IMG/VR virus record: IMGVR_UViG_3300030333_003061 | Coordinates: 22,118 to 86,117 of that record | Reading direction: 5' to 3' (one strand) | Source of the DNA: a virus | Length of the DNA: 64,000 nucleotides | Shown: in pieces, positions 1 to 64,000 of the stretch | How positions within the stretch are numbered: position 1 is the stretch's first letter | Layout: each line of letters opens with the position of its first letter | Notes under the pieces: generated by a model | What the model was told of the DNA's origin: nothing | The model's database searches: none | What the model saw: the letters and a program-made list of their open reading frames with translations, nothing else | Program-made: the position numbers and the translations under genes

Positions 1-415
1 TCAAATAATCATGTAGCATCTCAAATATATTAATATCGTAATCAACGGGAGAGTCTGCATTTGCAGCGCGTTCCCCATTCAGACGAAGCAAATAGTTAGT
101 CGTTCCTGCTCTCTTTAATTTACAAAGATTAAAGATACGCTTCGGAACATCCTTTTGATTCAAAGAAGTCAATATTACTTTACCTCTAAATTGTAGAAGA
201 GTATCTACAATTAAATCTACATTAGGTTTGTAATTAACTTCTTCAATAAGAATACCTGTGGTTGGAGGAATACTAAAATTATCCTCTATATCATATTCAT
301 CTGCATATCTAACTATGTAGTCATCACCAAGAAGTTCTAACGCCTTCGTTGTTTTTCCTGTTCCTGGTTTTCCCACTATTAATATTGGTTTATTTATATA
401 TTGATTTGTTATCAT
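1..415 (-). CDS. AAA+ ATPase, clamp-loader (RFC)-like, runs off the window edge
   Basis: Manual translation MITNQYINKPILIVGKPGTGKTT... shows Walker A GKPGTGKT and Walker B-like ILIEE. Not in the ORF track because it is truncated. Confidence 0.6.
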   Translation of the reverse strand, partial: MITNQYINKPILIVGKPGTGKTTKALELLGDDYIVRYADEYDIEDNFSIPPTTGILIEEVNYKPNVDLIVDTLLQFRGKVILTSLNQKDVPKRIFNLCKLKRAGTTNYLLRLNGERAANADSPVDYDINIFEMLHDYL

Positions 416-644
416 AATCTTTCCTCATGGGTTTTATTGTCATTATATCTTTATATTTTGCAAGGCACTTAGGGCATTCTATAGATAAGAAAAATACTTT
501 ACATTCATTTTCTACACTTATACATGATTGAAAAACAACTTGTAGAAATCCACATTCTTTACAGCCTTCTTTTAATGTTCTATGGGTTTCATTCTCTAAT
601 ATCCGAATATCATCAGCATCAGGTAATTCCCAATCAGGTAGCAT
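390..644 (-). CDS. small Zn-ribbon protein
   Basis: CKEC...CPKC pairs; overlaps its neighbours in an operon. Confidence 0.6.
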   Translation of the reverse strand: MLPDWELPDADDIRILENETHRTLKEGCKECGFLQVVFQSCISVENECKVFFLSIECPKCLAKYKDIMTIKPMRKDYDNKSIYK

Positions 645-1042
645 TATAATTCACCCTTGATTTCTAATATTTTATCTAAGCCTTCAAGTGTATGGTGTTC
701 TCCAGAATCTATAATCTTAATTACTTCTTTGAAACTAGGCCAAACATCTTTTGCGTCAGGTAAATTATCTGGAACTAAATTACACAATTTCCATAGATTA
801 ACTATACCACCAATACTCAAGATTGGTCTTGGTCTGCTCTTGTGTTCCTTCTCTTTATAGTTTCCGCTAATTCCTTTTTGTTCTAGGGTTCTATGTAGCC
901 CTAATATAAAATCTTCACTCCCACGAAAATTAACTCTTACTCTTACTCTATACCCAATATTTGTATTATTGGCTCTTGATACATGTATCTCTGGCTTAGC
1001 CATTGATAACAATATTCCTGTCAGTTGTCCATTATTAAACAT
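644..1042 (-). CDS. single-domain LAGLIDADG-like protein (probably degenerate)
   Basis: N-terminal QLTGILLSMA helix in place of LAGLIDADG, a beta-strand core, and a C-terminal HHTLEGLDKILEIK typical of LAGLIDADG proteins. The catalytic acidic residue is not evident. Confidence 0.5.
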   Translation of the reverse strand: MFNNGQLTGILLSMAKPEIHVSRANNTNIGYRVRVRVNFRGSEDFILGLHRTLEQKGISGNYKEKEHKSRPRPILSIGGIVNLWKLCNLVPDNLPDAKDVWPSFKEVIKIIDSGEHHTLEGLDKILEIKGEL

Positions 1043-1388
1043 TAATATCTACCTCTTCTACACTAATAAATTCATTCTTTGCTCTTAATTGCTTAAGACC
1101 TTCTGAAATAAAATCTATCCATTCTTCATCTATCCCATCTTCAGCATGTGTTTCTTCACCAAAAGGAAATACAAATTTAAATAACCATCCTCTTTGTGTA
1201 TCTAATGCTCTGGCTTTTTCTTCATCTATTTCTTCTGCTAATATCTTAACTGGATTAGCAAATATTTCTACACCCGCCTGTAATACTTCTAAATCTCTAG
1301 CACCCGGTTGTCCATAAAACATAAACGAAAAGACTTTTACTTTAGGCCAATATCTTAATACCTGTTCTAGCGTCATATCATAACTCAT
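1035..1388 (-). CDS. hypothetical protein
   Basis: ORF coupled to neighbours by overlapping start/stop codons. Confidence 0.6.
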   Translation of the reverse strand: MSYDMTLEQVLRYWPKVKVFSFMFYGQPGARDLEVLQAGVEIFANPVKILAEEIDEEKARALDTQRGWLFKFVFPFGEETHAEDGIDEEWIDFISEGLKQLRAKNEFISVEEVDINV

Positions 1389-1861
1389 TGATTACCTCTC
1401 TCCTTTAGATATTGTTTGTAATCTTTAGCCCATTCTCTATTATCTTCCCAATAACCTGATTGATTTCCTAAATCAGTATTTGGAGGCCAATGAGCCGCAG
1501 TTATTCTTTCATCGCCTCTCATTCTAGCATTATCTTCTGCTTCTAAGGCCGCATTACTAACTAAAGTTTCCAACCATTCAGCAACATAATAAGCCAAATC
1601 GTGAGATGTAGGTAAATCCACTTCTTCTTTAATGAGTTTCATAAAGTGAAAACGAGTCATACGCTTTCTATTGACGGGTGGGGGATTTGGAACAATTAAG
1701 TTTCCTTTTTCATCGAGATACGGAACCAATTTTGCATCCATCTTTCTGAATCTGCCCCTAGTTTCATCCCCAACCTTCTTCAAATACGCCACGCCATGCT
1801 CTATTTTAATACACATATAAGGTAGATGTTCTAATAGGGTCATTTTACCCTCTTCTATCAC
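1385..1861 (-). CDS. protein with C-terminal histone-fold-like domain
   Basis: YVAEWLETLVSNAALEAEDNARMRGDERITAAH resembles helix2-loop2-helix3 of archaeal histones. Confidence 0.5.
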   Translation of the reverse strand: MIEEGKMTLLEHLPYMCIKIEHGVAYLKKVGDETRGRFRKMDAKLVPYLDEKGNLIVPNPPPVNRKRMTRFHFMKLIKEEVDLPTSHDLAYYVAEWLETLVSNAALEAEDNARMRGDERITAAHWPPNTDLGNQSGYWEDNREWAKDYKQYLKERGNQ

Positions 1862-3403
1862 TTATATCATCTCCATGAGGTTATCCAGCGTATCAATATC
1901 GGCAGGGTATTTGTCGCGTCTAATTCTCACGCATCGAGGGAATCTAAGTCCAATGTTCCCATCAGCGTCATTAGTCACCAAATCACAAGTCACTTCTAAA
2001 ACTACGCGAGGCAAGAAATAGTAAGTATCTCCTTCATAATAATCTACATTCTTTCTAAGTTCTAAAGTCAACGAATCTAAATCCATGTCAGAAAAGCCTG
2101 TTCCGACTTTACCAACACTAACATATTTATCACCATCTTTTACTGAGATACCATAGGTTCCATATACATTGCCTCTTTTGCCTTCACCATACTTTGCAGA
2201 TGTAATTACTACATCAACAGAGATACGAGGAGGTTTATATTTTAACCATCCTTTACTTCTCTTTCCAGGTTGATAGGCCATATCAGAATCTTTAATCATA
2301 ATTCCTTCAAATCCTCTATCAATTGCTATGTTATATGCTGATTGAATTGTGCCGTTATCAAATCGTTCTGCTCGAAAGTCAGGATAAACTGCACTATCTA
2401 AATACTCTACTCTTGTTGATAGTGGTTCATCTAATACTTCTGTTTCATTCCATTTTAATACATCAAATACTACCATGTATACAGGGCATTCTTCTACTGC
2501 TTTAGCCTTATCCTTTTTGTGAACTCTTTTACCTAACAATTTATGCTCGGCAGGAGAACCGTCTGGATTAACAGGATAGATTTCTGTATCATAAACACCA
2601 CTAACCTTAAAAACTTCATCGTTTAAAATCAATTCAACAATATCAGGATATTGCTCGGTCACAATTTTACCCTTTCTGTTGAAGATAATTACATTATTCT
2701 TTACATCATCCCAATGAATTTGGTATCTATTCCCATCATATTTAATATCAACAATATAATTAGTTGGTCTTTCTTTACCCTTTCGGGCCTTAGCCAACAT
2801 AGGATTAACAAATTGACCATGCGTTAATTTACATTCAGGCGGAACTCCCATTTCTAAAGAACCACATATTTCTGATGCAGAATTATAATCATAATACTTT
2901 TCAATATTACTATCACGGTAATATAATTTCATTGCCTTTAGTGGAACCTTATTGTTCACTCCATTTCTTGGTTTATGTAGCCAATATCTAAGGAACCATT
3001 TCTTTTCTCTAGCACTCATTTTGTTAAGTGATTCAGAAAATAAAGTATAAGCATCACTATTTAATCTGCTACAGTCTAATCGAAGTAATGATAAAAATTC
3101 AAGTAAAGTAATATCAGAATCTTTTTCATTTCCTGCATCTAACTCCTTGACTCCTTCTCCAATATCTCCCCATATACTTGTATAGGTTTCTATCTCATCA
3201 TCAAATACACCAAGAGCATTAGCAATCCATGTTGTTGCTCTTTTACTACCAATATTATTAATAGGATATTCTTGAGATAAAATTAAAATGAGTGATTCTC
3301 TACTATCAAATGTAGACATAGATTCAGATATTGTTTTAGCCTTCATCGTGGGCGTTTGGTTTTCTAAAACCTCACACATACGAGCAAACTTTGCTAGAGT
3401 CAT
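1862..3403 (-). CDS. lig: ATP-dependent DNA ligase (archaeal type)
   Basis: Motif I KYDGNR, III DTE, IIIa VFD, IV EGIMIK, V WLKYK, OB-fold VGTGFSD and motif VI LRFPR. Confidence 0.95.
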   Translation of the reverse strand: MTLAKFARMCEVLENQTPTMKAKTISESMSTFDSRESLILILSQEYPINNIGSKRATTWIANALGVFDDEIETYTSIWGDIGEGVKELDAGNEKDSDITLLEFLSLLRLDCSRLNSDAYTLFSESLNKMSAREKKWFLRYWLHKPRNGVNNKVPLKAMKLYYRDSNIEKYYDYNSASEICGSLEMGVPPECKLTHGQFVNPMLAKARKGKERPTNYIVDIKYDGNRYQIHWDDVKNNVIIFNRKGKIVTEQYPDIVELILNDEVFKVSGVYDTEIYPVNPDGSPAEHKLLGKRVHKKDKAKAVEECPVYMVVFDVLKWNETEVLDEPLSTRVEYLDSAVYPDFRAERFDNGTIQSAYNIAIDRGFEGIMIKDSDMAYQPGKRSKGWLKYKPPRISVDVVITSAKYGEGKRGNVYGTYGISVKDGDKYVSVGKVGTGFSDMDLDSLTLELRKNVDYYEGDTYYFLPRVVLEVTCDLVTNDADGNIGLRFPRCVRIRRDKYPADIDTLDNLMEMI

Positions 3404-3572
3404 TATGAACTCTCCATTATCTTTTTCATCATTTCTTCTGCTTTATTCTTCTTGAAATCTCGCAAACATTTAACTACACAAGGAAAGCAAAAACTTTCAC
3501 TAAATGGTATATCTTTATTATCTATGGTTAATAGTTGTTCTTTATCTTTATTACATCTAAAACATTTCATAT

Positions 3573-3830
3573 TTATTCCTCTTCTGTTCTCATATTATCT
3601 CTTCCAAACATAACATTAATAAATGCTTCTTTGACATTCCCAGAAGAGATTTTTCTTTCGTTGTTGTTTGCATATATATATGCAGTTTCTTTAGATAATC
3701 TTTCTAAAAAGATTTCTACACAATTAGCCATTGTCATATATACTTCTGGCTTAACGAATGTTCCTTCATCAAGTTCATTCTTCAATTTCATCTTCATTAA
3801 ATTCTTGCTTATCTTCATTTTTATCACCAA
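3573..3830 (-). CDS. histone-fold-like protein
   Basis: ~80 aa with a three-helix pattern: ...VKPEVYMTMANCVEIFLERLSKETAYIYANNNERKISSGNVKEAF. Confidence 0.5.
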   Translation of the reverse strand: MVIKMKISKNLMKMKLKNELDEGTFVKPEVYMTMANCVEIFLERLSKETAYIYANNNERKISSGNVKEAFINVMFGRDNMRTEEE

Positions 3831-4023
3831 TTATTTTAGTAAGTGCTCGATGTAATATCTTTGCTTCATCCATATTACATCTAAACCCTTTACCTGTGGG
3901 TTTACCATTATCCCACCATCTTATATCTAAGACATCTGTTTTCCAAAATACTAGAGTTTTTATTATCGCTTCTTTATTCGCATCTCTAGGTATTCTAGCC
4001 CATATTTTTTCTTCATCTGTCAT
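3775..4023 (-). CDS. PC4-like ssDNA-binding / transcription coactivator protein
   Basis: LDIRWW...KPTGKGF signature of the PC4 family. Confidence 0.7.
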   Translation of the reverse strand: MTDEEKIWARIPRDANKEAIIKTLVFWKTDVLDIRWWDNGKPTGKGFRCNMDEAKILHRALTKIIGDKNEDKQEFNEDEIEE

Positions 4024-4432
4024 ATTCTAACTCCTTCCTAAATAAATCTAATTCTTTAGAATTATAGAAGTATTTAGGCGGAGCGAATTCATCAAGCCTA
4101 TTTGCTATCCAAACCGCCCCACCTAAACTACTTACTTGGACAATTTCATATTGCCCAATTTGCCCATCAATAACTTCTTTCGTTTCTATTTCTGGGACTA
4201 AACCATATAGTTTAGTTAATTCAGAACTAACGGCACTCATATTATCTGCAACATATTTGATAATGTGTGCTCGTTGAATTGGAATCTTAGCAGCAACTGT
4301 TATGTTTATTTTACCTGTAAACTCACAGGCTACGCAACCATTACCTCTTTTGCCTTCTTCTACACTACAAACAGGGCAGGGTATTTCAGCAGGTAATGGT
4401 GCTGGAAACTTAACAGTTATCTGTTTGCTCAT
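4013..4432 (-). CDS. hypothetical protein with CxxC...CxxC Zn site
   Basis: CPVC...GCVACEFTG; operonic overlap. Confidence 0.6.
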   Translation of the reverse strand: MSKQITVKFPAPLPAEIPCPVCSVEEGKRGNGCVACEFTGKINITVAAKIPIQRAHIIKYVADNMSAVSSELTKLYGLVPEIETKEVIDGQIGQYEIVQVSSLGGAVWIANRLDEFAPPKYFYNSKELDLFRKELEYDR

Positions 4433-4872
4433 CTTCCATTCACCGTTCTGTAAATTACTGTATAATTAACAGTAATATCATATGGGAAAGTAGGGAAATA
4501 TACTTCTGCCGTTCCATAATTTGGCGCAGTTCCACTACTAAACAACATCCCATTTTGGCTAATATAGCCATCGTTCTCAAAGGTGTAATTATTGAATATT
4601 ACAGTATTATTTACTATCTCAAAACTTAAATGAGTAGCAGTATAATTAAAACTAGAGACCTCCAACCATGTTGTATTAGTTCCTAATACTATTGTTTCAT
4701 AGGTTGAATTGTTTTCATCTCCAACTATAATTGTAAACACACTATTAAGTGTTGTCCATTCATTTATTACTTCTTCATCATCACCAATAATAGGTGGTTC
4801 GGGTATAGCGTCAGCACAACCCGCCATTAAACTTGCTACTATTAATAGCACCATTGTCTTATTTACTTGCAT
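4429..4872 (-). CDS. putative lipoprotein
   Basis: Signal peptide with lipobox LMAGC; several N-x-S/T sequons. Confidence 0.65.
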   Translation of the reverse strand: MQVNKTMVLLIVASLMAGCADAIPEPPIIGDDEEVINEWTTLNSVFTIIVGDENNSTYETIVLGTNTTWLEVSSFNYTATHLSFEIVNNTVIFNNYTFENDGYISQNGMLFSSGTAPNYGTAEVYFPTFPYDITVNYTVIYRTVNGR

Positions 4873-4936
4873 TGTTTTTCCTCCAATCTACAATTCTTTA
4901 TGTGTTCTCTCCAAGGAATAATTTCATCATGAATAC

Positions 4937-5398
4937 TCATTCTTCTTCATCCTCTTTAACCCACATAAATTGACTAAATTCTTGAAAGTGTTCACCGTTT
5001 GGCCCCACTCTAAAGAATATAGACATTTCTTCATTGTTACCAATGACTGTTGCCTTATCTAAGTATCGTTCCCACATACCAATTGTTCTTAAATCCGTTC
5101 CACTAAAATAAGCAGAACCAAATGGATGAGTGTGAATCCACTCTTTCAAAGGAAGTTTCATTCCTGGTAATTGGTCTTCTTGACCTTCAAAAGATACAAA
5201 ACCAGGAGTTCCGACACTAATGAATAATTTATCATTATTATCAATTACTACTTGAACTTCTCTCGGTTTATCAAAGGCTTCTTGAGACATTTCCCAAATC
5301 TTAGAATGGAAAAATATATTCCAATCATGCCCATAAGATTCTTCAATTTGTTCTTTCCAGTCATCTATCTTAATTTGCATTTCGCTATCACCCATCAT
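4937..5398 (-). CDS. JAB/MPN+ (JAMM) metalloprotease
   Basis: RE...WIHTHPFGSAYFSGTD matches E-x(n)-HxH-x7-S-x2-D. The start is probably 5398 or 5380 rather than the track start. Confidence 0.8.
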   Translation of the reverse strand: MMGDSEMQIKIDDWKEQIEESYGHDWNIFFHSKIWEMSQEAFDKPREVQVVIDNNDKLFISVGTPGFVSFEGQEDQLPGMKLPLKEWIHTHPFGSAYFSGTDLRTIGMWERYLDKATVIGNNEEMSIFFRVGPNGEHFQEFSQFMWVKEDEEE

Positions 5399-5730
5399 TG
5401 TATTGACCACCAATATCCAATTATCATTGCACCTATTAATACACAGGTAGTAATTACCCAATCAACTTTTGATGCCATTTCTGTTTCAGGAAAAGGTTCG
5501 CTCTGATAAGGTATATCTTCTACGATATCATCTTCAATAATATCAAAGATTGTTTCTGGCCACTTTTGACCTGTATGACTTCGATATTTACTTCTAACTG
5601 AGGGAACTGTTCTATTTTCCCATCCTGTCGCTATCATCTTCTCAGATGTTTCTTCTAAGGAAAAGCCCTTTTCAGCACACATTTCCATATATTCTACTTG
5701 TTCTTCTGTCCATTTACTCATATAGTTCAC
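5395..5730 (-). CDS. Myb/SANT-like HTH protein with C-terminal transmembrane helix
   Basis: KWTEEQ...RTVPSVRSK; hydrophobic C-terminus WVITTCVLIGAMIIGYWW. Confidence 0.55.
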   Translation of the reverse strand: MNYMSKWTEEQVEYMEMCAEKGFSLEETSEKMIATGWENRTVPSVRSKYRSHTGQKWPETIFDIIEDDIVEDIPYQSEPFPETEMASKVDWVITTCVLIGAMIIGYWWSIQ

Positions 5731-6391
5731 CTTTCAATTTATTTATTTTTGCTCTTATTTTTGCATTTCTTTTTGCTTGTTTTCTTTCCTTTCTGTTTTT
5801 AAGGAATATGTATAGTTTATCCAGCCATGTTAATTTAGTTTCGCCAGGGATAATTTTCACGATTGAATTATTTATCAACGCTGTATGTAAATCAGGGTTA
5901 TACTTTCTTAATCTAGCAAGACGGGTATGACAGCCTTTAACTGACCTACCTAAGTGGTTTGCTACTTTAGTTTGAACTTCTTCATCGGCTGTCCATTGAG
6001 CCACTAAATACTGTTCATCTGCTGTTGTCCATGATTTACCAGAATTTCTGGGTCTTGGCATATTTGACTTTAATGAGAAACTTGCTGCTTCATGGCCTTC
6101 TACTATAGTACCATCTACTTCGGTTTCTTCTTCTAATTCATCAAAGTTAATTATTCCTTCACCATCTAGTGGATTAAATTTAATACCCACAGGAATACCT
6201 GTAGTTCTATTCTTTCTAGTTAATCCGTATTCTTTTAGGATTAAATGTTTTTGTCCATGAACTGCACTCGCAGTTCGCTTATTATCGAATTTTTCATTTA
6301 GTAGTTTTACTACTTCATGAACATCCATTCCTTCTTCTAAAGCAAGATTCATCATGTAATCTTTTTCTTTCTTAGTCCATCTTACAGTCAT
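5714..6391 (-). CDS. protein with two Myb/SANT-like HTH repeats
   Basis: RWTKKE...RTASAV and SWTTADE...LGRSVKGC. Confidence 0.55.
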   Translation of the reverse strand: MTVRWTKKEKDYMMNLALEEGMDVHEVVKLLNEKFDNKRTASAVHGQKHLILKEYGLTRKNRTTGIPVGIKFNPLDGEGIINFDELEEETEVDGTIVEGHEAASFSLKSNMPRPRNSGKSWTTADEQYLVAQWTADEEVQTKVANHLGRSVKGCHTRLARLRKYNPDLHTALINNSIVKIIPGETKLTWLDKLYIFLKNRKERKQAKRNAKIRAKINKLKGELYE

Positions 6392-6963
6392 ATATTAATC
6401 ACCATTTTGTCTTTAATTTGTTCCCCATTATTCCATCTTTGCACCCATTGCGCTCCAATCCCTGCTATTGCAACATGAGTGAAATGTAAGTCTTTCTTAT
6501 CTAATGTATCATTAAATGCTTCACCTTGACAAGAGAATGAACCTTCTGGCCCACTTAGAAAGGTATCACATAGTTTTGGGTCAGCCAAATAACTAATCAA
6601 AGCACCATTTCTCCCTTGCGCTCTTAAGTCAAGCCATTGCGCTTTACAGTTAGATTGAAAGCCTTGCCTATAAACAAGTCGTCTCACATCTAAATTGTCG
6701 GCGCAACAAATAATTAAATCATACCCATTAAGTTGTTTGTCAGTGAGAATGGGATAAGGCAATCTCGTACAAGGATAAGACAATTCCAAACTATTGACCT
6801 TTGCTGCACCTAATTGATGCATTCCAAAGTTCTGATACGATACATTCTTTTCCTCTACAATATCTGGGTCTGCTATTGTAATATCATAGTTATCCGTCTT
6901 TAATAGTAAAGGGGTTAAATAACTACCTATACCACCTACTCCTATAATCAAGATTCTGCGCAT
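6388..6963 (-). CDS. ThiF/MoeB/E1-like adenylyltransferase
   Basis: ILIIGVGGIGS nucleotide-binding loop, DPDIVEEKN..YQ, CADN..R, candidate catalytic Cys in FSCQ. Confidence 0.85.
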   Translation of the reverse strand: MRRILIIGVGGIGSYLTPLLLKTDNYDITIADPDIVEEKNVSYQNFGMHQLGAAKVNSLELSYPCTRLPYPILTDKQLNGYDLIICCADNLDVRRLVYRQGFQSNCKAQWLDLRAQGRNGALISYLADPKLCDTFLSGPEGSFSCQGEAFNDTLDKKDLHFTHVAIAGIGAQWVQRWNNGEQIKDKMVINI

Positions 6964-7092
6964 CCGCAATCCTCTCCTGTACAACCCTTTAAACTCATAA
7001 ACATATTATACCAATACATTGCTGGTTTTTCTGGGTATCTTTCTAAATCTTCCATTTCTTTCGCCATTTTCATATACATTTCTTTTACTTGT

Positions 7093-8055
7093 CTATCCAT
7101 ATCTTACACCTGCTATAAATTGTTCTATTCTCATTCTCTTCAATTCTTTTTTGTTTGTATTTAAAATACCATATAGTTTTCTCATATTATCTCTTAGTCC
7201 TATTTCAGAGCATCCACAACTAGATGCTATTTCTGATTGAGTGTATTCTGGCCACCCGCCTCTTGTTCTCAATAAGCAAGTTATCCAGAATGATGCCGCT
7301 AAATGATTTTTAGAAAAATGCATATTTCTTTCAGTCACTTGAGTATAAACATATTCTGCTATAGTTCTAGTATCAGAAACAAATTCTCTTTCTCTAGTTT
7401 TTGTTCTGAATACATTAGACTGTTTTAATAAATCAACAGTTGCTTTTTCAATCATATTAGGTAAAGAATTCTGATGTAATAACCAAGGCTTCTTTAATTC
7501 TCTAGCAAAATATCTCGCTGCTTTTGATACAGATTGAGGGTTTTCACCATTATTCTTAGCAAGTTCTTGCAATGAAACAGATATACCATTTTCTTTTAGG
7601 ACTAAGAAAACTATTGCGGTTGCTCTAGTTCCTACTGTCCATCTGTAGGTATGTCTATCCTTAAAGAATGTTTTATAATAACTATAGGTTCTTTCCTTTA
7701 GATTATTATTAGGTAGCCATGGAGACAAAATCATATTACATTCTAGAATACCTTTACCCATATTCTTTATAGATTTATCTTGAAGCCAAGATTGATTTCT
7801 TCTTAGTCTAGAAACTAATTTCTTATTCATAGAAGAATCTACTGTTTGACCCATAATTGAACCCAATTCTCCTCTATCTCCTGAGCGAATAATTAATTCA
7901 CCATTTTCCATAGATACATTACTTACAGTTTCTTCAAATAAATGAGAAACCATTACATATCCACAGTCGGAACAAACTCTTTCACCTAACTTATCATCAA
8001 TATAGTTAGATTCACTTTTACATAAATCACATATCATCATGTTATCACAGCCCAA
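7093..8055 (-). CDS. tfb: transcription initiation factor IIB (TFB)
   Basis: N-terminal Zn ribbon CDLC...GERVCSDCGYV followed by two cyclin-like repeats ending TQSEIASSCGCSEIGLR. Confidence 0.85.
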   Translation of the reverse strand: MGCDNMMICDLCKSESNYIDDKLGERVCSDCGYVMVSHLFEETVSNVSMENGELIIRSGDRGELGSIMGQTVDSSMNKKLVSRLRRNQSWLQDKSIKNMGKGILECNMILSPWLPNNNLKERTYSYYKTFFKDRHTYRWTVGTRATAIVFLVLKENGISVSLQELAKNNGENPQSVSKAARYFARELKKPWLLHQNSLPNMIEKATVDLLKQSNVFRTKTREREFVSDTRTIAEYVYTQVTERNMHFSKNHLAASFWITCLLRTRGGWPEYTQSEIASSCGCSEIGLRDNMRKLYGILNTNKKELKRMRIEQFIAGVRYG

Positions 8056-9350
8056 GGAGCATCTTTATCTAAATTATCGAAATCATCAAATCTAGATTCT
8101 ATTCTTCCTTCTCTAACAGGTTTAGGAATATATTTTGCTATAGTATATACTAACTTCAATGTTACATCATCATTTAATAGAGCCAATGCTCTTGCAGCAT
8201 ATTGGTCTCCAACACTAGAGTTATCATGGATATTATCAATACAAATTGGCCCTCTTAGATTCCCATTATAGAATGTATTTTTTAGGTTATGTCTATTTCT
8301 AGGAACATATTCATTCCCTTCAACATGATTTTCTGCAAGTTCTAATTCATAAGATTCTGAAGTAATAAATGCATAGGTCTTAACCTTTTGAATAGCAGTT
8401 TTATATGTAGAATCAATAATTACCCAATCACATAGTTTTCCTCTAATACACATAATCGTGTTCTTTTCAAACTCAAAGAGTTTAATTCTGTTTGGGTATT
8501 TAACCGTTAGACTTTGCATTAATTCTCTTGCTCTATTCTCGACTAACTCTTGTGTTCTATTTTGAGACAAGAATTCCATCATTAGTTTCTCTTGAGATTC
8601 TGATGGAGGCTTCCCCATTAATATTGTCCATATTTTCTTAGGAGATTTATACGCCCACTTCTTCGCTCTAGAATGACCATGATAAAAATAGTTAATGAAT
8701 ACATCTAAATCTTTAATTGATATTGGTGCCCAAACTCCATCTGATATTTCTAATGCGCATTCTTCTGCACTAATCATTTGAGTATTAAGTCTAACTTCTG
8801 TCTTCTCAGAATCACCTGGAATGAAAAACCAATAAGGCGTTCTATTTTCTAATGCATAAGATACATTTTCTGGAAGAGTTATCATCTTAAAAACATAATC
8901 AGTTAAAACTAATCCATCTTTTTCAAAACAAGAACGATACACTCCTCTTGAAAGAGCAATCATCAAGTTTCTTTTTGTCATTCTATTTCCTAATAGATTA
9001 TAGTATGGGTTAGTTTTGTTTATGATAAATGTTGCCGGAGTTCCGTCTTCAAACGGAGAATTAATAAACTTGAATTTTACAGAGAATTCTTTTGGTGCAG
9101 CAGAATAACTTCTACTTCCCCAACCCAAGTTATTTTGTAATTCTTTCTTAATTGAAAGAATCATTGGTTCTCCTTTAGTAGCCTGTCTACTTAGTTTAAT
9201 TGGCCAGACTAATGTTCTATTAATATTTGATAAACTTCTTATTTGATATGTAGACTCAATATTAACTAATGTACTATAATATGTATCTCTTTCGTCATCT
9301 GCAGTATGGATTCTTATTTCTACTTCATAGGAATAAATATAATCATTCAT
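8037..9350 (-). CDS. hypothetical protein (437 aa)
   Basis: Long ORF in the operon; C-terminal RGKL...PICID...GDQYAARALALLND motif. Confidence 0.7.
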   Translation of the reverse strand: MNDYIYSYEVEIRIHTADDERDTYYSTLVNIESTYQIRSLSNINRTLVWPIKLSRQATKGEPMILSIKKELQNNLGWGSRSYSAAPKEFSVKFKFINSPFEDGTPATFIINKTNPYYNLLGNRMTKRNLMIALSRGVYRSCFEKDGLVLTDYVFKMITLPENVSYALENRTPYWFFIPGDSEKTEVRLNTQMISAEECALEISDGVWAPISIKDLDVFINYFYHGHSRAKKWAYKSPKKIWTILMGKPPSESQEKLMMEFLSQNRTQELVENRARELMQSLTVKYPNRIKLFEFEKNTIMCIRGKLCDWVIIDSTYKTAIQKVKTYAFITSESYELELAENHVEGNEYVPRNRHNLKNTFYNGNLRGPICIDNIHDNSSVGDQYAARALALLNDDVTLKLVYTIAKYIPKPVREGRIESRFDDFDNLDKDAPWAVIT

Positions 9351-9631
9351 TCCTCTTCCCCCAAGCCTAAAGTTTTTCTCAAATATTCAGGATTAACTCC
9401 ATCCATATAAATATGGACAATTATTGCTGCTTTAGGCAATCTATAAAAATTAGCCCAAGACATAATCTCTCCTTCAATTTTAGGTCGCTTTAATCCTAAA
9501 GGCTGAGACTTATTATATCCATATCCGTCATTATGCTTAGAAGCATATAGTTTCTTTTCTTTTAGCATATTTCTATAAACTTTAATGAGTTCACTCGTAT
9601 GCAAATTAGTATAAAGTTCTACATCATTCAT
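9347..9631 (-). CDS. hypothetical protein
   Basis: Operonic ATGA overlap. Confidence 0.55.
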   Translation of the reverse strand: MNDVELYTNLHTSELIKVYRNMLKEKKLYASKHNDGYGYNKSQPLGLKRPKIEGEIMSWANFYRLPKAAIIVHIYMDGVNPEYLRKTLGLGEEE

Positions 9632-10068
9632 TTAAAATTCACCGTCACAAATTCTACTTGTTCATTTCTTTTACTCTGAAATATATCCTGTGTTGTTATA
9701 TTAAACAGAATTATTTCCTTTCTTTTCTTTTGAGGATTAAATTTAAACTTCCAATAGATATGATGGTCATTCCATTTTGCCCCTTGAGTTGGAACTCTAA
9801 CCTTTGGCCAGGTTCCATTATAGAATTTTTCTATACTAGAACAATCTTTCAATATTTGTTCATTACTCATATCAGGAAAATACTTTTCCATTCTTTCCAT
9901 AAACTTCGGAGTCATTACGACCCAAAAGAACTGTTTGCTATTAGGCTTAGTTACTTTATGCTCCTCTGAAGAATAAGTAATATACTTTCTAGCACCACAT
10001 GCACTACAAACTAAATTACCCCATTCTAACAAAAAATTATCATTTCCACATTTACATTTCATCTTCAT
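9628..10068 (-). CDS. hypothetical protein with N-terminal Zn ribbon
   Basis: CKCG...VCSACG. Confidence 0.6.
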   Translation of the reverse strand: MKMKCKCGNDNFLLEWGNLVCSACGARKYITYSSEEHKVTKPNSKQFFWVVMTPKFMERMEKYFPDMSNEQILKDCSSIEKFYNGTWPKVRVPTQGAKWNDHHIYWKFKFNPQKKRKEIILFNITTQDIFQSKRNEQVEFVTVNFK

Positions 10069-10444
10069 TCACTTCCTTATATTTCTCTAAATGGTATAGA
10101 TTCACCATTTTTTGATGGAACTCTCCATCGTCTATACATTTTCCGCTTACTATAAATAGTCTGCGTAGATAGCGCAGCAACTCTCTAGGAGTTATTACCT
10201 CATCTATTGCGTCATCAATGGCTCGTATAGTAGCCGAATGTGCTGACACTTTATCATTATAGATATATCTCTCCCACTCATAAACAGTAGGGAGGACATT
10301 CTCTATAGTTTGCACTTCATCTAAGATTGCATCTTTAATGAAGGCAATCTGCTTTGGGGTTTTAATTACATTAAAACTAGATTTCACAAGCACCACCAGC
10401 ACAGGCAGGGTCATTTCCAAAATCTGTATTATCATCATCTTCAT
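10052..10444 (-). CDS. hypothetical protein (true start uncertain, probably downstream of the RNR stop)
   Basis: Open frame filling the gap between RNR and the next gene. The track start overlaps RNR by 68 nt. Confidence 0.45.
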   Translation of the reverse strand: MKMMIIQILEMTLPVLVVLVKSSFNVIKTPKQIAFIKDAILDEVQTIENVLPTVYEWERYIYNDKVSAHSATIRAIDDAIDEVITPRELLRYLRRLFIVSGKCIDDGEFHQKMVNLYHLEKYKEVNEDEM

Positions 10445-12269
10445 AAACCTGTGATAAATCTACATTAGTTAAAGATTGCATCATCTTTTCATAAGTCTCT
10501 TTAGTACATGTTTCAAATGGCGGTTGGTCATATTGTTGCATTTCTGGGAAACAAGACATTCCATTATAGAACCATCTATTTGACCACATCCATTCACCTA
10601 TTTCATCCCATTGGTCTTCTTTAATATAAACCGTAGCAGAAACATTATGGGTATTTTGACCATCTCTATGGCCAGGATTAACCCAATGAATTGTTGCATT
10701 TCTTACTCTTTCTAAGAACATAAAAGCATCTTCGTTTCTATTAGAATCCTTCGCGCTACTTGTGACCGCACCTACGGGTGCTTTTTGTGGTATTTCAATA
10801 ACTGCACCAGATACTTCATCCCATACATCATCCTTAACTAATTCAGGATGATTAAACTTAAGATAAGTATAAATTGGTTCCATCTTATTTACTCTAATTC
10901 TTCTAATATAATGAGGCGCATGCCAAGCATGAATACCTGATGAAGAACCTAATACACAAGATGCTGTTCCTGATGGTTTAATACATGTGACTCTTGAAGC
11001 CTCATTAATACCAATTATATTTGCTACTCTAGTATTTTCAGCCTTAGCCTTATGAACAGTTCCTGTTACATCTAATCCTACAGTAGCATTACTAGCAAGT
11101 CCTGTCATAGATACACCTAATAAAGCATCCTTTTCAGTTGTTGTCTGCCAAATATCTCTTAAATAATGGAAGTCAGTATAAGACGCTTGTAGTGTTCCTA
11201 AGAAAGTTGCCGCTTTAACTCTTGCATCTAAGTCTTCTTGATTCTCAACATTAGAAGCATTTATTTCTGTTAAATTACAAAATTGATAAGGTCTTAAGGC
11301 TATCTCACAACAAGGATTGGTTCCCCAATCTTTATCATTTGAGAAATAAACTCCAGGTTCTCCTTGACCTCCTCTTCTAATTCTATCCCATAGCATATCA
11401 AAAATAGGCTTCTTAATTTTATGTCGTAGAATAACTGCTGAATTGTTTGCTCTAAATCTCTGTGATTGAGTTTGCTGCCAATCTAATCCTGCTTTACAAT
11501 TAGTCATTTCTAAATCATCCATACTAAATAATGAAATTAATGCTGCTCTACGAATACCACCTGCTAATACTGCATCTGCAATATGACACATAATATCATG
11601 ACATTCTAAAGTTGTTAATTGCTCACCATCATTTTTAAGTTGAAGCATACTTTCAATAAGAACAAGACATTTTCTTAATGGTTGAGGGCCAGGGGCTTTT
11701 CCACCACTAGTTTTTAATATAGCACCTTTTGGTCTAATATCATCATAAATAAATCTAGGTGTTTGAGTTAATTCGCCTGTATAAGAACGGAATAATTCTT
11801 TAACTGCATCAGCCCATCCCATAATAGAATCTTCAATAACTATTTTTCTAGTTCTATTTGGATTAGGTTTACGAATTTCGGGCAACATTCTAACATGATG
11901 TTTTTGAACCGAATAACCTACTCCTGTTCCACCTAATAATAAAAACATTGCTTCGTGAAAACACGCTACATCATCTACAGGCATATAAGCACAATTGTAA
12001 ACACGATTAGGTGATAATTCAATTGGTTTACCTGCAAATTGCATTGAACGCATTGAAGGCAGTATTTTACGAGGTATAACATAGTTAGCATAAATCCCCT
12101 TAATCTCTTCAAGGAATTCAGGGTCATGGTCTGCAAATTTCTTTAAATGCATTTCCATATTTCTATTACACACTTCTTCCCAAGTTTCTTTTCTGTTTTC
12201 TTCTGGCAACCATTTTGCATATTTCATATATACAGTTATGTCGCTTAATATTTTGTTTGATAGTTCCAT
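10377..12269 (-). CDS. nrdJ: class II (adenosylcobalamin-dependent) ribonucleotide reductase
   Basis: YNCA, GTGVG, GGIRRAA, finger loop TNPCCEI, FCNLTE, IKPSGT, C-terminal CAGGACEI. Confidence 0.95.
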   Translation of the reverse strand: MELSNKILSDITVYMKYAKWLPEENRKETWEEVCNRNMEMHLKKFADHDPEFLEEIKGIYANYVIPRKILPSMRSMQFAGKPIELSPNRVYNCAYMPVDDVACFHEAMFLLLGGTGVGYSVQKHHVRMLPEIRKPNPNRTRKIVIEDSIMGWADAVKELFRSYTGELTQTPRFIYDDIRPKGAILKTSGGKAPGPQPLRKCLVLIESMLQLKNDGEQLTTLECHDIMCHIADAVLAGGIRRAALISLFSMDDLEMTNCKAGLDWQQTQSQRFRANNSAVILRHKIKKPIFDMLWDRIRRGGQGEPGVYFSNDKDWGTNPCCEIALRPYQFCNLTEINASNVENQEDLDARVKAATFLGTLQASYTDFHYLRDIWQTTTEKDALLGVSMTGLASNATVGLDVTGTVHKAKAENTRVANIIGINEASRVTCIKPSGTASCVLGSSSGIHAWHAPHYIRRIRVNKMEPIYTYLKFNHPELVKDDVWDEVSGAVIEIPQKAPVGAVTSSAKDSNRNEDAFMFLERVRNATIHWVNPGHRDGQNTHNVSATVYIKEDQWDEIGEWMWSNRWFYNGMSCFPEMQQYDQPPFETCTKETYEKMMQSLTNVDLSQVYEDDDNTDFGNDPACAGGACEI

Positions 12270-12272
12270 TTT

Positions 12273-12656
12273 CTAGCACCTTACCTGTTTTCTATATGGC
12301 ATTTCTGATAAATTGGAAAATGCCGAAATCCAATCCCCATTTCTTCTAATAGTCCATTCCTTTTCTACCCTTATTTTCCAATTGGGAAAAGTGGAATAGG
12401 CTTCTTCTCCCATTTTTTCATAGAGTTCATTAAAATCTCTATATTCTAATCCATCAAAATCAAAGACTGTGTTACCTTCACAAACTATTACTGCCTTTTT
12501 GCTAATTGCTAAGACATAACCAACAGGGTAAAAGTCGGCTCTAATTAGTGCTAAGTCTTGATATGTATTGTAGTTTTGCAGATTCCAACCGAATATTTCA
12601 AATATTTTCCCTATCAATTGTTTCTGCGCGTAATTCTCGTTGTCGTCTAAATTCAT
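12273..12656 (-). CDS. hypothetical protein
   Basis: ORF with GGAGG RBS. Confidence 0.6.
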   Translation of the reverse strand: MNLDDNENYAQKQLIGKIFEIFGWNLQNYNTYQDLALIRADFYPVGYVLAISKKAVIVCEGNTVFDFDGLEYRDFNELYEKMGEEAYSTFPNWKIRVEKEWTIRRNGDWISAFSNLSEMPYRKQVRC

Positions 12657-12682
12657 TCATTCTGCCTCCAATGATGAGAGGA

Positions 12683-12705
12683 GAGAGCATGGAGGCTATG
12701 CTCTC
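12683..12705 (-). terminator. stem-loop downstream of the Ubl gene
   Basis: GAGAGCAT-ggaggct-ATGCTCTC inverted repeat in the intergenic gap. Confidence 0.4.
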
Positions 12706-12737
12706 AACCCCTCAAAATTCTGACTATCATTAACGGC

Positions 12738-12938
12738 TTAATAGCCGCCAACGATAGCAGGTGTTAGGTCAACTGATTCAACAGTATCCCAATTTACATC
12801 TGAGATTACTTCTCTAGATGTTAATTCACCGTCAATAAAGACCCAATGTGTAGGATGGTCATTGATTTGCTCAATAACTTCCGTTTGGGTAACTTCAAGT
12901 TCTGTATGTCCTGTTTCATTAATTATTGTTAATAACAT
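12738..12938 (-). CDS. ubiquitin-like (beta-grasp, SAMP/ThiS/MoaD-like) protein with a 1-residue C-terminal extension
   Basis: 66 aa; WVFIDGE...VDLTPAIVGG-Y* closely matches ThiS/MoaD/SAMP C-termini; GGAGTGA RBS before ATG 12938. Confidence 0.7.
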   Translation of the reverse strand: MLLTIINETGHTELEVTQTEVIEQINDHPTHWVFIDGELTSREVISDVNWDTVESVDLTPAIVGGY

Positions 12939-12960
12939 TCTGTTTCTCACTCCGATTGTC

Positions 12961-13203
12961 TTAGTTTGTGGAGTCCTCGGCGGGTATTAAACCTTGCGCA
13001 CGACTCTCAATCAATCTAGATGTTAATAGATTGATAGTTTCTTCATATCTAATTACAAGCATATTCAGTTGGTTTGCCTGATTTACTGCGGCTTGATAGC
13101 CAGCAGATAATTGCTGCAATTGTCCTTGCATTTCTGCATTTGCAGAAGAAAGTGCCTCTACTTCCTTCTCCAAATCCTTTTTTGTTTTCTTTTCTTCTGT
13201 CAT
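12961..13203 (-). CDS. coiled-coil hypothetical protein
   Basis: Heptad-like A/Q/L-rich sequence. Confidence 0.6.
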   Translation of the reverse strand: MTEEKKTKKDLEKEVEALSSANAEMQGQLQQLSAGYQAAVNQANQLNMLVIRYEETINLLTSRLIESRAQGLIPAEDSTN

Positions 13204-13204
13204 T

Positions 13205-14377
13205 TTATCCCCACCTTGCAGTTTTTAGCAAAGTAATTTGGTTGCTCGCTTCATCTTTAGTAAGATTATCTAAATCCCCCTCATAGCCTAATTTAACTAA
13301 GTAGTTTTTTTGTTTCTCAGTTGCTTCTGCTATTGTTTTTTCTCCATTAAAAATACTATGTAATTTAGCGAGTTGTTTATCTGTTAGAATTGTGCCTCTA
13401 ATCATCTTAGCCTTCACATCTTTTAAGAAGTTTTCTTCCCAAGAATCTCGACCCTGTTCAGGAATAAACGGATTTACTCCGAAGTATTCACAGGCTTCGA
13501 TAAAAGCGGGTTCGTGTTGAATGTCCTCAATAGTAGAAACCATTTTTTCTCTTCTTTCTATCTGAGCCTTCTTGATATCCGCTTGTTTTTCATCGTGTTT
13601 TTTCAGGGTGTCCATACGAGTCTTCTCAAAATCTAGTTCTTTTTGCACAGCCTTTTCAGCCTGTTCTAACTGAAGATAGAATTTCATTAAATCCATCCAT
13701 AATGATTGATTAGGAAAACCTCTAGTGTTTATCTGTGCTTTAGGATTTTCAGGATGATTCCATCTCCAAACGATTGAAGCCATCTTATATCCGGTATCAC
13801 CAAATGAACCTGTTGCTCTCTTTCTAATGAATGTCTTAGGTCTTCTCATTCTTAATGCTGAATCATAATAATATCCATCTTTGCGAACATTAACTCTTAA
13901 ATCCATATCTTTTACTGCTTCAAACATTTCAATAAAATGGTCGCCGTGAACATTCCACCATGCGTTCTTTTTCAAAGCATGGACTCTAACTTCAATCCAC
14001 TCATCAATCATTTCATCTGTAATCTGTTCATCATTAAGACCTGTTTCTTCACGAATAGCACGAAGAATTAGATAAGAATTAATGTGGTCTGAACCAACAC
14101 ATTCTCTAACATCAGTTTCAGTATTATGAATCTCAAAATGATATGTAATAGTATGACCACATAAACAATAATATGGATGACCATTAGTATAAGCAGGTGG
14201 TGTTGAACCTACTTCATCCCACCATACCTTTCCTGTTGCTATCCATTCATGTTTAGCATCATCATAATTATCTGCTTTAGATAGTGATACCATTCTTTCT
14301 TTTAATTTTCTATCCCAACGACCATTAGTTAATGCTCGCTTAGGGCTTATTTCTATATCTGTCATTTTAATCACCAT
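13205..14377 (-). CDS. hypothetical protein with metal-binding motif
   Basis: YCLCGH...VGSDHI; C-terminal ATEKQKNYL..LGY...LTKDEAS module. Confidence 0.7.
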   Translation of the reverse strand: MVIKMTDIEISPKRALTNGRWDRKLKERMVSLSKADNYDDAKHEWIATGKVWWDEVGSTPPAYTNGHPYYCLCGHTITYHFEIHNTETDVRECVGSDHINSYLILRAIREETGLNDEQITDEMIDEWIEVRVHALKKNAWWNVHGDHFIEMFEAVKDMDLRVNVRKDGYYYDSALRMRRPKTFIRKRATGSFGDTGYKMASIVWRWNHPENPKAQINTRGFPNQSLWMDLMKFYLQLEQAEKAVQKELDFEKTRMDTLKKHDEKQADIKKAQIERREKMVSTIEDIQHEPAFIEACEYFGVNPFIPEQGRDSWEENFLKDVKAKMIRGTILTDKQLAKLHSIFNGEKTIAEATEKQKNYLVKLGYEGDLDNLTKDEASNQITLLKTARWG

Positions 14378-14610
14378 TTACTCTTGGGTTTTTTCTTTTC
14401 AAGATAGGCTTGTTTTCTTCTAATAGCCTTTCTTTCAGTTTTACCCTTTCGTCTAATGACTCTTGCTTTTTTACTCTTTGATAATTTCTTCATTTTCTTT
14501 CACCTTTTTATTATATCTATTTTCACATTGAATACAAACCCAACATAAAGTTCTACCATTAGCAAATCCTTTAGTAATTCGTTTGCATTTTACATTGCTG
14601 CATACCCAAG

Positions 14611-14880
14611 TCATTCTTCTTCACTACTGAAATCTGATTCTGATACATCAAAATATGTTAAATTATTAACATAGTTTATTATATCTTTTAGACCTGTTGC
14701 GACTATTTCGTTTGTAATTACTTTAACTAATGCAGGTGTAGTTTTCACACCATACATATCAAACATATCAGGATTCATTTCATAATAAACCGATTCCCAA
14801 TTTAATGTCGTATTTCGTAGGAAATTTCGCGCACTTCTACAAGGCACACAATTGTCTGTGCTTAATAAAAGAAACTTCAT
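14611..14880 (-). CDS. glutaredoxin/thioredoxin-like protein
   Basis: CVPC active site and cis-Pro motif GVKTTP; a plausible reductant for NrdJ. Confidence 0.75.
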   Translation of the reverse strand: MKFLLLSTDNCVPCRSARNFLRNTTLNWESVYYEMNPDMFDMYGVKTTPALVKVITNEIVATGLKDIINYVNNLTYFDVSESDFSSEEE

Positions 14881-15209
14881 TCTTCTTCACCTTGCCTTTT
14901 CATTATGGAATTAAATTCTCTAGTTAATGCTTTAATCGTGTAATATATTGATGTTACACTCTTATGGTTTTGTTCTTTACCAATTGAATATAAACTATCC
15001 ATCGTTTCTAATGCTTCAACTGTTAACTTTTCATCAGCATTAAGTTTACTTCTATCTATCCCATAGATTCCCCATTCTGCATCAGTAAATATTCCAGCAA
15101 CAGACGCACATCTACATCTATTTCCGGCTTCTCCATGACCTCCGGCATTTTTACTATACATTCCGTAATCATTTTCTTTAGTATGCGCATATCTTTCTTT
15201 ATGAATCAT
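14877..15209 (-). CDS. hypothetical protein
   Basis: Operonic ORF. Confidence 0.55.
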   Translation of the reverse strand: MIHKERYAHTKENDYGMYSKNAGGHGEAGNRCRCASVAGIFTDAEWGIYGIDRSKLNADEKLTVEALETMDSLYSIGKEQNHKSVTSIYYTIKALTREFNSIMKRQGEEE

Positions 15210-15539
15210 TCTTCCTCTCCCTCTATTCTAATAGAATGATAACACAAATGGGTTATCACATTATTTAGCCATTCTTCATTATTTATATTATAAGACATAA
15301 GCAATTCTAATATCTGCTCCATGCCTTCATCTATTCCTTCTTTCTTAATTACTGCTCTTACTATTTCATTTGTTTCCATTATTCCAACTCCTTTGGTTCC
15401 ATAAAATCTACTGCATCTCTAACTTTTAATCTCCATTCTTCTGCTATTTCTGAATGATTTTCTCTTAAGTATTTCATTAATGCTTCATACATATATTCTG
15501 CACCATAATTCATTACGCCTGGTTCTTTAACTCTCATAA

Positions 15540-15791
15540 TCATCCCATTCTTTCAAACATTCTTTGTTCACTAAGATGATTACTCAATAATTCATCTATC
15601 TTTTCAAATAGTGATTCAGCGCATCCCCCAATACATTTTCTATATAATCCTAGCCATATAGTATAATGTCTATTAATTACAACTTTAGGCAAATCTGTTT
15701 CTGCTTCAATTGTAATCATAATTGGAGGCATATTCTCATCATCTATTATTTTATAAGTTATTTCTCTCTTGGTTACTTCTTCTTGTTTCAT
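15540..15791 (-). CDS. hypothetical protein
   Basis: Operonic ORF. Confidence 0.55.
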   Translation of the reverse strand: MKQEEVTKREITYKIIDDENMPPIMITIEAETDLPKVVINRHYTIWLGLYRKCIGGCAESLFEKIDELLSNHLSEQRMFERMG

Positions 15792-16192
15792 TGCACACCA
15801 TCTCCAATAGTATCCTTTAATCTTTCTTCTTGGTCAAAGGTATTCTTTTGAATCTCAATATCATTCTCTAATGTTTTGAGACGCATTTTGGCCGCATCTA
15901 CAACCTGTGCTTCTTTTAATATTGTCCACTTAGGTAAAGTCTCAAACTCTACCTTTAGCACTAAATCTCTAGAAATGGATACATGTCCATTATCTGTTTC
16001 TAAATTGATATAGGACTGAGCCATTGGTGTATTAAGATAAGACTGAAATCCTTCAGCGATTTCAATAGTATCTAAATAACTTTCTGCTTCTCTATATTTG
16101 TCCAAACTATACCAAACTTTCATCTTTGTTCTATTTTCTTTTTTCCAATTCTTCATCTTACTTCTCTCCTTATCGTTCTGTCTTAGCGGCAC
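15788..16192 (-). CDS. hypothetical protein
   Basis: Operonic ORF; start uncertain. Confidence 0.55.
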   Translation of the reverse strand: MPLRQNDKERSKMKNWKKENRTKMKVWYSLDKYREAESYLDTIEIAEGFQSYLNTPMAQSYINLETDNGHVSISRDLVLKVEFETLPKWTILKEAQVVDAAKMRLKTLENDIEIQKNTFDQEERLKDTIGDGVQ

Positions 16193-16200
16193 ATATAAAC

Positions 16201-16317
16201 CTAGTGCCTGAGACTTTCAAACCATTTACTAATTATACAATCACATTCTATCGGAATGTATTCAGCAACGGATATTTGTTTCATTATTACTCCATCTACA
16301 CATTTATCACATTTCAT
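16201..16317 (-). CDS. small Cys-rich protein (38 aa)
   Basis: Manual translation MKCDKCVDG...IECDC... Confidence 0.45.
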   Translation of the reverse strand: MKCDKCVDGVIMKQISVAEYIPIECDCIISKWFESLRH

Positions 16318-16318
16318 T

Positions 16319-16831
16319 TTAATCAACCTTCTCCCACCATTCGGGAACATTTGTTTTCCAATTTGCTATATGCTTTTTATCATGTATATAATACATACGA
16401 TATTTTTCGACAGTAGAAAGATTATCAAAATCTTCTATTTGTCGACATAGCATATTAGGTGCTATTGCTACAGCAAATGGAGTAAGTTGTGTATCGGGTA
16501 AATAATCAATTAATTTATTTACCTCGTCTTCTACCTTTTTAAAGGTCAGTTGGCATTTGTGAGTTTTATTATAACGGATAGTATATTCTTCACATAATGC
16601 TTTGAAGTGTTCTATAAGCCACATAAGATTCTGTCTAGATTTACCTGCCCATACAGTGCATGGATGTAAAGAATGAGACATACGATATGGGCCATTAAAA
16701 TTACGCAAAGTCATACAAGCAGAAATCATCTGCAGACTTTCTAATGGCATTTTAACTATATGCTTATCATTCATCATTTGGGCTGCTAATTTAGGGTTTT
16801 CATCTAATATAAATATATTCATTATTATCAC
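16319..16831 (-). CDS. pyrimidine-dimer DNA glycosylase (DenV/endonuclease V-like)
   Basis: MNIFILD.NP..AA...DKHIVKMPLE..QM and HPCTVW signature. Confidence 0.8.
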   Translation of the reverse strand: MIIMNIFILDENPKLAAQMMNDKHIVKMPLESLQMISACMTLRNFNGPYRMSHSLHPCTVWAGKSRQNLMWLIEHFKALCEEYTIRYNKTHKCQLTFKKVEDEVNKLIDYLPDTQLTPFAVAIAPNMLCRQIEDFDNLSTVEKYRMYYIHDKKHIANWKTNVPEWWEKVD

Positions 16832-17174
16832 CTTTGAATGTAATAGAGAAGAATAAGAAGTGTTATGAGGACTCCTTTACCAAAACTAATCTATAAGTGC
16901 ATAATACCTGAGACCTTGGCGTGAATACTTATTGATTAGACAAGGATAGTTTAATTCTTTTTATCTTGGCAAACTCTACTCAATATAACATTAGAAACAC
17001 CAATTACGCATACGGCTGCAATGGAACGGGCAATAAGAAAATACCGTATTCTCCCGTCTAATGTTTTGAGTGTAAATGTGGGCCTTTCACCCAACTTGAT
17101 AGGTTTTCTCCACACTTCCTATTAAGTGATACCTAGGCTGAAAAAAGTTAGTAAAAACCAGCCTTTGGAGTGTA

Positions 17175-17261
17175 TGGTTGCGAGGATGGGATTTGAACCC
17201 ATGAAGCACTACGCACAGAATCTTAAGTCCTGCTCCTTTGACCAAACTCGGATACCTCGCA
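17175..17261 (-). tRNA. tRNA-Leu (anticodon UAA) with encoded CCA
   Basis: Acceptor TGCGAGG/CCTCGCA, anticodon arm CAGGA-CTTAAGA-TTCTG, long variable arm, T arm GGTTCAAATCC, 3' ACCA. Confidence 0.9.
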
Positions 17262-17274
17262 TTAAAGAGTATAA

Positions 17275-17883
17275 TCACTCTTTCAACTGAACTAGAAGTA
17301 ATATCAAATAACCAATTAGGTCTTTGATTACATCTTCATCAGATTCAAGAATATCTTTACCCTGCATAAGTCTATTCAACTTATCATCAATTCTAACCTT
17401 AATCTGTTCTTGTGCATCAGACTTTGAAAAGATTCTAATTGGTGCAATTGCTGAATCACCATATGCTTCATTCTTCTTTAGAAGGAAATACATAATTGAT
17501 TTACATTCATTTTCTATTTGTCTTTGAGTGTTAGTCAATCCTTTACTACTTGTATGTAATACAACCTTTGTAGTAGGTTCCTTCTTTGATTTTGTTCCAT
17601 ATACATCATTAAAATCTTCAGCATATTGCTTATACAATTTCTTGTAATCAACTTCTTTCTTAACCTTTTTCTTTCTTCCTGAACCCTTACTTTTATGCTT
17701 GTAAGGTAATTCACCTTTCTTTTGAAGTGCGTTTATTTTCATATAACAAGCCGCACTACTTCGCTTCAATTTCTTTGCTATTACTGATACTGATGTTCCT
17801 TCATTGAACATTTCAATCAGTGTCTTTATATCTTTGTTTGTCCATTTTTTATTCATTTTAACACCTTTGTTAAATAACTCCAT
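17275..17883 (-). CDS. N-terminal HTH fused to a DUF1599/nucleotide-modification-associated-like domain
   Basis: KWTNKD...IAKKLKRS, then KKNEAYGDS...RIDDKLNRL...EDVIKDLIGY. Confidence 0.65.
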   Translation of the reverse strand: MELFNKGVKMNKKWTNKDIKTLIEMFNEGTSVSVIAKKLKRSSAACYMKINALQKKGELPYKHKSKGSGRKKKVKKEVDYKKLYKQYAEDFNDVYGTKSKKEPTTKVVLHTSSKGLTNTQRQIENECKSIMYFLLKKNEAYGDSAIAPIRIFSKSDAQEQIKVRIDDKLNRLMQGKDILESDEDVIKDLIGYLILLLVQLKE

Positions 17884-18028
17884 TGGAAGGTAATTCCAGC
17901 CCGAACATTCTCATAACTTTCTACTCCCATAAGAATGTTGATTCTGCCCACTTTTCCCCATAAAGGTGGGAACATTCTTACCAATTATCGTTATGATTCT
18001 CGTTTCTTACATTTCCAGCCCTCTGAGG

Positions 18029-18055
18029 GGATGGATGGATGGATGGATGGATGGA
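18029..18055. repeat. (GGAT)n microsatellite, ~6.75 copies
   Basis: ggatggatggatggatggatggatgga. Confidence 0.9.
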
Positions 18056-18646
18056 GTAGTATATAGATATAAGAATAATAAGAATATAATAAATATATAA
18101 TATCTTATCACTTATTCCTACTTTTCTGCCTAACTTCTTACCACTTATGTTTCTACCCCAAAGTAGAAACGAGAAACTGGGCAGATTCTAATCACTTTTT
18201 GGATGCCATATCAATATTAATATTAATATAGAATATTCAATACTGATATTGATAGTAATATAGAATATTAAATTAATATCTACTGACAAGAATACATGTT
18301 ACGGCAGTTACTGATTAACATTGTAACTTATTACGCCATTACATAGGTTTCATTCATATATTGATTAGGAATTAATCGCTTTCTTGAAGCAATTGTAGGA
18401 ATTGACTCTTACAGTATAAGGAGAGTCGTAGACACATATATACTGGCCGCCCTCGCTGATGGCCTGTGCGATATATAACGCAATTCCTTACCATATGGTA
18501 AGAATACTTTGTCATTGAATTACCTGAAAAAAGTGGAAAGGCCGAGAACAGGCGATACATCATGTAAATCATGTTGTAAAGTTTTATACGCCCATTCTCG
18601 ACCCTTCGCGTTAGTCAGCACCGAAAGAACTATTCAGGAGGAAGAA

Positions 18647-19150
18647 TCACTCCTCCTCCGTGTAATCATAATCGCCGCAATCAGCGAGTCCAGCAAGAGA
18701 ACCATCCCATTCTCCCTCTCGGAAGAGTTCTGTTGCTGCCTTTCGTGCCTTTGTTGCTAGGCTGTTTGCATAATCGTCTGCATCTACATATACAGGCGAA
18801 CCCTTTGATTTACCATGCTTTCTTAGCAATGGTTGGGAATATTGCTGTGTTTCTGTGAAAAAGGTGTGTGCTGCTGCACGAATCTCATCACAAGCCGAAT
18901 CTACTACTGCGCGAGCAGCAGCAGGTAAAATACCTTGATTTCCTCTCTTCCAAGGATAACCTGGGTATGGCTTTAACATTCCCTTAATTGAGGTAGTCAA
19001 AGACTCTCTCGTTCCTTCATTGTTATTTCCTGTTTCTACTAGCATTCTTGCTAGTGAAACTACATCTGATGGAATGGCCTGAACTTCGCTATCGCCGTCA
19101 AGCATTCCATTTACCTTTATTACTACTGAATCCCATTCAATTTGTTCCAT
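18647..19150 (-). CDS. hypothetical protein, HGKS-motif paralog 1
   Basis: GGTGAT RBS before MEQIEWD; aligns by eye with the 19646 ORF. Confidence 0.75.
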   Translation of the reverse strand: MEQIEWDSVVIKVNGMLDGDSEVQAIPSDVVSLARMLVETGNNNEGTRESLTTSIKGMLKPYPGYPWKRGNQGILPAAARAVVDSACDEIRAAAHTFFTETQQYSQPLLRKHGKSKGSPVYVDADDYANSLATKARKAATELFREGEWDGSLAGLADCGDYDYTEEE

Positions 19151-19199
19151 AATATCACCTTTGTTGTTTCTTCCTGAGCCTTTCGGGGCTACTATAGGG

Positions 19200-19248
19200 A
19201 GGATATGATACACATATAAAGGGGTCTGAGCAAAGTAGAACCATATGG
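19200..19248 (-). promoter_or_regulatory. cassette promoter (CCATATGG-TACTTTG...TATA-like)
   Basis: Minus strand CCATATGGTTCTACTTTGCTCAGACCCCTTTATATGTG; TATA-like box ~25 nt upstream of the inferred transcript start. Confidence 0.5.
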
Positions 19249-19545
19249 TAATGAAGTAATTTTAAGGTGGATTCTTGAAGGCTTAGGAAAAACGGGCGTT
19301 TTTATTCTCAGCATAGGTAATGAATCCGCACTTGTAGAACAGAGAGTGCTAATTAACATCGGTTATTTTTAACATAAATACTGTCTCACCTTTAGACAGC
19401 GTTAATTAACAACCATATGGTCTCATGGCAGCAAGTGTGCCATGAGAATGAAAGTATAGCGATAGCGTACTAAATATGCCTTAAGGTAGTCATTAATGAC
19501 AAATACGGCTTCGCCTTTATTGGTCATTACCATTCCCTTATGACA

Positions 19546-19605
19546 CCATATGGTAGCATACTTTGTGAAAACTACCTTATAGGTGTCTATAACATATCTA
19601 ATAAC
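19546..19605 (+). promoter_or_regulatory. cassette promoter
   Basis: TACTTTGTGAAAACTACCTTATAGGTGTCTATAACATATCTAATAAC; similar sequences occur at 21176 and 22930. Confidence 0.55.
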
Positions 19606-19645
19606 GGTGGGGCAACACCACAAAAAACACAAGGAAAGTGATATT

Positions 19646-20233
19646 ATGGCTGATTACAGTATGGAAGATAGTAAATGGAACGACAGAAAAGCGACTGTCG
19701 GGGCTTGGTTTGAAGCAAACCCCGATTTAGCCAAAGAGGAAGATAGAGAAGCCCTTGCAAACGGGTTTTTCCGAATTGGCGACAATTACCCAGAAAACAG
19801 AATGAAGTATTGGACTTCGATAACAAGTCTATTCGCTGGACTGAGTAATTCACCATTAGGGCCGGGCCGAGCATCAAACCTCACAGTAGCCCAAAAGTCT
19901 CAATTAGACCTATACATCTCTGAGTATGAAGAAGATGCAGTGGCGCAATATGAGTCAAACCCTAAATTGCGAGCAACCGCAAGACAACACGGAAAGTCTG
20001 GTGGTATGTTTTACCATCTAATGGAGAATGGAGCGCAAGAATACGCAAAGAGCGAAGCGAAGGCTGAGAGAGCATTCCTCATCAAGGCATTCAATTCCGC
20101 CCATAAGGGTGATAACGAGGCTATGTATCTATGGCCTACTATACCGTCAGAAGACGGTGAATCACAGATTCTGGACTTTAATGCTGATGGGTCGCCAAAT
20201 GTGACCTATGTAGCAATACAGGAGGAGGAGTGA
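19646..20233 (+). CDS. hypothetical protein, HGKS-motif paralog 2
   Basis: AGTGAT RBS before MADYSMEDSKW; RQHGKSGG motif shared with the 18647 ORF. Confidence 0.75.
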   Translation: MADYSMEDSKWNDRKATVGAWFEANPDLAKEEDREALANGFFRIGDNYPENRMKYWTSITSLFAGLSNSPLGPGRASNLTVAQKSQLDLYISEYEEDAVAQYESNPKLRATARQHGKSGGMFYHLMENGAQEYAKSEAKAERAFLIKAFNSAHKGDNEAMYLWPTIPSEDGESQILDFNADGSPNVTYVAIQEEE

Positions 20234-20258
20234 TTTAGTGGTTTGTTGCCCCACCACC

Positions 20259-20276
20259 ACCCTTCGGGGTCTTTTT
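20259..20276 (+). terminator. cUUCGg hairpin plus T-tract
   Basis: ACCC-TTCG-GGGT-CTTTTT; the same hairpin occurs at 21445. Confidence 0.6.
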
Positions 20277-21221
20277 ACAAAGTATGACCATATGGAACGG
20301 TTACCAAAGGATTTAGGGGTTTAATGCAATTAAATACTCCGTTGCGACTGATAAGGTAGCAATCTTTGGTTATAGTTCCTTAAGGTATGATAAAAATACT
20401 TTTTATTCTACCATATGGTCATGCGTTAGCATTATGACCAGACGGGGTGAATTTACGGAAAAGTATTGGATTCATATTATTATTGTAGTTATTACTTTTC
20501 AAGTAATCTTTTATTTTATTATTATGTGAATCATATTTTCCTATTACCATATGGTAGAGGGTGTCCTGTGGTATTTTTAGGTTTTTAATGTAATTAAATA
20601 ATCCGTCTAAAGACGATAGTATTGCAAAATACCTGTGGACACTTCGACCAGATGAGGATGTTAAAAAGAATTTTACACTACCATATGGATGATAGTCCCC
20701 GCAGCAACTTAAGGTGTCACTAAGTATCGGAGATACTTACTTATCTCGTATCATGTTCGCTTACTTTATTCAAAACTATATAATATTCATTATTATTATT
20801 TAACTAAAGCAACCTCTCATTCTTCTACTTCGTAGTAACTCGAACCATATGGTAATATGACAGATTGGCGCGAAAGTAATCATCAAAGACAATTGATTAC
20901 TGAGCATGGGCCAATCTAAATTAACCCCAGGTTGTGCTTCTAAACTTCTAATAACCACTCTCTGCTCCGTTGGAGAGTGTCTTCTATTCCTATCGTCATA
21001 TTTGTATTAGACGCTTAGAACCATATGGTCTGATAATAGGTTGAATCTCTATCAACTCTTTACAGTATCCCAAATGAGGATATTCTTCGTAGAAGCGAAA
21101 GACCCGACACTATCGTTCTTCGTAGAGTTAACACTCTTCTTTCACTTCTACTTCAGAATACACCATATGGTTCTATACTATGTGGAAGAACCTCATTAGC
21201 GTCTATATCATATCTATTAAT

Positions 21222-21462
21222 GTCGGAGGCATCCGGCACGATGTGGCTGAATAACACCCTTTCTAACGGTGTAAGGCATGATTATTGGGGTTTAGCGACC
21301 CACCGAGTCGGCTCGACTAAAGAGAAGGCAGGACAACGACCTTAGCGGGTTAATAATCAGTAGGGGCGAGTTAAGCGATATATTAACCAGTATAAAGTTA
21401 GAACTCATGCAACTTATAGGTGAGAGAAATCAAACCCTATCATCACCCTTCGGGGTTTTTTA
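21222..21462 (+). ncRNA. putative structured ncRNA (~240 nt)
   Basis: Preceded by the cassette promoter, followed by ACCCTTCGGGGTTTTTT, no ORF in the track, and internal stems (GTCGGA/TCCGGC, TGATTATT/AATAATCA, GTTAA/TTAAC). Confidence 0.55.
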
Positions 21463-22976
21463 ACAAAGTAGAACCATATGGTGGCAGTGCTGCATTTTAA
21501 TAGAATATTTAATGTAATTAAATTATGCGTGGCAAAATGATAATTATGCTTCAAATGACAGCATGCCGACCTGAAGGAATAGGGATGTTAAAAAGAATTT
21601 TATACTACCATATGGAACAGTGGAGAAACAGGAAGATATGCTTCTGCTTTATGAAGGTTAGTAATTAATGTAATTAATACAATATCTAGCATGTATAATG
21701 AGAATGAAATGACTCTGGGCTTCGTATGATAATAGAAGAACAGATTCATGAATGAACTTATATTGCGGTCATAAAGCGGAGCAGAGGCTTCGCTGTTTAT
21801 CCCTTGTTCCCTACCGCTTTTTACTCCCAAACTGAGGTTACATATAATCTACGAGATATTATCTCTGTTCGTTGCTCATTGCTACCATTCGACACTGCCA
21901 TTCATACTACTTATCATTGCACTCATTCTGTGTCTCATTATACCATTCGCTTAACGAACCCGTTATTAGAACCATATGGATGATAGTCCTTATGGGGGTT
22001 ATCCCCCTATCTCCAGCGAGATAGCCGAATTAAATGCAAAAGACTAAAGCCTCAAAGGAATGAAACTCAAGGGTTTCACCTGCCACAATAATCGTGGCAA
22101 GTTTCATTTCTTTTACATTTACCACTTCCATATGGTTCTGTGGTTTATTCATAGATAAAAAAGATGAGCAATAAACAACAATGTTTTGGTGCAGCAGCAC
22201 CAATAATGCTGCATAAAACTTGTTGTGCGAATCAAAACAATTAAAGAATAAATAGGTTGGATAGGGGTGAACCAGAAAACTTGCGGTATCAAGGGGCTTT
22301 TCGCTTATTAAAGGTATTCATTTCGCTGCGTATCCTTGCGATAAATACCATTAATTGCTGAATTATAAATAAATTATTAATAGTCGCCTCCTTGCTACCA
22401 TATGGCAAGGAGATGATAAAAAAAGGCTCTATAGGGTTACTCAACACTTAAGTAATCAATCAATCTTCATCTTCATCGTATAGCATTTTTTTATTACCTC
22501 CTGAAAGTCCCTATAGGGTTGCTCTTCCTACTGAAGCAACCATATGGTCATACAGTATATACTCTGACCAAAACCCAATGGGGTATATTACTTGTGATAT
22601 TGTCTTGTCTTGATGACATATTGACATTATTGCTATTTAGTTACATTATCACATAACCATATGGAAAGAAACATTCTACTGAGGACAAAGAATAATAGGG
22701 TGATAAGTAGAAACGATGGAGTTATAATAATAACATGGGTGTAGTGAGATGTTGTCTCTTCCCCTTTGGGGTTTAATATACTAATTACATTATGTATCTT
22801 ACCATATGGGTGATAATCCCCAGCAGCGGGTCTTTATCGAAACTTACCAATTAAAGTGCACACGCCGTTGTTTAACAACCCCACCTAACCAAGTGCAACT
22901 TCCTTGGTAAGTTTCTGACCATATGGTGTTACTTTGCTAAACACCCTATATTAGTGTCGTTTACTTATCTATTAAT

Positions 22977-23082
22977 GGTTGGTGGGTGAGAAAGGTGTTG
23001 ACTCCTCAATTCCATTCCATAAACGGCTGAATGGTCGTAGGAAATGGCTCTTTGGGTTGTAGTCCTGTTCTCACCCATCACC
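22977..23082 (+). ncRNA. putative small ncRNA (~105 nt) closed by a terminal stem
   Basis: Cassette promoter upstream; ends pair GGTGGGTGAGAA / TTCTCACCCATC. Confidence 0.5.
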
Positions 23083-23242
23083 GCTTGAATCTTGAGGCTC
23101 TTTACAAAGTTGAACCATATGGTAGAATACTTTGTCAATGATGCCTCAAGCGAGGACTTATTTCATTATGGGTGCTTTATTAAAGAACCCACATACAGGG
23201 CATTTACCGTAGAATTGCAATTCATAAGAGCATACCGTGCAT

Positions 23243-23509
23243 TTACTCACTATCTTTTTCATCTTCTATAACCTCCACTATCATATTTAACAATTCTTCA
23301 TAATCAAATGTTTCACTACAATTACTACAATAATATGACCCGAGTTCTGAATCTAAATAATCCGAATAACCATATTCTAACTGAAAGGAATCTTCTACTT
23401 TAATAGGGAAAACCTCAGTTATTTGAAATACTGTTTCTTCTAATTGTATATCACACGGTTCATTAGGGTCGCTCTTATCTGCTATCTTACATTGAAACTT
23501 ATATTTCAT
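23243..23509 (-). CDS. small acidic Cys-containing protein
   Basis: FQC...PC...YYCSNC; last gene of the 3-gene cassette. Confidence 0.6.
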   Translation of the reverse strand: MKYKFQCKIADKSDPNEPCDIQLEETVFQITEVFPIKVEDSFQLEYGYSDYLDSELGSYYCSNCSETFDYEELLNMIVEVIEDEKDSE

Positions 23510-23703
23510 TCCTCTTCACCTTCTATTACATCCATAATATCCCAATGCTTAAATTGATTATTATTAATATATGTCCAATCGGTTCTTTTGTCTATATTCT
23601 CTATACGATACAATAGAACCCCAACATCTGTCATTACTTCTTCTGTGACTATTACAATTCTATCATTATGCTTATTCTTTAATTTCATTCCTTCTTTAAA
23701 CAT
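23506..23703 (-). CDS. small hypothetical protein (SH3/KOW-like beta pattern)
   Basis: MFKEGMKLKNK...IVIVTE...LYRIE. Confidence 0.55.
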   Translation of the reverse strand: MFKEGMKLKNKHNDRIVIVTEEVMTDVGVLLYRIENIDKRTDWTYINNNQFKHWDIMDVIEGEEE

Positions 23704-23901
23704 TTACTCACCCGACTTCTCAATGTATTCATTCAATGCTACTGATAACTCAGTCATTACTGTGGATAGGTCATCACCAGATACTCTCAATTTATTTATT
23801 GCTAATACCAATGCGCTACCCGACTTCATATGTTTTAATTCAATAACATATTTAGGGTCATTTATTTGCTGAATAATAGTATTCGTTTCCTCAGTGCTCA
23901 T
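23704..23901 (-). CDS. small hypothetical protein
   Basis: Apparently leaderless first gene after the cassette promoter at 23905-23960. Confidence 0.55.
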   Translation of the reverse strand: MSTEETNTIIQQINDPKYVIELKHMKSGSALVLAINKLRVSGDDLSTVMTELSVALNEYIEKSGE

Positions 23902-24151
23902 GTTATAAGGAGAAAAGAAGACCCTTATGAGGTATTAGTAACAAAGTCTACTACCATATGCTTTGTGCGAATTTTTTTCTTTTTCTTTTAATGTGCGTTT
24001 TTTCTTCTCTTGGCTTAATATTTTAATCAGCAGAACTCAAGAATTATATGTTAGGCGTGTGTGGTATAGAATACAGACGGGGCTATACCTCAATTGTTGA
24101 TAATTAACGATAGAGAAAAAAACGCGCCCTGAATGTAAGGAGATACAGATA

Positions 24152-24307
24152 ATGGCTAAATGTGAAGTTAATCAGTGTTATGCAACTAATTGCAGGTATA
24201 ATAGTAATCATCAGTGTATTCGTGACACAGTCATAATTAAAGAGAATGGTGCGTGTGCTTATTTTATTACACCTGAAGATTGGAAGAGTAAAGTATTAAG
24301 AGAATAA
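24152..24307 (+). CDS. DUF1540-like Cys-rich protein (51 aa)
   Basis: Manual translation C-YATN-C-RYN-SNHQ-C...GACAYF; AGGAG RBS. Confidence 0.55.
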   Translation: MAKCEVNQCYATNCRYNSNHQCIRDTVIIKENGACAYFITPEDWKSKVLRE

Positions 24308-24405
24308 TATCTTATTCTGGGAATGCATTGAATAAAAGAAATAAAAAAACGCAAGTGGCAAATAAATTACGGGCCAAATTTTCGGTTTTAATGGTTGAAT
24401 ATATT

Positions 24406-24654
24406 ATGACATGGTATTCAGTAGTTAGGAAATCGTCTATAGGAGATAAGTTCCTTAAAAATAGAGTTCGTATATACTATGAAAGGTTAAGATTGGCTAA
24501 ATGGATTAGAGATATGGACATTAATAGGCAAAATAAAAGTATTACAGTATATGTATATCCTGATACCGTTGGATTATTAATTGGAATAAGAGGAGAAACA
24601 GTAAATAAGTTATCAGAATCCATGGGTTGGACAATTAATATTAGAGGAAGATAA
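24406..24654 (+). CDS. KH-domain protein with MxW tag
   Basis: Starts MTWYSVVRK; VYPDTVGLLIGIRGETVNKL is a KH GxxG loop. Confidence 0.65.
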   Translation: MTWYSVVRKSSIGDKFLKNRVRIYYERLRLAKWIRDMDINRQNKSITVYVYPDTVGLLIGIRGETVNKLSESMGWTINIRGR

Positions 24655-24655
24655 T

Positions 24656-25852
24656 ATGTCGATGTATAAGGCTATGATGGAACTCCAGAAAAAGGAGAGA
24701 AAAACGCCCAATCCTTATGTTAGAAATCAAAAGAAATACAAACCCCATCATTCGCCGCCAAAAAATATAGATTTAATTTCTGACGAAAGAACAGATGATG
24801 ACAAAATGGAAATAATACTTGATGAACTTTGGGAATTAGTTCAAACAGGTTATATAAAAGATGATTACGGTGAAATATGGGATGCTGAACAAAAGCCAGG
24901 GCAAATATCGTTTAATGAATGGGTGGAAAATAATTATATAACAGATGAAGATATATTCGAAATATATCAAGATGTTATTGAAGATGTTTTTAGAGAAAAA
25001 GGGGTAGATGAAGCAGTAAAATGGTGGGATAGCGCGAAAATAAGAATGTTTGTTCCTCCATCTACTGCTAGAGGTAGAGAGATTGGAGACTCTTTAGAAG
25101 GATTTAGTCCTACTAGAGAAGTTAAGGTAAAAGATGAAAGAAGTGATGATGGAGCATATATACATGCAAATGAAACAGGAGACCTTAGACCACAAGGAGA
25201 GCAATTAGTGCCTATTGGAGCAAGTGATTACAATAAAAATAAAAAACAGGATTTAGTAACATTTGTTAATTCTACATTAGGAAAAGCAAAAGAAAAGTTT
25301 ACTAATAATATTATTGGGCCAAATAAAGAAGTTAATGTAATAATTTATACTCATTGTGATGATAAATTACCTGATGGGGTAGCAGTAAAAGTATTAGAAT
25401 TAATAAAGCGTGGTCATCAATTTGGTAAAATTAAAATGGATAAATATGGAGATTATGTCCAGGGCCATAAAAGAAAACAATATGAAATTGAAAGAGAAGA
25501 AGAATATCCAGAAAGGCCAAATATAACGGAAAGAGATAGATTAACAGGAAGGGCAAGATGGAAAAACGAACCAACAAGTGAAGACAGAAAAAAAGAAGGT
25601 TGGCAAAAAGTATTAGAAACAACAAATCCATCTTTACAAGACACTAAAGATATTACAGTAACTAGCAGAATAATTAGGACACAGAAAGGTAGTGATAGAC
25701 AATATAAAAATTATGTTATGATAGTTCAAGGAGATTATCCATTGTTTATGGCAGGAATAAGAGTTAATTGGGATATGGATGCAGATGAACGAACATTAAC
25801 TGAAACAGAACCTTTCATTAATGAAGAAGTATTAAATTGGAGGAAATGGTAA
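24656..25852 (+). CDS. hypothetical protein (398 aa)
   Basis: Long ORF in the operon. Confidence 0.7.
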   Translation: MSMYKAMMELQKKERKTPNPYVRNQKKYKPHHSPPKNIDLISDERTDDDKMEIILDELWELVQTGYIKDDYGEIWDAEQKPGQISFNEWVENNYITDEDIFEIYQDVIEDVFREKGVDEAVKWWDSAKIRMFVPPSTARGREIGDSLEGFSPTREVKVKDERSDDGAYIHANETGDLRPQGEQLVPIGASDYNKNKKQDLVTFVNSTLGKAKEKFTNNIIGPNKEVNVIIYTHCDDKLPDGVAVKVLELIKRGHQFGKIKMDKYGDYVQGHKRKQYEIEREEEYPERPNITERDRLTGRARWKNEPTSEDRKKEGWQKVLETTNPSLQDTKDITVTSRIIRTQKGSDRQYKNYVMIVQGDYPLFMAGIRVNWDMDADERTLTETEPFINEEVLNWRKW

Positions 25853-26245
25853 ATGGATTGGAAAGAACTAATAAAGAATGTAGATTTTGGTGGTAGTCAA
25901 GGTAGAGCCGATAGAAAGAAAAACATACCTGAAAAACCTACAAATCCCTTTTCTAAGAAAAAGGTAAGACCTAGCGGAAATAGAGTAGATAATACTGTTC
26001 CTAAAGGTAAAATTCCTCATAATAAATGTGATTCTTGGCCCGATTGTAGAAATAATGCTACTAAGTATTGTTATGTTTGTTGCATGAAAGCCTGTGATGA
26101 ATGTTATCCTTTATTTGGTGGTGGTCATCCTAGTAGACCATTTGATGGAGACCCAGATTATTATGAGCATTGTAATATTGATTCAGTAACAGGTGAATCA
26201 AAAGAAGTAGAAGAAGATAAATATTCATCAGGAAAGGATTGGTGA
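25853..26245 (+). CDS. MxW-tagged Zn-finger protein
   Basis: MDWKELIK; CDSWPDC...CYVCCMKACDEC. Confidence 0.65.
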   Translation: MDWKELIKNVDFGGSQGRADRKKNIPEKPTNPFSKKKVRPSGNRVDNTVPKGKIPHNKCDSWPDCRNNATKYCYVCCMKACDECYPLFGGGHPSRPFDGDPDYYEHCNIDSVTGESKEVEEDKYSSGKDW

Positions 26246-26249
26246 TTAT

Positions 26250-26783
26250 ATGAAATGGTTTGAATTAATAAAAAGACAAAGACCTAGAAAGCGTAGATAT
26301 AAGCCTGTGGCTAATATATTTGAAGGAGAAAAAATTCGTGATGAAGAAAGAATTGACCAACAAAAGAAAGAAGGCAGAAAGGGAAGTCCTTTCAAAAGAA
26401 CAGGTCTTGAAGGAAGAGATATTCAAGATAGAAAAGAAAAGTTTGAATTACAAAGGCAAAGAACGCATCATAATCCAAGAAATGTTTCTGCCGAATTAGG
26501 TGGAAGAAGTCGAGGAGGATTTTATGGAAAAGAAGAAGGAACTTCTAGAACACAAACTCCTAAAGGTAGATGCGCAATGTGCTCAAAAGCAATAAGTAAA
26601 AATAGTTCTTGGAAGAGAGAAGATAGGTTATTAACTACAGGAGAAATAGGAAGAATGAGATATTGTTATAGATGCATGAAAGAATTAGGTGGCCCTAAAG
26701 GATTTGTTAAAGACAAGAGCCTTTCTGGTAGGTCTACTGATGAGTTAAGTGCAATGCAAAGAGCAAGGCAGGGTAAAGAATGA
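26250..26783 (+). CDS. MxW-tagged basic protein with CxxC pairs
   Basis: MKWFELIK; CAMC...CYRC. Confidence 0.65.
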   Translation: MKWFELIKRQRPRKRRYKPVANIFEGEKIRDEERIDQQKKEGRKGSPFKRTGLEGRDIQDRKEKFELQRQRTHHNPRNVSAELGGRSRGGFYGKEEGTSRTQTPKGRCAMCSKAISKNSSWKREDRLLTTGEIGRMRYCYRCMKELGGPKGFVKDKSLSGRSTDELSAMQRARQGKE

Positions 26784-27112
26784 ATTGGTGGGAAATATTA
26801 AAATTGGCAAAAAAAGGCCAAGAATTAAAGTCTTTTAAGAAAGCCCTAAAAAAGAAATGGCAGGGGAATATTGTTTTTGAAGAAGTTAAAGGTAAAGGGC
26901 AAAAAAAGAGCCATCATCATAAATTACGAGTTACTGACACAATGACAGGAAATGACATTTATCCATTAGTTATTTCTAAATCTCCAAGGTCGACAGGTAG
27001 ACATTCATTAAAATTTAGAGATATTAGAAGAATGTTTCTACAAGAACACAAAGTAGATTTGAATGAACTATATCCTGACAAAAAGAAGAAAAAGAAAGGT
27101 AAGGATGATTAA
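26780..27112 (+). CDS. MxW-tagged basic protein, possibly HicA-like
   Basis: MNWWEILK; SHHHKLRV...VISKSPRS...DIRR pattern. Confidence 0.5.
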   Translation: MNWWEILKLAKKGQELKSFKKALKKKWQGNIVFEEVKGKGQKKSHHHKLRVTDTMTGNDIYPLVISKSPRSTGRHSLKFRDIRRMFLQEHKVDLNELYPDKKKKKKGKDD

Positions 27113-27442
27113 ATGAAGTGGTTTGATTTTATCAAAAAGAGATTCGATTCTAGAGATTTAGATGTAACAGATTTTAATTTACCTGAACCTCCGCATTCTA
27201 CAGGAACTCCAGATGTTAGATGGGAAGATAGAATAGCAGAAAATATTGAAAGAAAGAAAAACTTACAACCTATTGTTATAGAAGAAGGTGGTGAAGAATG
27301 CCCACCAGGAGAATTATGGTGTGAACAACATCAAGAATGTGAAAGTGAGAAATATTGGTTAACTCATAATAGGCATCTAACAGCAGAAGAAGTTGAAAAT
27401 CAAAAGCAATTTGAATCTAGTGGTAAACTGAGTGATAAATGA
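27113..27442 (+). CDS. MxW-tagged hypothetical protein
   Basis: MKWFDFIK; CPPGELWCEQHQEC. Confidence 0.6.
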   Translation: MKWFDFIKKRFDSRDLDVTDFNLPEPPHSTGTPDVRWEDRIAENIERKKNLQPIVIEEGGEECPPGELWCEQHQECESEKYWLTHNRHLTAEEVENQKQFESSGKLSDK

Positions 27443-28167
27443 TGAATTGGATGAAATTACTTAAAAGACGGGGAGATGTAGAAATACATCAAACTAGTGG
27501 TGGTAAAGAAGCAGGTTCATTTACCCCAGGTTTTCATCCAGACCCAAGGGAAAAAAGAACAATTAAATTATATTTAAAAGAAATAAAGGAAATATACACT
27601 TTCTTATATGGAAGAGCACCAACAGATAAAGAATTGGAACAACACTTTTTGGAAACATTATACCACGAATCAGGACATGCAGCCCATGAAGATGTAGAAA
27701 AACCTACAGCAGCAGACCCAAAGGGATGGAATATGATGGAAGGTAATACCAAAAATGTATTTGATAAAGAATGGGTTGCCTTTTCTACTCAATTTCCAGA
27801 TAAACCATATTATGTAATGATTGGATTAATGAATCATGGATTTATTAATGAGTATGCTAAACAAGTATTTGGTAAGATAGCACGATGGTTAAATAAAATG
27901 ATTCCTGATAACTATAATAGGCGAGACCAGTCAGAAAGAGGAGCATGGGGTGATGACTTACTTTACGAAATGAGAAACAAATTACTAACTTTACATTACA
28001 AGTATGGTAAGGTAGAATCTTCAGCAGGAAGATTTGTAGACTTAAATGCAGCAAATGTTCCAAAGACAAAGAAAGAAGCACTAGAAATGTATGGGGAAGA
28101 ACATAAAGATTTCATTAAAACTTTAAGATTGCCTGGAAGTTTAGATAGAAAGAATCCTTGGAGTTAA
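27439..28167 (+). CDS. MxW-tagged zincin-like (HExxH) protein
   Basis: MNWMKLLK; TLYHESGHAAHE with downstream E in KEWVAF. Confidence 0.65.
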   Translation: MMNWMKLLKRRGDVEIHQTSGGKEAGSFTPGFHPDPREKRTIKLYLKEIKEIYTFLYGRAPTDKELEQHFLETLYHESGHAAHEDVEKPTAADPKGWNMMEGNTKNVFDKEWVAFSTQFPDKPYYVMIGLMNHGFINEYAKQVFGKIARWLNKMIPDNYNRRDQSERGAWGDDLLYEMRNKLLTLHYKYGKVESSAGRFVDLNAANVPKTKKEALEMYGEEHKDFIKTLRLPGSLDRKNPWS

Positions 28168-28171
28168 TATT

Positions 28172-28546
28172 ATGTCTTGGTTTGGTATACTAAAAGCAGA
28201 ATTAGCAAAACCTGCTGTAGATGTTACTACAGGTAAAAGTCCTACTGAAGAATGTTGTAGTAAAACAATTGAATATATGAAATCAAAAGGAACGACTGGT
28301 ATACAAGGTTATATAAGAATTAATCAGAACCTACCTGTATCTGATGATAATATTGAATGGCGAGGAAATGCGCCTCTTGATGAATTAAATTGTGAGTTTA
28401 TTTATGAATGGCTAGAACAAGCAGCATTGAGTGACCGTGGAATGAATCGTACAAAGGTAAAAGCGAGAATGGCGAAATACAAAGACTTTTTGGATTATTG
28501 GGATAAATGCATGAAAGAGAAAGGAAATGCGGGAATGGAATTATGA
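28172..28546 (+). CDS. MxW-tagged protein with CC...C...C domain
   Basis: MSWFGILK; EECC...LNCE...WDKC. Confidence 0.65.
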   Translation: MSWFGILKAELAKPAVDVTTGKSPTEECCSKTIEYMKSKGTTGIQGYIRINQNLPVSDDNIEWRGNAPLDELNCEFIYEWLEQAALSDRGMNRTKVKARMAKYKDFLDYWDKCMKEKGNAGMEL

Positions 28547-29307
28547 CTTGGTTTACTGTTCTAAAAATGCCTAATCCTTTTGGTGGAAATTGGCAAACTT
28601 TAACAAGTTCTGAATATTATACAATGGATGATAATAATAAACAAGTTTATCATAATGCTATGCAAAGTTTTTATCAAAGACAAATTAAAAGAGCAGTTAC
28701 ACCAAGAAAAGCAGGTCAAGCCCCACCTGCAACAGATGACCAAATTAGAGGACTTAGAGAATTGTCTAGATTCCATGAAAGACAAAAGGACAGAATTAAG
28801 TTTGATAGTCCTAAAGATAACTATTATTCTTTAGATGAAGAAAAAGATAGAACAATGTATAAACCACGATATGATGCAGTTGAGAGAATGCCTCATACTA
28901 CTAAAGAAATGTATGATAAATATTCAAGAGAGGAAAAAATGAAGTATTGGGGTCGGTTGGCTGAAAAGATAAAAAGCGAATATGGACAAACAGATACAGT
29001 AGCATTTGCGAAAAAGATGTATCGGAGAATGGCAAACAATCCAAATTATAATCCACCATTTGAAGGAGATAAATCAACTAGAGAAGAATATGGAGATAAA
29101 CATAGGTTTAGAGATGTTAGCGAGTATGATAATTTTACAGATGAAGAAAAAAGAAAATATCATCTAAGAATGAGAGATAGAGCAAAGAAAGTAAACAAAA
29201 AAGATGAGATGAATTTTCATGGTAAAATGCATAGGCGAATAGACAATAATAGTCCTTTACCCACTTATCCTACACCTGAAGCACAAAAGGAGGCAGAAGA
29301 AGAATGA
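28543..29307 (+). CDS. MxW-tagged protein with three internal repeats
   Basis: MTWFTVLK; EY.....EK.KY repeats. Confidence 0.65.
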   Translation: MTWFTVLKMPNPFGGNWQTLTSSEYYTMDDNNKQVYHNAMQSFYQRQIKRAVTPRKAGQAPPATDDQIRGLRELSRFHERQKDRIKFDSPKDNYYSLDEEKDRTMYKPRYDAVERMPHTTKEMYDKYSREEKMKYWGRLAEKIKSEYGQTDTVAFAKKMYRRMANNPNYNPPFEGDKSTREEYGDKHRFRDVSEYDNFTDEEKRKYHLRMRDRAKKVNKKDEMNFHGKMHRRIDNNSPLPTYPTPEAQKEAEEE

Positions 29308-29663
29308 CTTGGTTTGATTTAGTTAAATCTGCAGAGATGAAAGAGTTTGAAATGCTCGCAAATAAATATGCAGATAAAGGAGATATGGTTCATTTAGATT
29401 ATCTTAGAAAGAAACATGGTAAAAGAAGCAATGAATTTTATGAAGCACTAAATATACAGATAACAAAGTATCTACAAGAAGAGCAAGATTGGCGTTCATT
29501 ACAAGATATTGCAAAGTCAATTAAAGAACAAAACCCTGGACTTAAGGACAAAGAAGAAAATCTAGAATCATTTTTAAGAAAAAGGTTGGAAACAATGAAT
29601 CTTACAACTAAGCAAGAAAGAGGCGTTGGAAGAACCGGAAAGAAAACATATTACAAGGTGTGA
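29304..29663 (+). CDS. MxW-tagged protein, possible winged helix
   Basis: MTWFDLVK; C-terminal ...GVGRTGKKTYYKV wing. Confidence 0.6.
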   Translation: MTWFDLVKSAEMKEFEMLANKYADKGDMVHLDYLRKKHGKRSNEFYEALNIQITKYLQEEQDWRSLQDIAKSIKEQNPGLKDKEENLESFLRKRLETMNLTTKQERGVGRTGKKTYYKV

Positions 29664-31726
29664 TTATTATGCCAGGCCAAATAAGAGTAATAGAATATCT
29701 TAATGAAGACCAGGTTCAAAAGATTTGGTATGAAAGAGTAGGTAAATTTTTAGGTTTTCCTGAATCTGGCGCAAATGCACTTTGGCCAAAAAATAGTGAA
29801 AGATATGGTGGTGATGGAACTACTATTTGGAGGCTCTTTTCGGGAGATGCTAGATTTCAAACTAAAACATGGTTAGGTTTTGGTGAAGGCTTACAATCAA
29901 ATGAAGCAATACCCTTAATGACCAGAACAGTAGCAGACACTGGAGATAAAGTAGTTTTTCTTGCTGGAGTATATGGTATAAATGAGGCAATGAGAACATA
30001 TTTAACAGCAGGAGGTAAAGAAGTTAGAAGAGGAAAACCATTAAAGGAATTAGTTTCTGCATATAAATTATTAAATCCTAATATAGAACCCGACCCTGTG
30101 CCGGAAGACCAAACAAGACTTGAAGATTTTGATGAAGAAGTTTCATGGGCTAAAGATGAAATGGAAGGATTTAAGAAACCTATAACTGACGAAGGAGAAA
30201 TAGTAATATCTGACCAAGAAAAAAGAATGGAATTAATGGCATTACTTCAAGAATTAGAACCTGGAAATTTATTTGATGAAACTCAAGCAGATATATTAGG
30301 AAGGTATGGTAATAATTGGATAATGTTAAGAATGTTTCCACCAAAAGACCAATATGCAAATATCCACTATAATAAATATATTTCTAATGGGTTTGTTAAG
30401 TTTGATGATTATGCAGATAAATTAATTAAGTTTTTAGATAGACAAATAACACTTGGAAATACCGGATTTACTAAAATCAATGAATATTTTAAAAGGATTG
30501 TAAAAGATGGCCCAAATTTAGGCGGCACAACAGGAGGAGCATTTTGGATGATTAGACCACCGAATAACAACAAACAGATATTAGAAATGTTTGGCGCATA
30601 TGAACAATTACCACTACAAAAAACATTCTTTGGAACAATTAAGAAATCAGATGTTAATTGGCAAAATATATTAAAGGCTGAAATGGCTCCAGCAGACGGC
30701 TCTCCACCTGATGATGAAGATGAAAAAGAAGATGAATATGATTACGCAAAGCCAGAAAAAGAAGAATTAGAAGATGGATTAAAGAGAATTAAACCATACG
30801 CAAGAGAAAGAGGAGATACCTTTATTATAGACGGAAAAGAGGAAACAGAAGGTGAATGGAAAAATTCTCCATTAGGGCAACAAGAAGTAGTAACAATGAA
30901 TTGGGAAGATTCCTGTTGTCAGAAATTAAAAGAAGATTTAATTAAACTGTATACTGTAGAATTAGACAATAGAAAGAAAGACATACATGAGGATAGAATT
31001 AGGCAAACTATATCAAACATGTCTTGTGCAGAATTGAGCGAATACATGGAACCTCCAACTGTAGCACCAAATAATTTTACAAATTTAAGATTTTTCGGAA
31101 TACTAGCAGGTGATTTAGACGGGGCTTTAAGGGAAGCATTTGATATACAAGGAATGGATGTTCATAGGTATTTATATGAGCAATATACTAAATGTTTAGA
31201 ATATCATCTCTCTAGTGTAATTAAGCCTCCTTCTGAATCAACTGACCCAGTAAAAGAAAAGTTAGATGTTCCAACAGGAGATATAGTTGTAGAAAGAGAT
31301 GTTCCTCCACATAGAGAATTTGAAGGATTTAGTTTTGATACTGGAACTTCAGATAAAGGTGAATTAACTGAAGACGAAAAGACTGAATATGAACGCATGA
31401 GAGAACAAGTCATTCACGGAAAACGAAAAGACACAAAAGACGATACATTCCAAGAAGAAGAAATGGCTCAACCAATGCAAGAAGAATGGTGGAGACAACA
31501 ACAACAAGATAGATTGATGCCATCAAAAGATAAATTTTTAAATGTATGGAATATGACTGTAAAAGGAATGAGAAATATACCATCAACGGTAAATAATGTT
31601 AAGAATGCAATTGAATGGCGAGATGCCAATGTAAGAGATAGATTTGGTTTTAGTGAACAACAATGGGCATATCTTTATAATAATTTTGAGAAAATACATG
31701 AAAAATATATGGGGTCGGGTTACTAA
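29660..31726 (+). CDS. large multidomain hypothetical protein with internal WxxILK tag
   Basis: 688 aa; internal VNWQNILKAE followed by a CC...C...C domain. Confidence 0.7.
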   Translation: MIIMPGQIRVIEYLNEDQVQKIWYERVGKFLGFPESGANALWPKNSERYGGDGTTIWRLFSGDARFQTKTWLGFGEGLQSNEAIPLMTRTVADTGDKVVFLAGVYGINEAMRTYLTAGGKEVRRGKPLKELVSAYKLLNPNIEPDPVPEDQTRLEDFDEEVSWAKDEMEGFKKPITDEGEIVISDQEKRMELMALLQELEPGNLFDETQADILGRYGNNWIMLRMFPPKDQYANIHYNKYISNGFVKFDDYADKLIKFLDRQITLGNTGFTKINEYFKRIVKDGPNLGGTTGGAFWMIRPPNNNKQILEMFGAYEQLPLQKTFFGTIKKSDVNWQNILKAEMAPADGSPPDDEDEKEDEYDYAKPEKEELEDGLKRIKPYARERGDTFIIDGKEETEGEWKNSPLGQQEVVTMNWEDSCCQKLKEDLIKLYTVELDNRKKDIHEDRIRQTISNMSCAELSEYMEPPTVAPNNFTNLRFFGILAGDLDGALREAFDIQGMDVHRYLYEQYTKCLEYHLSSVIKPPSESTDPVKEKLDVPTGDIVVERDVPPHREFEGFSFDTGTSDKGELTEDEKTEYERMREQVIHGKRKDTKDDTFQEEEMAQPMQEEWWRQQQQDRLMPSKDKFLNVWNMTVKGMRNIPSTVNNVKNAIEWRDANVRDRFGFSEQQWAYLYNNFEKIHEKYMGSGY

Positions 31727-32301
31727 TGACAATAGAATACCCAAATACAATTTTTGCTGAAGTAGAAATATATGAATTATGGAATAAACAACATGAGGAA
31801 GACCCTAAGAATTATATTAAATTTGAAATGAGAAAAGATAGAGTGCATTTATCATCACAATCTAGATTTCCTGGTATTTATTATGCGGCATTTAAGGATG
31901 GTAAAATCATTGCTTATTCTGGATGGAGAGAAGAACCGACTTTCTTTAGAATGAGTGGAACAAGGGTAGCAGAACACATGAAAAGAAAAGGTGTAGCGAA
32001 AACATTAATTGGAAAGAAAATAGAAGTAATTAATTCATCAAAGAAACCATCAATGGTGATTTTTAATAATGTAGATATTGCAGAAGCATGGAAAGAATCA
32101 TGGAAAAAATTAGGATGGGTTCCTCTTTCTGAACAATCAACTAAAGATAAACTTAGAGAAGTAACAGGAGATGATGAAATATATTTAATGTATCAAGATA
32201 AAGAAGATTCTTCTTTTGCATATTTCCCTTCTGGCTTTAATAAATCATGGGCAATCTTAACTAACTTTGAGAATCATATACTAAGATATGAGGGATTATG
32301 A
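31726..32301 (+). CDS. GNAT-family acetyltransferase
   Basis: GTRVAEHMKRKGVAKTLI matches acetyl-CoA motif A; WKKLGW matches motif B. Confidence 0.7.
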   Translation: MTIEYPNTIFAEVEIYELWNKQHEEDPKNYIKFEMRKDRVHLSSQSRFPGIYYAAFKDGKIIAYSGWREEPTFFRMSGTRVAEHMKRKGVAKTLIGKKIEVINSSKKPSMVIFNNVDIAEAWKESWKKLGWVPLSEQSTKDKLREVTGDDEIYLMYQDKEDSSFAYFPSGFNKSWAILTNFENHILRYEGL

Positions 32302-32432
32302 TGAATTGGTGGAATATAATTAAAGAAGGTGGAGCAGTAAGTTTTGGTGGTCATGGTGGTGGTAACCAAAGCGCATTATTCAACATAAGTTATGGAGAAA
32401 AGGAGGAAGAAGAAGATGCCGAAGAAAACTAA
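32298..32432 (+). CDS. MxW-tagged 44-aa peptide
   Basis: Manual translation MMNWWNIIKEGGAVSFGGHGGG...EEEEDAEEN. Confidence 0.55.
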   Translation: MMNWWNIIKEGGAVSFGGHGGGNQSALFNISYGEKEEEEDAEEN

Positions 32433-33573
32433 ATCAACTAAGAAATCTAGAATTACAATAGAAAGAGATGGTAATGAAGTTGAACAAGTGTTTGACCAAG
32501 CCAAGTTTAAGAAATCATTTGATAAGTGGAAGGATGATTGTGCAGCATCAGGTGAAGACCTTAGAATGAAAACAAACACGAATTCATTATTGGATATGGT
32601 TGCTAATCATGGTAAAACACATAGACCTCAAACAAAAGATAAAAATGCCATTGGTGCATCAGAAGTAGTTAAGAAATTATCTGAAATTCTAGATAACGAA
32701 GAAGGAATAGAAGAACCAGACCAAAAGTTCATTGATGACGCAATTAAGCAATTAGAAGAAATAGAAAAGGAAAATAATCCTAGAAATATATTATTTACAA
32801 TACCAATTGTTTCAAGAGTAAATAGAAAAACTTTAGAATATGATGAAGACACAGATGTTGTACAGATATATGGTCATTATAGAACTCCAGATTATGTTAA
32901 ATTTAGAAACTTAAAAGCAAAACTGAGAGAAAATGTAGACAAAGAAGATATGCCTCCTGCACCGACTAGTTGGTGGGATAAAGATAAAGATAAAGCAAAA
33001 CCTCCTCTTTGGCAAGCATTGTTTGCTGATGGTGATGGTGATGTTGTTTCCAAAGGATTATTACCAGTATTACGAGAAGCAGCAGAAATGGTAGATGATG
33101 ATAACATTAAATTACAACACTTAAGATTAAGAATTAAAGATAGTGGTTCTGGTGCTACAGCAAAAGATTTATGGTCAATTCCTGAAGTTCAAAAATGGGT
33201 TAAACAACAAGTAGGAAAGGAAAATAATCCAGGTGTAGGTATAAATAAAACTTCAGGAAACTTTAGAGATTCTCATTATGCTGAAACTGCTATGCCTAGT
33301 GTTAAATTCCCTGTTAAGTCAATTAGAGAAAGTAATTTCATAAAAGACTTAGCAGGATTTGAAGATATAGTAGGTAATTTAATTACTTATTCTGTTATTA
33401 TAACTAGAAGGCAGATGAGAAATCTTGCTATATTAGCGGGTTGTAAGAAAAGACCAGGCAAAGATACAGTTTATATGCCTGGAGTAGCAGAAGAAGATAA
33501 AGTAGTAGAAGAAGATAAAGAGTCTGACACAAAATTGAAAATGGATTGGCGAACAGTATTAAAGGGGAATTAA
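32416..33573 (+). CDS. hypothetical protein with C-terminal MDWRTVLK tag
   Basis: Long ORF ending ...KMDWRTVLKGN. Confidence 0.7.
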   Translation: MPKKTKSTKKSRITIERDGNEVEQVFDQAKFKKSFDKWKDDCAASGEDLRMKTNTNSLLDMVANHGKTHRPQTKDKNAIGASEVVKKLSEILDNEEGIEEPDQKFIDDAIKQLEEIEKENNPRNILFTIPIVSRVNRKTLEYDEDTDVVQIYGHYRTPDYVKFRNLKAKLRENVDKEDMPPAPTSWWDKDKDKAKPPLWQALFADGDGDVVSKGLLPVLREAAEMVDDDNIKLQHLRLRIKDSGSGATAKDLWSIPEVQKWVKQQVGKENNPGVGINKTSGNFRDSHYAETAMPSVKFPVKSIRESNFIKDLAGFEDIVGNLITYSVIITRRQMRNLAILAGCKKRPGKDTVYMPGVAEEDKVVEEDKESDTKLKMDWRTVLKGN

Positions 33574-33574
33574 T

Positions 33575-33805
33575 ATGACTTGGATGAAAATAATAAAACA
33601 GGAACAATTAATTCAACAAACATATAAACAATTTAAGGAACAAAATGCACATCTTTGGGCAGAAGCATCACAATTAGCAGGACAAGGAGAAATTGCAACA
33701 TTAGACTCTATAGTTTTAAGCGCAATTAAAGAAAATCTAAACAAACCAAATATGATGGAGATTGTTAAGATAACAGCAGAAAACTATATATTAAAGGATT
33801 GGTAA
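33575..33805 (+). CDS. MxW-tagged small protein
   Basis: MTWMKIIK. Confidence 0.6.
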   Translation: MTWMKIIKQEQLIQQTYKQFKEQNAHLWAEASQLAGQGEIATLDSIVLSAIKENLNKPNMMEIVKITAENYILKDW

Positions 33806-34464
33806 ATATGGTGAAGAGAAAGAGATGTAAATTCTGTAATCACGAAGACCGTGATGATTTAGAAGCACAGTTAGAAACATTGGCTATTGCAGCAGATGAT
33901 TTAGATAAACAGATGAATTGGCCTAGTGGAACTTCTGCTAGGCATCAGAGGAATCACATGGGAGATTATGTGGATGCGTCTAATCCTAGATGTAATCTAT
34001 GCACCCATGAATTAAGACCGATGTTAGAAGAAAAATTGAGTGAAGGAGATATTACTCCTAATGCAGTAGCATTGATGGTAGAATGTAGCGAAGAACAAGT
34101 AAAGCGACATATGACGAAGCATCTCCAACCACTCGTTCAAAAATCGGCAGCAAACATTATAGCGAGGAAAGAAGTAGACGAAATCGAGTCACTATCCCGA
34201 AACATAACTAGGCTTGAACAAAAAATTGATGTATTATTCGACCAAGAAGAAATGCACCCTAAGTATGTTGATAGTTTGACTAAACTTGCAAAGGAGATAA
34301 GAGAAAGCCTAAGATATCTTATGGAGTTCAAAGGAAAACTCGTTCATAAAAGGCAAGACACAGTTATTGTAGCGCAAATGCAAATAGTTCAAGAGGTATT
34401 AGCACAGAATCACCCTCAAGTTTGGTTAGATGTTAAAAGTAAAATGGAGGAGAAGTTACAATGA
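33799..34464 (+). CDS. putative terminase small subunit / DNA-binding protein
   Basis: Two CxxCxH...HxxxH HTH-like repeats plus a coiled coil; lies upstream of TerL. Confidence 0.45.
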   Translation: MVNMVKRKRCKFCNHEDRDDLEAQLETLAIAADDLDKQMNWPSGTSARHQRNHMGDYVDASNPRCNLCTHELRPMLEEKLSEGDITPNAVALMVECSEEQVKRHMTKHLQPLVQKSAANIIARKEVDEIESLSRNITRLEQKIDVLFDQEEMHPKYVDSLTKLAKEIRESLRYLMEFKGKLVHKRQDTVIVAQMQIVQEVLAQNHPQVWLDVKSKMEEKLQ

Positions 34465-34787
34465 GTTGGGAAAATATTATGAAAATAAGAGTTAATTGGG
34501 ATAAAGATAAGGCTTGGCCTAGTCCTGATACTTGGTATGAGGATATGGATACGGTAATATACATAGGAATGGTATTTGAAGATTTATTTGGGCTTGGAAC
34601 TGGTGGTGAATCCGTTTGGTATTATATTACTAAACCTTACAAATATACACCTGAATACACAGTGTTGCGAGAGGCTGCTTTAAAATTAAATTTAGATGCA
34701 GAAGGACTTGATAATTGGATGGATAAAAATAATGTTCATTACATTGATGAACTAGAACAGAGAATAAAAGAAGGTGATTTACAATGA
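34461..34787 (+). CDS. MxW-tagged hypothetical protein
   Basis: MSWENIMK. Confidence 0.6.
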   Translation: MSWENIMKIRVNWDKDKAWPSPDTWYEDMDTVIYIGMVFEDLFGLGTGGESVWYYITKPYKYTPEYTVLREAALKLNLDAEGLDNWMDKNNVHYIDELEQRIKEGDLQ

Positions 34788-34854
34788 GGCCAACAACCTG
34801 CTCAATGTTTCTTACTTGTTTAAGAGAAATCTTTGAAGGCATGGAGGAATTAGA

Positions 34855-35016
34855 ATGAGTTGGGAATTAACATTAAAAGCATTGCGTTGCCCTTCTTGTG
34901 GTCAAAAGACTTTAGAAACTGTTAAACATGATAGATTTGAAAGACAGGGATTAAGAAGAAAAGATAGGGGAATTATGGAATGCACAAAATGTGGCCATAG
35001 AGAAGTATTTAGGTGA
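34855..35016 (+). CDS. MxW-tagged Zn-ribbon peptide (53 aa)
   Basis: Manual translation MSWELTLKALRCPSCG...ECTKCGH. Confidence 0.6.
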   Translation: MSWELTLKALRCPSCGQKTLETVKHDRFERQGLRRKDRGIMECTKCGHREVFR

Positions 35017-35405
35017 GAACAATGGATAAAATATGGGAAGAGACTATTAAGAAAGATTGCGGTTGTAGCAACTGCGAATGTGGAAATATGAAAAAGGCTA
35101 TATTAAAGCCAAGACCACCAAGAATAAAAACTGCACCTAAAACTAATCCAACGGTTGCTCAACCAACTGATAACAACCCTGATGATGACGATGATTATGA
35201 ATCATTACCTGAGAGATGTATGTGTAATTGGCCTAAATGTAAAAGAAAGGCAAGGTGGGGTTGTAGATGGTGTTCTGCTAGAATGTGTAATTATCATCAT
35301 GCTCAAGTAACAGATAGAAAGGTAGGAATACCGGGAACAAGTGCTTCAGAAATACATAACTTTGGAACAGGCACTTGTGTAGGAGAAGAATGGGTGTGGG
35401 ATTAA
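35013..35405 (+). CDS. Cys-rich Zn-finger protein with variant tag
   Basis: MDKIWEETIKK; C-terminal Cys/His cluster resembling that of the 25853 ORF. Confidence 0.6.
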   Translation: MRTMDKIWEETIKKDCGCSNCECGNMKKAILKPRPPRIKTAPKTNPTVAQPTDNNPDDDDDYESLPERCMCNWPKCKRKARWGCRWCSARMCNYHHAQVTDRKVGIPGTSASEIHNFGTGTCVGEEWVWD

Positions 35406-35545
35406 TGTCTTGGAAAAAGATATTAAAAGAAGATGAAGGATTAGGAGATACAGTATCTAGGATTACTAAAAGACTTGGAATAAAAGAATGTAAACCTTGT
35501 GCTGCTAGAAAGAAAAAATTAAACAGGATGGTGAAATATAAATGA
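35405..35545 (+). CDS. MxW-tagged 46-aa peptide
   Basis: Manual translation MSWKKILKEDEGLGDTV...CKPCAARKKKLN. Confidence 0.6.
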   Translation: MSWKKILKEDEGLGDTVSRITKRLGIKECKPCAARKKKLNRMVKYK

Positions 35546-36552
35546 CACATTGGTTTTCTGTATTAAAGATGCCTTGGGATGCTAGAAGAAGAGGTTGGAA
35601 GAAAGCCACTTATTGGGAGGCTAATCCAGAAGCAATCAAATATTGGGTAATGGATAATTCTGTTGGTGCATCTGCTATTCTTCCACAACAAGGATATGAA
35701 GGAATGGAACTATTTAGCAATAAATTAGTTAATCCTACATTTGACCCACCACATGACCTTCCAACAAATAGATGGAATCCTCGTCAATATTTAGAAGACG
35801 GTAGAGTAGGCATCTTCGCAGTATTTAATTGGAGAAGTGAACAATTAGTTCAAAAATGGGAAGTAATGCAGTTAAGTTCTGATGACCCAGATGCTGGCGC
35901 AGAAATGCATGGAGCATTTACAGGAGCAATTACTCTTGAATTACAACCAGACCATATCGGATTAATGGTAACTCAAGTTGCCCCTTACAATAAAGAGGCC
36001 CAAAAAGTAGAATGGAAAGATGCTAAGATGGAAGTGGATATATTCTATCCTAGAGATTCTACTTGGTTTGGTGAAGGAAGGGCAAGAGATGCACAAAGAT
36101 ATGGTGGAGAAAGAGCAAGAACCGGAGGATTAGAAACATTAACAAATGCGGAAGGTGCAATACTTTGGATATATACAAACATTAAAAATTTAAAAGAGAA
36201 AAGAAGTGCATTGGCTGATTTTAATTTAGGTAGCACTGATAAAACAGAAAATAAAAGATTAGAAGGTTTGTTTCAAAGAGGATTCTTTAGGTCATCTGGC
36301 CGAGACCAATATGAAGGCGGAGAAGAAAAGAGAGCATTACCTATTATATCAGATAAAGGTAAGGCACATGCTCCTGAAATGACTAGAGACCAATTCTTTA
36401 GTAAATTTAGAACTGAAGTAATGAATAACCCTAATGAATTATTAGTCTTAAAAGACCACGGAGAATGGGTTGACCCTGAAATAGGTTTTGATGTTGCAGT
36501 AGAACAAGAAGATAGAAGACCAGATTATATGAGAAGAATGGAAGATGACTGA
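35542..36552 (+). CDS. MxW-tagged hypothetical protein
   Basis: MTHWFSVLK. Confidence 0.7.
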   Translation: MTHWFSVLKMPWDARRRGWKKATYWEANPEAIKYWVMDNSVGASAILPQQGYEGMELFSNKLVNPTFDPPHDLPTNRWNPRQYLEDGRVGIFAVFNWRSEQLVQKWEVMQLSSDDPDAGAEMHGAFTGAITLELQPDHIGLMVTQVAPYNKEAQKVEWKDAKMEVDIFYPRDSTWFGEGRARDAQRYGGERARTGGLETLTNAEGAILWIYTNIKNLKEKRSALADFNLGSTDKTENKRLEGLFQRGFFRSSGRDQYEGGEEKRALPIISDKGKAHAPEMTRDQFFSKFRTEVMNNPNELLVLKDHGEWVDPEIGFDVAVEQEDRRPDYMRRMEDD

Positions 36553-38560
36553 AATGACTTGGTTAGAACTTCTTAAGGCAATTCCTGCACCAGCAGAAAT
36601 AGAAGGAAATTTAATGTCTGAAGAAGGTCTAAATAGAATTGCGTTAGAATTTGAAAGAGCATTAGAATCAGGAGAAACTAGAAATCTTAGAACATCAAGA
36701 AAAAAGATAGAACAGTTTGCTGCTGGCGAAACAGGGGGTATATCTGGAGATATAGCAGAAGAAATTATTGAACGCGCTAAGAGAGCCAAAGAAACATTAG
36801 ATGAATTGTTTAAAGATAGAGACGCACAAGGAAAAGAACTTGGCCCTAGAACTACACCAAAAATTACTGATGAGTTATTAACTGAAGCCATATCTGAATA
36901 TAATGATGGTAACAAAGAAAAATTAATTAATTGGCTTGGAGAGAATAAGGAAAATAGACACACTAAATCAAGACAAAGGATTCTTAGAAATAATAGAGAA
37001 GCAATTAGAAATTTACCAACAGATGACGATGATTTATTTTATGTAACATTTAAACAAGGAACAAAATATGTAACACAACCTACTCCTAGTGATGAACCTT
37101 TTTCTATAGATGATGCAAAACAGGCTTTCTCTGAAATAGAAGGAATAGAAATTGAAGAAGACAAGTCAATCATTCCACCAGAAAGAATGAATAAATCTGA
37201 GTATACTAAATTTGAAAATGTAATAGAACAATTAAAAGCAGATAAGAAATCTGTATATAAATTAAAAGGTAAAAGAATCCCTTCTACCTTATGGAGTGTA
37301 GTAGGAGATGAATTAAGTTCTGATGAAATCAGACAAAAAGAAAGATTTGAAGAAGATGGTGTAGTAGCATACAGAGGTAATGTAACTACTTCTCAACAAG
37401 TATTAGATTATTTTGAATTATTAACTAAAAAGGGTTGGGGTAATAAAACTATATTTATGCCAGATAGTATTCTTAGTCAGAAAAAAGATTCACAAGCAAT
37501 GAATTCAATAATAGGAGGAGGGCAAACTGGAGGATGGGGTGCTCAAAAAACTATATCAACAAATTTAAAAACAATATTACAAAATCCTACTTTTGATACA
37601 CAAAAAATGTTAGAAACAAAAGAAACAGAACGATTAATGATTCCTCAACAATTAAGAAAATTAATTGCTGGAAATGAAATGGATGAGGAAACTAAAGAAT
37701 TAATTGGAAGAGCACAAATAACTTCAGATGAACTTAATAATCTAAGAACGGCAGCACAAAAAACTGGCCCGTCTAAATATATTGATTGGCCCAAATTCCA
37801 AAAAGTAATACAATCAAGAAAAAATGCAACATTAAAAGATTCCTTTGATAAATTACAAGGAGCAATGGGCGGAGTAATGGAAAATTTATTTAATGAAGAA
37901 GAAGTTAAATTCTTTGAAGGACTTAAAGGTAAAACAGAAGATGAAGTAGAAGAAGAAATTTCTGAATTTTATGGTGTTGATGAAGATACTGTATTAGACA
38001 GTGAAGTTACCATTCCAACTAGAAGAATAGTAAGAGCAGAGAATATATTTGTTCCCACATCAGCATCACACTATAAATTAGATACTTCACATGCTCATAG
38101 AGATAGAGATACATTTACTAGAGTATTTAGAACATTTAGAAATAATAAGTATTCAATTGATGTAGAAGGGGAACCGATAGAATCAGCAGATGAACAAACA
38201 AATGTTAAAAGTTTAGCAGGGACTGGAGTTCTTGATTTAATTATGGATATAGATTTTTATTATCACAGGAAGTTAATAGAAGAATGGAATAATGTATTAG
38301 ATGAAGAAGACAATACAAGACGAGATGAATTAATAATAGAATTATTACCTAAATTAAAAGAAGAATATCCAAAAATAATTGAGGCTTTAGTTACAGCAAC
38401 AAATGATAAAATGAATCACATTATACAGAATAGAGAAGATTATATAAAAGCAATGCGATTTAAGGTAAAAGGAAAAAGGAAAAAGCAAACATATGAAATC
38501 TTAAATAAATTATCGGAAAAGAATTTAATAGTTAAAATAGGAAGTGATGGAAATGAGTAG
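36545..38560 (+). CDS. large MxW-tagged helical protein
   Basis: MTEMTWLELLKA; 671 aa. Confidence 0.75.
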   Translation: MTEMTWLELLKAIPAPAEIEGNLMSEEGLNRIALEFERALESGETRNLRTSRKKIEQFAAGETGGISGDIAEEIIERAKRAKETLDELFKDRDAQGKELGPRTTPKITDELLTEAISEYNDGNKEKLINWLGENKENRHTKSRQRILRNNREAIRNLPTDDDDLFYVTFKQGTKYVTQPTPSDEPFSIDDAKQAFSEIEGIEIEEDKSIIPPERMNKSEYTKFENVIEQLKADKKSVYKLKGKRIPSTLWSVVGDELSSDEIRQKERFEEDGVVAYRGNVTTSQQVLDYFELLTKKGWGNKTIFMPDSILSQKKDSQAMNSIIGGGQTGGWGAQKTISTNLKTILQNPTFDTQKMLETKETERLMIPQQLRKLIAGNEMDEETKELIGRAQITSDELNNLRTAAQKTGPSKYIDWPKFQKVIQSRKNATLKDSFDKLQGAMGGVMENLFNEEEVKFFEGLKGKTEDEVEEEISEFYGVDEDTVLDSEVTIPTRRIVRAENIFVPTSASHYKLDTSHAHRDRDTFTRVFRTFRNNKYSIDVEGEPIESADEQTNVKSLAGTGVLDLIMDIDFYYHRKLIEEWNNVLDEEDNTRRDELIIELLPKLKEEYPKIIEALVTATNDKMNHIIQNREDYIKAMRFKVKGKRKKQTYEILNKLSEKNLIVKIGSDGNE

Positions 38561-41030
38561 ATTAAAAGATTATATTGCATTGAGCACCGATGAATTTGAG
38601 AATAAATATGGTGATGAAGCCTATGATGAAACTAGAGAGTTAGCCAGAAAGACAAACTATAATGCTTCTTTGGTTATTCCAATAATGCGAGAAGAAAGAG
38701 AAAGAAGAATCGCTGATGGGGCAACAGAACAAGAAGCCGATAAAAACATCAGAAGAATTCTTAAGAGAAAAGCATTTAGTGAAGAATTTATATCAAGATA
38801 TATTACAGCCTTACAAGGAACTAAGGTAGAAGGCTTTGGAGATTTAATTGAAACATTTGATATAACCTATTACGGCGAGCCACTTAAAGCAAGTGATTTA
38901 GAAGGAGAATTAAACACTAAAAAATTAGTTATTCCTGAAGGAATGGAAGATGTTATTAAACAAACTATTAAAACTTTAAATATTGATGAAAAGTATCAAG
39001 GGGCAATAGAACAAATTCTTTCTGAATTAGATAAACCAAAGGATATGATAAGTGTTAGTTATTCTCCTGCAGATATTGTTGATACAATTAATCCAGTGAA
39101 AACAGAAGATAGAAAGGAATTTTATGATTTTTGGGAAGAAATACATCCATTATTTGATGATTTATATAAAGCAGTAGAAAATGTCATTAGGGATTGGCAA
39201 GGTGTATCAAAAGAACTTAATGAAGAAGGGGGCTATAAGGAAGAAATGACTTTACCCGAACCATTGAAAGAGAGCGATGAATTTGTTGAGTTAGAAAAGG
39301 AAATGATTGCTTTAACTAAACTATTCAAGAAAATGAAAGGAATGAATTATGTTGCCGAAGTAGAACCGTTAAGTTTCAAACTACATAGTAGGCATGATGA
39401 TGAAATACATATTAATGTTATTGAGATGATTAAAGATGAAATTTTAAGTTTACCTATTTTTGACGCAATAGATTCTGACCCAGGATTAGATGAAGAAGAT
39501 GATGAAGTTCCTGAACCATCACCAACCTTTGAAGGAGAAGATGATGAACAAGGCGGAGGACAAACAAATATTGGTGGAACTCCAGATTTTGACCCACATG
39601 GAAATTTAAGTCCTAATGCAATACATCAAATTGAAAGAGCAGAAAAGTTGTATAAAACAATACATCATGTTGACCCCCTTACTGCTGTAGCACAAATGAA
39701 AAATAAATTCAAAAGAGGAGCATTTACAAGTAGAACATATACAAAATTCATTGCTGAAATGGAAAGTCAAATGAAAGACTTAGGTTCTATGAATCCTGAT
39801 ATGATAGACCAATTATGGGAATTAATGGAAGACTTAAAGGAAGCAGAAGAAGAATTAGTAGAAGTCTCTCAAGAAGAATATCATGTTCCTTTAACTTCTG
39901 AAATGACTAAAGTATTAAATATGTCTAGAGAAGAAAAGATAGATAACATTGCAGATATAGATGATTTCCATGAAAAGTTATTAGATGCAGTTCAAGATAT
40001 TGTAGAAACCGAAGATGATAAATCAATGTCTCCATGGATAACAGAATTTATTGATACAAGAGAAAGCGTTTCTAGTGAATATGATTTAGGAGATGAAGCA
40101 GGAGAATCAACACCAAGAATGGCTAGGTATCAAACAGGAAAAACTGGTATGCCTAGACCTTTAGGTAAATATATGGATTCTATTACTGAATTATTAAGAA
40201 TAATTAATGAATATTATGTTGTTCCTGCACATAGTCACTTTTTGCCATTTGAAACAATTCCAAAACATTTAGATTCTAAATTCTTATCTCAAATTAAAAT
40301 TGCTGGCCCAGATAGTTTATATCAATTATTAGAATTTGGATTTTATAGCACAAGTGCACAAATGATAGATATGCATGAAATTAATCATATTAATGAATAT
40401 TTAGATATGATGAAAAATCCAACAGAAATAGATATGAAAGACGCAGTTATAATTTCAGAAAAATTATTAGATGTATTGGATGATATATTTGATGAGCGAT
40501 TTAAAGAAAATGACAAAAAACTTTTGAGTAAAGTTCTTGTCGGAATAGCCAATAAAAATAATGTTGAAGCAAAAGACATTACCTTAGAAGGAGAAAGCAT
40601 AGTTGAACTATCTAAGGGATATAGTAGAAAAAAGCATACTTCATCTTATTTCTTACTAATTAAATTACTTCGTCATTACAAAGACTTATTCTTGAAAGAT
40701 TCTAAAAAGAAAGAACCTATGGAAAAATTCTATGAATTATTAGAAGGAGTGAGAAACCCACTATTACTATCCCAACAAAGAGATATATTAATAGCACATG
40801 ACGAAATAAGAAAAATGTCTGATAAACCAATACATTATGCCTATAAAAATTTAGATGATTATGATGATATTAATAATACAATTGATTTAATTAAGAGCAA
40901 ATATAAACAAGATATTACAGCAACAGATATAACTTCAATAGTTACTGAATTTGATAGTATTAATTCTATTTCGAAGAAACATGGATTAGGAGAAGAAGTA
41001 ATTTACCATATTAAGGGGTTGTATAGATGA
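38544..41030 (+). CDS. large acidic hypothetical protein
   Basis: 828 aa; C-terminal HTH-like ISKKHGLGEEVIYHIK. Confidence 0.75.
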   Translation: MMEMSRLKDYIALSTDEFENKYGDEAYDETRELARKTNYNASLVIPIMREERERRIADGATEQEADKNIRRILKRKAFSEEFISRYITALQGTKVEGFGDLIETFDITYYGEPLKASDLEGELNTKKLVIPEGMEDVIKQTIKTLNIDEKYQGAIEQILSELDKPKDMISVSYSPADIVDTINPVKTEDRKEFYDFWEEIHPLFDDLYKAVENVIRDWQGVSKELNEEGGYKEEMTLPEPLKESDEFVELEKEMIALTKLFKKMKGMNYVAEVEPLSFKLHSRHDDEIHINVIEMIKDEILSLPIFDAIDSDPGLDEEDDEVPEPSPTFEGEDDEQGGGQTNIGGTPDFDPHGNLSPNAIHQIERAEKLYKTIHHVDPLTAVAQMKNKFKRGAFTSRTYTKFIAEMESQMKDLGSMNPDMIDQLWELMEDLKEAEEELVEVSQEEYHVPLTSEMTKVLNMSREEKIDNIADIDDFHEKLLDAVQDIVETEDDKSMSPWITEFIDTRESVSSEYDLGDEAGESTPRMARYQTGKTGMPRPLGKYMDSITELLRIINEYYVVPAHSHFLPFETIPKHLDSKFLSQIKIAGPDSLYQLLEFGFYSTSAQMIDMHEINHINEYLDMMKNPTEIDMKDAVIISEKLLDVLDDIFDERFKENDKKLLSKVLVGIANKNNVEAKDITLEGESIVELSKGYSRKKHTSSYFLLIKLLRHYKDLFLKDSKKKEPMEKFYELLEGVRNPLLLSQQRDILIAHDEIRKMSDKPIHYAYKNLDDYDDINNTIDLIKSKYKQDITATDITSIVTEFDSINSISKKHGLGEEVIYHIKGLYR

Positions 41031-41446
41031 GTTGGGAAAACATATTAAAGGCCAGAGGAAACTCTAAACATTTAAGTGTGTTCAAAGTATCAGAAGATGT
41101 TAGAAATGCTACAAGAAAATGGTCAAAAAAAGTTCAGCCAGGAAATTCTTTTTTCATTAGACATATTCGTAAAGCCATTATTCCTATATTAGAAGATATA
41201 TTAATGCCGAAATTGGAACCTACTATAAACCTAACGCGAAAAAAAGATGAATCAGATGATAATTATAAAAGAAGAAGAGTAATTCAAACCCAAAGAGTAA
41301 TTACTATATTTATTAATAAACATTTTAATCTCAAAGAAGCAGAAATAAGTAAATTTGATAAGACAATATTTAATGAATTAATGAGCCATCCAGATTGGAA
41401 TGTTACAGGAAAAACTGCTCATGTTGCGGATTTCGTGAGAGTATGA
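41027..41446 (+). CDS. MxW-tagged basic protein
   Basis: MSWENILK. Confidence 0.6.
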   Translation: MSWENILKARGNSKHLSVFKVSEDVRNATRKWSKKVQPGNSFFIRHIRKAIIPILEDILMPKLEPTINLTRKKDESDDNYKRRRVIQTQRVITIFINKHFNLKEAEISKFDKTIFNELMSHPDWNVTGKTAHVADFVRV

Positions 41447-41501
41447 TAAAAAGGATTTGGGATTTTATTTATGGAGTATGGTGTTTAGGGAGGTTTAGAC
41501 C

Positions 41502-41762
41502 ATGAAACAATGGATGATTAGAAAATTAATTTCATTTATGGGTAGCACCTATGTTTGGTTAGATAAAAAATTAGAACATCCTGATGGCCCAGTTCTAGGT
41601 TTAAAGATTGATGATGATTTTGCAGGTATGAGTAGATATGAATTATGCTGTCATATTGAAGATAAGTTTGCTTTAGATAGAAATTCGTTTTGGGAATTAG
41701 AATCGACACAAAAAATTAGATTTTGTTGCCAAACTGCTAGAAATATATTGGGAAAGAAATGA
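41502..41762 (+). CDS. hypothetical protein
   Basis: GGAGG RBS. Confidence 0.55.
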   Translation: MKQWMIRKLISFMGSTYVWLDKKLEHPDGPVLGLKIDDDFAGMSRYELCCHIEDKFALDRNSFWELESTQKIRFCCQTARNILGKK

Positions 41763-41913
41763 AAAAAGAATGGGATATAGATTGGGAATACTGGAACGCA
41801 CAAGTGGAAGGATTCAAAGCACTTAAAAAGAAAAAGAAACTTTGGCGTGACCACAAAAATGAAAACAAAGAAATAGTTGATAAAATATATGAATGGTTTT
41901 GGGAGGTTGGAGA

Positions 41914-42267
41914 ATGACTTGGATGGAAGTATTAAAAGGAATAGAAACTGAATGGATTTCAGATTGTTGTAATACTGTAAGCCGAAGTATTATAAATGAT
42001 TTTAAAGGAACAGGAACCAATGAATGGGATAAATGGATAAAATTTGTTAAAGAATCTACACTTAATGGTAATTGTGAAGAACTATTAGAAGAATTAAATA
42101 AAATAGAAGACCATAACGGAATGGAATATTTCCAAAACGAATATTTGGATGGAATTACACTAACAAGCGGTGAAATAGCAGACTTATATTTACGACTAAG
42201 AGATTACACTAGAGATTATGAAGAATGCATAGAAGACTTAACGGGCTTAGACCACAGATTTAGATGA
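41914..42267 (+). CDS. MxW-tagged protein with CC...C...C domain
   Basis: MTWMEVLK; SDCC...NCEEL...YEEC. Confidence 0.6.
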   Translation: MTWMEVLKGIETEWISDCCNTVSRSIINDFKGTGTNEWDKWIKFVKESTLNGNCEELLEELNKIEDHNGMEYFQNEYLDGITLTSGEIADLYLRLRDYTRDYEECIEDLTGLDHRFR

Positions 42268-42278
42268 GAGGGATTAAT

Positions 42279-42563
42279 ATGGATTGGTTTAAATTAATTA
42301 AAACAAGAAGAGGTAAAAGACTTGACCATAATATGGAAAGAATACTTAGAGAAAAATTAACTACTCCAATGTCTACTTATCAAATTATTGGTCTTCTTTC
42401 TGACGGGATTCGTGAAATAAATGACGGAAGAAAACTAACAAATCAAAGACCATTATCTACTAGAGGAATACCTGATAGGTTATCATTGCCTCATATGCTT
42501 AAAGTGCATCCTAATATACGGATAATACCAGGACACACAGCAGAATATGTTTGGGAGGAATAA
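42279..42563 (+). CDS. MxW-tagged protein, possible winged helix
   Basis: MDWFKLIK; PMSTYQI...LKVHPNI. Confidence 0.6.
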   Translation: MDWFKLIKTRRGKRLDHNMERILREKLTTPMSTYQIIGLLSDGIREINDGRKLTNQRPLSTRGIPDRLSLPHMLKVHPNIRIIPGHTAEYVWEE

Positions 42564-42566
42564 TAT

Positions 42567-42947
42567 ATGACTTGGTTTGAAACAATTAAAAAATCCAAAG
42601 TGGATTTATTTATAGAAAGATATTTACAATTCAATGCTGATGTTAGAGGTCTTCATGGAACAGTAAAAAACCCTGAAGGATTTTTACCAAATCATGTTGT
42701 TACTGCTAATGAAGATAATGTAAATGATAGAATTAGAGAAGTAATTAAAAATTATAAGTCTATTCTTAAATTGGGAACAAGAGGACAAACTATTGGAGAT
42801 GCTAATTATGATAAGTCAAAGCCTATCGGGTATCAAGTTAAAATTACACCGGAAGAAAGAAAACAATATGAAGAATTTATACAAGATTTAGAAGATTTGA
42901 TTAAAACAGAATCTAAGTATGATAATTGGAAAAAGGAGAATGAATGA
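42567..42947 (+). CDS. MxW-tagged hypothetical protein
   Basis: MTWFETIK. Confidence 0.6.
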   Translation: MTWFETIKKSKVDLFIERYLQFNADVRGLHGTVKNPEGFLPNHVVTANEDNVNDRIREVIKNYKSILKLGTRGQTIGDANYDKSKPIGYQVKITPEERKQYEEFIQDLEDLIKTESKYDNWKKENE

Positions 42948-44388
42948 TATGACTGAATTAGAAAATCTTAATTTTGCTCACCAAATGGATATGGAGTTAT
43001 CTAAGAATTCATTTCCTTATTTCTTTAAAAATGTATTAGGTATGATGTATCCTAAATATATGGAAGAGTGGTTAAATACAATGGAAACTACAGATAGAAC
43101 AGTAATTGTTTGTAGTCGTGACCACGGAAAATCTGTATTTATGCATTCATGGGTTGTTTGGAATTTAGTATTCCAAGAGCCACCATTTCAAATGCTATAT
43201 ATTTCATCTAACCAAAAGCAGACATTAGTTCACATGAGAGAAATAGATAGAATGTTTAATATTCCTCAATTAAAGAAATTCAGACCATCAAGAGGATGGG
43301 CTATTGGTAACATTACATTAACTAATGGTAACTCTGTTCTTGAAAGGTCAGTAGGTTCTCAGATTCGTGGTCTTCACCCTCAAGAAATTATCATTGATGA
43401 CCCTCTAAAAGAGTTCAGTTTAGTAGGTATTCAAAGAGTCACAGATTGGTTCTTTGGTGATATGATTCCAACACTTCACCATACTGCTTCATTAAGAATG
43501 ATAGGAACACCATTTACTTATACTGACATTTTCTCACAATTAGAAGAAAATCAAGCATATACTGTAAGGAAATATCCATGTTTAGATTCAATGAATGAAC
43601 CACTATGGCCAGAAAGATGGAATTATGAAGCACTAATGCAAAGAAAAGCAGAAATTGGCTCTTTAAAGTTTACAAGAGAATATTTATGCATACCTGTTTC
43701 TACAGGAACTGCGTTATTTTCTCAAGACCATCTATTAAATGCTAAAAATGAACATGCTATGCTTAAATTGGGTCATAGAAAAGAAAAAGGATATAGATAT
43801 TATGTTGGCGTTGACCCTGCAATTTCTACAGATGGAGATTACAATGTAATAATGGTATTAGAGGTAGATGATAACCAAAATAAAACAATTGTTCATGTGG
43901 ATAGAGCAAAAAATGTGCAATTTAGAGAAAATATTGATAAATTACGGCTAATTGGTCAAATATTCCAACCAGAGGTAGTATTATATGAAACAAATACTTT
44001 CGCAAAAGCCTTTACACAGGAATTACGCTCAGTTTCGGACTTAAATGTTAGAGATTTCAACACAACTAGAAGAAAAAAGCAAGAAATTATCCTAAATCTA
44101 CAAATGAACTTTGAAAACGGTAAAATTCATCTCCCTTATGCTGATAATAATAGTAAAAAGATGACTAATGCTTTAATTGAAGAACTTTCGATGTTCTCCA
44201 TCACAGAATCCGGCAAGTTTGAAGGAGTGGGTGCGCATGATGATTTGGTTATGGGTCTTGCTTTAGCAAATGCAGCCTCACAGACTCCAACAGAAGCATT
44301 TATGCTCCTTGACGACATGGAGATATTTGATGCTCCACAGTCGCCTCAAATCGGGCTTCCGCAGGGTATTATGGGGCTGAATTTTTAA
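42940..44388 (+). CDS. terL: terminase large subunit
   Basis: Walker A SRDHGKS, Walker B IIIDD, motif III IGTP, RNase H-like YVGVDPA...HDDLV. Confidence 0.92.
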   Translation: MNDMTELENLNFAHQMDMELSKNSFPYFFKNVLGMMYPKYMEEWLNTMETTDRTVIVCSRDHGKSVFMHSWVVWNLVFQEPPFQMLYISSNQKQTLVHMREIDRMFNIPQLKKFRPSRGWAIGNITLTNGNSVLERSVGSQIRGLHPQEIIIDDPLKEFSLVGIQRVTDWFFGDMIPTLHHTASLRMIGTPFTYTDIFSQLEENQAYTVRKYPCLDSMNEPLWPERWNYEALMQRKAEIGSLKFTREYLCIPVSTGTALFSQDHLLNAKNEHAMLKLGHRKEKGYRYYVGVDPAISTDGDYNVIMVLEVDDNQNKTIVHVDRAKNVQFRENIDKLRLIGQIFQPEVVLYETNTFAKAFTQELRSVSDLNVRDFNTTRRKKQEIILNLQMNFENGKIHLPYADNNSKKMTNALIEELSMFSITESGKFEGVGAHDDLVMGLALANAASQTPTEAFMLLDDMEIFDAPQSPQIGLPQGIMGLNF

Positions 44389-44393
44389 GCCAG

Positions 44394-45725
44394 GTGATTA
44401 TTATGGTTAAATTAACAGAAGAGGCTCTTAATGATGAGATAGAAGAGAATGAAGATGAGACTGAGATATTAGAAACATTGAAGCCTAAAGTCCAAGAATT
44501 AGAAAACCTTAAAGAAACACTAAATAGAGGATGGTTAGATAATAAACCAATTAGAGACCACGAATCTATAGCAAAGGAATATTCCGATAGATTCAATTTA
44601 AATTTAACTGATGCAAAGAAGCAATTATTTTCATATCCTGAACAATATGAGATTCAAGGAAAAGATATACCTTCAGTCATTAAAGAAATGAGAAATTATA
44701 GAAGGACACTAAAAGGGGAAACTAAAATTCAGTTTACTAAATCAATAGATAATTTAATTGATGGATACACTGACCATTTAGAGAAGTGTATGGATAGTAT
44801 TTATTGGATTAGAAAATATAAAGTCCCCTTAACCCAAATGAATAATAGTGAATATCATCTTAGAAAATTAAGCACTATAACAAAGGAAGAGGATAAGAGA
44901 AATATAATAGATTTATTATGTAAACATTGGGAATTACAATTGAATAGAAAACACTTAGATTATGGCCCTGAATATGCACTACTTACTAAAAAAATGAATA
45001 TAACTAAAAAGGCATATAAGAAGGCTTTGAAAGATACAGTTATAGGCAGGTCACCTAAAGAGGAGATTCGTAAGAGTATTCTAAAAGCGGTATGCGAAAA
45101 TCCAGGAATATCATCTAGACAAATCCATGATTCATTACCTAAAAAGTTGTATAATAGAACCTCTCCAATAATTATATCTAAACTTGCTAAAGACCAAAAC
45201 ATAACACAAGTAGATGGCGCGTATTATAAAATTAATGATGATATTAAGAAAAACATTTGGGCTTATACAGCAGCATTCATAGATTCTGATGGTTATATTA
45301 CAATGGATAAAAACCATAATCCTAGAGTTGGATTAGTAGCAACAGGAAATAGAGGAAAAGCATTTATGATGGAAATGCATAAATCATTAGGTATGGGTAG
45401 ATTACATTTAGACCAAAAATCTCCTCAAGATACAAGACCCGTAAATAGATTGAATTTTTATTCTGCAAAAGATGTAGAAAAATTACTTAAAAAATGTAGG
45501 CCTCATTTTAAAATGAAAGGTTCTAATGCGGATGTTTTATTAGAATTAATTAAAATAAAGAAACATAATAAAAAGGAAGATTGGTATAATCAAAGAAAAG
45601 ATGAATTATTTAAATTAATGAAATATTATAATCACAGTGATAATAAGAAGTTTAACTGGAATGAATGGGATATTGATATAAATGATATTAACAAACTTGA
45701 AGCGAATAGTAAAATGGATTTCTAG
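44394..45725 (+). CDS. LAGLIDADG endonuclease-domain protein with long N-terminal helical/HTH region
   Basis: WAYTAAFIDSDGYI motif; ENPGISSRQI HTH just upstream. Confidence 0.7.
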   Translation: MIIMVKLTEEALNDEIEENEDETEILETLKPKVQELENLKETLNRGWLDNKPIRDHESIAKEYSDRFNLNLTDAKKQLFSYPEQYEIQGKDIPSVIKEMRNYRRTLKGETKIQFTKSIDNLIDGYTDHLEKCMDSIYWIRKYKVPLTQMNNSEYHLRKLSTITKEEDKRNIIDLLCKHWELQLNRKHLDYGPEYALLTKKMNITKKAYKKALKDTVIGRSPKEEIRKSILKAVCENPGISSRQIHDSLPKKLYNRTSPIIISKLAKDQNITQVDGAYYKINDDIKKNIWAYTAAFIDSDGYITMDKNHNPRVGLVATGNRGKAFMMEMHKSLGMGRLHLDQKSPQDTRPVNRLNFYSAKDVEKLLKKCRPHFKMKGSNADVLLELIKIKKHNKKEDWYNQRKDELFKLMKYYNHSDNKKFNWNEWDIDINDINKLEANSKMDF

Positions 45726-45778
45726 AACAGCACAAATTTATTTAGAATGGTGGATTTATATTTATATGGAGGGATAAT

Positions 45779-47428
45779 ATGGTAGAAGAAAAAAGGACAT
45801 TTTCATTAGGAAACTTGTTTAGAAGACAAACTCCTAAACCAAAGGATAAAGAAGTATTTAATCCTGGTATTCAGGAAAAGAATAATGCTTATATGATTAC
45901 ATCGCCTATATTATATCATGTAGCACAACAATCAGTAATCGTAAGAACATGCACAACTCAATTAAAGAATGAAATCTTTAGAAGAGGATATACATGGGAA
46001 GAAAAGTTTGTTCAGAAGTGTAAAGATTGTGGTGCAGAACATGATTCTCCAGTAGAAGAATGTAAAGACTGTAGTTCTAGAAACTTAGTTAAACCTGATA
46101 AAAAACAACTTAAGTATGCTCATAAATTTTTAGATGGATATGTAAATAAATCAGAACAAATGTTTATTGATGTCTTAAAAGAATTAGAAGACGATTTGAA
46201 TATAATGGATGATGCATATATCATATTAGTTAAAGAATATTTCTTAGATGCTAATGGCGATATTAGAATGCATAGGATTAAAGAAATGTATAGGGGCGAC
46301 CCTGTAACTATGGCTTTATACACAGATGAAGATGGAACCAAAGGAACTTCTGGATTTACTTGTATTAGACACAGAAATATGATTTCTGAAGAAGACGGTA
46401 ATTCTTGTGAATATTGTGGTGAAAAACTATATCCAGTTTATTATGTTAATAGAGCACATGGAGAGGAACAATATTATTTGCAAGGAGAAGTATTACACTT
46501 TAGTAAATATAATCCAAGTAGGCTTTATGGATTATCTCCTGTATTGACATTATGGAATCATATTACTACTTTAATTGCCATGGAAAATTATGTAAATTCT
46601 TCATATTCTAAGGCTAGAATGCCTAGAGGATTATTAGCAGTTCAAACTAGAAATATTGATTCCATGAAATCCTTTTGGCGTGGAGTCAAAGAAAAGATGG
46701 AACAAGACCCTCATTTCATACCTGTTATGGGAATAGAGGCAGAAAACGGTAAAGGTTCTATTGAATGGATTAAGTTCTTAGATAGTCTAAAAGAGATGGA
46801 TTATATTTCTGTTAAAGACGACCTTAGAGATAGAATATCAGGTTTTTATGGTGTTAGTAAAGTATTCATGTCAGACAATTCTGCTAGTGGTGGTTTGAAT
46901 AATGAAGGTATGCAGATATTGGTGACTAATAGAGCAGTTGAGATGGCTCAAACAATATGGAATAATTATGTATTTCCATTCATTACTAAAGAGTTTGGTG
47001 TTACTGATTGGGAACTTAAATTACCACCATCAGAAGAAGAAGATGAATTATTTAGAATTAGATTAAGAGAATTAGAAGTTCAAGTTGCTGCTTCAATTAA
47101 GAATTTAGGATTTGAAGTAGAAATGGATGATGAAGGGAGATTTTCTTATCATAAGCCTCCACCTGAACCTCAAGGAAAACCTAAAGGTGAAGAAGAACAA
47201 ATTGAGCGTGACCCCTATGCTGGAACAAATATAGACCAACAACATTTAGGTGAAATGATGGAACAAGGAAATAGACCAACACAAGAAGAAGCGGGAGCAC
47301 CTGCAAAAGTAAAAGCAACAAGGAATAAACCAAGTTCAAGCACAGGGCCAGATAAGAGATTTACCGGATTACCAGCAGAAGCAGGTAATCAAAATGTAGA
47401 TAAAAGAACGGAGAGAAGAGTAGGATGA
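45779..47428 (+). CDS. portal protein
   Basis: Position after TerL; HFSKY...YGLSP, ARMPRGLL and ISGFYGV portal-like motifs; Zn-ribbon insertions. Confidence 0.85.
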   Translation: MVEEKRTFSLGNLFRRQTPKPKDKEVFNPGIQEKNNAYMITSPILYHVAQQSVIVRTCTTQLKNEIFRRGYTWEEKFVQKCKDCGAEHDSPVEECKDCSSRNLVKPDKKQLKYAHKFLDGYVNKSEQMFIDVLKELEDDLNIMDDAYIILVKEYFLDANGDIRMHRIKEMYRGDPVTMALYTDEDGTKGTSGFTCIRHRNMISEEDGNSCEYCGEKLYPVYYVNRAHGEEQYYLQGEVLHFSKYNPSRLYGLSPVLTLWNHITTLIAMENYVNSSYSKARMPRGLLAVQTRNIDSMKSFWRGVKEKMEQDPHFIPVMGIEAENGKGSIEWIKFLDSLKEMDYISVKDDLRDRISGFYGVSKVFMSDNSASGGLNNEGMQILVTNRAVEMAQTIWNNYVFPFITKEFGVTDWELKLPPSEEEDELFRIRLRELEVQVAASIKNLGFEVEMDDEGRFSYHKPPPEPQGKPKGEEEQIERDPYAGTNIDQQHLGEMMEQGNRPTQEEAGAPAKVKATRNKPSSSTGPDKRFTGLPAEAGNQNVDKRTERRVG

Positions 47429-47928
47429 ATGAGTGGTTTAATGTAGTTAAAGCCAGAAAGTATTATACTTTTGAGAATAGTGTTCCTCAGATGTATCATT
47501 TCTTAACAAGACTATTTGCGCCAGAAGAGAAAAGAAACCCAGCATTTCATAAGAAATATAAATCATGGATTGAACTTGATACAAATGACCAAGCGAGAAT
47601 AGTAGAGAAATTCATAAGAATGGATAAACAAAGAGAAGAAGCAGAAAAACAAACTAACCCTCGATGGTGGAGTCATAGTTATATTCCAGGAATTATTGTG
47701 GAATTTATGAATGACGGATATCCAATAGTTAATGAAGCCGAATTCCAACATTGGAGAAAATCGGCAATAGCAGAAAGAGAAGATGAAAATAATAATACTA
47801 GAGCACCTGCTGGAATGGGAGGATATAGTAATTGGTCATGGTTCCAAAGAAATTTGTATAAAGAATTAAAGGAAATATTTAGAAGAAACATTCCTACATC
47901 TAGAGGATATAAAAGAAGAAGTGATTAA
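47425..47928 (+). CDS. MxW-tagged hypothetical protein
   Basis: MNEWFNVVK. Confidence 0.6.
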   Translation: MNEWFNVVKARKYYTFENSVPQMYHFLTRLFAPEEKRNPAFHKKYKSWIELDTNDQARIVEKFIRMDKQREEAEKQTNPRWWSHSYIPGIIVEFMNDGYPIVNEAEFQHWRKSAIAEREDENNNTRAPAGMGGYSNWSWFQRNLYKELKEIFRRNIPTSRGYKRRSD

Positions 47929-48133
47929 GATGACAGAAAAAACTGTAAGAGAATTAGAAAGGGAACTTTCTATAGCAAAGAAAAAAGAACGCATGTCTAA
48001 TACAACAAAAGAACATGTGAATAGGGATTATGGTGTAATAGGCCCACAAGCAGTAAAGAAAGAAAGACCAGAATCGGGAGATACTCCTGATTATATCGCA
48101 CTTCCTAGTAGGAAGAAAGGAAGAGCAATTTAG
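47921..48133 (+). CDS. small hypothetical protein
   Basis: Operonic ORF. Confidence 0.55.
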   Translation: MIKMTEKTVRELERELSIAKKKERMSNTTKEHVNRDYGVIGPQAVKKERPESGDTPDYIALPSRKKGRAI

Positions 48134-48141
48134 GTGATACA

Positions 48142-49629
48142 ATGAACTTTATGGAAATATTATGGAATCAAGATAGTATTACCATAGAGAAAGCAAGTAC
48201 CACATTAGATGAAATAATGTCTTTAATTGGTAAACAAAAAGCAGTAAGTATGGGAATTACTAGAAAAGACTTACGAAAGCAATTAGAACAATGGGGAAAA
48301 GATTTTCAAACTTCTGAAAATAAACCAATGATATTTTGGTCTGATGCAGACATTAGTGCTCCTGATTTAAGTATGGGAAAAACCACTACTAGGAGAGCAA
48401 TTAAACCAAGAATTAATAATCCTTCATTTATGATAGATGCATTGATTCAAATAAAAACAGCAGATAATACCACAATTATTGATAAAATAATTAGTCTTCT
48501 TAGTGATAGGAAATCTAAAACAAAAAGAATACCAAGGGGCCAAGAAGACCCATATACAACAAGTGGAAAGGTTGGAGACAAAGAAATTAGAGAGTATAAT
48601 AATCAAGAAGACCCTCTACATGATTTATTAGATAAAATAGATAAAGGACATAATTATAGAAGAGATAGAAAATTACTTAGAGAGTTAATAGACAATAAAG
48701 TATTATCTAGTCATTATTTATCATTGGTATCGCAAGCACTATATGGAGAAAGTAAAAAAGTTCATCCAAGAATAATTGATTTACTAAGAAAACCAAAAGT
48801 ATACCAAGAATTTATGAGTTTCCTAAAATCACAAGGGAAGAATTTACCAAGAGAAGATGCTATGAGGGCTGCATTAGGAATGTTAGAAGGAAGAGCATCT
48901 TCAAATAAAAGAATAGTAGATTTATTGATTAATAGACCAGATGATTATAGGTTTAATGAATCAATGTATGATGGACATTTAGATATCATTAACTCTATAT
49001 TAAATAGAAATTTAGAAACTTTAGATGAAAGAATAGACCCAATAGCAGCAGAAGCAAACAATTATTGGGATGTTTTATTAGAAGAGATAAGAGAAGATTA
49101 TAATAATTTATCTAGACAACAAAAAAGAAAAACATCATCAGAACAGTTTGAAGGAAATAAGATAACTAATCTCATAAAAGAAATTCTTGAGGACATTCAA
49201 GACTTAGAACGCACACAAAAGGCAAAAGAAAAATTAATAGAAATAGGACAATCTAATGGTAAAAGTGGAACTATAAATAATACTGAATATGATGCAATGA
49301 TGGAAAAAGTTAACACATTAAAACAAACATATTATTTTAATAAATATACTGATGATGCACAAAGAAGAATGAATGATAGTGCTCCTGGAAAAAGGACAAT
49401 GCCCAAGAAAAAGAAAACTAATAATTTAGAGCGTCAAATAATTTCAAGATATCGAGAAATTAAAAGATTACTTAATGATGTAAAAAGAGAAAGGAATATA
49501 AAAACAGATTCTGATGTTGACTCTATGTTAAATGTAAGTAGAGATAGAGAAATATCTAGATACAACGATGCTTTAAGAGCAATTAGAGAACAATTCCCAA
49601 GAATAAATTTTGGAGATGAAGAAGAATGA
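48142..49629 (+). CDS. hypothetical helical protein (495 aa)
   Basis: GGTGAT RBS; long ORF. Confidence 0.7.
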   Translation: MNFMEILWNQDSITIEKASTTLDEIMSLIGKQKAVSMGITRKDLRKQLEQWGKDFQTSENKPMIFWSDADISAPDLSMGKTTTRRAIKPRINNPSFMIDALIQIKTADNTTIIDKIISLLSDRKSKTKRIPRGQEDPYTTSGKVGDKEIREYNNQEDPLHDLLDKIDKGHNYRRDRKLLRELIDNKVLSSHYLSLVSQALYGESKKVHPRIIDLLRKPKVYQEFMSFLKSQGKNLPREDAMRAALGMLEGRASSNKRIVDLLINRPDDYRFNESMYDGHLDIINSILNRNLETLDERIDPIAAEANNYWDVLLEEIREDYNNLSRQQKRKTSSEQFEGNKITNLIKEILEDIQDLERTQKAKEKLIEIGQSNGKSGTINNTEYDAMMEKVNTLKQTYYFNKYTDDAQRRMNDSAPGKRTMPKKKKTNNLERQIISRYREIKRLLNDVKRERNIKTDSDVDSMLNVSRDREISRYNDALRAIREQFPRINFGDEEE

Positions 49630-49973
49630 GATGGACTTATGAACTTAAAAAAGAAGATGGTGACATTTTTGATAAGACTAGCCCTAAACAGAAAAAGAAG
49701 TTGAAAAAATTATTACAATCAACTCAACCAACTGAATATATGGGCCAAGATTTTACAAAATTAGGAGACCTTCTTGATGAACTAAAAGGACTAGGTGTGA
49801 ATAAATCATCTAAAAAAATGCAGAAGAAATTTGAAGGTTTTGAAGAAGCAAATTTAGATATGGTTGCAGCAGCATCTGAATTAAGAAAAGAATATGAAAT
49901 TCTATATCGTCAATTACGAGGAATGATATATCCAAAGAGTAAAGGCGATTTAGGAGATGAGAAAGATGAGTGA
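49626..49973 (+). CDS. MxW-tagged hypothetical protein
   Basis: MRWTYELK. Confidence 0.6.
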   Translation: MRWTYELKKEDGDIFDKTSPKQKKKLKKLLQSTQPTEYMGQDFTKLGDLLDELKGLGVNKSSKKMQKKFEGFEEANLDMVAAASELRKEYEILYRQLRGMIYPKSKGDLGDEKDE

Positions 49974-50208
49974 AGAAAACGAAAGCGAAATGATGTTACT
50001 AATGAAAGAATTAGTAAACAAGGTAAAACAGTTAGAAAAGGCTGTTTATGATAAAGACAATCTTTTGATGAAATCAGGATATGTAGTGGTTGATTCCCCA
50101 ACTCCTAGAATATCAGGTGGAGATATTAATGTTGAAACTGATAAGATTGCAAAGATGGAATGGGAACAAATAAATGAAATGGTTTCTAGAATAGAAGGTG
50201 GTTATTGA
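49966..50208 (+). CDS. small head-module protein
   Basis: C-terminus (KMEWEQINEMV) resembles the scaffold C-terminus (EMSWTDIHNVI). Confidence 0.55.
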   Translation: MSEENESEMMLLMKELVNKVKQLEKAVYDKDNLLMKSGYVVVDSPTPRISGGDINVETDKIAKMEWEQINEMVSRIEGGY

Positions 50209-50423
50209 TGGTAGAAAAGGTAACAAGAGAAGAAAGAATGGCAACATTATTGAAAGAAGCAGCAGAAAAGGCAATAGAGATATTGAATGCTAATGATTTC
50301 AATGAAGATGATTTAACTGGTGAAGAAGTTAAAATGACTAAGCCTAAAGCAGAAAAGGTTTCTGATGCTAAAGGCGGAGATGAACAGGCAGACAACAGAA
50401 CCAGTAGAGATGTTAAAGAGTGA
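50205..50423 (+). CDS. small acidic protein
   Basis: Operonic ORF. Confidence 0.55.
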   Translation: MMVEKVTREERMATLLKEAAEKAIEILNANDFNEDDLTGEEVKMTKPKAEKVSDAKGGDEQADNRTSRDVKE

Positions 50424-50427
50424 TTAA

Positions 50428-52944
50428 ATGGTTGAAACCGGAGTCTTTGTTGAGAAGAAAACAGGTGCTATGGCGAAGCGTGTCCTTGATTTTTATGAGG
50501 ATGTTCGCTATAAATATCTATCTGCTTTAGAGGACAAGAAAGAATACGGTAATGACTGGAAAAAGTCAATTAAGAAGATTAGAGAAGACTTTGATGGACT
50601 TGGAGATTTCAGCGCAGAAATGAAAAAATACCTTGATGAAGACAATGTATTCAATGATGAAGTTAATAATCCTGAATCGAATGCTGCTGAAAAATTATAT
50701 AATTCAATAAAAAGAATGCGCTTTAATTCAGATGAAATTAATGACCCCTTCGCTAAACAAATGGGAGATAAGGTTGTTGAAACACTTGTAAAGAATCCTT
50801 CTGTTTATGCTATGTTCATCCACTACGCTCTACGCGCACACGCGCACAGCATTAAAGAAGAAGCATGGAAAGCCCACGATTTGAAGCCGGATGAGATTAC
50901 ACAAGGGGCTAAAGGTTTAGACCTCAAATTAGAAGATATACCTCTTTATATTACTGAACACTATGGCGACAATGCAGATACTACTAGAGTTAAAGGTAAG
51001 TTTAATGGAGCATTAAAATTATTAGAAAAAGTATACATGGAAGAAAATACAAAAGATAATTGGGATGCGCTTTTAGCATTAGATATATCTAAGTCTGAAG
51101 ATGAGGATGATGATAAAGAAGAAAAATCAGAAATAGATTTTATTGTTCCTAATAAACCAATGTATAGAATATTTGAAATAGACGACATGAAAGAATTAAA
51201 AGGTTTTAGTGGAGAATACTTAGTTCAAGAAAAATTTGATGGTATTAGAATACAAATTCATAAGTCTGATAAGAAAGTTAAAATTTACACATATAATGAG
51301 AAAGACATAACTAATAAATGTAAGGATATTGTCGAAAAGGTAGAACAAAAAAGATTTGGCGATATGATATTAGATGCTGAATTAATTTTGTATGATGGCG
51401 ATGAACCTTTACATAGAGCAGATACAATAGCACATCTGTTTAAGGATAAATATAAAGATGCTACATTAAAGGCAAGAATTTTTGATATAATGAATCATGA
51501 TGGAAAAGACCTTACTGATTCTCCATTAAGAGAAAGAATAAATATTCTATTCTATCAGTTATCTCCTGGTTCATCTGATTTATTTAATTTCCCTTCAAAG
51601 AAAAACTCTAGGATTGCAGATTCATTAAGTGAAATAGAAAAATACGCTAAAGATATAATGGAATCTAAAACATCAGAAGGAGTAGTAATAAAGGACATAG
51701 AATCAACATACTATCTAGGTAATAAAAAGAATCCTAAGTGGGTTAAATGGAAGAAGTTCGTAGACTTAGATGTAATTGTATTAGATAAGAAAAAGACAAA
51801 ATCAAATCTTTATTCATATACTGTTGGTGTTGGCCCTCTTAGTGGTGAAGAAAGTAGGGAACACAATGGAACAGAATTTGAAGGAAAAACATATTTACCT
51901 GTAGGTAAAGCCCTTAACACTAAAGAGGTTGTTAGTATCGGTTCAATCATTAGAGTTAAAGTAGACGAAGTGAGAAGAAAAGGAACTGGATATAGTCTTT
52001 ATTCTGCAAAGGTAATTGAAATACCTGAAGTAGAAACACCAGAGAAACTTATTACTTTAGAATTATTATCAAAAGAAGGAAGAAAGTCTCTTAAGTATGA
52101 TGTTCAGGATGCTTTAACTAAATATACTATAACAGATGGAATTCATGGTGAAGCAGATATTATAATGAAATCAGATTATGAAGGATTTACTATCTATGGG
52201 TTTGAAGGAGATTCTTTAATGGAGAAAAATGCTTTAGCAGATATTGATTTATGGAAAGAACAATTAACGGAAATGATGAAATCTCATACATCTGATGCAA
52301 GAGTTGCAGTTAAAAACTTTTTAAGAAAAGAAGGAAAACCAATGGAAGTAAAAGACATATTTGAATTTATGTCTAAAGATAAACCAGAATTAGTAGAAAA
52401 ATTATGGGAAGGCAAAATGAATAAATTTACAAAATGGATGGATGATTATGATGATTTTATTAGAGTATCAGCAACTACATATAAAGATAATGAATTAAAA
52501 ATAATTAAAGACGATGAACCATCAGAAAAAGAAGGAAAATATAGATTATATGTTAGAAAAGATAATAACATAGAATTACTCATTAATTACAAAGGCAAAT
52601 CAATGGCATGGATAATTGATATTGACGACACAGAAGATATTTATAACTTATTTGGAAAAGCCGGTAAGTTTCCTGCTCAAGTCGCAGAAAAGAGTCAACC
52701 TGATAAATTATTAGATAAAGGAAATATAATATTGGGTGTCCAAAAGCATGGTTATCACGAATATAAAATAGACGGAGACAAATTTAAGACTAGACTTCAC
52801 TTTAGAGTTGTTCCTATCAAAGACGAAGATAAATGGATAGTATGGACAGGATTTAAACAGAAGATGCTAGATTCAAAAGAAGACAAAGGAATATGGGATA
52901 TTGCAGAAGACAGGCATAAAAAGTTAGCCATGCAAATCGCTTAA
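50428..52944 (+). CDS. second ATP-dependent DNA ligase-domain protein within the head module
   Basis: QEKFDGIRIQ, LDAE, IFDI, EGVVIKD, WVKWKK, an OB fold, plus extra N- and C-terminal domains. Confidence 0.85.
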   Translation: MVETGVFVEKKTGAMAKRVLDFYEDVRYKYLSALEDKKEYGNDWKKSIKKIREDFDGLGDFSAEMKKYLDEDNVFNDEVNNPESNAAEKLYNSIKRMRFNSDEINDPFAKQMGDKVVETLVKNPSVYAMFIHYALRAHAHSIKEEAWKAHDLKPDEITQGAKGLDLKLEDIPLYITEHYGDNADTTRVKGKFNGALKLLEKVYMEENTKDNWDALLALDISKSEDEDDDKEEKSEIDFIVPNKPMYRIFEIDDMKELKGFSGEYLVQEKFDGIRIQIHKSDKKVKIYTYNEKDITNKCKDIVEKVEQKRFGDMILDAELILYDGDEPLHRADTIAHLFKDKYKDATLKARIFDIMNHDGKDLTDSPLRERINILFYQLSPGSSDLFNFPSKKNSRIADSLSEIEKYAKDIMESKTSEGVVIKDIESTYYLGNKKNPKWVKWKKFVDLDVIVLDKKKTKSNLYSYTVGVGPLSGEESREHNGTEFEGKTYLPVGKALNTKEVVSIGSIIRVKVDEVRRKGTGYSLYSAKVIEIPEVETPEKLITLELLSKEGRKSLKYDVQDALTKYTITDGIHGEADIIMKSDYEGFTIYGFEGDSLMEKNALADIDLWKEQLTEMMKSHTSDARVAVKNFLRKEGKPMEVKDIFEFMSKDKPELVEKLWEGKMNKFTKWMDDYDDFIRVSATTYKDNELKIIKDDEPSEKEGKYRLYVRKDNNIELLINYKGKSMAWIIDIDDTEDIYNLFGKAGKFPAQVAEKSQPDKLLDKGNIILGVQKHGYHEYKIDGDKFKTRLHFRVVPIKDEDKWIVWTGFKQKMLDSKEDKGIWDIAEDRHKKLAMQIA

Positions 52945-52983
52945 TGACGCTGAGTTCATATAGTCAAAGAGGAGTGGGAGATT

Positions 52984-54192
52984 GTGTCCGAATTAGGATT
53001 AGTGAAAAGTGATACTAATGGTGACTTTGATATATTAAAATCAGATGAACTAATAATTGGTGGATATGCTTCTATTGAAATTGTAGATAAACAAAATGAC
53101 CTTATTACTCTTAGTGCATTAAATGAAGCAGTTAAGAAATATATGGAAGTAAAGAAATATAGAAATGTAATGTCAAATCATTCAAATGTTCAAGTCGGAG
53201 ATGTTATAGAAAAATATAGAGATAAAAATGGAACGCTTCATAAAACACAAGTAGATGATGTAGGATTTTATGTTGTAATTAAATTAAGAGACGACATTGA
53301 AAAAGCAAAAGAAATTTCTAGAGGAATTAGAAAAGGAACATTACGCTCATTTAGTATAGGTGGTCAAGCACTATCAAAAAGAAAGAAAACTAGCCCTGAT
53401 ATTGGCGAGTATAATGAAATAGATAAATTAGAACTCCATGAAGTCACAATTTGTGAAAAAGGAATAAACCCTGAAGCGAAATTTGACATTCTGAAGGAGG
53501 ATAACGAAATGACTGAGAGATTGGAAAAAGCGTTAGAGGAACTTAACGACCTTATGAAGGAAGTTAATGAACTTAAGAAAGAAGAAGGCACAGACCCTGA
53601 TTTGTCTGGTAGTGAAGAACTAATGGAAGAATCAATGGATGATGCTAGCGTAGAAGCAATGGATAATGATGAAGAAGAGTCGTCAGACGATGAATCATAT
53701 GAAGCCATGAATAACTACGATGATGAACAGAAAATGAGAACAGGGCCAGAAGGCCCAGTAGAACATGGTTATGGCGAAGATTTGGCTGCAGGAAAGAAAC
53801 ACTCTCAAGCAGGCCAAATAGGTCAATTATACAAAGAATGGCAGAACGAAGATTTTGCTACTCTTGACCTATCTACTGAAAATGTAGAAAAAGCCTATGA
53901 AGCGTTTAAGGCTGAACAATTAGAAAAGATGGCCTATGATACTTTGAAGACCAAGTTTGCTGAAAGGTTTGCTAATGAGCAATCTGTCCGAAAGGCTGAT
54001 GTTGCACGAAGCGAATATGACGCTAAGAACGAAGTTGAATCTCTAAAGGAAGAATTTGCTTCCTTAAGAAAGAGCCTAACAGAACAATCAAATGAGATTG
54101 TTAAGGCTCAAACAATTGAGGTTCCTGACTTTGATGTTAGTGAAATGTCTTGGACAGACATTCATAATGTCATTAGCCAGTTTGAGGAGTGA
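52984..54192 (+). CDS. HK97-type prohead protease fused to scaffold domain
   Basis: IGGYASIEIVDKQND, H in SNH, FSIGG, LHEVTICEKGINPEA; acidic coiled-coil C-terminus. Confidence 0.88.
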   Translation: MSELGLVKSDTNGDFDILKSDELIIGGYASIEIVDKQNDLITLSALNEAVKKYMEVKKYRNVMSNHSNVQVGDVIEKYRDKNGTLHKTQVDDVGFYVVIKLRDDIEKAKEISRGIRKGTLRSFSIGGQALSKRKKTSPDIGEYNEIDKLELHEVTICEKGINPEAKFDILKEDNEMTERLEKALEELNDLMKEVNELKKEEGTDPDLSGSEELMEESMDDASVEAMDNDEEESSDDESYEAMNNYDDEQKMRTGPEGPVEHGYGEDLAAGKKHSQAGQIGQLYKEWQNEDFATLDLSTENVEKAYEAFKAEQLEKMAYDTLKTKFAERFANEQSVRKADVARSEYDAKNEVESLKEEFASLRKSLTEQSNEIVKAQTIEVPDFDVSEMSWTDIHNVISQFEE

Positions 54193-54197
54193 TTAAG

Positions 54198-55574
54198 ATG
54201 AGTAATTACATTAAGACAATGAAAGACTTAGAATCCGCTACCTACGGAGTTCGTGGGGGAAGCGGTAATGCTTTGTTAAAGAGCGCAGGTGTTGTTTCGT
54301 GGGGTTCTTCGGGAACAGGACACGATACCGATGTTGCTGGTTTATCCGGTGCTTCGGGCCTTGCTGACTTGTATAACAGGGCTTATGGACAAAAAGTATG
54401 GTCAATGCTAAACCAAGAGGTTAATGCTTTGGCTATGTTAGCAAAGAGGCCATATACCACTAGTGGATGGCGAGTGCTAAAGAAGAGAGCAGAAGGTGGT
54501 TCAGGTTCAACCTTCGATGTTTCATTAAGTGGAGCAGCAACCGCAAGAGGCGTTGATGCACCATCTGCTGATAATATCGGTGGTGTTGCTGAGAACGCAT
54601 CTTTAGGAACAGGTAATGATATTCCGGCCATTACGCCAGAATACACTAAGTTATTTACCAGCCCAAAGACTGTGGCTCATTTGTTTGAGTTCTCAGAATT
54701 GGCTCTTGAAATGGCTAAGATTGATGACGGCGTAGGTGATTTACGCGCATTAATCCGTGAAGACATGGGTAAGCATCATGCAGAAGTTCAGAATAAGATG
54801 CTTCTTATGCCATTAGAGGCATATGACCAAGTTATCACAGGTAGCGATAACCGCGTTAATATCAACAAGAATTACACTTCATTGTTGAAGGTTGTTGCTT
54901 CAAGTCAAGAAATGGAAGCAATGGTTGATGCGTCAATGTTGGATGATTCAACATCTAGCACAGGCGGTCTAACTGCTACTCTTAGCACTATTTATGGTGC
55001 AACAGACAGGCAATTAGTCGGTAATGCGTATAACCCATCTTTCCTTGATGCTGAAGTAGATTTCGGTGATGGATATGCAGCAGGTAATGCTCGCGTATTA
55101 ACTTTAACCATCATTAATGATATGCTACGAAGGCTAAGAGAAAACGGTGGTTCACCAAAGGTTATCTTAACTGGATATGATACTATTCAGCATCTAGGTG
55201 ACCTATTGCAAGCCCAAGAAAGATTTATGGATAGAAAAGAGGTAATTCCTACACATGGCGGTGTTCGTGGTGTAAAGGGTAGAGAAGTCGGTTTTAGAGT
55301 CGCTACCTATTACGACATACCAATCATTCCTTGTAAGGATATGCCTAAGACTGGAAATGGTTCTAACAAGTTAAGTGATATTCTTATCCTTGATACAGAC
55401 CATCTATGGTTAAGTGTGTTGAAGCCAACTCAATACTTTGAGGATGGAATTGACCATGGAAACCCATTTGGTGTTGGAACTCTAGGTAATCAAGCAATGT
55501 ATCGAACAATTGCTGAAACAGGTTGTTCCTTCTTTAAGGGGCAGGGTAAGATTACCAACATTACCAGCGCATGA
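54198..55574 (+). CDS. major capsid protein (HK97 fold)
   Basis: Follows the protease; ~458 aa; PKVILTGYDT, TYYDIPIIP, ILDTDHL motifs; strong RBS and highly expressed codon style. Confidence 0.85.
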   Translation: MSNYIKTMKDLESATYGVRGGSGNALLKSAGVVSWGSSGTGHDTDVAGLSGASGLADLYNRAYGQKVWSMLNQEVNALAMLAKRPYTTSGWRVLKKRAEGGSGSTFDVSLSGAATARGVDAPSADNIGGVAENASLGTGNDIPAITPEYTKLFTSPKTVAHLFEFSELALEMAKIDDGVGDLRALIREDMGKHHAEVQNKMLLMPLEAYDQVITGSDNRVNINKNYTSLLKVVASSQEMEAMVDASMLDDSTSSTGGLTATLSTIYGATDRQLVGNAYNPSFLDAEVDFGDGYAAGNARVLTLTIINDMLRRLRENGGSPKVILTGYDTIQHLGDLLQAQERFMDRKEVIPTHGGVRGVKGREVGFRVATYYDIPIIPCKDMPKTGNGSNKLSDILILDTDHLWLSVLKPTQYFEDGIDHGNPFGVGTLGNQAMYRTIAETGCSFFKGQGKITNITSA

Positions 55575-55593
55575 AGTTAAAAGGTGATAAAAG

Positions 55594-55950
55594 ATGGCTT
55601 TAGCATATACAGTAACAACACTTGCAGACCATAAAGGCATTACTGCTCCAAAAGCAGTTGGTGACGAATATGTGGTTGATGCGGTTATAGATGTAACATC
55701 ACATGTAGCGGCGGGTGCAGTAATACCTGCTTCTCAGTTTGGTTTATCTACAATCCATGCAGCGTGTATTACAGGACATGAAGGAGCAAATCATCGTTAT
55801 CCTAATATCGAAACTACTAGTGGCGGGGTTTATGAGTCGTCAACATCATTAGCATTAATGTTCACATCATTAGATGGAACAAATGCAACAATCGCTAATG
55901 ATGGCGACCCAACCTGTGCTGTTAGAGTCCGTGTTTGGGGCAACCTTTGA
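55594..55950 (+). CDS. putative capsid decoration/cement protein
   Basis: Small beta-rich ORF directly after MCP and before a terminator hairpin. Confidence 0.5.
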   Translation: MALAYTVTTLADHKGITAPKAVGDEYVVDAVIDVTSHVAAGAVIPASQFGLSTIHAACITGHEGANHRYPNIETTSGGVYESSTSLALMFTSLDGTNATIANDGDPTCAVRVRVWGNL

Positions 55951-55959
55951 TTGTTATAT

Positions 55960-55993
55960 GTGGCCTTTGACCCCTTCGGGGGTCATTGGTCAC
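55960..55993 (+). terminator. cUUCGg stem-loop after the capsid genes
   Basis: TGACCCC-TTCG-GGGGTCA extended by GTGGCC/GGTCAC. Confidence 0.65.
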
Positions 55994-56019
55994 TAAAAAG
56001 CGTAAGCATTGGTGATAAT

Positions 56020-56385
56020 ATGACACAAATAGAATTAAGCGAAAAAGGATTTCCTATTACATTATCTACTAAATCACATTCTAAAGTTAGTTTTGGTGAA
56101 AAAACTGAAATTGACGCGAAAGAAGCATTGGTATATTTAGGCGACAATAGATTCAAAATTACTTTTGTCCCTTCTGATAAGAAAGTCCTAAGAACTTGCA
56201 ATAAACATCAAACTGCATGGCTCAAGAAAGAGTTTAATGTTAAAGGTGATATTGACAAAGTATTAAAGAAAATGTTTCCTGATAGCGGTATCAAAAAAGT
56301 AATGAAACCTGTATTGAAGGAAAAGAAGACAGTAGAAGAAAAGCCAAAGGTTAGCAAAGAACCTAAAAAGGAAACGATGGGTTAA
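56020..56385 (+). CDS. Lys-rich hypothetical protein
   Basis: GGTGAT RBS before MTQIEL. Confidence 0.6.
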   Translation: MTQIELSEKGFPITLSTKSHSKVSFGEKTEIDAKEALVYLGDNRFKITFVPSDKKVLRTCNKHQTAWLKKEFNVKGDIDKVLKKMFPDSGIKKVMKPVLKEKKTVEEKPKVSKEPKKETMG

Positions 56386-56426
56386 TATGCACTACCCATC
56401 TTGGACACAATGAAGGAGATACTTAA

Positions 56427-56738
56427 ATGTCAGGCGGTTGTAATAATACAGGTGTTTTAACTGTTTCAGGTTCTGGAACGGCATCAACACAAGCCATTAC
56501 TGGTCGAATTAGAATACAATCTATTAAGGTCAGTAATGATGCAGCAGTGGATAAAACAGTAACTTTCTATGATGGAACAGCAAATACTGCAACAAAGATA
56601 CATGAGGCTCATGTCGGTGCAGTAAATGAAAACTATGATTTTGATTTTCATGGTTCAATTGCTATTAATGGGGTATTCGTTGAAGTTACAGGTAGCGGAA
56701 GCAATAGTGGGGTAAGTTTCTCAATTCAATATTTCTGA
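56427..56738 (+). CDS. small beta-rich putative virion protein
   Basis: G/S/T-rich beta pattern. Confidence 0.55.
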   Translation: MSGGCNNTGVLTVSGSGTASTQAITGRIRIQSIKVSNDAAVDKTVTFYDGTANTATKIHEAHVGAVNENYDFDFHGSIAINGVFVEVTGSGSNSGVSFSIQYF

Positions 56739-56746
56739 GGGATATA

Positions 56747-57148
56747 ATGCCAGCACTAGAAAAAGACACAAAACTCGTAATGACGATATTATTCGTTGGT
56801 GCGATTAGCGGAACCAATGTTTACTTTTACGGTAAATATGGAAGCATGATTGCTTTTGGTGAATACGCCCATGCGTTAATATTTGGGCTAATGACCATAG
56901 GAGCAATCTTAGCAATGAAAGCCATATTTGATTTGGCTTTGAATGATAGAATAGAAATGCTTCTATTAGATAGAAGAATTTCTGCTTATTGGGCTAAAAA
57001 GCAAAGAGATGAACAACAAAGAGAAAAGATTAGACAAAGTATGTATCAGAACACTCAAGTTCAATCAGGATATATGCCTGTTCCTCCTATGCCTGTTCAG
57101 CCAGAAGAACCTAGAGTTCCAACATCATTTTTAGCACAAATAGAGTAG
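56747..57148 (+). CDS. membrane protein (2 TM helices)
   Basis: LVMTILFVGAISG and ALIFGLMTIGAILAM, followed by a coiled coil and a Pro-rich tail. Confidence 0.65.
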   Translation: MPALEKDTKLVMTILFVGAISGTNVYFYGKYGSMIAFGEYAHALIFGLMTIGAILAMKAIFDLALNDRIEMLLLDRRISAYWAKKQRDEQQREKIRQSMYQNTQVQSGYMPVPPMPVQPEEPRVPTSFLAQIE

Positions 57149-57156
57149 TGAGATAA

Positions 57157-57384
57157 ATGCTTGAAGCAATAACAATGGGCTTTGATGAAACAACATTAGC
57201 CTATGATTTGCAAAGAGCGCATTCTGCTGATATTTGGTTTTTAAGAGCCAGATACTTCTTTTGGGGAACAGTATCTACAATTGTTGGTTTTTTCGTAGGA
57301 CATGCTTTACCCTCCTTTGGGATAAATGTTTATCAAGAAGCATGGGAGGGCTTCATATCAATTTGGCATCATCTTGTGGGGTGA
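57157..57384 (+). CDS. small membrane protein
   Basis: FFWGTVSTIVGFFVG hydrophobic segment. Confidence 0.6.
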   Translation: MLEAITMGFDETTLAYDLQRAHSADIWFLRARYFFWGTVSTIVGFFVGHALPSFGINVYQEAWEGFISIWHHLVG

Positions 57385-57388
57385 ATAA

Positions 57389-58057
57389 ATGTCATTAATG
57401 ACTGGTTTCGTCATAATAATGATAGAAAAAGCAGGAGCATTATGGAGAAGAATTCATGCAATTCCTTTTGGTGTATATGGGGCTACACAAGTAGGAAAAA
57501 CAACATTACATCATCAAATGAGAACAAGAGGAGAAGTTCCAGATATTAAAGAAAGAACAGTAGGTCGAGGCAGGGCGACTAGAAAATCAATTAAAATAGA
57601 TGGAGATTTACATACAATTAAAACATCAGATATTGGAGGAGAAACTCTTTATTGGGGCGAATGGCTTAAAGATATGAGAACAAGAAAAGTCAAATATATT
57701 ATTTTTATGATTGATGATAGACACATGGATAAACATTATGATATAGAACAACAATTATGTTGGAGTTTTTTAGTCGATACAATATGTTCCCCTTATTGGG
57801 ATGCAATAAATAGAAAGCATAGAAAAAAAGCACATGATTATCCCCTTGCTGTAGGTTTATGGGCAAATAAATTTGATTTATGGAAAGACAAATATCCTTA
57901 TGATGATATACAAAAACACCCAATATTTGAATCATTCAAAGACGGAATGGCTAAATTAAATGATAGAGGAATCCCTTGTTTCAAATATATAGTAAGTGCA
58001 AAATCAGATTCAGAAATGGTATATAGAGGAATAGCAACAATGGTGGATGATTATTAG
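57389..58057 (+). CDS. Ras-superfamily (Arf/Rab-like) small GTPase
   Basis: G1 GATQVGKT, G2 T (ERTVG), G3 DIGG, G4 NKFD, G5 SAK; hydrophobic N-terminal helix. Confidence 0.85.
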   Translation: MSLMTGFVIIMIEKAGALWRRIHAIPFGVYGATQVGKTTLHHQMRTRGEVPDIKERTVGRGRATRKSIKIDGDLHTIKTSDIGGETLYWGEWLKDMRTRKVKYIIFMIDDRHMDKHYDIEQQLCWSFLVDTICSPYWDAINRKHRKKAHDYPLAVGLWANKFDLWKDKYPYDDIQKHPIFESFKDGMAKLNDRGIPCFKYIVSAKSDSEMVYRGIATMVDDY

Positions 58058-58133
58058 GTGATAAAATGAATACGACAAGATTTTTAGAAGAAAATACATC
58101 AATAATAGATTTTTATTTACGGAGGAATTATTT

Positions 58134-58805
58134 ATGAGTATGCAATATAATCCTCCTTCATTAATTGGTGCTACTAATGCTACTGCTACTAATCCATTTT
58201 TACCACCAATTAAATTTGCTCGCGCTGCTGGCGGAGTAATGAATTATGATTATAAGAGTAACAAGCCAAAGAAACAAGTAAAAGAAATGATTTCTATTCT
58301 ATGGCCAGAAAAGAAAAGATTCCTTAAGATTCCATATGGGTTTAAATTCAATACAAGAGATAGATGTGTTGTTTGTGGAACTCATAAAAGATGGGATGCT
58401 TCTGACCCAATGAGGCCAACAATACCACTTCATAAAGTTAGAAAGGGTTATCCAATGAGAGGAACTTATTGTGATAAACATGCAGCATTACATAGACAAT
58501 ATGAAATGTTAGAACAACAAATAATAGCCGATGAACATGGCTTAGAATTTTCTTCATACATTCCTAAACCTAAAGTGCCTAAAATGTTGCAATCAGCACC
58601 GCTAACTTCATTAAGGCAATCCGATATCGAGGCATTGAGTGAGGTTGGCTGGACAATAAGACCCCCACAAATGCAATCAGAAACATTAGAAGATGAAATG
58701 TTTAGATTAACAATTGAAACTCAAGCAATTAATAGAAGAATATTAAAACTAATTACAGATGGTGCAGAAGTAATTCCTCAAAAAATCGAAGAGGAGGTAG
58801 AATAA
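58134..58805 (+). CDS. hypothetical protein with Zn finger
   Basis: CVVCG...YCDKH. Confidence 0.65.
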   Translation: MSMQYNPPSLIGATNATATNPFLPPIKFARAAGGVMNYDYKSNKPKKQVKEMISILWPEKKRFLKIPYGFKFNTRDRCVVCGTHKRWDASDPMRPTIPLHKVRKGYPMRGTYCDKHAALHRQYEMLEQQIIADEHGLEFSSYIPKPKVPKMLQSAPLTSLRQSDIEALSEVGWTIRPPQMQSETLEDEMFRLTIETQAINRRILKLITDGAEVIPQKIEEEVE

Positions 58806-58806
58806 T

Positions 58807-59514
58807 ATGGGTTTATTTGGAACAAGTAATAGAGCGTTATCTAATCAGATAACATCTCAAGGACAATCAGATTTTAAGGTAATGAATAATTTATTAACAT
58901 TACAAGATAATCATGTTGAAGAATTCTTTCAATATCATGGCGAAGCATTTTTATCATCTTTTGAAAAATTATTTGAAGATGTAATAGAAAGAGTAGTAAG
59001 CCAAATGCTAACTAAACTAAAATTTGTTAGTAATTCTAATGGAGAAATTTCTGTTCATTCAGATGCTCTTAGAGAATATGAAACAATTACTGCTGAAAAT
59101 ATCCAATTAGATTTACAAACTCTTTTAGCCTCTGCATTAAATACAGAAGTTATTATGCAAAGAAAAATGGCTAAACAGCAATATCTTGAGGCACAAGGTT
59201 TTTCTACATCACAAATGCCTCAAACACAACAAGTGCAACAACAACCAAATATGGCTAATCCTCAAGGTCTAGCCCCATCACAGATTCAAGGAAGTAATGC
59301 GGGGGTTGCTGCTAATAACATGATGATGCAACAACAAGCAGCATTCAATAATACTAGTGGCTATCCTGTTCCGCCGTCAGGTTATGACCAAATGAACAAT
59401 CCATATTGGATTGACCCAATGACCGGACAACCAACATATACCCCACCTGCTAGCGGTTTGGGCTTAGGTAATGCTATTAGTAAAGGATTGGCCTGGGCTT
59501 CTTGGTTAGCATGA
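58807..59514 (+). CDS. Gln-rich hypothetical protein
   Basis: MGLFG start, Q/N/P low-complexity region, amphipathic C-terminus. Confidence 0.65.
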   Translation: MGLFGTSNRALSNQITSQGQSDFKVMNNLLTLQDNHVEEFFQYHGEAFLSSFEKLFEDVIERVVSQMLTKLKFVSNSNGEISVHSDALREYETITAENIQLDLQTLLASALNTEVIMQRKMAKQQYLEAQGFSTSQMPQTQQVQQQPNMANPQGLAPSQIQGSNAGVAANNMMMQQQAAFNNTSGYPVPPSGYDQMNNPYWIDPMTGQPTYTPPASGLGLGNAISKGLAWASWLA

Positions 59515-59524
59515 GTGGAGTAAT

Positions 59525-61366
59525 ATGGACATTAAAATACCTAATCAATTTAAGGTGCATAATCGCACCTATAATTTAGGTGAAGACATAGAACTCACTA
59601 GGTCTAATTTAGAGGGAAATCCCTCTAATCATGCACTATTTAAGTATATGTTAAAATATCTTATGGCTCCAATGGATAATAAATTGGATAAAGTTTCTAA
59701 TAGTATGAAAATGCTATTAAAACCTGAAGTCCTAGAGAGGGCTTCTGGTTATACCCATGATATGGATATAGATGCAGAAGAATATGAAAAGCATATTAAA
59801 TATGCATGGGAAGAATTAAGCGAATCTGTCATGTATTCATCTGAGTCAGCACTTGATTCAGAAGGCAAAGAAGCAGAAAAAGATGGAGAAAAAATAACTA
59901 TTGAAGGAGGATTGTTATATATTTTATCACAGCAAGGATGGCTACAATCTCAAGAAAAAGAATTAATTGATAAAATAATAAGGGCAATGCCTGAAAGAGG
60001 AAAAAGAGAACCATTTAAAGAAATACTAGATACTGTAGATGATTCAGGAAAGCCCTCTATTGGTAGAATAGGACAACAAAAAATAATGGGATACAGAACA
60101 GGAGAAAGAGCATCTAAATTAATGAATGCAGCAAACTATAAGCAATTATTCTATCCTGTAATAGATTTATTAAAAACAGTAAAGGTTGAAGAAAAACCAA
60201 ATGAAAAGATTGGTAAGATAGATAATAAGAAAATCATAGAATACAAACATTATCCAAAACCAAGACAAATAGATGGAAATAAAATATTAGATTCATCAGA
60301 TATTATTATTCATTTCGATAATGCATTTTCTGCTCTTAGAAAAGAATACGGTATGTCAATGAAAATGGAAAGACTTACATCAGATGATGAAATAGAAAAT
60401 ATGTTAAATGGTGAAATATTAAAATATGATTGGAACCTTGATGAATCAAACTTATTAGATGCAGAAGGATTACCAACAAAACAATATGCCATTGGTGAAT
60501 TAAACCCTGATGAACAATTAACTGAATGGAAAAGGAGAAATTGGGATTATGATTCAGAAGGGCTTTCTAATGAAGAAATATATTATGCTAGAAGAATTAA
60601 TTTAAAATTAGAATATGATAAACAATTAGATAAAGGAGAAATAGAAAAAGAATTATTATTTAATTTATATTTATATAGAATAATTAGTAAAGATAAAATG
60701 AAACAATATATAGATTTTGGAAAATATGGAGACCAAGGCTTTGATTTTACAGAACCTGAATATAAAGTAATGGGAAAGGTTTTAGAAGATAAAGAAAACA
60801 GAACAGGCATTGAACAAAAATTACATCAACAATATACAATTCATGGAATATCCAAAATTAATGAAAGGGAAGCAAAAAGATTAAGAGGAGAAAATAAGAG
60901 TCTTATTCAAGGATTACCAGATAGTCAATTTTCTGATAGGAAACTCTTTGATAATATATCAGACCCTGATATTTCAAAAATAGATTTAAGAAATGCAGAA
61001 AATGTAGGTGAGTTTAGAGAAGAATTACATAAAGCAATTACTCCTGGAACAGAAGGAAAATTAAAATTTTCAATAGGAATAATGGCTACAAAATCTCATG
61101 GCGGTCATGTATTATTATCTGTGGAATTTATCCCAAAAGTAAAAGGGCCATATGCTGATTATCACGCAAAAACATTTGCTGAAAGAGGAAAAGAAAAAGT
61201 CATACCTTCAAATTTAAAACCAAGTCAAATAAAAAATCAACCTTCTTTAGCAGCAAGAGGAGGACAAAACTTATGGTATGAAGGCATACCAAATGCATTA
61301 ATGTTTCTATATTATATCAAAAAGCAACTAACAAGATTAAATAAAATGGTGAAGCCTTATGTCTAG
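59525..61366 (+). CDS. hypothetical protein (613 aa)
   Basis: Long ORF in the morphogenesis arm. Confidence 0.7.
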   Translation: MDIKIPNQFKVHNRTYNLGEDIELTRSNLEGNPSNHALFKYMLKYLMAPMDNKLDKVSNSMKMLLKPEVLERASGYTHDMDIDAEEYEKHIKYAWEELSESVMYSSESALDSEGKEAEKDGEKITIEGGLLYILSQQGWLQSQEKELIDKIIRAMPERGKREPFKEILDTVDDSGKPSIGRIGQQKIMGYRTGERASKLMNAANYKQLFYPVIDLLKTVKVEEKPNEKIGKIDNKKIIEYKHYPKPRQIDGNKILDSSDIIIHFDNAFSALRKEYGMSMKMERLTSDDEIENMLNGEILKYDWNLDESNLLDAEGLPTKQYAIGELNPDEQLTEWKRRNWDYDSEGLSNEEIYYARRINLKLEYDKQLDKGEIEKELLFNLYLYRIISKDKMKQYIDFGKYGDQGFDFTEPEYKVMGKVLEDKENRTGIEQKLHQQYTIHGISKINEREAKRLRGENKSLIQGLPDSQFSDRKLFDNISDPDISKIDLRNAENVGEFREELHKAITPGTEGKLKFSIGIMATKSHGGHVLLSVEFIPKVKGPYADYHAKTFAERGKEKVIPSNLKPSQIKNQPSLAARGGQNLWYEGIPNALMFLYYIKKQLTRLNKMVKPYV

Positions 61367-62483
61367 ATTAAAGTCGTCAAGTGATTTTACTGGTATTAAT
61401 CCTAATTATACCAACGGGAAAGGGTATTATACTACCCATGTTGATGTGTCTGATTTACTTCAGATTACTCCATCAACAGATGCAGACGGTGATGGTGATT
61501 TTTCATATTTCACTACTTCGTCTACTCCATCTAAAGCAATGGTGGGAAAAATAATAAAGAAAGTAGAAGGAAAGATTGATAACTGGATTAAGCAATCTTA
61601 TAGACCTGAAATAATTGAAAACGAAGTTCATAACTTTGAATCAGGTAGATTTGTAATATATCCAGCAGTTCACTGGAAAGATTATCTTGGGTTTATTCAA
61701 TTAACATATCCTAAGTTAAGAAAGGTAATTAAATTAGAAGTATATCAAGGGGATGAATGGAAAAACCTTGCTTCTGCTAGTGTTAAATATACTCCCCCTG
61801 CTTCTGCTACTACACCTGCATTTACACTTAAATTATTAGTTGCTGGATATACTTTCACATTAACTAAGGGAAATTCTAATGGGTTCTATGATGTTTATGG
61901 ACAAAAAACAACTGTTTCTCAAATATGCGATGCAATAAATGAGGTATTTCCTCACGATACTGCTCAATTTACAGGAGAAACTTCTCCAAAAACAACAACA
62001 GAAGACGGCGGCACAACGAAAAATGTTTCTGATTTCTTTTATGCTTCTCCTGCTAGTGATGGAAAATCGGTTGAAATTTCTTCTCTATTACCATCTGATG
62101 CTGGAAGTATTTGTTCAATTATCGAAACCATTGATGGAACGGCTGTGACTACTAATTTCACAGATAATGAAGATTCTGGTAGAAATGAAGATTGGTGGGT
62201 AATAGGCTCAGAAGGAAAGATATTCTTCAAAAAGGAATGGCCTTTCCTAAAGAACAATTCAGTTAGGGTAACTTATATTACAGGCGCATCTAGAGTTCCA
62301 GCAGAAATACACGATGCTGCAACTAAAATGGTTGCCGCTGAAATATTAGTACATGATGATAATAGTATTTTAATTGCCGAAACAGGGGCTAATATAGATT
62401 TGAAAACTAAGCATGATATTTTAATGCAAGAGGCAAATGATTTAATTAAGGGTAAACAAAACCTATTACATTTAATTGATTAA
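61359..62483 (+). CDS. head-tail adaptor/connector protein
   Basis: YTTHVDVSDLL...KVEGKIDNW and VRVTYITG...VPAEIHDAATKMVA adaptor-like pattern with a large insertion. Confidence 0.6.
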   Translation: MSRLKSSSDFTGINPNYTNGKGYYTTHVDVSDLLQITPSTDADGDGDFSYFTTSSTPSKAMVGKIIKKVEGKIDNWIKQSYRPEIIENEVHNFESGRFVIYPAVHWKDYLGFIQLTYPKLRKVIKLEVYQGDEWKNLASASVKYTPPASATTPAFTLKLLVAGYTFTLTKGNSNGFYDVYGQKTTVSQICDAINEVFPHDTAQFTGETSPKTTTEDGGTTKNVSDFFYASPASDGKSVEISSLLPSDAGSICSIIETIDGTAVTTNFTDNEDSGRNEDWWVIGSEGKIFFKKEWPFLKNNSVRVTYITGASRVPAEIHDAATKMVAAEILVHDDNSILIAETGANIDLKTKHDILMQEANDLIKGKQNLLHLID

Positions 62484-62491
62484 GTGATAGT

Positions 62492-62692
62492 ATGGACAAA
62501 ACAATTGCTTTTAAGCAGTTTCTGCAAAAAGAAGAAGAAATTAATAATATACTTAAAAATTCAGAATTTGGTGATTTTTCACTTAGCACAGAAGCAGTAA
62601 AAGAAGAGGCAATTAAAAAATATATTGAAGCAATGGAAAAGAAAACCATTGATATGATAGACGAGTATATGATGAGGTTTTTGCGTGGATGA
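62492..62692 (+). CDS. small hypothetical protein
   Basis: Operonic ORF. Confidence 0.5.
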   Translation: MDKTIAFKQFLQKEEEINNILKNSEFGDFSLSTEAVKEEAIKKYIEAMEKKTIDMIDEYMMRFLRG

Positions 62693-63221
62693 GGTTGAGT
62701 TTATTATTCGCTTGCTAAGTGATAATTGGTCTAACGCCAGCACAATAGCAGCAGGTAAAAAGAATGTTAAACAAGCAAATGGAAATGCTTGGACATATAC
62801 TCCGACACCATTATTTATAGATATTCGTTCATTAGAACCTGGAAGAGGTAAAAGGGTAGATTTAGACGAAAAGGCAGTTATTATAGTTTCAGAAGATAGT
62901 GCTAGCGTTTCACACCCAACAATTGATAGAGCCGTAAGAAATGAAGAGTATGGTTTTACCCTTCATTTACGAGTATTGCACCGTAGAGATTACACTGAAC
63001 TAACATATTCCCGCAGACTACTGCAAGTTTTATATCAAATGGCTCGCCACATCTTAGAGAAGAACGGGCTTAGGCCGAAGGTTTATGATGATTCAGACGC
63101 ATTAGAAGCAAGCGCGGAATTAATTGAGATTACAGGAAGAAGTGAAGCCAATGATAGAGGAAAGAGATTATTGGGTTATAGGATTCCTGTTACCATGAAA
63201 AGGTTTGGAAGAGCCATATAG
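62685..63221 (+). CDS. putative tail-completion/terminator protein
   Basis: Size and position between the adaptor and the tail gene. Confidence 0.45.
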   Translation: MDEVEFIIRLLSDNWSNASTIAAGKKNVKQANGNAWTYTPTPLFIDIRSLEPGRGKRVDLDEKAVIIVSEDSASVSHPTIDRAVRNEEYGFTLHLRVLHRRDYTELTYSRRLLQVLYQMARHILEKNGLRPKVYDDSDALEASAELIEITGRSEANDRGKRLLGYRIPVTMKRFGRAI

Positions 63222-63240
63222 TAAGTAAGTAAGTGATATA

Positions 63241-64000
63241 ATGGTATTAAACGAAGTATATACAGGTGCAGGATTATCTGCAACTTTGATACCGGAAGCA
63301 GAATTTCCGGTTCATGCAGCATTTGGAACAGAAATAGGGGGAACTGGAGAAGTTACCCTAAATACAGCAAACGACCAGAAAGAATTGACTTGGACTTTAA
63401 GTTCAGAACCAGCATCAAATAGATTGGTTCCTAATATTTACAAAGGTTGCATGGCTAAATTAGAATCATTTAAAGATGCTAGTATGGGCGGTGCAGCAGG
63501 AGAAGCAGTTTCTACTCAAACATTAATGATTAAAGGTAATACTGCCAATACAATACAATTTCATACTGCTTTAGATAGTGTAGGTACTTATGAATATAAA
63601 TGCACTATTCTTTCTTATGGCGCACCATCATATGCTCCTTCAGTAGTAAATAATACTGCAACTCTATTATCAGATAATTGGCTAGGATTAGTCAATACAA
63701 TTACTCCACCAACTGTTGATGCAGAAATGAAACAAATGAATCTAGCATTAGGTGGAACAAGAAATTTTGGATTCCAACTAAAAGGGGCAGAAACATTAGG
63801 AGAAGCATCAATTGATGTATCTCTTAACAATGGTTCTTGGCTCTATTATGCATTAGGTAAAATGACTTTTACTGCTACCCAAGATGGTTCAGTAACTTTA
63901 AACAGCACAGGGGATGATGCTCCTGCAAATGGTAATGTTTATTTTGATGCAGATAATCATACATTACATAGATATGAAACTCATTTATTACCTCCAAGAT
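63241..64000 (+). CDS. putative tail tube/major tail protein, runs off the window edge
   Basis: Open frame from ATG 63241 (MVLNEVYTGAG...); GSWLYYALG motif reminiscent of archaeal virus tail tube proteins. Confidence 0.55.
   Translation, partial: MVLNEVYTGAGLSATLIPEAEFPVHAAFGTEIGGTGEVTLNTANDQKELTWTLSSEPASNRLVPNIYKGCMAKLESFKDASMGGAAGEAVSTQTLMIKGNTANTIQFHTALDSVGTYEYKCTILSYGAPSYAPSVVNNTATLLSDNWLGLVNTITPPTVDAEMKQMNLALGGTRNFGFQLKGAETLGEASIDVSLNNGSWLYYALGKMTFTATQDGSVTLNSTGDDAPANGNVYFDADNHTLHRYETHLLPPR

Follow-up and report, generated by a model that had tools for sequence, protein, structure and literature searches.

An eight-residue tag on unrelated proteins of a magrovirus resembles the tail of its own scaffold and is a candidate label for loading proteins into the capsid

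The sequence considered here, referred to as the window, is a stretch of 64,000 nucleotides (positions 22,118 to 86,117 of IMG/VR record IMGVR_UViG_3300030333_003061), and positions are counted from its first letter. The 86,117-bp genome is organized in two arms and belongs to the magroviruses, which infect archaea of Marine Group II (Poseidoniales) in the ocean. The group is marked by a tailed-virus head module combined with a replication arm of archaeal type, by a second ATP-dependent ligase embedded among the structural genes, and by genomes of about 65–100 kb (PMC5434244), and the genome matches this description. In particular, it has genes for the terminase, the portal, the protease, and the tail side, as expected of a full tailed virus, together with an ATP-dependent DNA ligase (PF01068) between portal and protease, and a tRNA-Leu. 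Another ORF, at 1862-3403 in the replication arm, was read as a ligase at a first reading of the letters alone. The marine relatives of this virus in IMG/VR number 197.

Between 24406 and 49973, many genes of the plus strand begin with the same eight-residue peptide, hereafter the tag, of consensus M-[S/N/T]-W-x-[D/E/N]-[I/V]-[L/I]-K. When the strict pattern M-x(1-3)-W-x-x-[ILVMFTA]-[ILVMF]-[KR] was searched at ORF starts in all six frames, 22 starts were found, all on the plus strand (every tagged start of Table 1 except 49626), and in addition there is a degenerate tag at 49626, a copy at a C-terminus (33541), and a copy inside a protein (30653); no further tag occurs at starts on either strand of the rest of the 86,117-bp genome. 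The internal copy is not a start, because its first residue is a Val encoded by GTT, and the protein with the degenerate tag has diverged within a family of 44 in which canonical tags occur elsewhere. An in-frame stop precedes each tag by 0–15 codons, with the sole exception of 24406, and an SD-like GGAGG is placed at -12 to -7. The spacing between Met and Trp is not constant, and across the tags Leu is written with six codons and Lys with both AAA and AAG, so that selection acts on the peptide. Once stripped of the tag, no two bodies match with E < 0.02. These results agree with the earlier note on this DNA, made from the letters alone, which had described a peptide signal with varying codons on about 23 proteins with unrelated bodies, along with internal and C-terminal copies.

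Table 1. Tagged genes, tag copies, and neighboring head genes (positions in the window)
Feature	Positions	Strand	Remarks
Tagged gene MTWYSVVRK, 82 aa	24406-24654	+	Opens the arm; start less certain, 38 in-frame codons upstream
Eight successive tagged genes, 109-254 aa	25853-29663	+	Unrelated bodies; starts 25853, 26250, 26780, 27113, 27442, 28172, 28543, 29304
685-aa protein with internal copy VNWQNILK (30653-30676)	29669-31726	+	Copy at the joint of two modules
Tagged gene MNWWNIIK, 43 aa	32301-32432	+	
393-aa protein with C-terminal tag MDWRTVLK-GN, then stop (33541-33573)	32392-33573	+	
Tagged gene MTWMKIIK, 76 aa	33575-33805	+	
Five tagged genes, 46-336 aa	34461-36552	+	Starts 34461, 34855, 35022, 35405, 35542
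Tagged gene MTWLELLK, 668 aa	36554-38560	+	Largest tagged protein
Conserved 827-aa protein	38547-41030	+	Untagged, within the tagged block; only in tag-bearing clades
Tagged gene MSWENILK, 139 aa	41027-41446	+	Start codon overlaps the end of the 827-aa gene
Three tagged genes	41914-42947	+	Directly 5' of terminase; starts 41914, 42279, 42567
Terminase large subunit	42919-44388	+	
Portal protein	45779-47428	+	
Tagged gene MNEWFNVVK, 167 aa	47425-47928	+	Begins within the stop codon of the portal gene (ATGA)
Degenerate tag MRWTYELK, 115 aa	49626-49973	+	Glu in the first hydrophobic position
HK97-family (Pfam PF04586) prohead protease fused to coiled-coil scaffold	52984-54192	+	
Scaffold C-terminal tail MSWTDIHNVISQFEE, then stop	54145-54192	+	First six residues match the tag
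Major capsid protein	54198-55574	+	

The 22 tagged genes occupy about 12% of the genome, and their products sum to 3,446 residues. They share a strand with the capsid and tail genes and lie mostly 5' of the terminase (24.4–42.9 kb), so the proposed restriction of the tag to the morphogenesis arm holds as regards the strand and the lack of tags elsewhere, but not as regards a place among the capsid and tail genes. ATGA overlaps between tagged genes and their neighbors are frequent, and the stop codons of two genes, those for the portal and the 827-aa protein, harbor tagged starts; the shared strand and these overlaps support a coupling of the tagged genes to the head genes.

Regarding the bodies that follow the tag, they are highly charged and hydrophilic, with about a quarter of them strongly basic, and the representatives of the 182 families defined below have a median GRAVY of -0.9, a bimodal pI, and in no case a membrane-like segment. 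Recognizable domains are almost lacking and give no clue to function: a Pfam search with 150 tagged representatives returned no relevant match, and a PHROG search with 20 proteins of the window, 10 of them tagged, matched no internal-protein family. As the bodies are nearly devoid of recognizable domains, the label "effector" is a guess, and their predicted character, soluble and hydrophilic, supports a cargo-like nature.

The search of related genomes proposed in the earlier note covered 80 related loci (1.4 Mb), where the gene strand carries 534 tags and the opposite strand 3, and Trp at position 3, present in 21% of the ORFs, is enriched 18-fold. When clustered by their bodies, the 504 tagged proteins from 81 genomes form 182 families, 101 of them with a single member. 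In at least 15 loci, the family with the C-terminal tag ends in DWRT[IV][ML]K plus two or three residues, and the tag is found at this end in other families as well. The family of the 668-aa protein retains the tag even though its bodies are only 20–24% identical; in the AF2 model of this protein (mean pLDDT 71), the tag is a detached N-terminal appendage of low confidence, and comparison of the model with the PDB found no fold match. With a strict DNA pattern, 65 matches are found in 2.35 Mb of viral loci, in every case on the gene strand, versus 36 in 596 Gb of cellular genomes, where they are single and scattered. The motif is thus not equally common in the rest of the genome or in cells; equal frequency there would have spoken against the earlier note. 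The tag is a hallmark of its magrovirus lineage and is not a host signal, and the magrovirus papers that were searched mention it nowhere.

A close likeness of the tag is found in the protease-scaffold of the same virus. This protein matches the head maturation protease in PHROG, carries PF04586 as its relatives do, and is encoded directly 5' of the capsid gene; it combines a protease (Peptidase S78) with a coiled-coil scaffold, and its AF2 model consists of a beta-rich domain (residues 19–157) followed by long helices. At its end, the sequence E-M-S-W-T-D-I-H-N is kept down to 30% identity, and across 14 sequences the element [ML]-S-W-x-[DE]-[IV]-[HN] is the most conserved of the scaffold half, with an invariant Trp; in the model, this tail is a short terminal helix that comes after a disordered linker. 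When the octamers of the genome were ranked with the first six columns of a tag profile, built from the tags of other genomes only, MSWTDIHN came third among 32,678, the main difference between tag and tail being the Leu-Lys ending of the former. In sequence, the tag nearly duplicates this conserved tail, a resemblance that is the strongest new, if indirect, evidence for the capsid reading. Scaffold tails normally bind the inner side of the assembling capsid shell, and by analogy we assume that the shell is also the receptor of the magrovirus tail. Moreover, the scaffold tail is retained in two sister magrovirus clades that, in 10 near-complete genomes, have 0–1 tags, compared with 3–15 strict matches per genome in the two tag-bearing clades; since the tagless clades retain the tail, it seems that the tag was derived from it by copying.

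The h-h-K end of the tag recurs at places where a prohead protease could act. The sequence F-D-I-L-K, with a conservation of at least 95%, occurs on either side of the protease domain, at its borders (53026-53040 and 53482-53496), and falls in segments of low confidence in the AF2 model. The capsid protein bears a conserved G-N-A-L-L-K/S-A-G at residues 23–31 (A-L-L-K at 54270-54281), which is kept as G-N-x-L-L-K/S and is a candidate maturation site, with the slash at the putative cut. Within the protease-scaffold, h-h-K is enriched (6 observed, 1.8 expected, z = 3.2), and inside the cargo bodies it is marginally depleted (80 observed, 98.6 expected, z = -1.9). The F-x-I-L-K behind the protease domain is conserved also in distant tagless relatives, and so it could be structural and not a cut site. 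Taken together, the evidence for a cleavage of the tag after Lys by the prohead protease is only suggestive.

On this basis, the tag is most likely a label that loads fast-changing soluble proteins into the capsid. It would serve as a docking label imitating the C-terminal tail of the virus's own protease-scaffold and, if it imitates a tail that binds the capsid, its bearers would enter the procapsid via the site used by the scaffold. The label would work from either terminus or from a joint; the HK97-type head protease would probably cut the cargo free inside the head at the h-h-K end; and the cargo, a large and rapidly replaced set of small soluble proteins, would be released together with the DNA when the next cell is infected. 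Capsid binding, cleavage after Lys, retention in the virion, and delivery into the host are steps that we infer, and we lean, by a little, toward the docking-label reading as a whole, from scaffold-tail mimicry through procapsid loading and protease release to delivery. What counts for it is the specificity of the tag, the selection on the peptide, the likeness to the tail, the independence of position, the non-host and derived nature of the tag, the cargo-like character of the bodies, the coupling to head genes, the hints of cleavage, and the precedent of T4. What counts against it is that most tagged genes lie 5' of the terminase, where many phages place accessory or early genes, that 22 cargo species would share the space of the head with 86 kb of DNA, that the depletion of h-h-K in the bodies is marginal, that F-x-I-L-K is conserved in tagless relatives, that the receptor of the tail is taken over from other phages, and that the bodies offer no hint of their function. 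A bolder version, in which the tag is a sufficient and portable packaging code copied from the capsid-binding tail of the scaffold, and an abundant lineage of ocean archaeal viruses loads more than 20 different, rapidly replaced proteins per genome into the head and delivers them with the DNA to Marine Group II archaea, is proposed tentatively, as we would sooner expect it to fail than to hold. If true, no such arsenal for delivering proteins would have been described before in an archaeal virus, and the tag would be ready-made for addressing cargo to HK97-fold capsids.

All the evidence for docking on the capsid applies equally if the bearers are auxiliary or sacrificial internal proteins and not delivered effectors, namely extra scaffold, spacers, or DNA-condensing or pressure-tuning proteins that are degraded and expelled at maturation, or retained with no role in the next cell. 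The charged, hydrophilic, and in part strongly basic bodies, with their bimodal pI, would suit such roles, as would the near absence of enzyme-like domains and the fact that the tagless sister clades build heads without tagged proteins; we nevertheless find this rather unlikely, given that a turnover as extreme as that recorded over the 81 genomes is more typical of arms-race genes, and that some families, like that of the 668-aa protein, are long and well folded. The tagged proteins could also act together in the infected cell and not in the virion, docked by the tag on a virus-specific hub other than the capsid shell. Two candidates follow the distribution of the tag: the 827-aa protein, present in 4 of 4 tag-bearing and 0 of 10 tagless genomes, and a small beta-grasp-like, ubiquitin-like protein ending in VGG-Y (12738-12950), which is encoded on the minus arm with an E1-like ThiF protein and occurs in 10 of 10 genomes of the tag-bearing clades against 0 of 10 tagless ones. 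In addition, the tag contains W-x-x-[IV], a core resembling the aromatic-x-x-aliphatic one of the Atg8-interacting motifs (Atg8/LC3-type LIR/AIM), and it fits the generic form of ubiquitin-like-binding motifs. However, the four clades make up a single phylogenetic contrast, so that co-occurrence with the tag is expected of every gene specific to the lineage; clades that have neither candidate also conserve the scaffold tail, and its receptor must therefore be common to all clades; and the ubiquitin-like protein, which differs in type from Atg8, gave no match in Pfam. A hub of this kind is, in our view, unlikely.

Explanations that dispense with docking fare worse. Most copies stand at the extreme N-terminus behind a good SD-like site, and codon 2 favors codons starting with A (AGT is used 239 times and TCA, the commonest TCN codon listed, 5 times), which implies some nucleotide-level pressure at the start and could fit a role around translation, as an N-terminal ramp, a nascent-peptide or stability signal, or an N-degron of a co-regulated set. 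Such a role is very improbable, as the C-terminal and internal copies are conserved, the scaffold tail keeps an internal, non-initiating M-S-W-x-D-I, the hydrophobic and Lys positions vary synonymously, and ATGA stop-start overlaps account for most of the A at +4. Even harder to credit is that the 24 conserved nucleotides mark module boundaries for recombinational shuffling, with the peptide as a by-product: the very fast turnover of the gene set and the location of the tags exactly at gene boundaries agree with it, but third-codon positions and Leu/Ile codons are not conserved, which leaves little DNA identity on which homologous recombination could act, Met and Trp stand at varying distances, and the motif is also conserved within the scaffold gene. 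Shuffling of accessory genes may still be a side benefit of the tag.

The docking-label reading has its nearest counterpart in T4. The internal proteins of T-even phages are a diverse set with only a capsid-targeting sequence (CTS) in common; in T4, the CTS guides IPI–III and Alt to the interior of the prohead, where the prohead protease cuts it off, and fusion to it also leads to the packaging of foreign proteins (PMC3012670). In both systems, one short terminal peptide is the sole feature common to diverse, polymorphic, unrelated proteins encoded with the head genes. The earlier note's idea of a modular, head-linked peptide address of the T4 kind gains from the tail likeness, the C-terminal copies, the limitation to one strand, and the non-host nature of the tag, but not from sequence: neither the PHROG search with 20 proteins of the window nor the Pfam search with 150 tagged representatives showed homology to T4 internal proteins, and T4 is therefore an analogy and not a family relation. 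The two systems differ in the host, an archaeon for the magrovirus; in the protease, of the HK97 type (PF04586) as opposed to gp21; and in the target, because the T4 CTS addresses the scaffolding core whereas the magrovirus tag seems to copy the scaffold's own tail. Unlike the CTS, the tag is also placed at C-termini and joints, and its scale is much larger: the 22 genes take up about 12% of this genome, and the lineage has at least 182 tagged families.

The cargo-loading peptides of encapsulins, which are short, usually C-terminal and sometimes N-terminal, dock unrelated cargo on the inner face of an HK97-fold shell. The magrovirus tag shares with them the short terminal peptide, the unrelated cargo, and the HK97-fold shell; encapsulin cargo, in contrast, consists of one or few enzymes instead of many small uncharacterized proteins, and the peptide sequences are unrelated. 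The virus is not itself an encapsulin, which is ruled out by its terminase, portal, protease, and tail-side genes. Finally, P22 gp8, 80-alpha, and HK97 gp4 are cases in which the scaffold or protease is anchored inside the procapsid by a short helix at its C-terminus, preceded by a flexible linker, and the magrovirus protease-scaffold has a comparable tail in its AF2 model. To our knowledge, the P22, 80-alpha, and HK97 tails are not copied onto dozens of other genes; that of the magrovirus scaffold, unlike them, has seemingly been turned into a general address.

A six-frame scan found 22 open reading frames (ORFs), each of them plus-strand and located between positions 24406 and 47928, that start with a Met followed by W-x-x-h-h-K, and no other start on either strand in the rest of the 86-kb genome has this motif. 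This N-terminal peptide, M-x(1-3)-W-x-x-h-h-K/R, will be termed the tag. The earlier note, which relied on reading the sequence, had listed 23 such N-termini: 22 of them were confirmed, and the other, MRWTYELK at 49626, is degenerate, and its family, with 44 members, has canonical tags in other genomes. The preceding in-frame stop lies 0–15 codons from the tag (38 for the first gene), and a G-rich Shine-Dalgarno-like site at -12 to -7 precedes each one. Two copies at other positions, claimed by the same note, are also real, namely MDWRTVLKGN at the C-terminal end of a 393-aa protein (33541), and VNWQNILK inside a 685-aa protein (30653). The latter has GTT as its first codon and no ribosome-binding site, which rules out a hidden start and makes it a joint inside the protein; the idea that this joint marks a fusion to some relative of the 668-aa protein, the largest of the tagged set, was likewise discarded, since there is no similarity between the two beyond the tag. 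Without the tag, the tagged proteins in the window show no resemblance to one another (best pair E = 0.024), as the earlier reading of unrelated bodies had supposed.

The window covers the right-hand 64 kb of one viral contig of 86,117 bp, laid out as one minus-strand arm, which also encodes a TFIIB-type zinc ribbon and a tRNA-Leu, and one plus-strand arm. A ligase embedded in the head module, together with a tRNA-Leu, is reported for magroviruses, a group assigned to Marine Group II archaea (PMC5434244). For the large terminase, 197 relatives with identities of 77–94% were found in marine IMG/VR, on contigs reaching about 100 kb, and a blastn search with the terminase-portal region returned no match among deposited phage genomes. 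The divergent region between the arms (18000–24300) has few long ORFs, a higher GC content (0.38–0.40) and repeated DNA, and in the minus-strand frames these repeats read IW(F/S)xFVK(K/R)PRRV at 20290, 21476 and 23117.

Features of the two genome arms, in window positions
Feature	Position	Strand or arm	Remarks
Putative first ligase	1862-3403	minus-strand arm	so called in the earlier note from the sequence alone
Weak JAB match	4937-5461	-	replication arm
E1-like ThiF protein	6388-6984	-	replication arm; PF00899, E = 2.5e-13
Small beta-grasp-like (ubiquitin-like) protein	12738-12950	-	replication arm; ends VGG-Y
Plus-strand arm	~24.3 kb to window end	+	
827-aa protein	38547-41030	+	untagged; middle of tagged block; conserved C-terminus YHIKGLYR
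Large terminase	42919-44388	plus arm	profile searches (PHROG, Pfam)
440-aa protein	44403-45725	+	between terminase and portal; HNH-endonuclease-like C-terminal region (phrog_5046)
Portal	45779-47428	plus arm	
495-aa protein	48142-49629	+	between portal and protease
ATP-dependent DNA ligase, 838 aa	50428-52944	+	between portal and head protease; PF01068; untagged
HK97-type prohead protease fused to scaffold	52984-54192	plus arm	
Major capsid protein	54198-55574	plus arm	

A tag search across related genomes, suggested by the earlier note, covered 80 loci (1.4 Mb) and gave 534 Met-tags on the gene strand versus 3 on the other strand, while Trp occupies position 3 in 21% of the ORFs of at least 50 aa, which is an 18-fold enrichment. 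The logo built from 542 copies reads M-[S 53%, N, T]-W-x-[D/E/N]-[I/V]-[L/I]-K, with Lys present in 93% and none of the residues after it conserved. Because the second hydrophobic position is written with all six Leu codons along with Ile and Val codons, and the Lys with both AAA and AAG, selection acts on the peptide, and the claim of a peptide signal is thereby borne out; the bias of codon 2 to AGT, AAT and ACT is a nucleotide effect, due largely to ATGA stop-start overlaps. Clustering of the 504 complete tagged proteins yields 182 groups, 101 of which have a single member, and the 668-aa family keeps its tag while the identity of the body sinks to 20–24%. The tag appears to be in use at C-termini as well as at N-termini: in at least 15 loci, members of the 393-aa protein's family close with D-W-R-T-[IV]-[ML]-K followed by two or three more residues, and a C-terminal tag occurs in several further families. 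Relatives of the 495-aa protein begin with tag-like peptides devoid of Trp, such as MNFMEILW, MSFLDALLK and MGEVLLK, perhaps a decayed or variant version of the address.

Regarding the nature of the tagged proteins, Pfam returned only 12 matches for 150 family representatives, all isolated and weak (zinc ribbons, KH, EF-hand, PAP2), and PHROG and Pfam searches with 20 proteins of the window (10 tagged and 10 large) gave essentially no matches for the tagged ones. The 182 representatives have a median GRAVY of -0.9 and a bimodal pI (below 5.5 in 54%, above 9 in 25%), and none has a membrane-like segment. The AlphaFold2 (AF2) model of the 668-aa protein is alpha-rich and multidomain (mean pLDDT 71), with its first eight residues forming a low-confidence appendage apart from the body, and a Foldseek comparison of this model with the PDB found no match (best E = 0.37).

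The tag is, as judged from its distribution, not a host signal. A strict DNA pattern for M-S-W-x-D-I-L-K has 36 single, scattered matches, mostly off real gene starts, in bacterial and archaeal genomes totalling 596 Gb, close to the ~26 that we estimate for chance, versus 65 matches in 2.35 Mb of viral loci, on the gene strand every time. The equal frequency in host genes that the earlier note saw as a danger to its reading is not what cellular genomes present. With this near-chance count, with no Poseidoniales record among the 36 matches, and with no hydrophobic stretch in any tagged family, a host-type secretion or sorting signal was rejected.

The link to head assembly comes from the protease-scaffold protein, whose C-terminus reads DFDVSE-M-S-W-T-D-I-H-N-VISQFEE. 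Across 61 full-length relatives, and representatives with identities as low as 30%, no other part of the scaffold half is as well conserved as this scaffold tail, [M/L]-[S/D]-W-x-[D/E]-[I/V]-[H/N], and its Trp is invariant. When a position-specific score matrix derived from 409 tags of other genomes was applied to the octamers of this genome's long ORFs on both strands, the tail ranked 3 of 32,678 over the first six columns, above most true tags, and 29 over all eight because it ends in H-N, not L-K. In the AF2 model of the protein, a beta-rich protease domain (residues 19–157) is followed by an acidic region that is disordered, then by two long helices, and last by a disordered linker leading to a short terminal helix that starts at the Trp. 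Such a linker with a short terminal helix is the usual layout of the coat-binding scaffold tail in tailed phages (P22, 80-alpha, HK97). Searches by sequence profile found no solved relative of either the capsid protein or the protease-scaffold.

Four clades were sampled through their protease-scaffold proteins, and strict DNA matches were counted per near-complete genome. The virus's own lineage has 3–13 matches per genome and the P0128 clade (protease 55% identical to that of this virus) has 8–15, as opposed to none in five genomes of the P0135 clade (43%) and 1 in five genomes of the P0137 clade (40%), and in these last two clades neither strand has the motif above background; for one further distant query (P0136) no viral contigs were found. 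The tagless clades keep the scaffold tail, that of the P0135 type ending in M-S-W-E-E-V-H-Q-L, which suggests that the tail is old and general and that the tag would have been copied from it later, in a single branch. Since the tail is present in all clades, whatever binds it must exist in all of them, and a core head protein is thus the favoured candidate for recognising the tag, with the capsid protein as the simplest choice. A few proteins of the tagless P0137 clade contain internal peptides of the types K(A/S)W(D/E)DLIKFGDC and (D/E)IWEDIVKA, which might be a primitive version of the address.

What distinguishes the tag from the tail is its h-h-K ending. F-D-I-L-K flanks the protease domain on both sides with at least 95% conservation, both copies being placed by the model in low-confidence boundary segments and not in the core, and residues 23–31 of the capsid protein include a conserved G-N-x-L-L-K/S-A-G, where the slash marks the putative cut. 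The h-h-K triplet is over-represented in the protease-scaffold (6 observed versus 1.8 expected, z = 3.2) and slightly under-represented in the cargo bodies (80 versus 98.6, z = -1.9). These patterns are compatible with an HK97-type enzyme cutting after Lys, by which the tag would be cleaved as well; the F-x-I-L-K behind the protease domain could be structural rather than a cut site, as it is conserved even in tagless relatives.

We infer that the tag serves as an address into the capsid; we likewise propose its binding and cleavage, and the presence in the virion, delivery and timing of its bearers. A signal at the level of translation is a weak alternative, because the position independence of the tag and its conserved internal copy in the scaffold argue against explanations by translation initiation or N-terminal stability, and a recombination-level explanation is also weak. 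The tag might instead dock its bearers onto another hub, for which the ubiquitin-like protein and the 827-aa protein are candidates, as each tag-bearing genome examined has both and no tagless one has either. The ubiquitin-like gene, 48–77% identical, was found in 10 of 10 genomes of two tag-bearing clades and 0 of 10 in two tagless clades, and the 827-aa protein, which gave no Pfam, PHROG or ESM Atlas lead, in 70 related loci, exclusively of tag-bearing clades. However, the four clades amount to one independent contrast only, and the tail is kept in tagless clades that have neither candidate, and we regard docking onto such a hub as quite improbable. The cargo could also be sacrificial or structural inside the head rather than delivered, an outcome that the docking evidence fits equally well and that we consider unlikely.

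Among archaeal viruses of the surface ocean, magroviruses rank with the most abundant, and their non-core genes are nearly all unannotated. In this genome, the tagged proteins sum to 3,446 residues, about 12% of the genome, and their genes make up about a fifth of those on the head arm, so that the shared tag, if it is an address, would assign to all of them a common fate, the virion interior. It would also single out a large number of fast-evolving proteins as candidates for host takeover or anti-defence, in a host that is so far uncultured. That the tag apparently arose from the scaffold tail illustrates a route by which cargo loading can evolve, and the tag, if sufficient for loading, would be a candidate tool to load proteins into HK97-fold shells. 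In the magrovirus literature searched (including PMC5434244), the term "N-terminal" is absent and "motif" is used only for a helix-turn-helix protein.

Among known systems, the capsid-targeting sequence of phage T4 is a leader that represents the only feature common to diverse internal proteins, and fusion to it causes foreign proteins to be packaged (PMC3012670). The magrovirus tag would work in a similar manner, and it also resembles the cargo-loading peptides of encapsulins. It is a member of neither family, as it lacks a sequence relationship to them, is accompanied by a different type of protease, seems to derive from a scaffold tail, is placed at either terminus and at joints, and is deployed on a far larger scale.

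Follow-up and report, generated by a model that had tools for sequence, protein, structure and literature searches.

Why should a tailed virus carry a small GTPase of the Ras superfamily among its structural genes, and what might the proteins encoded around it contribute? The question is raised by a 64,000-nucleotide stretch of viral DNA (the window; positions 22,118 to 86,117 of IMG/VR record IMGVR_UViG_3300030333_003061, a record of 86,117 bases that is 92% complete), in which five genes occupy positions 56747-59514, bounded by the start codon of the first and the stop codon of the last. In order, they encode a two-TM protein (u2), a small membrane protein (u1), the GTPase, a Cys/His protein (d1) and a Gln-rich protein (d2). 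Within the window, this cassette lies on the strand of the head, portal, and terminase genes, with intergenic gaps of 1-76 nt, and the early and replication genes are found on the opposite strand. No description of the cassette was found in the searchable literature. The features considered here are listed in Table 1.

Table 1. Features of the five-gene cassette, in window coordinates (n, number of family members compared; lineage 1 is the lineage of the window).
Feature	Position	Strand	Basis or remark
u2, 133-aa membrane protein	56747..57148	+	hydropathy
u1, 75-aa small membrane protein	57157..57384	+	
Arf-like small GTPase, 222 aa	57389..58057	+	
N-terminal hydrophobic helix of the GTPase, residues 2-22, putative membrane anchor/insertion	57392..57454	+	DSSP on model
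G1/P-loop GATQVGKT (G31-T38)	57479..57502	+	G31, G36, K37 invariant, n=49
Switch I R56-T57, probable G2 Thr and conserved Arg beside it	57554..57559	+	
G3/switch II start DIGGE (D81-E85)	57629..57643	+	D81, G84 invariant, n=49
Polybasic loop NRKHRKKAH, residues 141-149, insert between G3 and G4	57809..57835	+	
G4 NKFD (N160-D163), sets guanine specificity	57866..57877	+	N160, K161 invariant, n=49
G5 SAK (S203-K205)	57995..58003	+	S203, A204 invariant in lineage 1
d1, 223-aa Cys/His protein, orphan family	58134..58805	+	C78-x2-C81 ... C113-x2-H116
d2, 235-aa Gln-rich protein	58807..59514	+	

The window belongs to a magrovirus, that is, a tailed virus with Marine Group II archaea, which are uncultured, as hosts. 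Magroviruses (order Magrovirales) are distinguished by an HK97-type MCP akin to that of haloviruses, an ATP-dependent ligase in the head module, and a genome of 65-100 kb, and are reported to rank with the most abundant surface-ocean viruses (PMC5434244). The halovirus-like MCP, the ligase in the head module, the 65-100 kb size, and the marine source are all found here. The MCP of the window matches both Pfam SU10_MCP and halovirus capsid proteins, an 838-aa ORF with the KxDG ligase motif is flanked by the portal and protease genes, and the source is marine metagenomes. The terminase, portal, and protease, together with a ribonucleotide reductase and a DNA ligase that lie within the head module, fit the magrovirus groups as described (PMC5434244).

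The central protein is a Ras-superfamily GTPase with an Arf/Sar-like layout. A sequence-only reading of this DNA had arrived at that assignment from a complete G1-G5 set and an N-terminal hydrophobic helix, and it is borne out by the location of the motifs, by the fold, and by structural neighbours of the Arf/Arl/Sar type. G1, G3, G4, and G5 occur in the correct order, which is the motif criterion for the Ras superfamily (TRAFAC small GTPases), and G31, G36, K37, D81, G84, N160, and K161 do not vary among 49 family members with identities down to 23%, with NKxD present in every lineage-1 and lineage-2 sequence scored. Of 119 family members, 118 retain the R-T pair of switch I, and R56, T57, and G59 are invariant within lineage 1; we infer that Mg is bound by T57 and not by T64. 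The AF2 model (pLDDT 85.2, pTM 0.84) has residues 2-22 as a helix that precedes a Ras-like core and shows the six-stranded sheet and five helices of a G-domain. Its closest structural neighbours are Arf, Arl, and Sar proteins, and the single predicted state resembles GTP-form Arfs. On motif and model grounds, the protein is predicted to have a complete nucleotide-binding site and an Arf-type fold.

Three further elements lie outside the invariant core. In the N-terminal helix, G6, F7, and E13 are invariant across lineage 1, and the lineage-2 GTPase has an uncharged stretch of approximately 19 residues at the same position. The mean hydrophobic moment of the helix (0.38) was equalled by 526 of 2000 shuffled sequences and it is therefore not called amphipathic; it reads equally as a hydrophobic anchor or as an amphipathic helix. 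The polybasic loop, modelled at low pLDDT over residues 145-148, retains 4-8 Lys/Arg per 12 residues in all lineages. Finally, E85 of the window protein is a Glu at the position of the catalytic Gln of Arf and Ras. The residue that follows DxGG varies across the family: lineage 1 has 50 sequences with E and 3 with Q, lineage 2 has 42 with Q, 8 with E, and 6 with D, and the ten further relatives that were counted have Q, H, E, D, or A. This variability (E, Q, D, H, A), together with the invariant Arg beside the switch I Thr, suggests that GTP hydrolysis is slow or partner-dependent.

A PDB search with the single GTPase sequence gave nothing meaningful. The window protein has MMR_HSR1 as its sole Pfam match (E 0.0044, below the cut-off) and also lies below the Pfam Arf (PF00025) and small_GTP cut-offs, so that it is filed as Arf-like and not as a member of the Arf family. 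Among family members, 21 of 49 match Pfam Arf at E up to 0.1, the best at 1.9e-15, and the lowest Pfam E-value in the family is to Arf. The best PDB match of the GTPase profile is an Asgard Arf, in an alignment that takes in the N-terminal helix. Structures of the Asgard archaeal ArfR proteins are available for GerdArfR1 (8OUN/8OUM) and HodArfR1 (8OUK) (bioRxiv 10.1101/2024.02.28.582541). The viral helix aligns with that of GerdArfR1, switch II follows the DxGG(Q/E)...W pattern, with the nearly invariant W92 matching the Arf switch II Trp in the alignment to 8OUN, and G4 is NKxD. The departures from the Arf family (Arf1/Arf6/Arl1/Arl3/Arl8, Sar1, and Asgard ArfR) are nevertheless considerable: identity is about 16-22%; lineage 1 mostly has Glu for the catalytic Gln; the Thr of switch I has an Arg ahead of it; a polybasic insert separates G3 from G4, and other viral lineages carry an extra switch I insert; the helix is hydrophobic rather than clearly amphipathic; and the gene resides in a tailed virus alongside unrelated partner proteins.

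Whether the surrounding genes form a unit with the GTPase could be addressed by synteny across relatives, which the sequence-only reading had named beforehand as a test that could refute it. The refutation fails: the cassette is syntenic in 80/80 related viral loci of lineage 1, and the identical order recurs in four deeply diverged viral lineages. Comparison of lineages 1 and 2 by hhalign shows the GTPase, d1, and d2 to be homologous, with clean cross-slot controls. The cassette, with an intact GTPase, was also present in 18/18 contigs picked by MCP alone, a sample that is free of GTPase-selection bias with regard to presence. In conservation the GTPase ranks first in the region, at a median identity of 73% against 64% for the MCP; this ranking rests on lineage-1 loci selected by GTPase similarity and is mildly biased for that reason. 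A block that is merely selfish, decaying, or an artefact of annotation is difficult to reconcile with these data, as the frames are intact and free of internal stops in every copy examined, the catalytic motifs hold over the whole range of identity, and the GTPase leads the region in conservation; the functionless reading is thus effectively refuted. The five genes are best explained as a single co-inherited functional magrovirus cassette built around a virus-specific, very divergent Arf-like GTPase.

The position of the cassette in the genome is much less constant than its internal order, the four lineages providing four different genomic neighbourhoods. In the lineage of the window, it sits between capsid-associated genes and a head-tail adaptor-like gene, where its earlier placement, between capsid and neck, holds; the other magrovirus lineages differ. 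The lineage-2 cassette is found approximately 6 kb upstream of the large terminase gene. Across the magrovirus lineages other than that of the window, it adjoins a giant ORF upstream of the terminase gene, approximately 23 kb from the capsid gene, or a thermosome gene, or lies elsewhere. Its orientation is that of the structural genes in every lineage seen. The locations in lineages 1 and 2 and the shared orientation would be expected if the cassette were a membrane-bound platform or checkpoint for assembling heads, packaging DNA, or joining heads to tails, rather than for release. Against this, the block moves between neighbourhoods with its order kept, which argues that it is not bound to one assembly step, and haloviruses with homologous head genes do without it. 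Tailed-virus assembly in the Caudoviricetes, moreover, is not known to require membranes. An assembly role is accordingly judged unlikely, and a role at the membrane late in infection is preferred.

The two membrane proteins are consistent with work at a membrane. Both membrane proteins that had been proposed upstream of the GTPase are supported. u2 has hydrophobic helices at residues 10-28 and 43-61, after which come a basic/coiled segment and a tail that is rich in Gln and Pro and probably cytoplasmic. It was found in 79/80 lineage-1 loci at identities of 44-86%, and its architecture (a TM hairpin, Y[KR]xxF[QE][DE], and a basic coiled coil) is common to the four lineages, with hhalign between lineages not significant (P 0.011). 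u1, present in 80/80 lineage-1 loci, combines an acidic N-terminus, an aromatic/basic W..R.RY motif, a single moderately hydrophobic segment, and a Trp-rich C-terminus. In the window, this segment falls under the Kyte-Doolittle cut of 1.5, whereas counterparts in other lineages score 2.0-2.5. Proteins of 69-99 aa fill the u1 slot in the other three lineages, with TM scores of 2.0-2.5 in lineage 2, and profile homology of u1 between lineages was not significant by hhalign. Neither u2 nor u1 has a match in Pfam, PHROG, or NCBIfam.

The Cys/His and Gln-rich proteins lie downstream exactly where the earlier reading had put them. In d1, C78, C113, and H116 are invariant in 18 sequences from two lineages, and the second Cys/His pair is lost in lineage 4; homology between lineages 1 and 2 is strong (hhalign probability 97.1%, E 6.9e-11). 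A profile search recovered 492 homologues of d1, none with a Pfam domain or a functional name, while its one weak PHROG match is to a PHROG without an assigned function and its scores in the ESM Atlas were all below 0.8. d2 begins with MGLFG and continues with a conserved helix-hairpin-helix core (residues ~25-129), a region rich in Gln and Pro, and a hydrophobic, Gly-rich C-terminus (hhalign lineage 1 vs 2: probability 93.6%, E 2.2e-7). Searches of Pfam, PHROGs, and NCBIfam gave no match for d2. Neither d1 nor d2 matched GAP, GEF, coat, OapB, or OapC families, nor in Pfam the Roadblock/LC7 family of MglB-type partners, and the AF2 model of d2 is poor (pLDDT 59.6).

Some phage ejection proteins are small and hydrophobic, as are the membrane proteins described here, and in this lineage the cassette is enclosed within the virion gene block. 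It might on these grounds be imagined as an entry device carried in the virion, in which packaged membrane proteins and the GTPase act upon the next host's membrane at genome delivery. A GTP-dependent switch requires cytoplasmic GTP, however, and no likeness of the cassette proteins to known ejection or pilot proteins was found, PHROGs giving a functional match for none of them. We consider this highly improbable.

A further question is whether the cassette was borrowed from a cell. At least 360 homologues of the GTPase were recovered. An exhaustive search of 1.84 billion representatives at E up to 0.001 yielded 56 matches, in a library without sequence names, and 185,579 species genomes yielded two loci, both within one MAG labelled as a bacterium (Maricaulis). 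A profile search of a large protein set gave, among the matches listed, only family members and no cellular outgroup. Among viruses, tblastn against a phage record collection returned zero matches, and the gene is absent from haloviruses with homologous head genes. Within the coverage of these searches, the cassette is virus-only, and no cellular genome was found to carry it. The earlier statement that small GTPases are unusual in tailed viruses stands, as, of the top 50 structural neighbours in BFVD (a set of predicted viral structures), the viral proteins come only from giant eukaryotic viruses. Those GTPases (mimivirus Rab, PDB 5XC5, and the Ras/Rab/Ran proteins of Nucleocytoviricota) are likewise virus-encoded members of the Ras superfamily, but are close copies of host Rab, Ras, or Ran in viruses that infect eukaryotes, whereas the magrovirus protein is Arf-like, belongs to a tailed archaeal virus, lacks a close cellular relative, and is fixed in a membrane-protein cassette.

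The cellular system that most invites comparison is ArvA/ArvB/ArvC (OapA/B/C) of Haloferax volcanii and other Euryarchaeota/DPANN, in which ArvA/OapA acts with ArvB and ArvC in vesicle formation in Haloferax (PMC10927574). Both systems have an Arf-like GTPase with an N-terminal helix, a weak MMR_HSR1 match, and Arf as the best profile. By layout, the Zn-binding protein and third small protein of ArvABC have counterparts in the Cys/His protein and the third protein of the virus. ArvABC acts on a membrane, as the viral cassette would on the preferred reading. The differences lie in the two membrane proteins that the virus adds upstream, in gene order (arvB usually follows straight after arvA, while the virus has GTPase, Cys/His protein, third protein), and in the putative metal layout of d1 (C-x2-C ... 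C-x2-H), which is not that of the OapC Zn-ribbon. In five magrovirus genomes, searches for OapB (PF09846) and OapC (PF09845) gave zero matches with E up to 1; applied to Haloferax and Methanosarcina, they detect both families, with OapB above the cut-off in Haloferax volcanii and Methanosarcina acetivorans. Capture of an arvABC operon was rejected as an origin of the cassette, since the OapB and OapC HMMs match nothing.

Such cellular systems also enter the case for host takeover, whether by mimicry or hijack of a host small-GTPase pathway (vesicles, division, or envelope) or by blocking superinfection or countering defences at the membrane. Cells of Euryarchaeota do have Arf-like GTPases as regulators of vesiculation (PMC10927574), the nearest named non-viral clusters by language-model features are prokaryotic Arf-like G proteins (a lead only), and a switch with membrane proteins would suit exclusion systems. 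The block is nonetheless on the structural-gene strand and not with the early and replication genes opposite, the family is only distantly related to cellular proteins, with no cellular small GTPase evident among the 56 matches from the unnamed library, and universality with very high within-lineage conservation is unusual for accessory competition genes. Host takeover thus appears decidedly unlikely.

The preferred reading, to which comparative analysis would assign somewhat less than an even chance, is that the cassette exerts a GTP-switched action upon the host membrane late in infection, serving virion release or its timing. A role directed at the membrane accords with the pair of membrane proteins, with the hydrophobic helix at the GTPase N-terminus, and with the conserved polybasic loop, and to this extent the earlier proposal of a membrane or egress module is supported; its choice of egress or lysis timing over other membrane tasks is not. 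The cassette would be transcribed late, and the GTP-bound GTPase would settle on the inner face of the host cytoplasmic membrane via its N-terminal helix and basic loop, being placed or recruited there by the cytoplasmic tails of u2 and u1. The Cys/His and Gln-rich proteins would act as regulator and/or effector of the GTPase, in a GAP/GEF-like or coat-like manner, and as infection ends the output would be a local remodelling or breach of the host membrane by which virions are released or their release is timed. A GTPase that hydrolyses GTP slowly, or in dependence on a partner, would suit a timer. Arf and Sar1 power membrane budding in eukaryotes, and this budding, with haloarchaeal vesicle formation by the ArvA GTPase, would serve as the model. 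A more specific version, in which an Arf-like switch docked on two membrane proteins, together with the coat-like Gln-rich protein and the Cys/His regulator that it recruits, forms a self-contained GTP-timed egress machine that vesiculates or ruptures the membrane, is possible but on the unlikely side.

The suggestion that the cassette replaces a holin/endolysin system was not upheld, as there is no holin-family match and no hydrolase in the block; searches of Pfam, PHROG, and NCBIfam found no cell-wall hydrolase in the cassette. The presumed hosts, the Poseidoniales, are not known to have peptidoglycan. There is a resemblance to phage holin cassettes in the small proteins of one or two TM segments with charged cytoplasmic tails and in the compact late arrangement, but the magrovirus block is without endolysin or holin-family match and has a GTPase and two soluble orphan proteins as obligatory members. 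Related haloviruses lyse their hosts and yet have no such gene, so archaeal tailed viruses do not in general need the cassette for egress.

How tailed viruses of archaea leave their hosts has been stated to be completely uncharacterised (PMC10791045). Being universal in the sampled lineages, virus-specific, and of the Arf switch type, the cassette offers a concrete, clonable candidate for this step. It extends Arf-like membrane switches to viruses of Euryarchaeota-type hosts and has a bearing on how widespread Arf-like machinery was before eukaryotes. If release is indeed its task, it would amount to a novel type of viral release system, and to an Arf-type module for membrane remodelling that works beyond eukaryotes and Asgard archaea.

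Two observations relate to transcription in the region. Metatranscriptome contigs from two runs of one sample span the MCP gene and adjacent small ORFs; none mapped to the cassette, which counts neither for nor against its expression. A sigma-70 promoter/terminator scan returned fewer promoter-like sites than shuffled sequences, the model being one that is not applicable to an archaeal virus.

Downstream of the capsid gene, the viral genome carries a cassette of five plus-strand open reading frames separated by gaps of 8, 4, 76, and 1 nt, whose first and last genes delimit exactly the span that the sequence-only reading had marked out. That reading had described a small GTPase preceded by two membrane proteins and followed by a Zn-finger protein and a Gln-rich protein, and the neighbors match this description. 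The first protein (u2) has two hydrophobic helices, and the second (u1, 75 aa) has one moderately hydrophobic segment that is clearer in other lineages. Downstream of the GTPase, d1 carries the Cys/His pairs C78-x2-C81 and C113-x2-H116, and the Gln-rich d2, for which the structure model is poor, has MGLFG at its N-terminus and a hydrophobic, Gly-rich tail at the other end. Searches of these four partners against Pfam, PHROGs, and NCBIfam gave no match to any family of known function, and a profile search with d1 returned 492 proteins, all of them lacking both domain assignments and functional names. The first residues of d2 (MGLFGTS) agree with MGxxx[ST], the formal pattern for N-myristoylation in eukaryotes; as archaea are not known to myristoylate proteins, they more likely form a short membrane-binding N-terminus.

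Coordinates of the cassette and associated features (window positions unless a locus is named)
Feature	Coordinates	Strand	Remark
Large terminase	42919-44388	+	
Portal	45779-47428	+	
838-aa ORF	50428-52944	+	ATP-dependent DNA ligase motif KxDG (KFDGIR); between portal and prohead protease
Prohead protease	52984-54192	+	
HK97-type capsid protein	54189-55574	+	Pfam SU10_MCP match
Five-gene cassette	56747-59514	+	u2, u1, GTPase, d1, d2
GTPase	57389-58057	+	222 aa; third of five cassette ORFs
N-terminus of d2	58807-58827	+	MGLFGTS
613-aa ORF	59525-61366		3' of cassette
2690-aa ORF, lineage 2	L153:34-8106		directly upstream of cassette
Thermosome-like gene, lineage 3	L173:4250-5782		511 aa; upstream of cassette
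Inserted acidic protein, lineage 4	L257:8229-8996; L266:8217-8996		

The window covers 64 kb of a record of 86,117 bases (completeness 92% by CheckV) and fits a magrovirus, as judged against the published description (PMC5434244) by a ligase encoded among the head genes, capsid genes nearest to those of haloviruses, and the marine source. The head and packaging genes lie in a block on the plus strand that extends onward from about 24 kb, and a minus-strand block includes a ribonucleotide reductase. A ligase has been reported at the same portal/protease position in magrovirus groups A and B (PMC5434244), and the capsid protein is 24% identical to those of haloviruses HCTV-1, HVTV-1, and HCTV-5. 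HCTV-1 has no cassette-like genes 3' of its capsid gene.

The GTPase had been credited with a complete set of G motifs and a hydrophobic N-terminal helix, and both are upheld by the sequence (G1 GATQVGKT, switch I R56-T57, G3 DIGG, G4 NKFD, G5 SAK), by the invariance of G31, G36, K37, D81, G84, N160, and K161 across 49 relatives with identities down to 23%, and by a confident AlphaFold2 model (pLDDT 85.2, pTM 0.84) in which a Ras-like core is preceded by a helix at residues 2-22. The G domain is complete, and its fold is of the Arf type. Its N-terminal helix is hydrophobic, but its amphipathicity is no greater than that of its own shuffled versions. In 50 of 53 sequences from the window's own lineage (lineage 1), DxGG is followed by Glu, and elsewhere by Q, E, D, H, or A; the switch I Thr has an Arg immediately before it in 118 of 119 family sequences, and a polybasic insert lies between G3 and G4 in every lineage. 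The variable "catalytic" residue and the near-constant Arg hint that GTP hydrolysis may be slow or partner-assisted, a combination that resembles the intrinsic arginine of MglA and offers a lead only.

Taken alone, the window GTPase is too divergent to pass library cut-offs (MMR_HSR1 of Pfam, E 0.0044; small_GTP of NCBIfam, E 0.0028), and a single-sequence search of the PDB found nothing. The family profile, when compared with solved structures, gave as its top match GerdArfR1 (8OUN, E 2.6e-10; source paper "Arf family GTPases are present in Asgard archaea"), the alignment starting within the N-terminal helix, followed by Arl3, Arl8, and Arf interleaved with KRas and Rab33B. When 49 family members were scanned singly, 21 matched Pfam Arf, with the lowest E-value for any family (1.9e-15). 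The viral switch II, DxGG(E/Q)xxYWxxW, resembles that of Arf in that its last Trp is aligned with the Arf switch II Trp, whereas the predominant Glu after DxGG in lineage 1, the Arg before the switch I Thr, and the polybasic insert are unlike Arf. Because of these differences the GTPase is classed, by comparison with Arf, as Arf-like rather than as a member of the Arf family. Among predicted viral structures (BFVD), the top 50 neighbors of the GTPase are all Ras, Rab, or Ran proteins of giant eukaryotic viruses. When clusters are compared by protein-language-model features, the closest named ones outside viruses are Arf-like G-domain clusters labeled bacterial (scores 0.92-0.96) and an Asgard Arf cluster (0.92), a tentative lead on the origin of the GTPase.

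The five genes keep the same order wherever the contig extends among 80 IMG/VR loci found via the GTPase, and no other gene in this region is as well conserved as the GTPase (median identity 73% vs. 64% for the capsid protein, a ranking mildly biased by selection of the loci through the GTPase). All 18 further contigs chosen by capsid gene alone, a selection that avoids this bias for presence, have one intact GTPase gene each. The GTPase is obligatorily linked to the small membrane proteins u1 and u2 and to d1 and d2, both soluble orphans, on the structural-gene strand and under strong purifying conservation. Searched exhaustively with HMMER, 1.84 billion representatives yielded just 56 matches at E <= 0.001, a few of them full-length relatives (23-37% identity) that led to three more diverged magrovirus lineages (lineages 2-4). 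Among 185,579 species genomes, only two GTPase loci were found, both in one MAG labeled Maricaulis sp., a bacterium, and the contigs concerned (L163, NZMJ01000101.1; L164, NZMJ01000024.1) are probably mis-binned viral sequences.

In lineage 2 (80 loci), the genomes measure 96-118 kb and the capsid proteins share 42-47% identity with that of the window. The five-slot architecture is the same, with a sixth small membrane protein added, and the block has a 2690-aa ORF beside it; the terminase lies about 6 kb downstream of the block, and the capsid gene is about 23 kb away. The 2690-aa ORF, present in the 118-kb genome G001, is rich in CxxC pairs, and its one Pfam match, to SHOCT, is sub-threshold. 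At one lineage 3 locus, the block is directly preceded by a chaperonin gene labeled thermosome-like from its sequence and from the report of thermosome genes in some magrovirus groups (PMC5434244). Lineage 4 (GC 44-46%) has lost the second Cys/His pair of d1 and has gained, between u1 and the GTPase, an acidic protein of 256-260 aa with a long poly-Asp/Glu tail. Profile-profile comparison of lineages 1 and 2 related the GTPases (probability 100%, E 6e-39), d1 (97.1%, E 7e-11), and d2 (93.6%, E 2e-7), with six cross-slot control pairs all below 1%; u1 and u2 showed no significant profile similarity between these lineages and retain size, position, topology, and short motifs. Order kept across lineages, shifting neighborhoods, and near-absence from species genomes identify the cassette as a virus-specific, co-inherited unit that has been relocated as a whole inside the late region.

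The GTPase would act as a GTP-dependent membrane-binding switch, docked by the viral membrane proteins u1 and u2 and with d1 and d2 as putative regulators or effectors, late in infection and at the cytoplasmic membrane of the host. Both Arf/Sar1 and ArvA are switches that deform membranes, and the machinery by which archaeal tailed viruses exit the cell is described as uncharacterized (PMC10791045). On these two grounds virion release, or its timing, is ranked as the most attractive output, and membrane remodeling or egress is tentatively preferred, at somewhat under even odds. That the cassette instead provides an assembly platform is unlikely; that it serves host takeover or exclusion is slightly less likely again, and a virion-carried entry device is improbable.

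The haloarchaeal vesiculation operon arvA-arvB-arvC combines an Arf-like GTPase bearing an N-terminal helix with a SepF-like and a Zn-ribbon protein (PMC10927574). Models of OapB and OapC (ArvB and ArvC) matched nothing in five magrovirus genomes at E up to 1, and the same searches found both in Haloferax and Methanosarcina, which rules out the viral block as a copy of this operon. No paper in the library searched combines magrovirus and GTPase, and a GTPase goes unmentioned in the main text both of the magrovirus papers examined and of the paper on archaeal tailed-virus taxonomy.

Conservation in the region is lowest for the 613-aa ORF that follows the cassette: it was detected in only 18 of the 80 related loci (23-71% identity) and has the look of a variable slot separating the cassette from the adaptor-like gene. 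In two marine metatranscriptome runs from one sample, contigs match positions 54200-55820 and 56538-56692, corresponding to the capsid gene and to two small ORFs that follow it, some contigs among several with 0-2 mismatches, with DNA carry-over in the RNA libraries possible.
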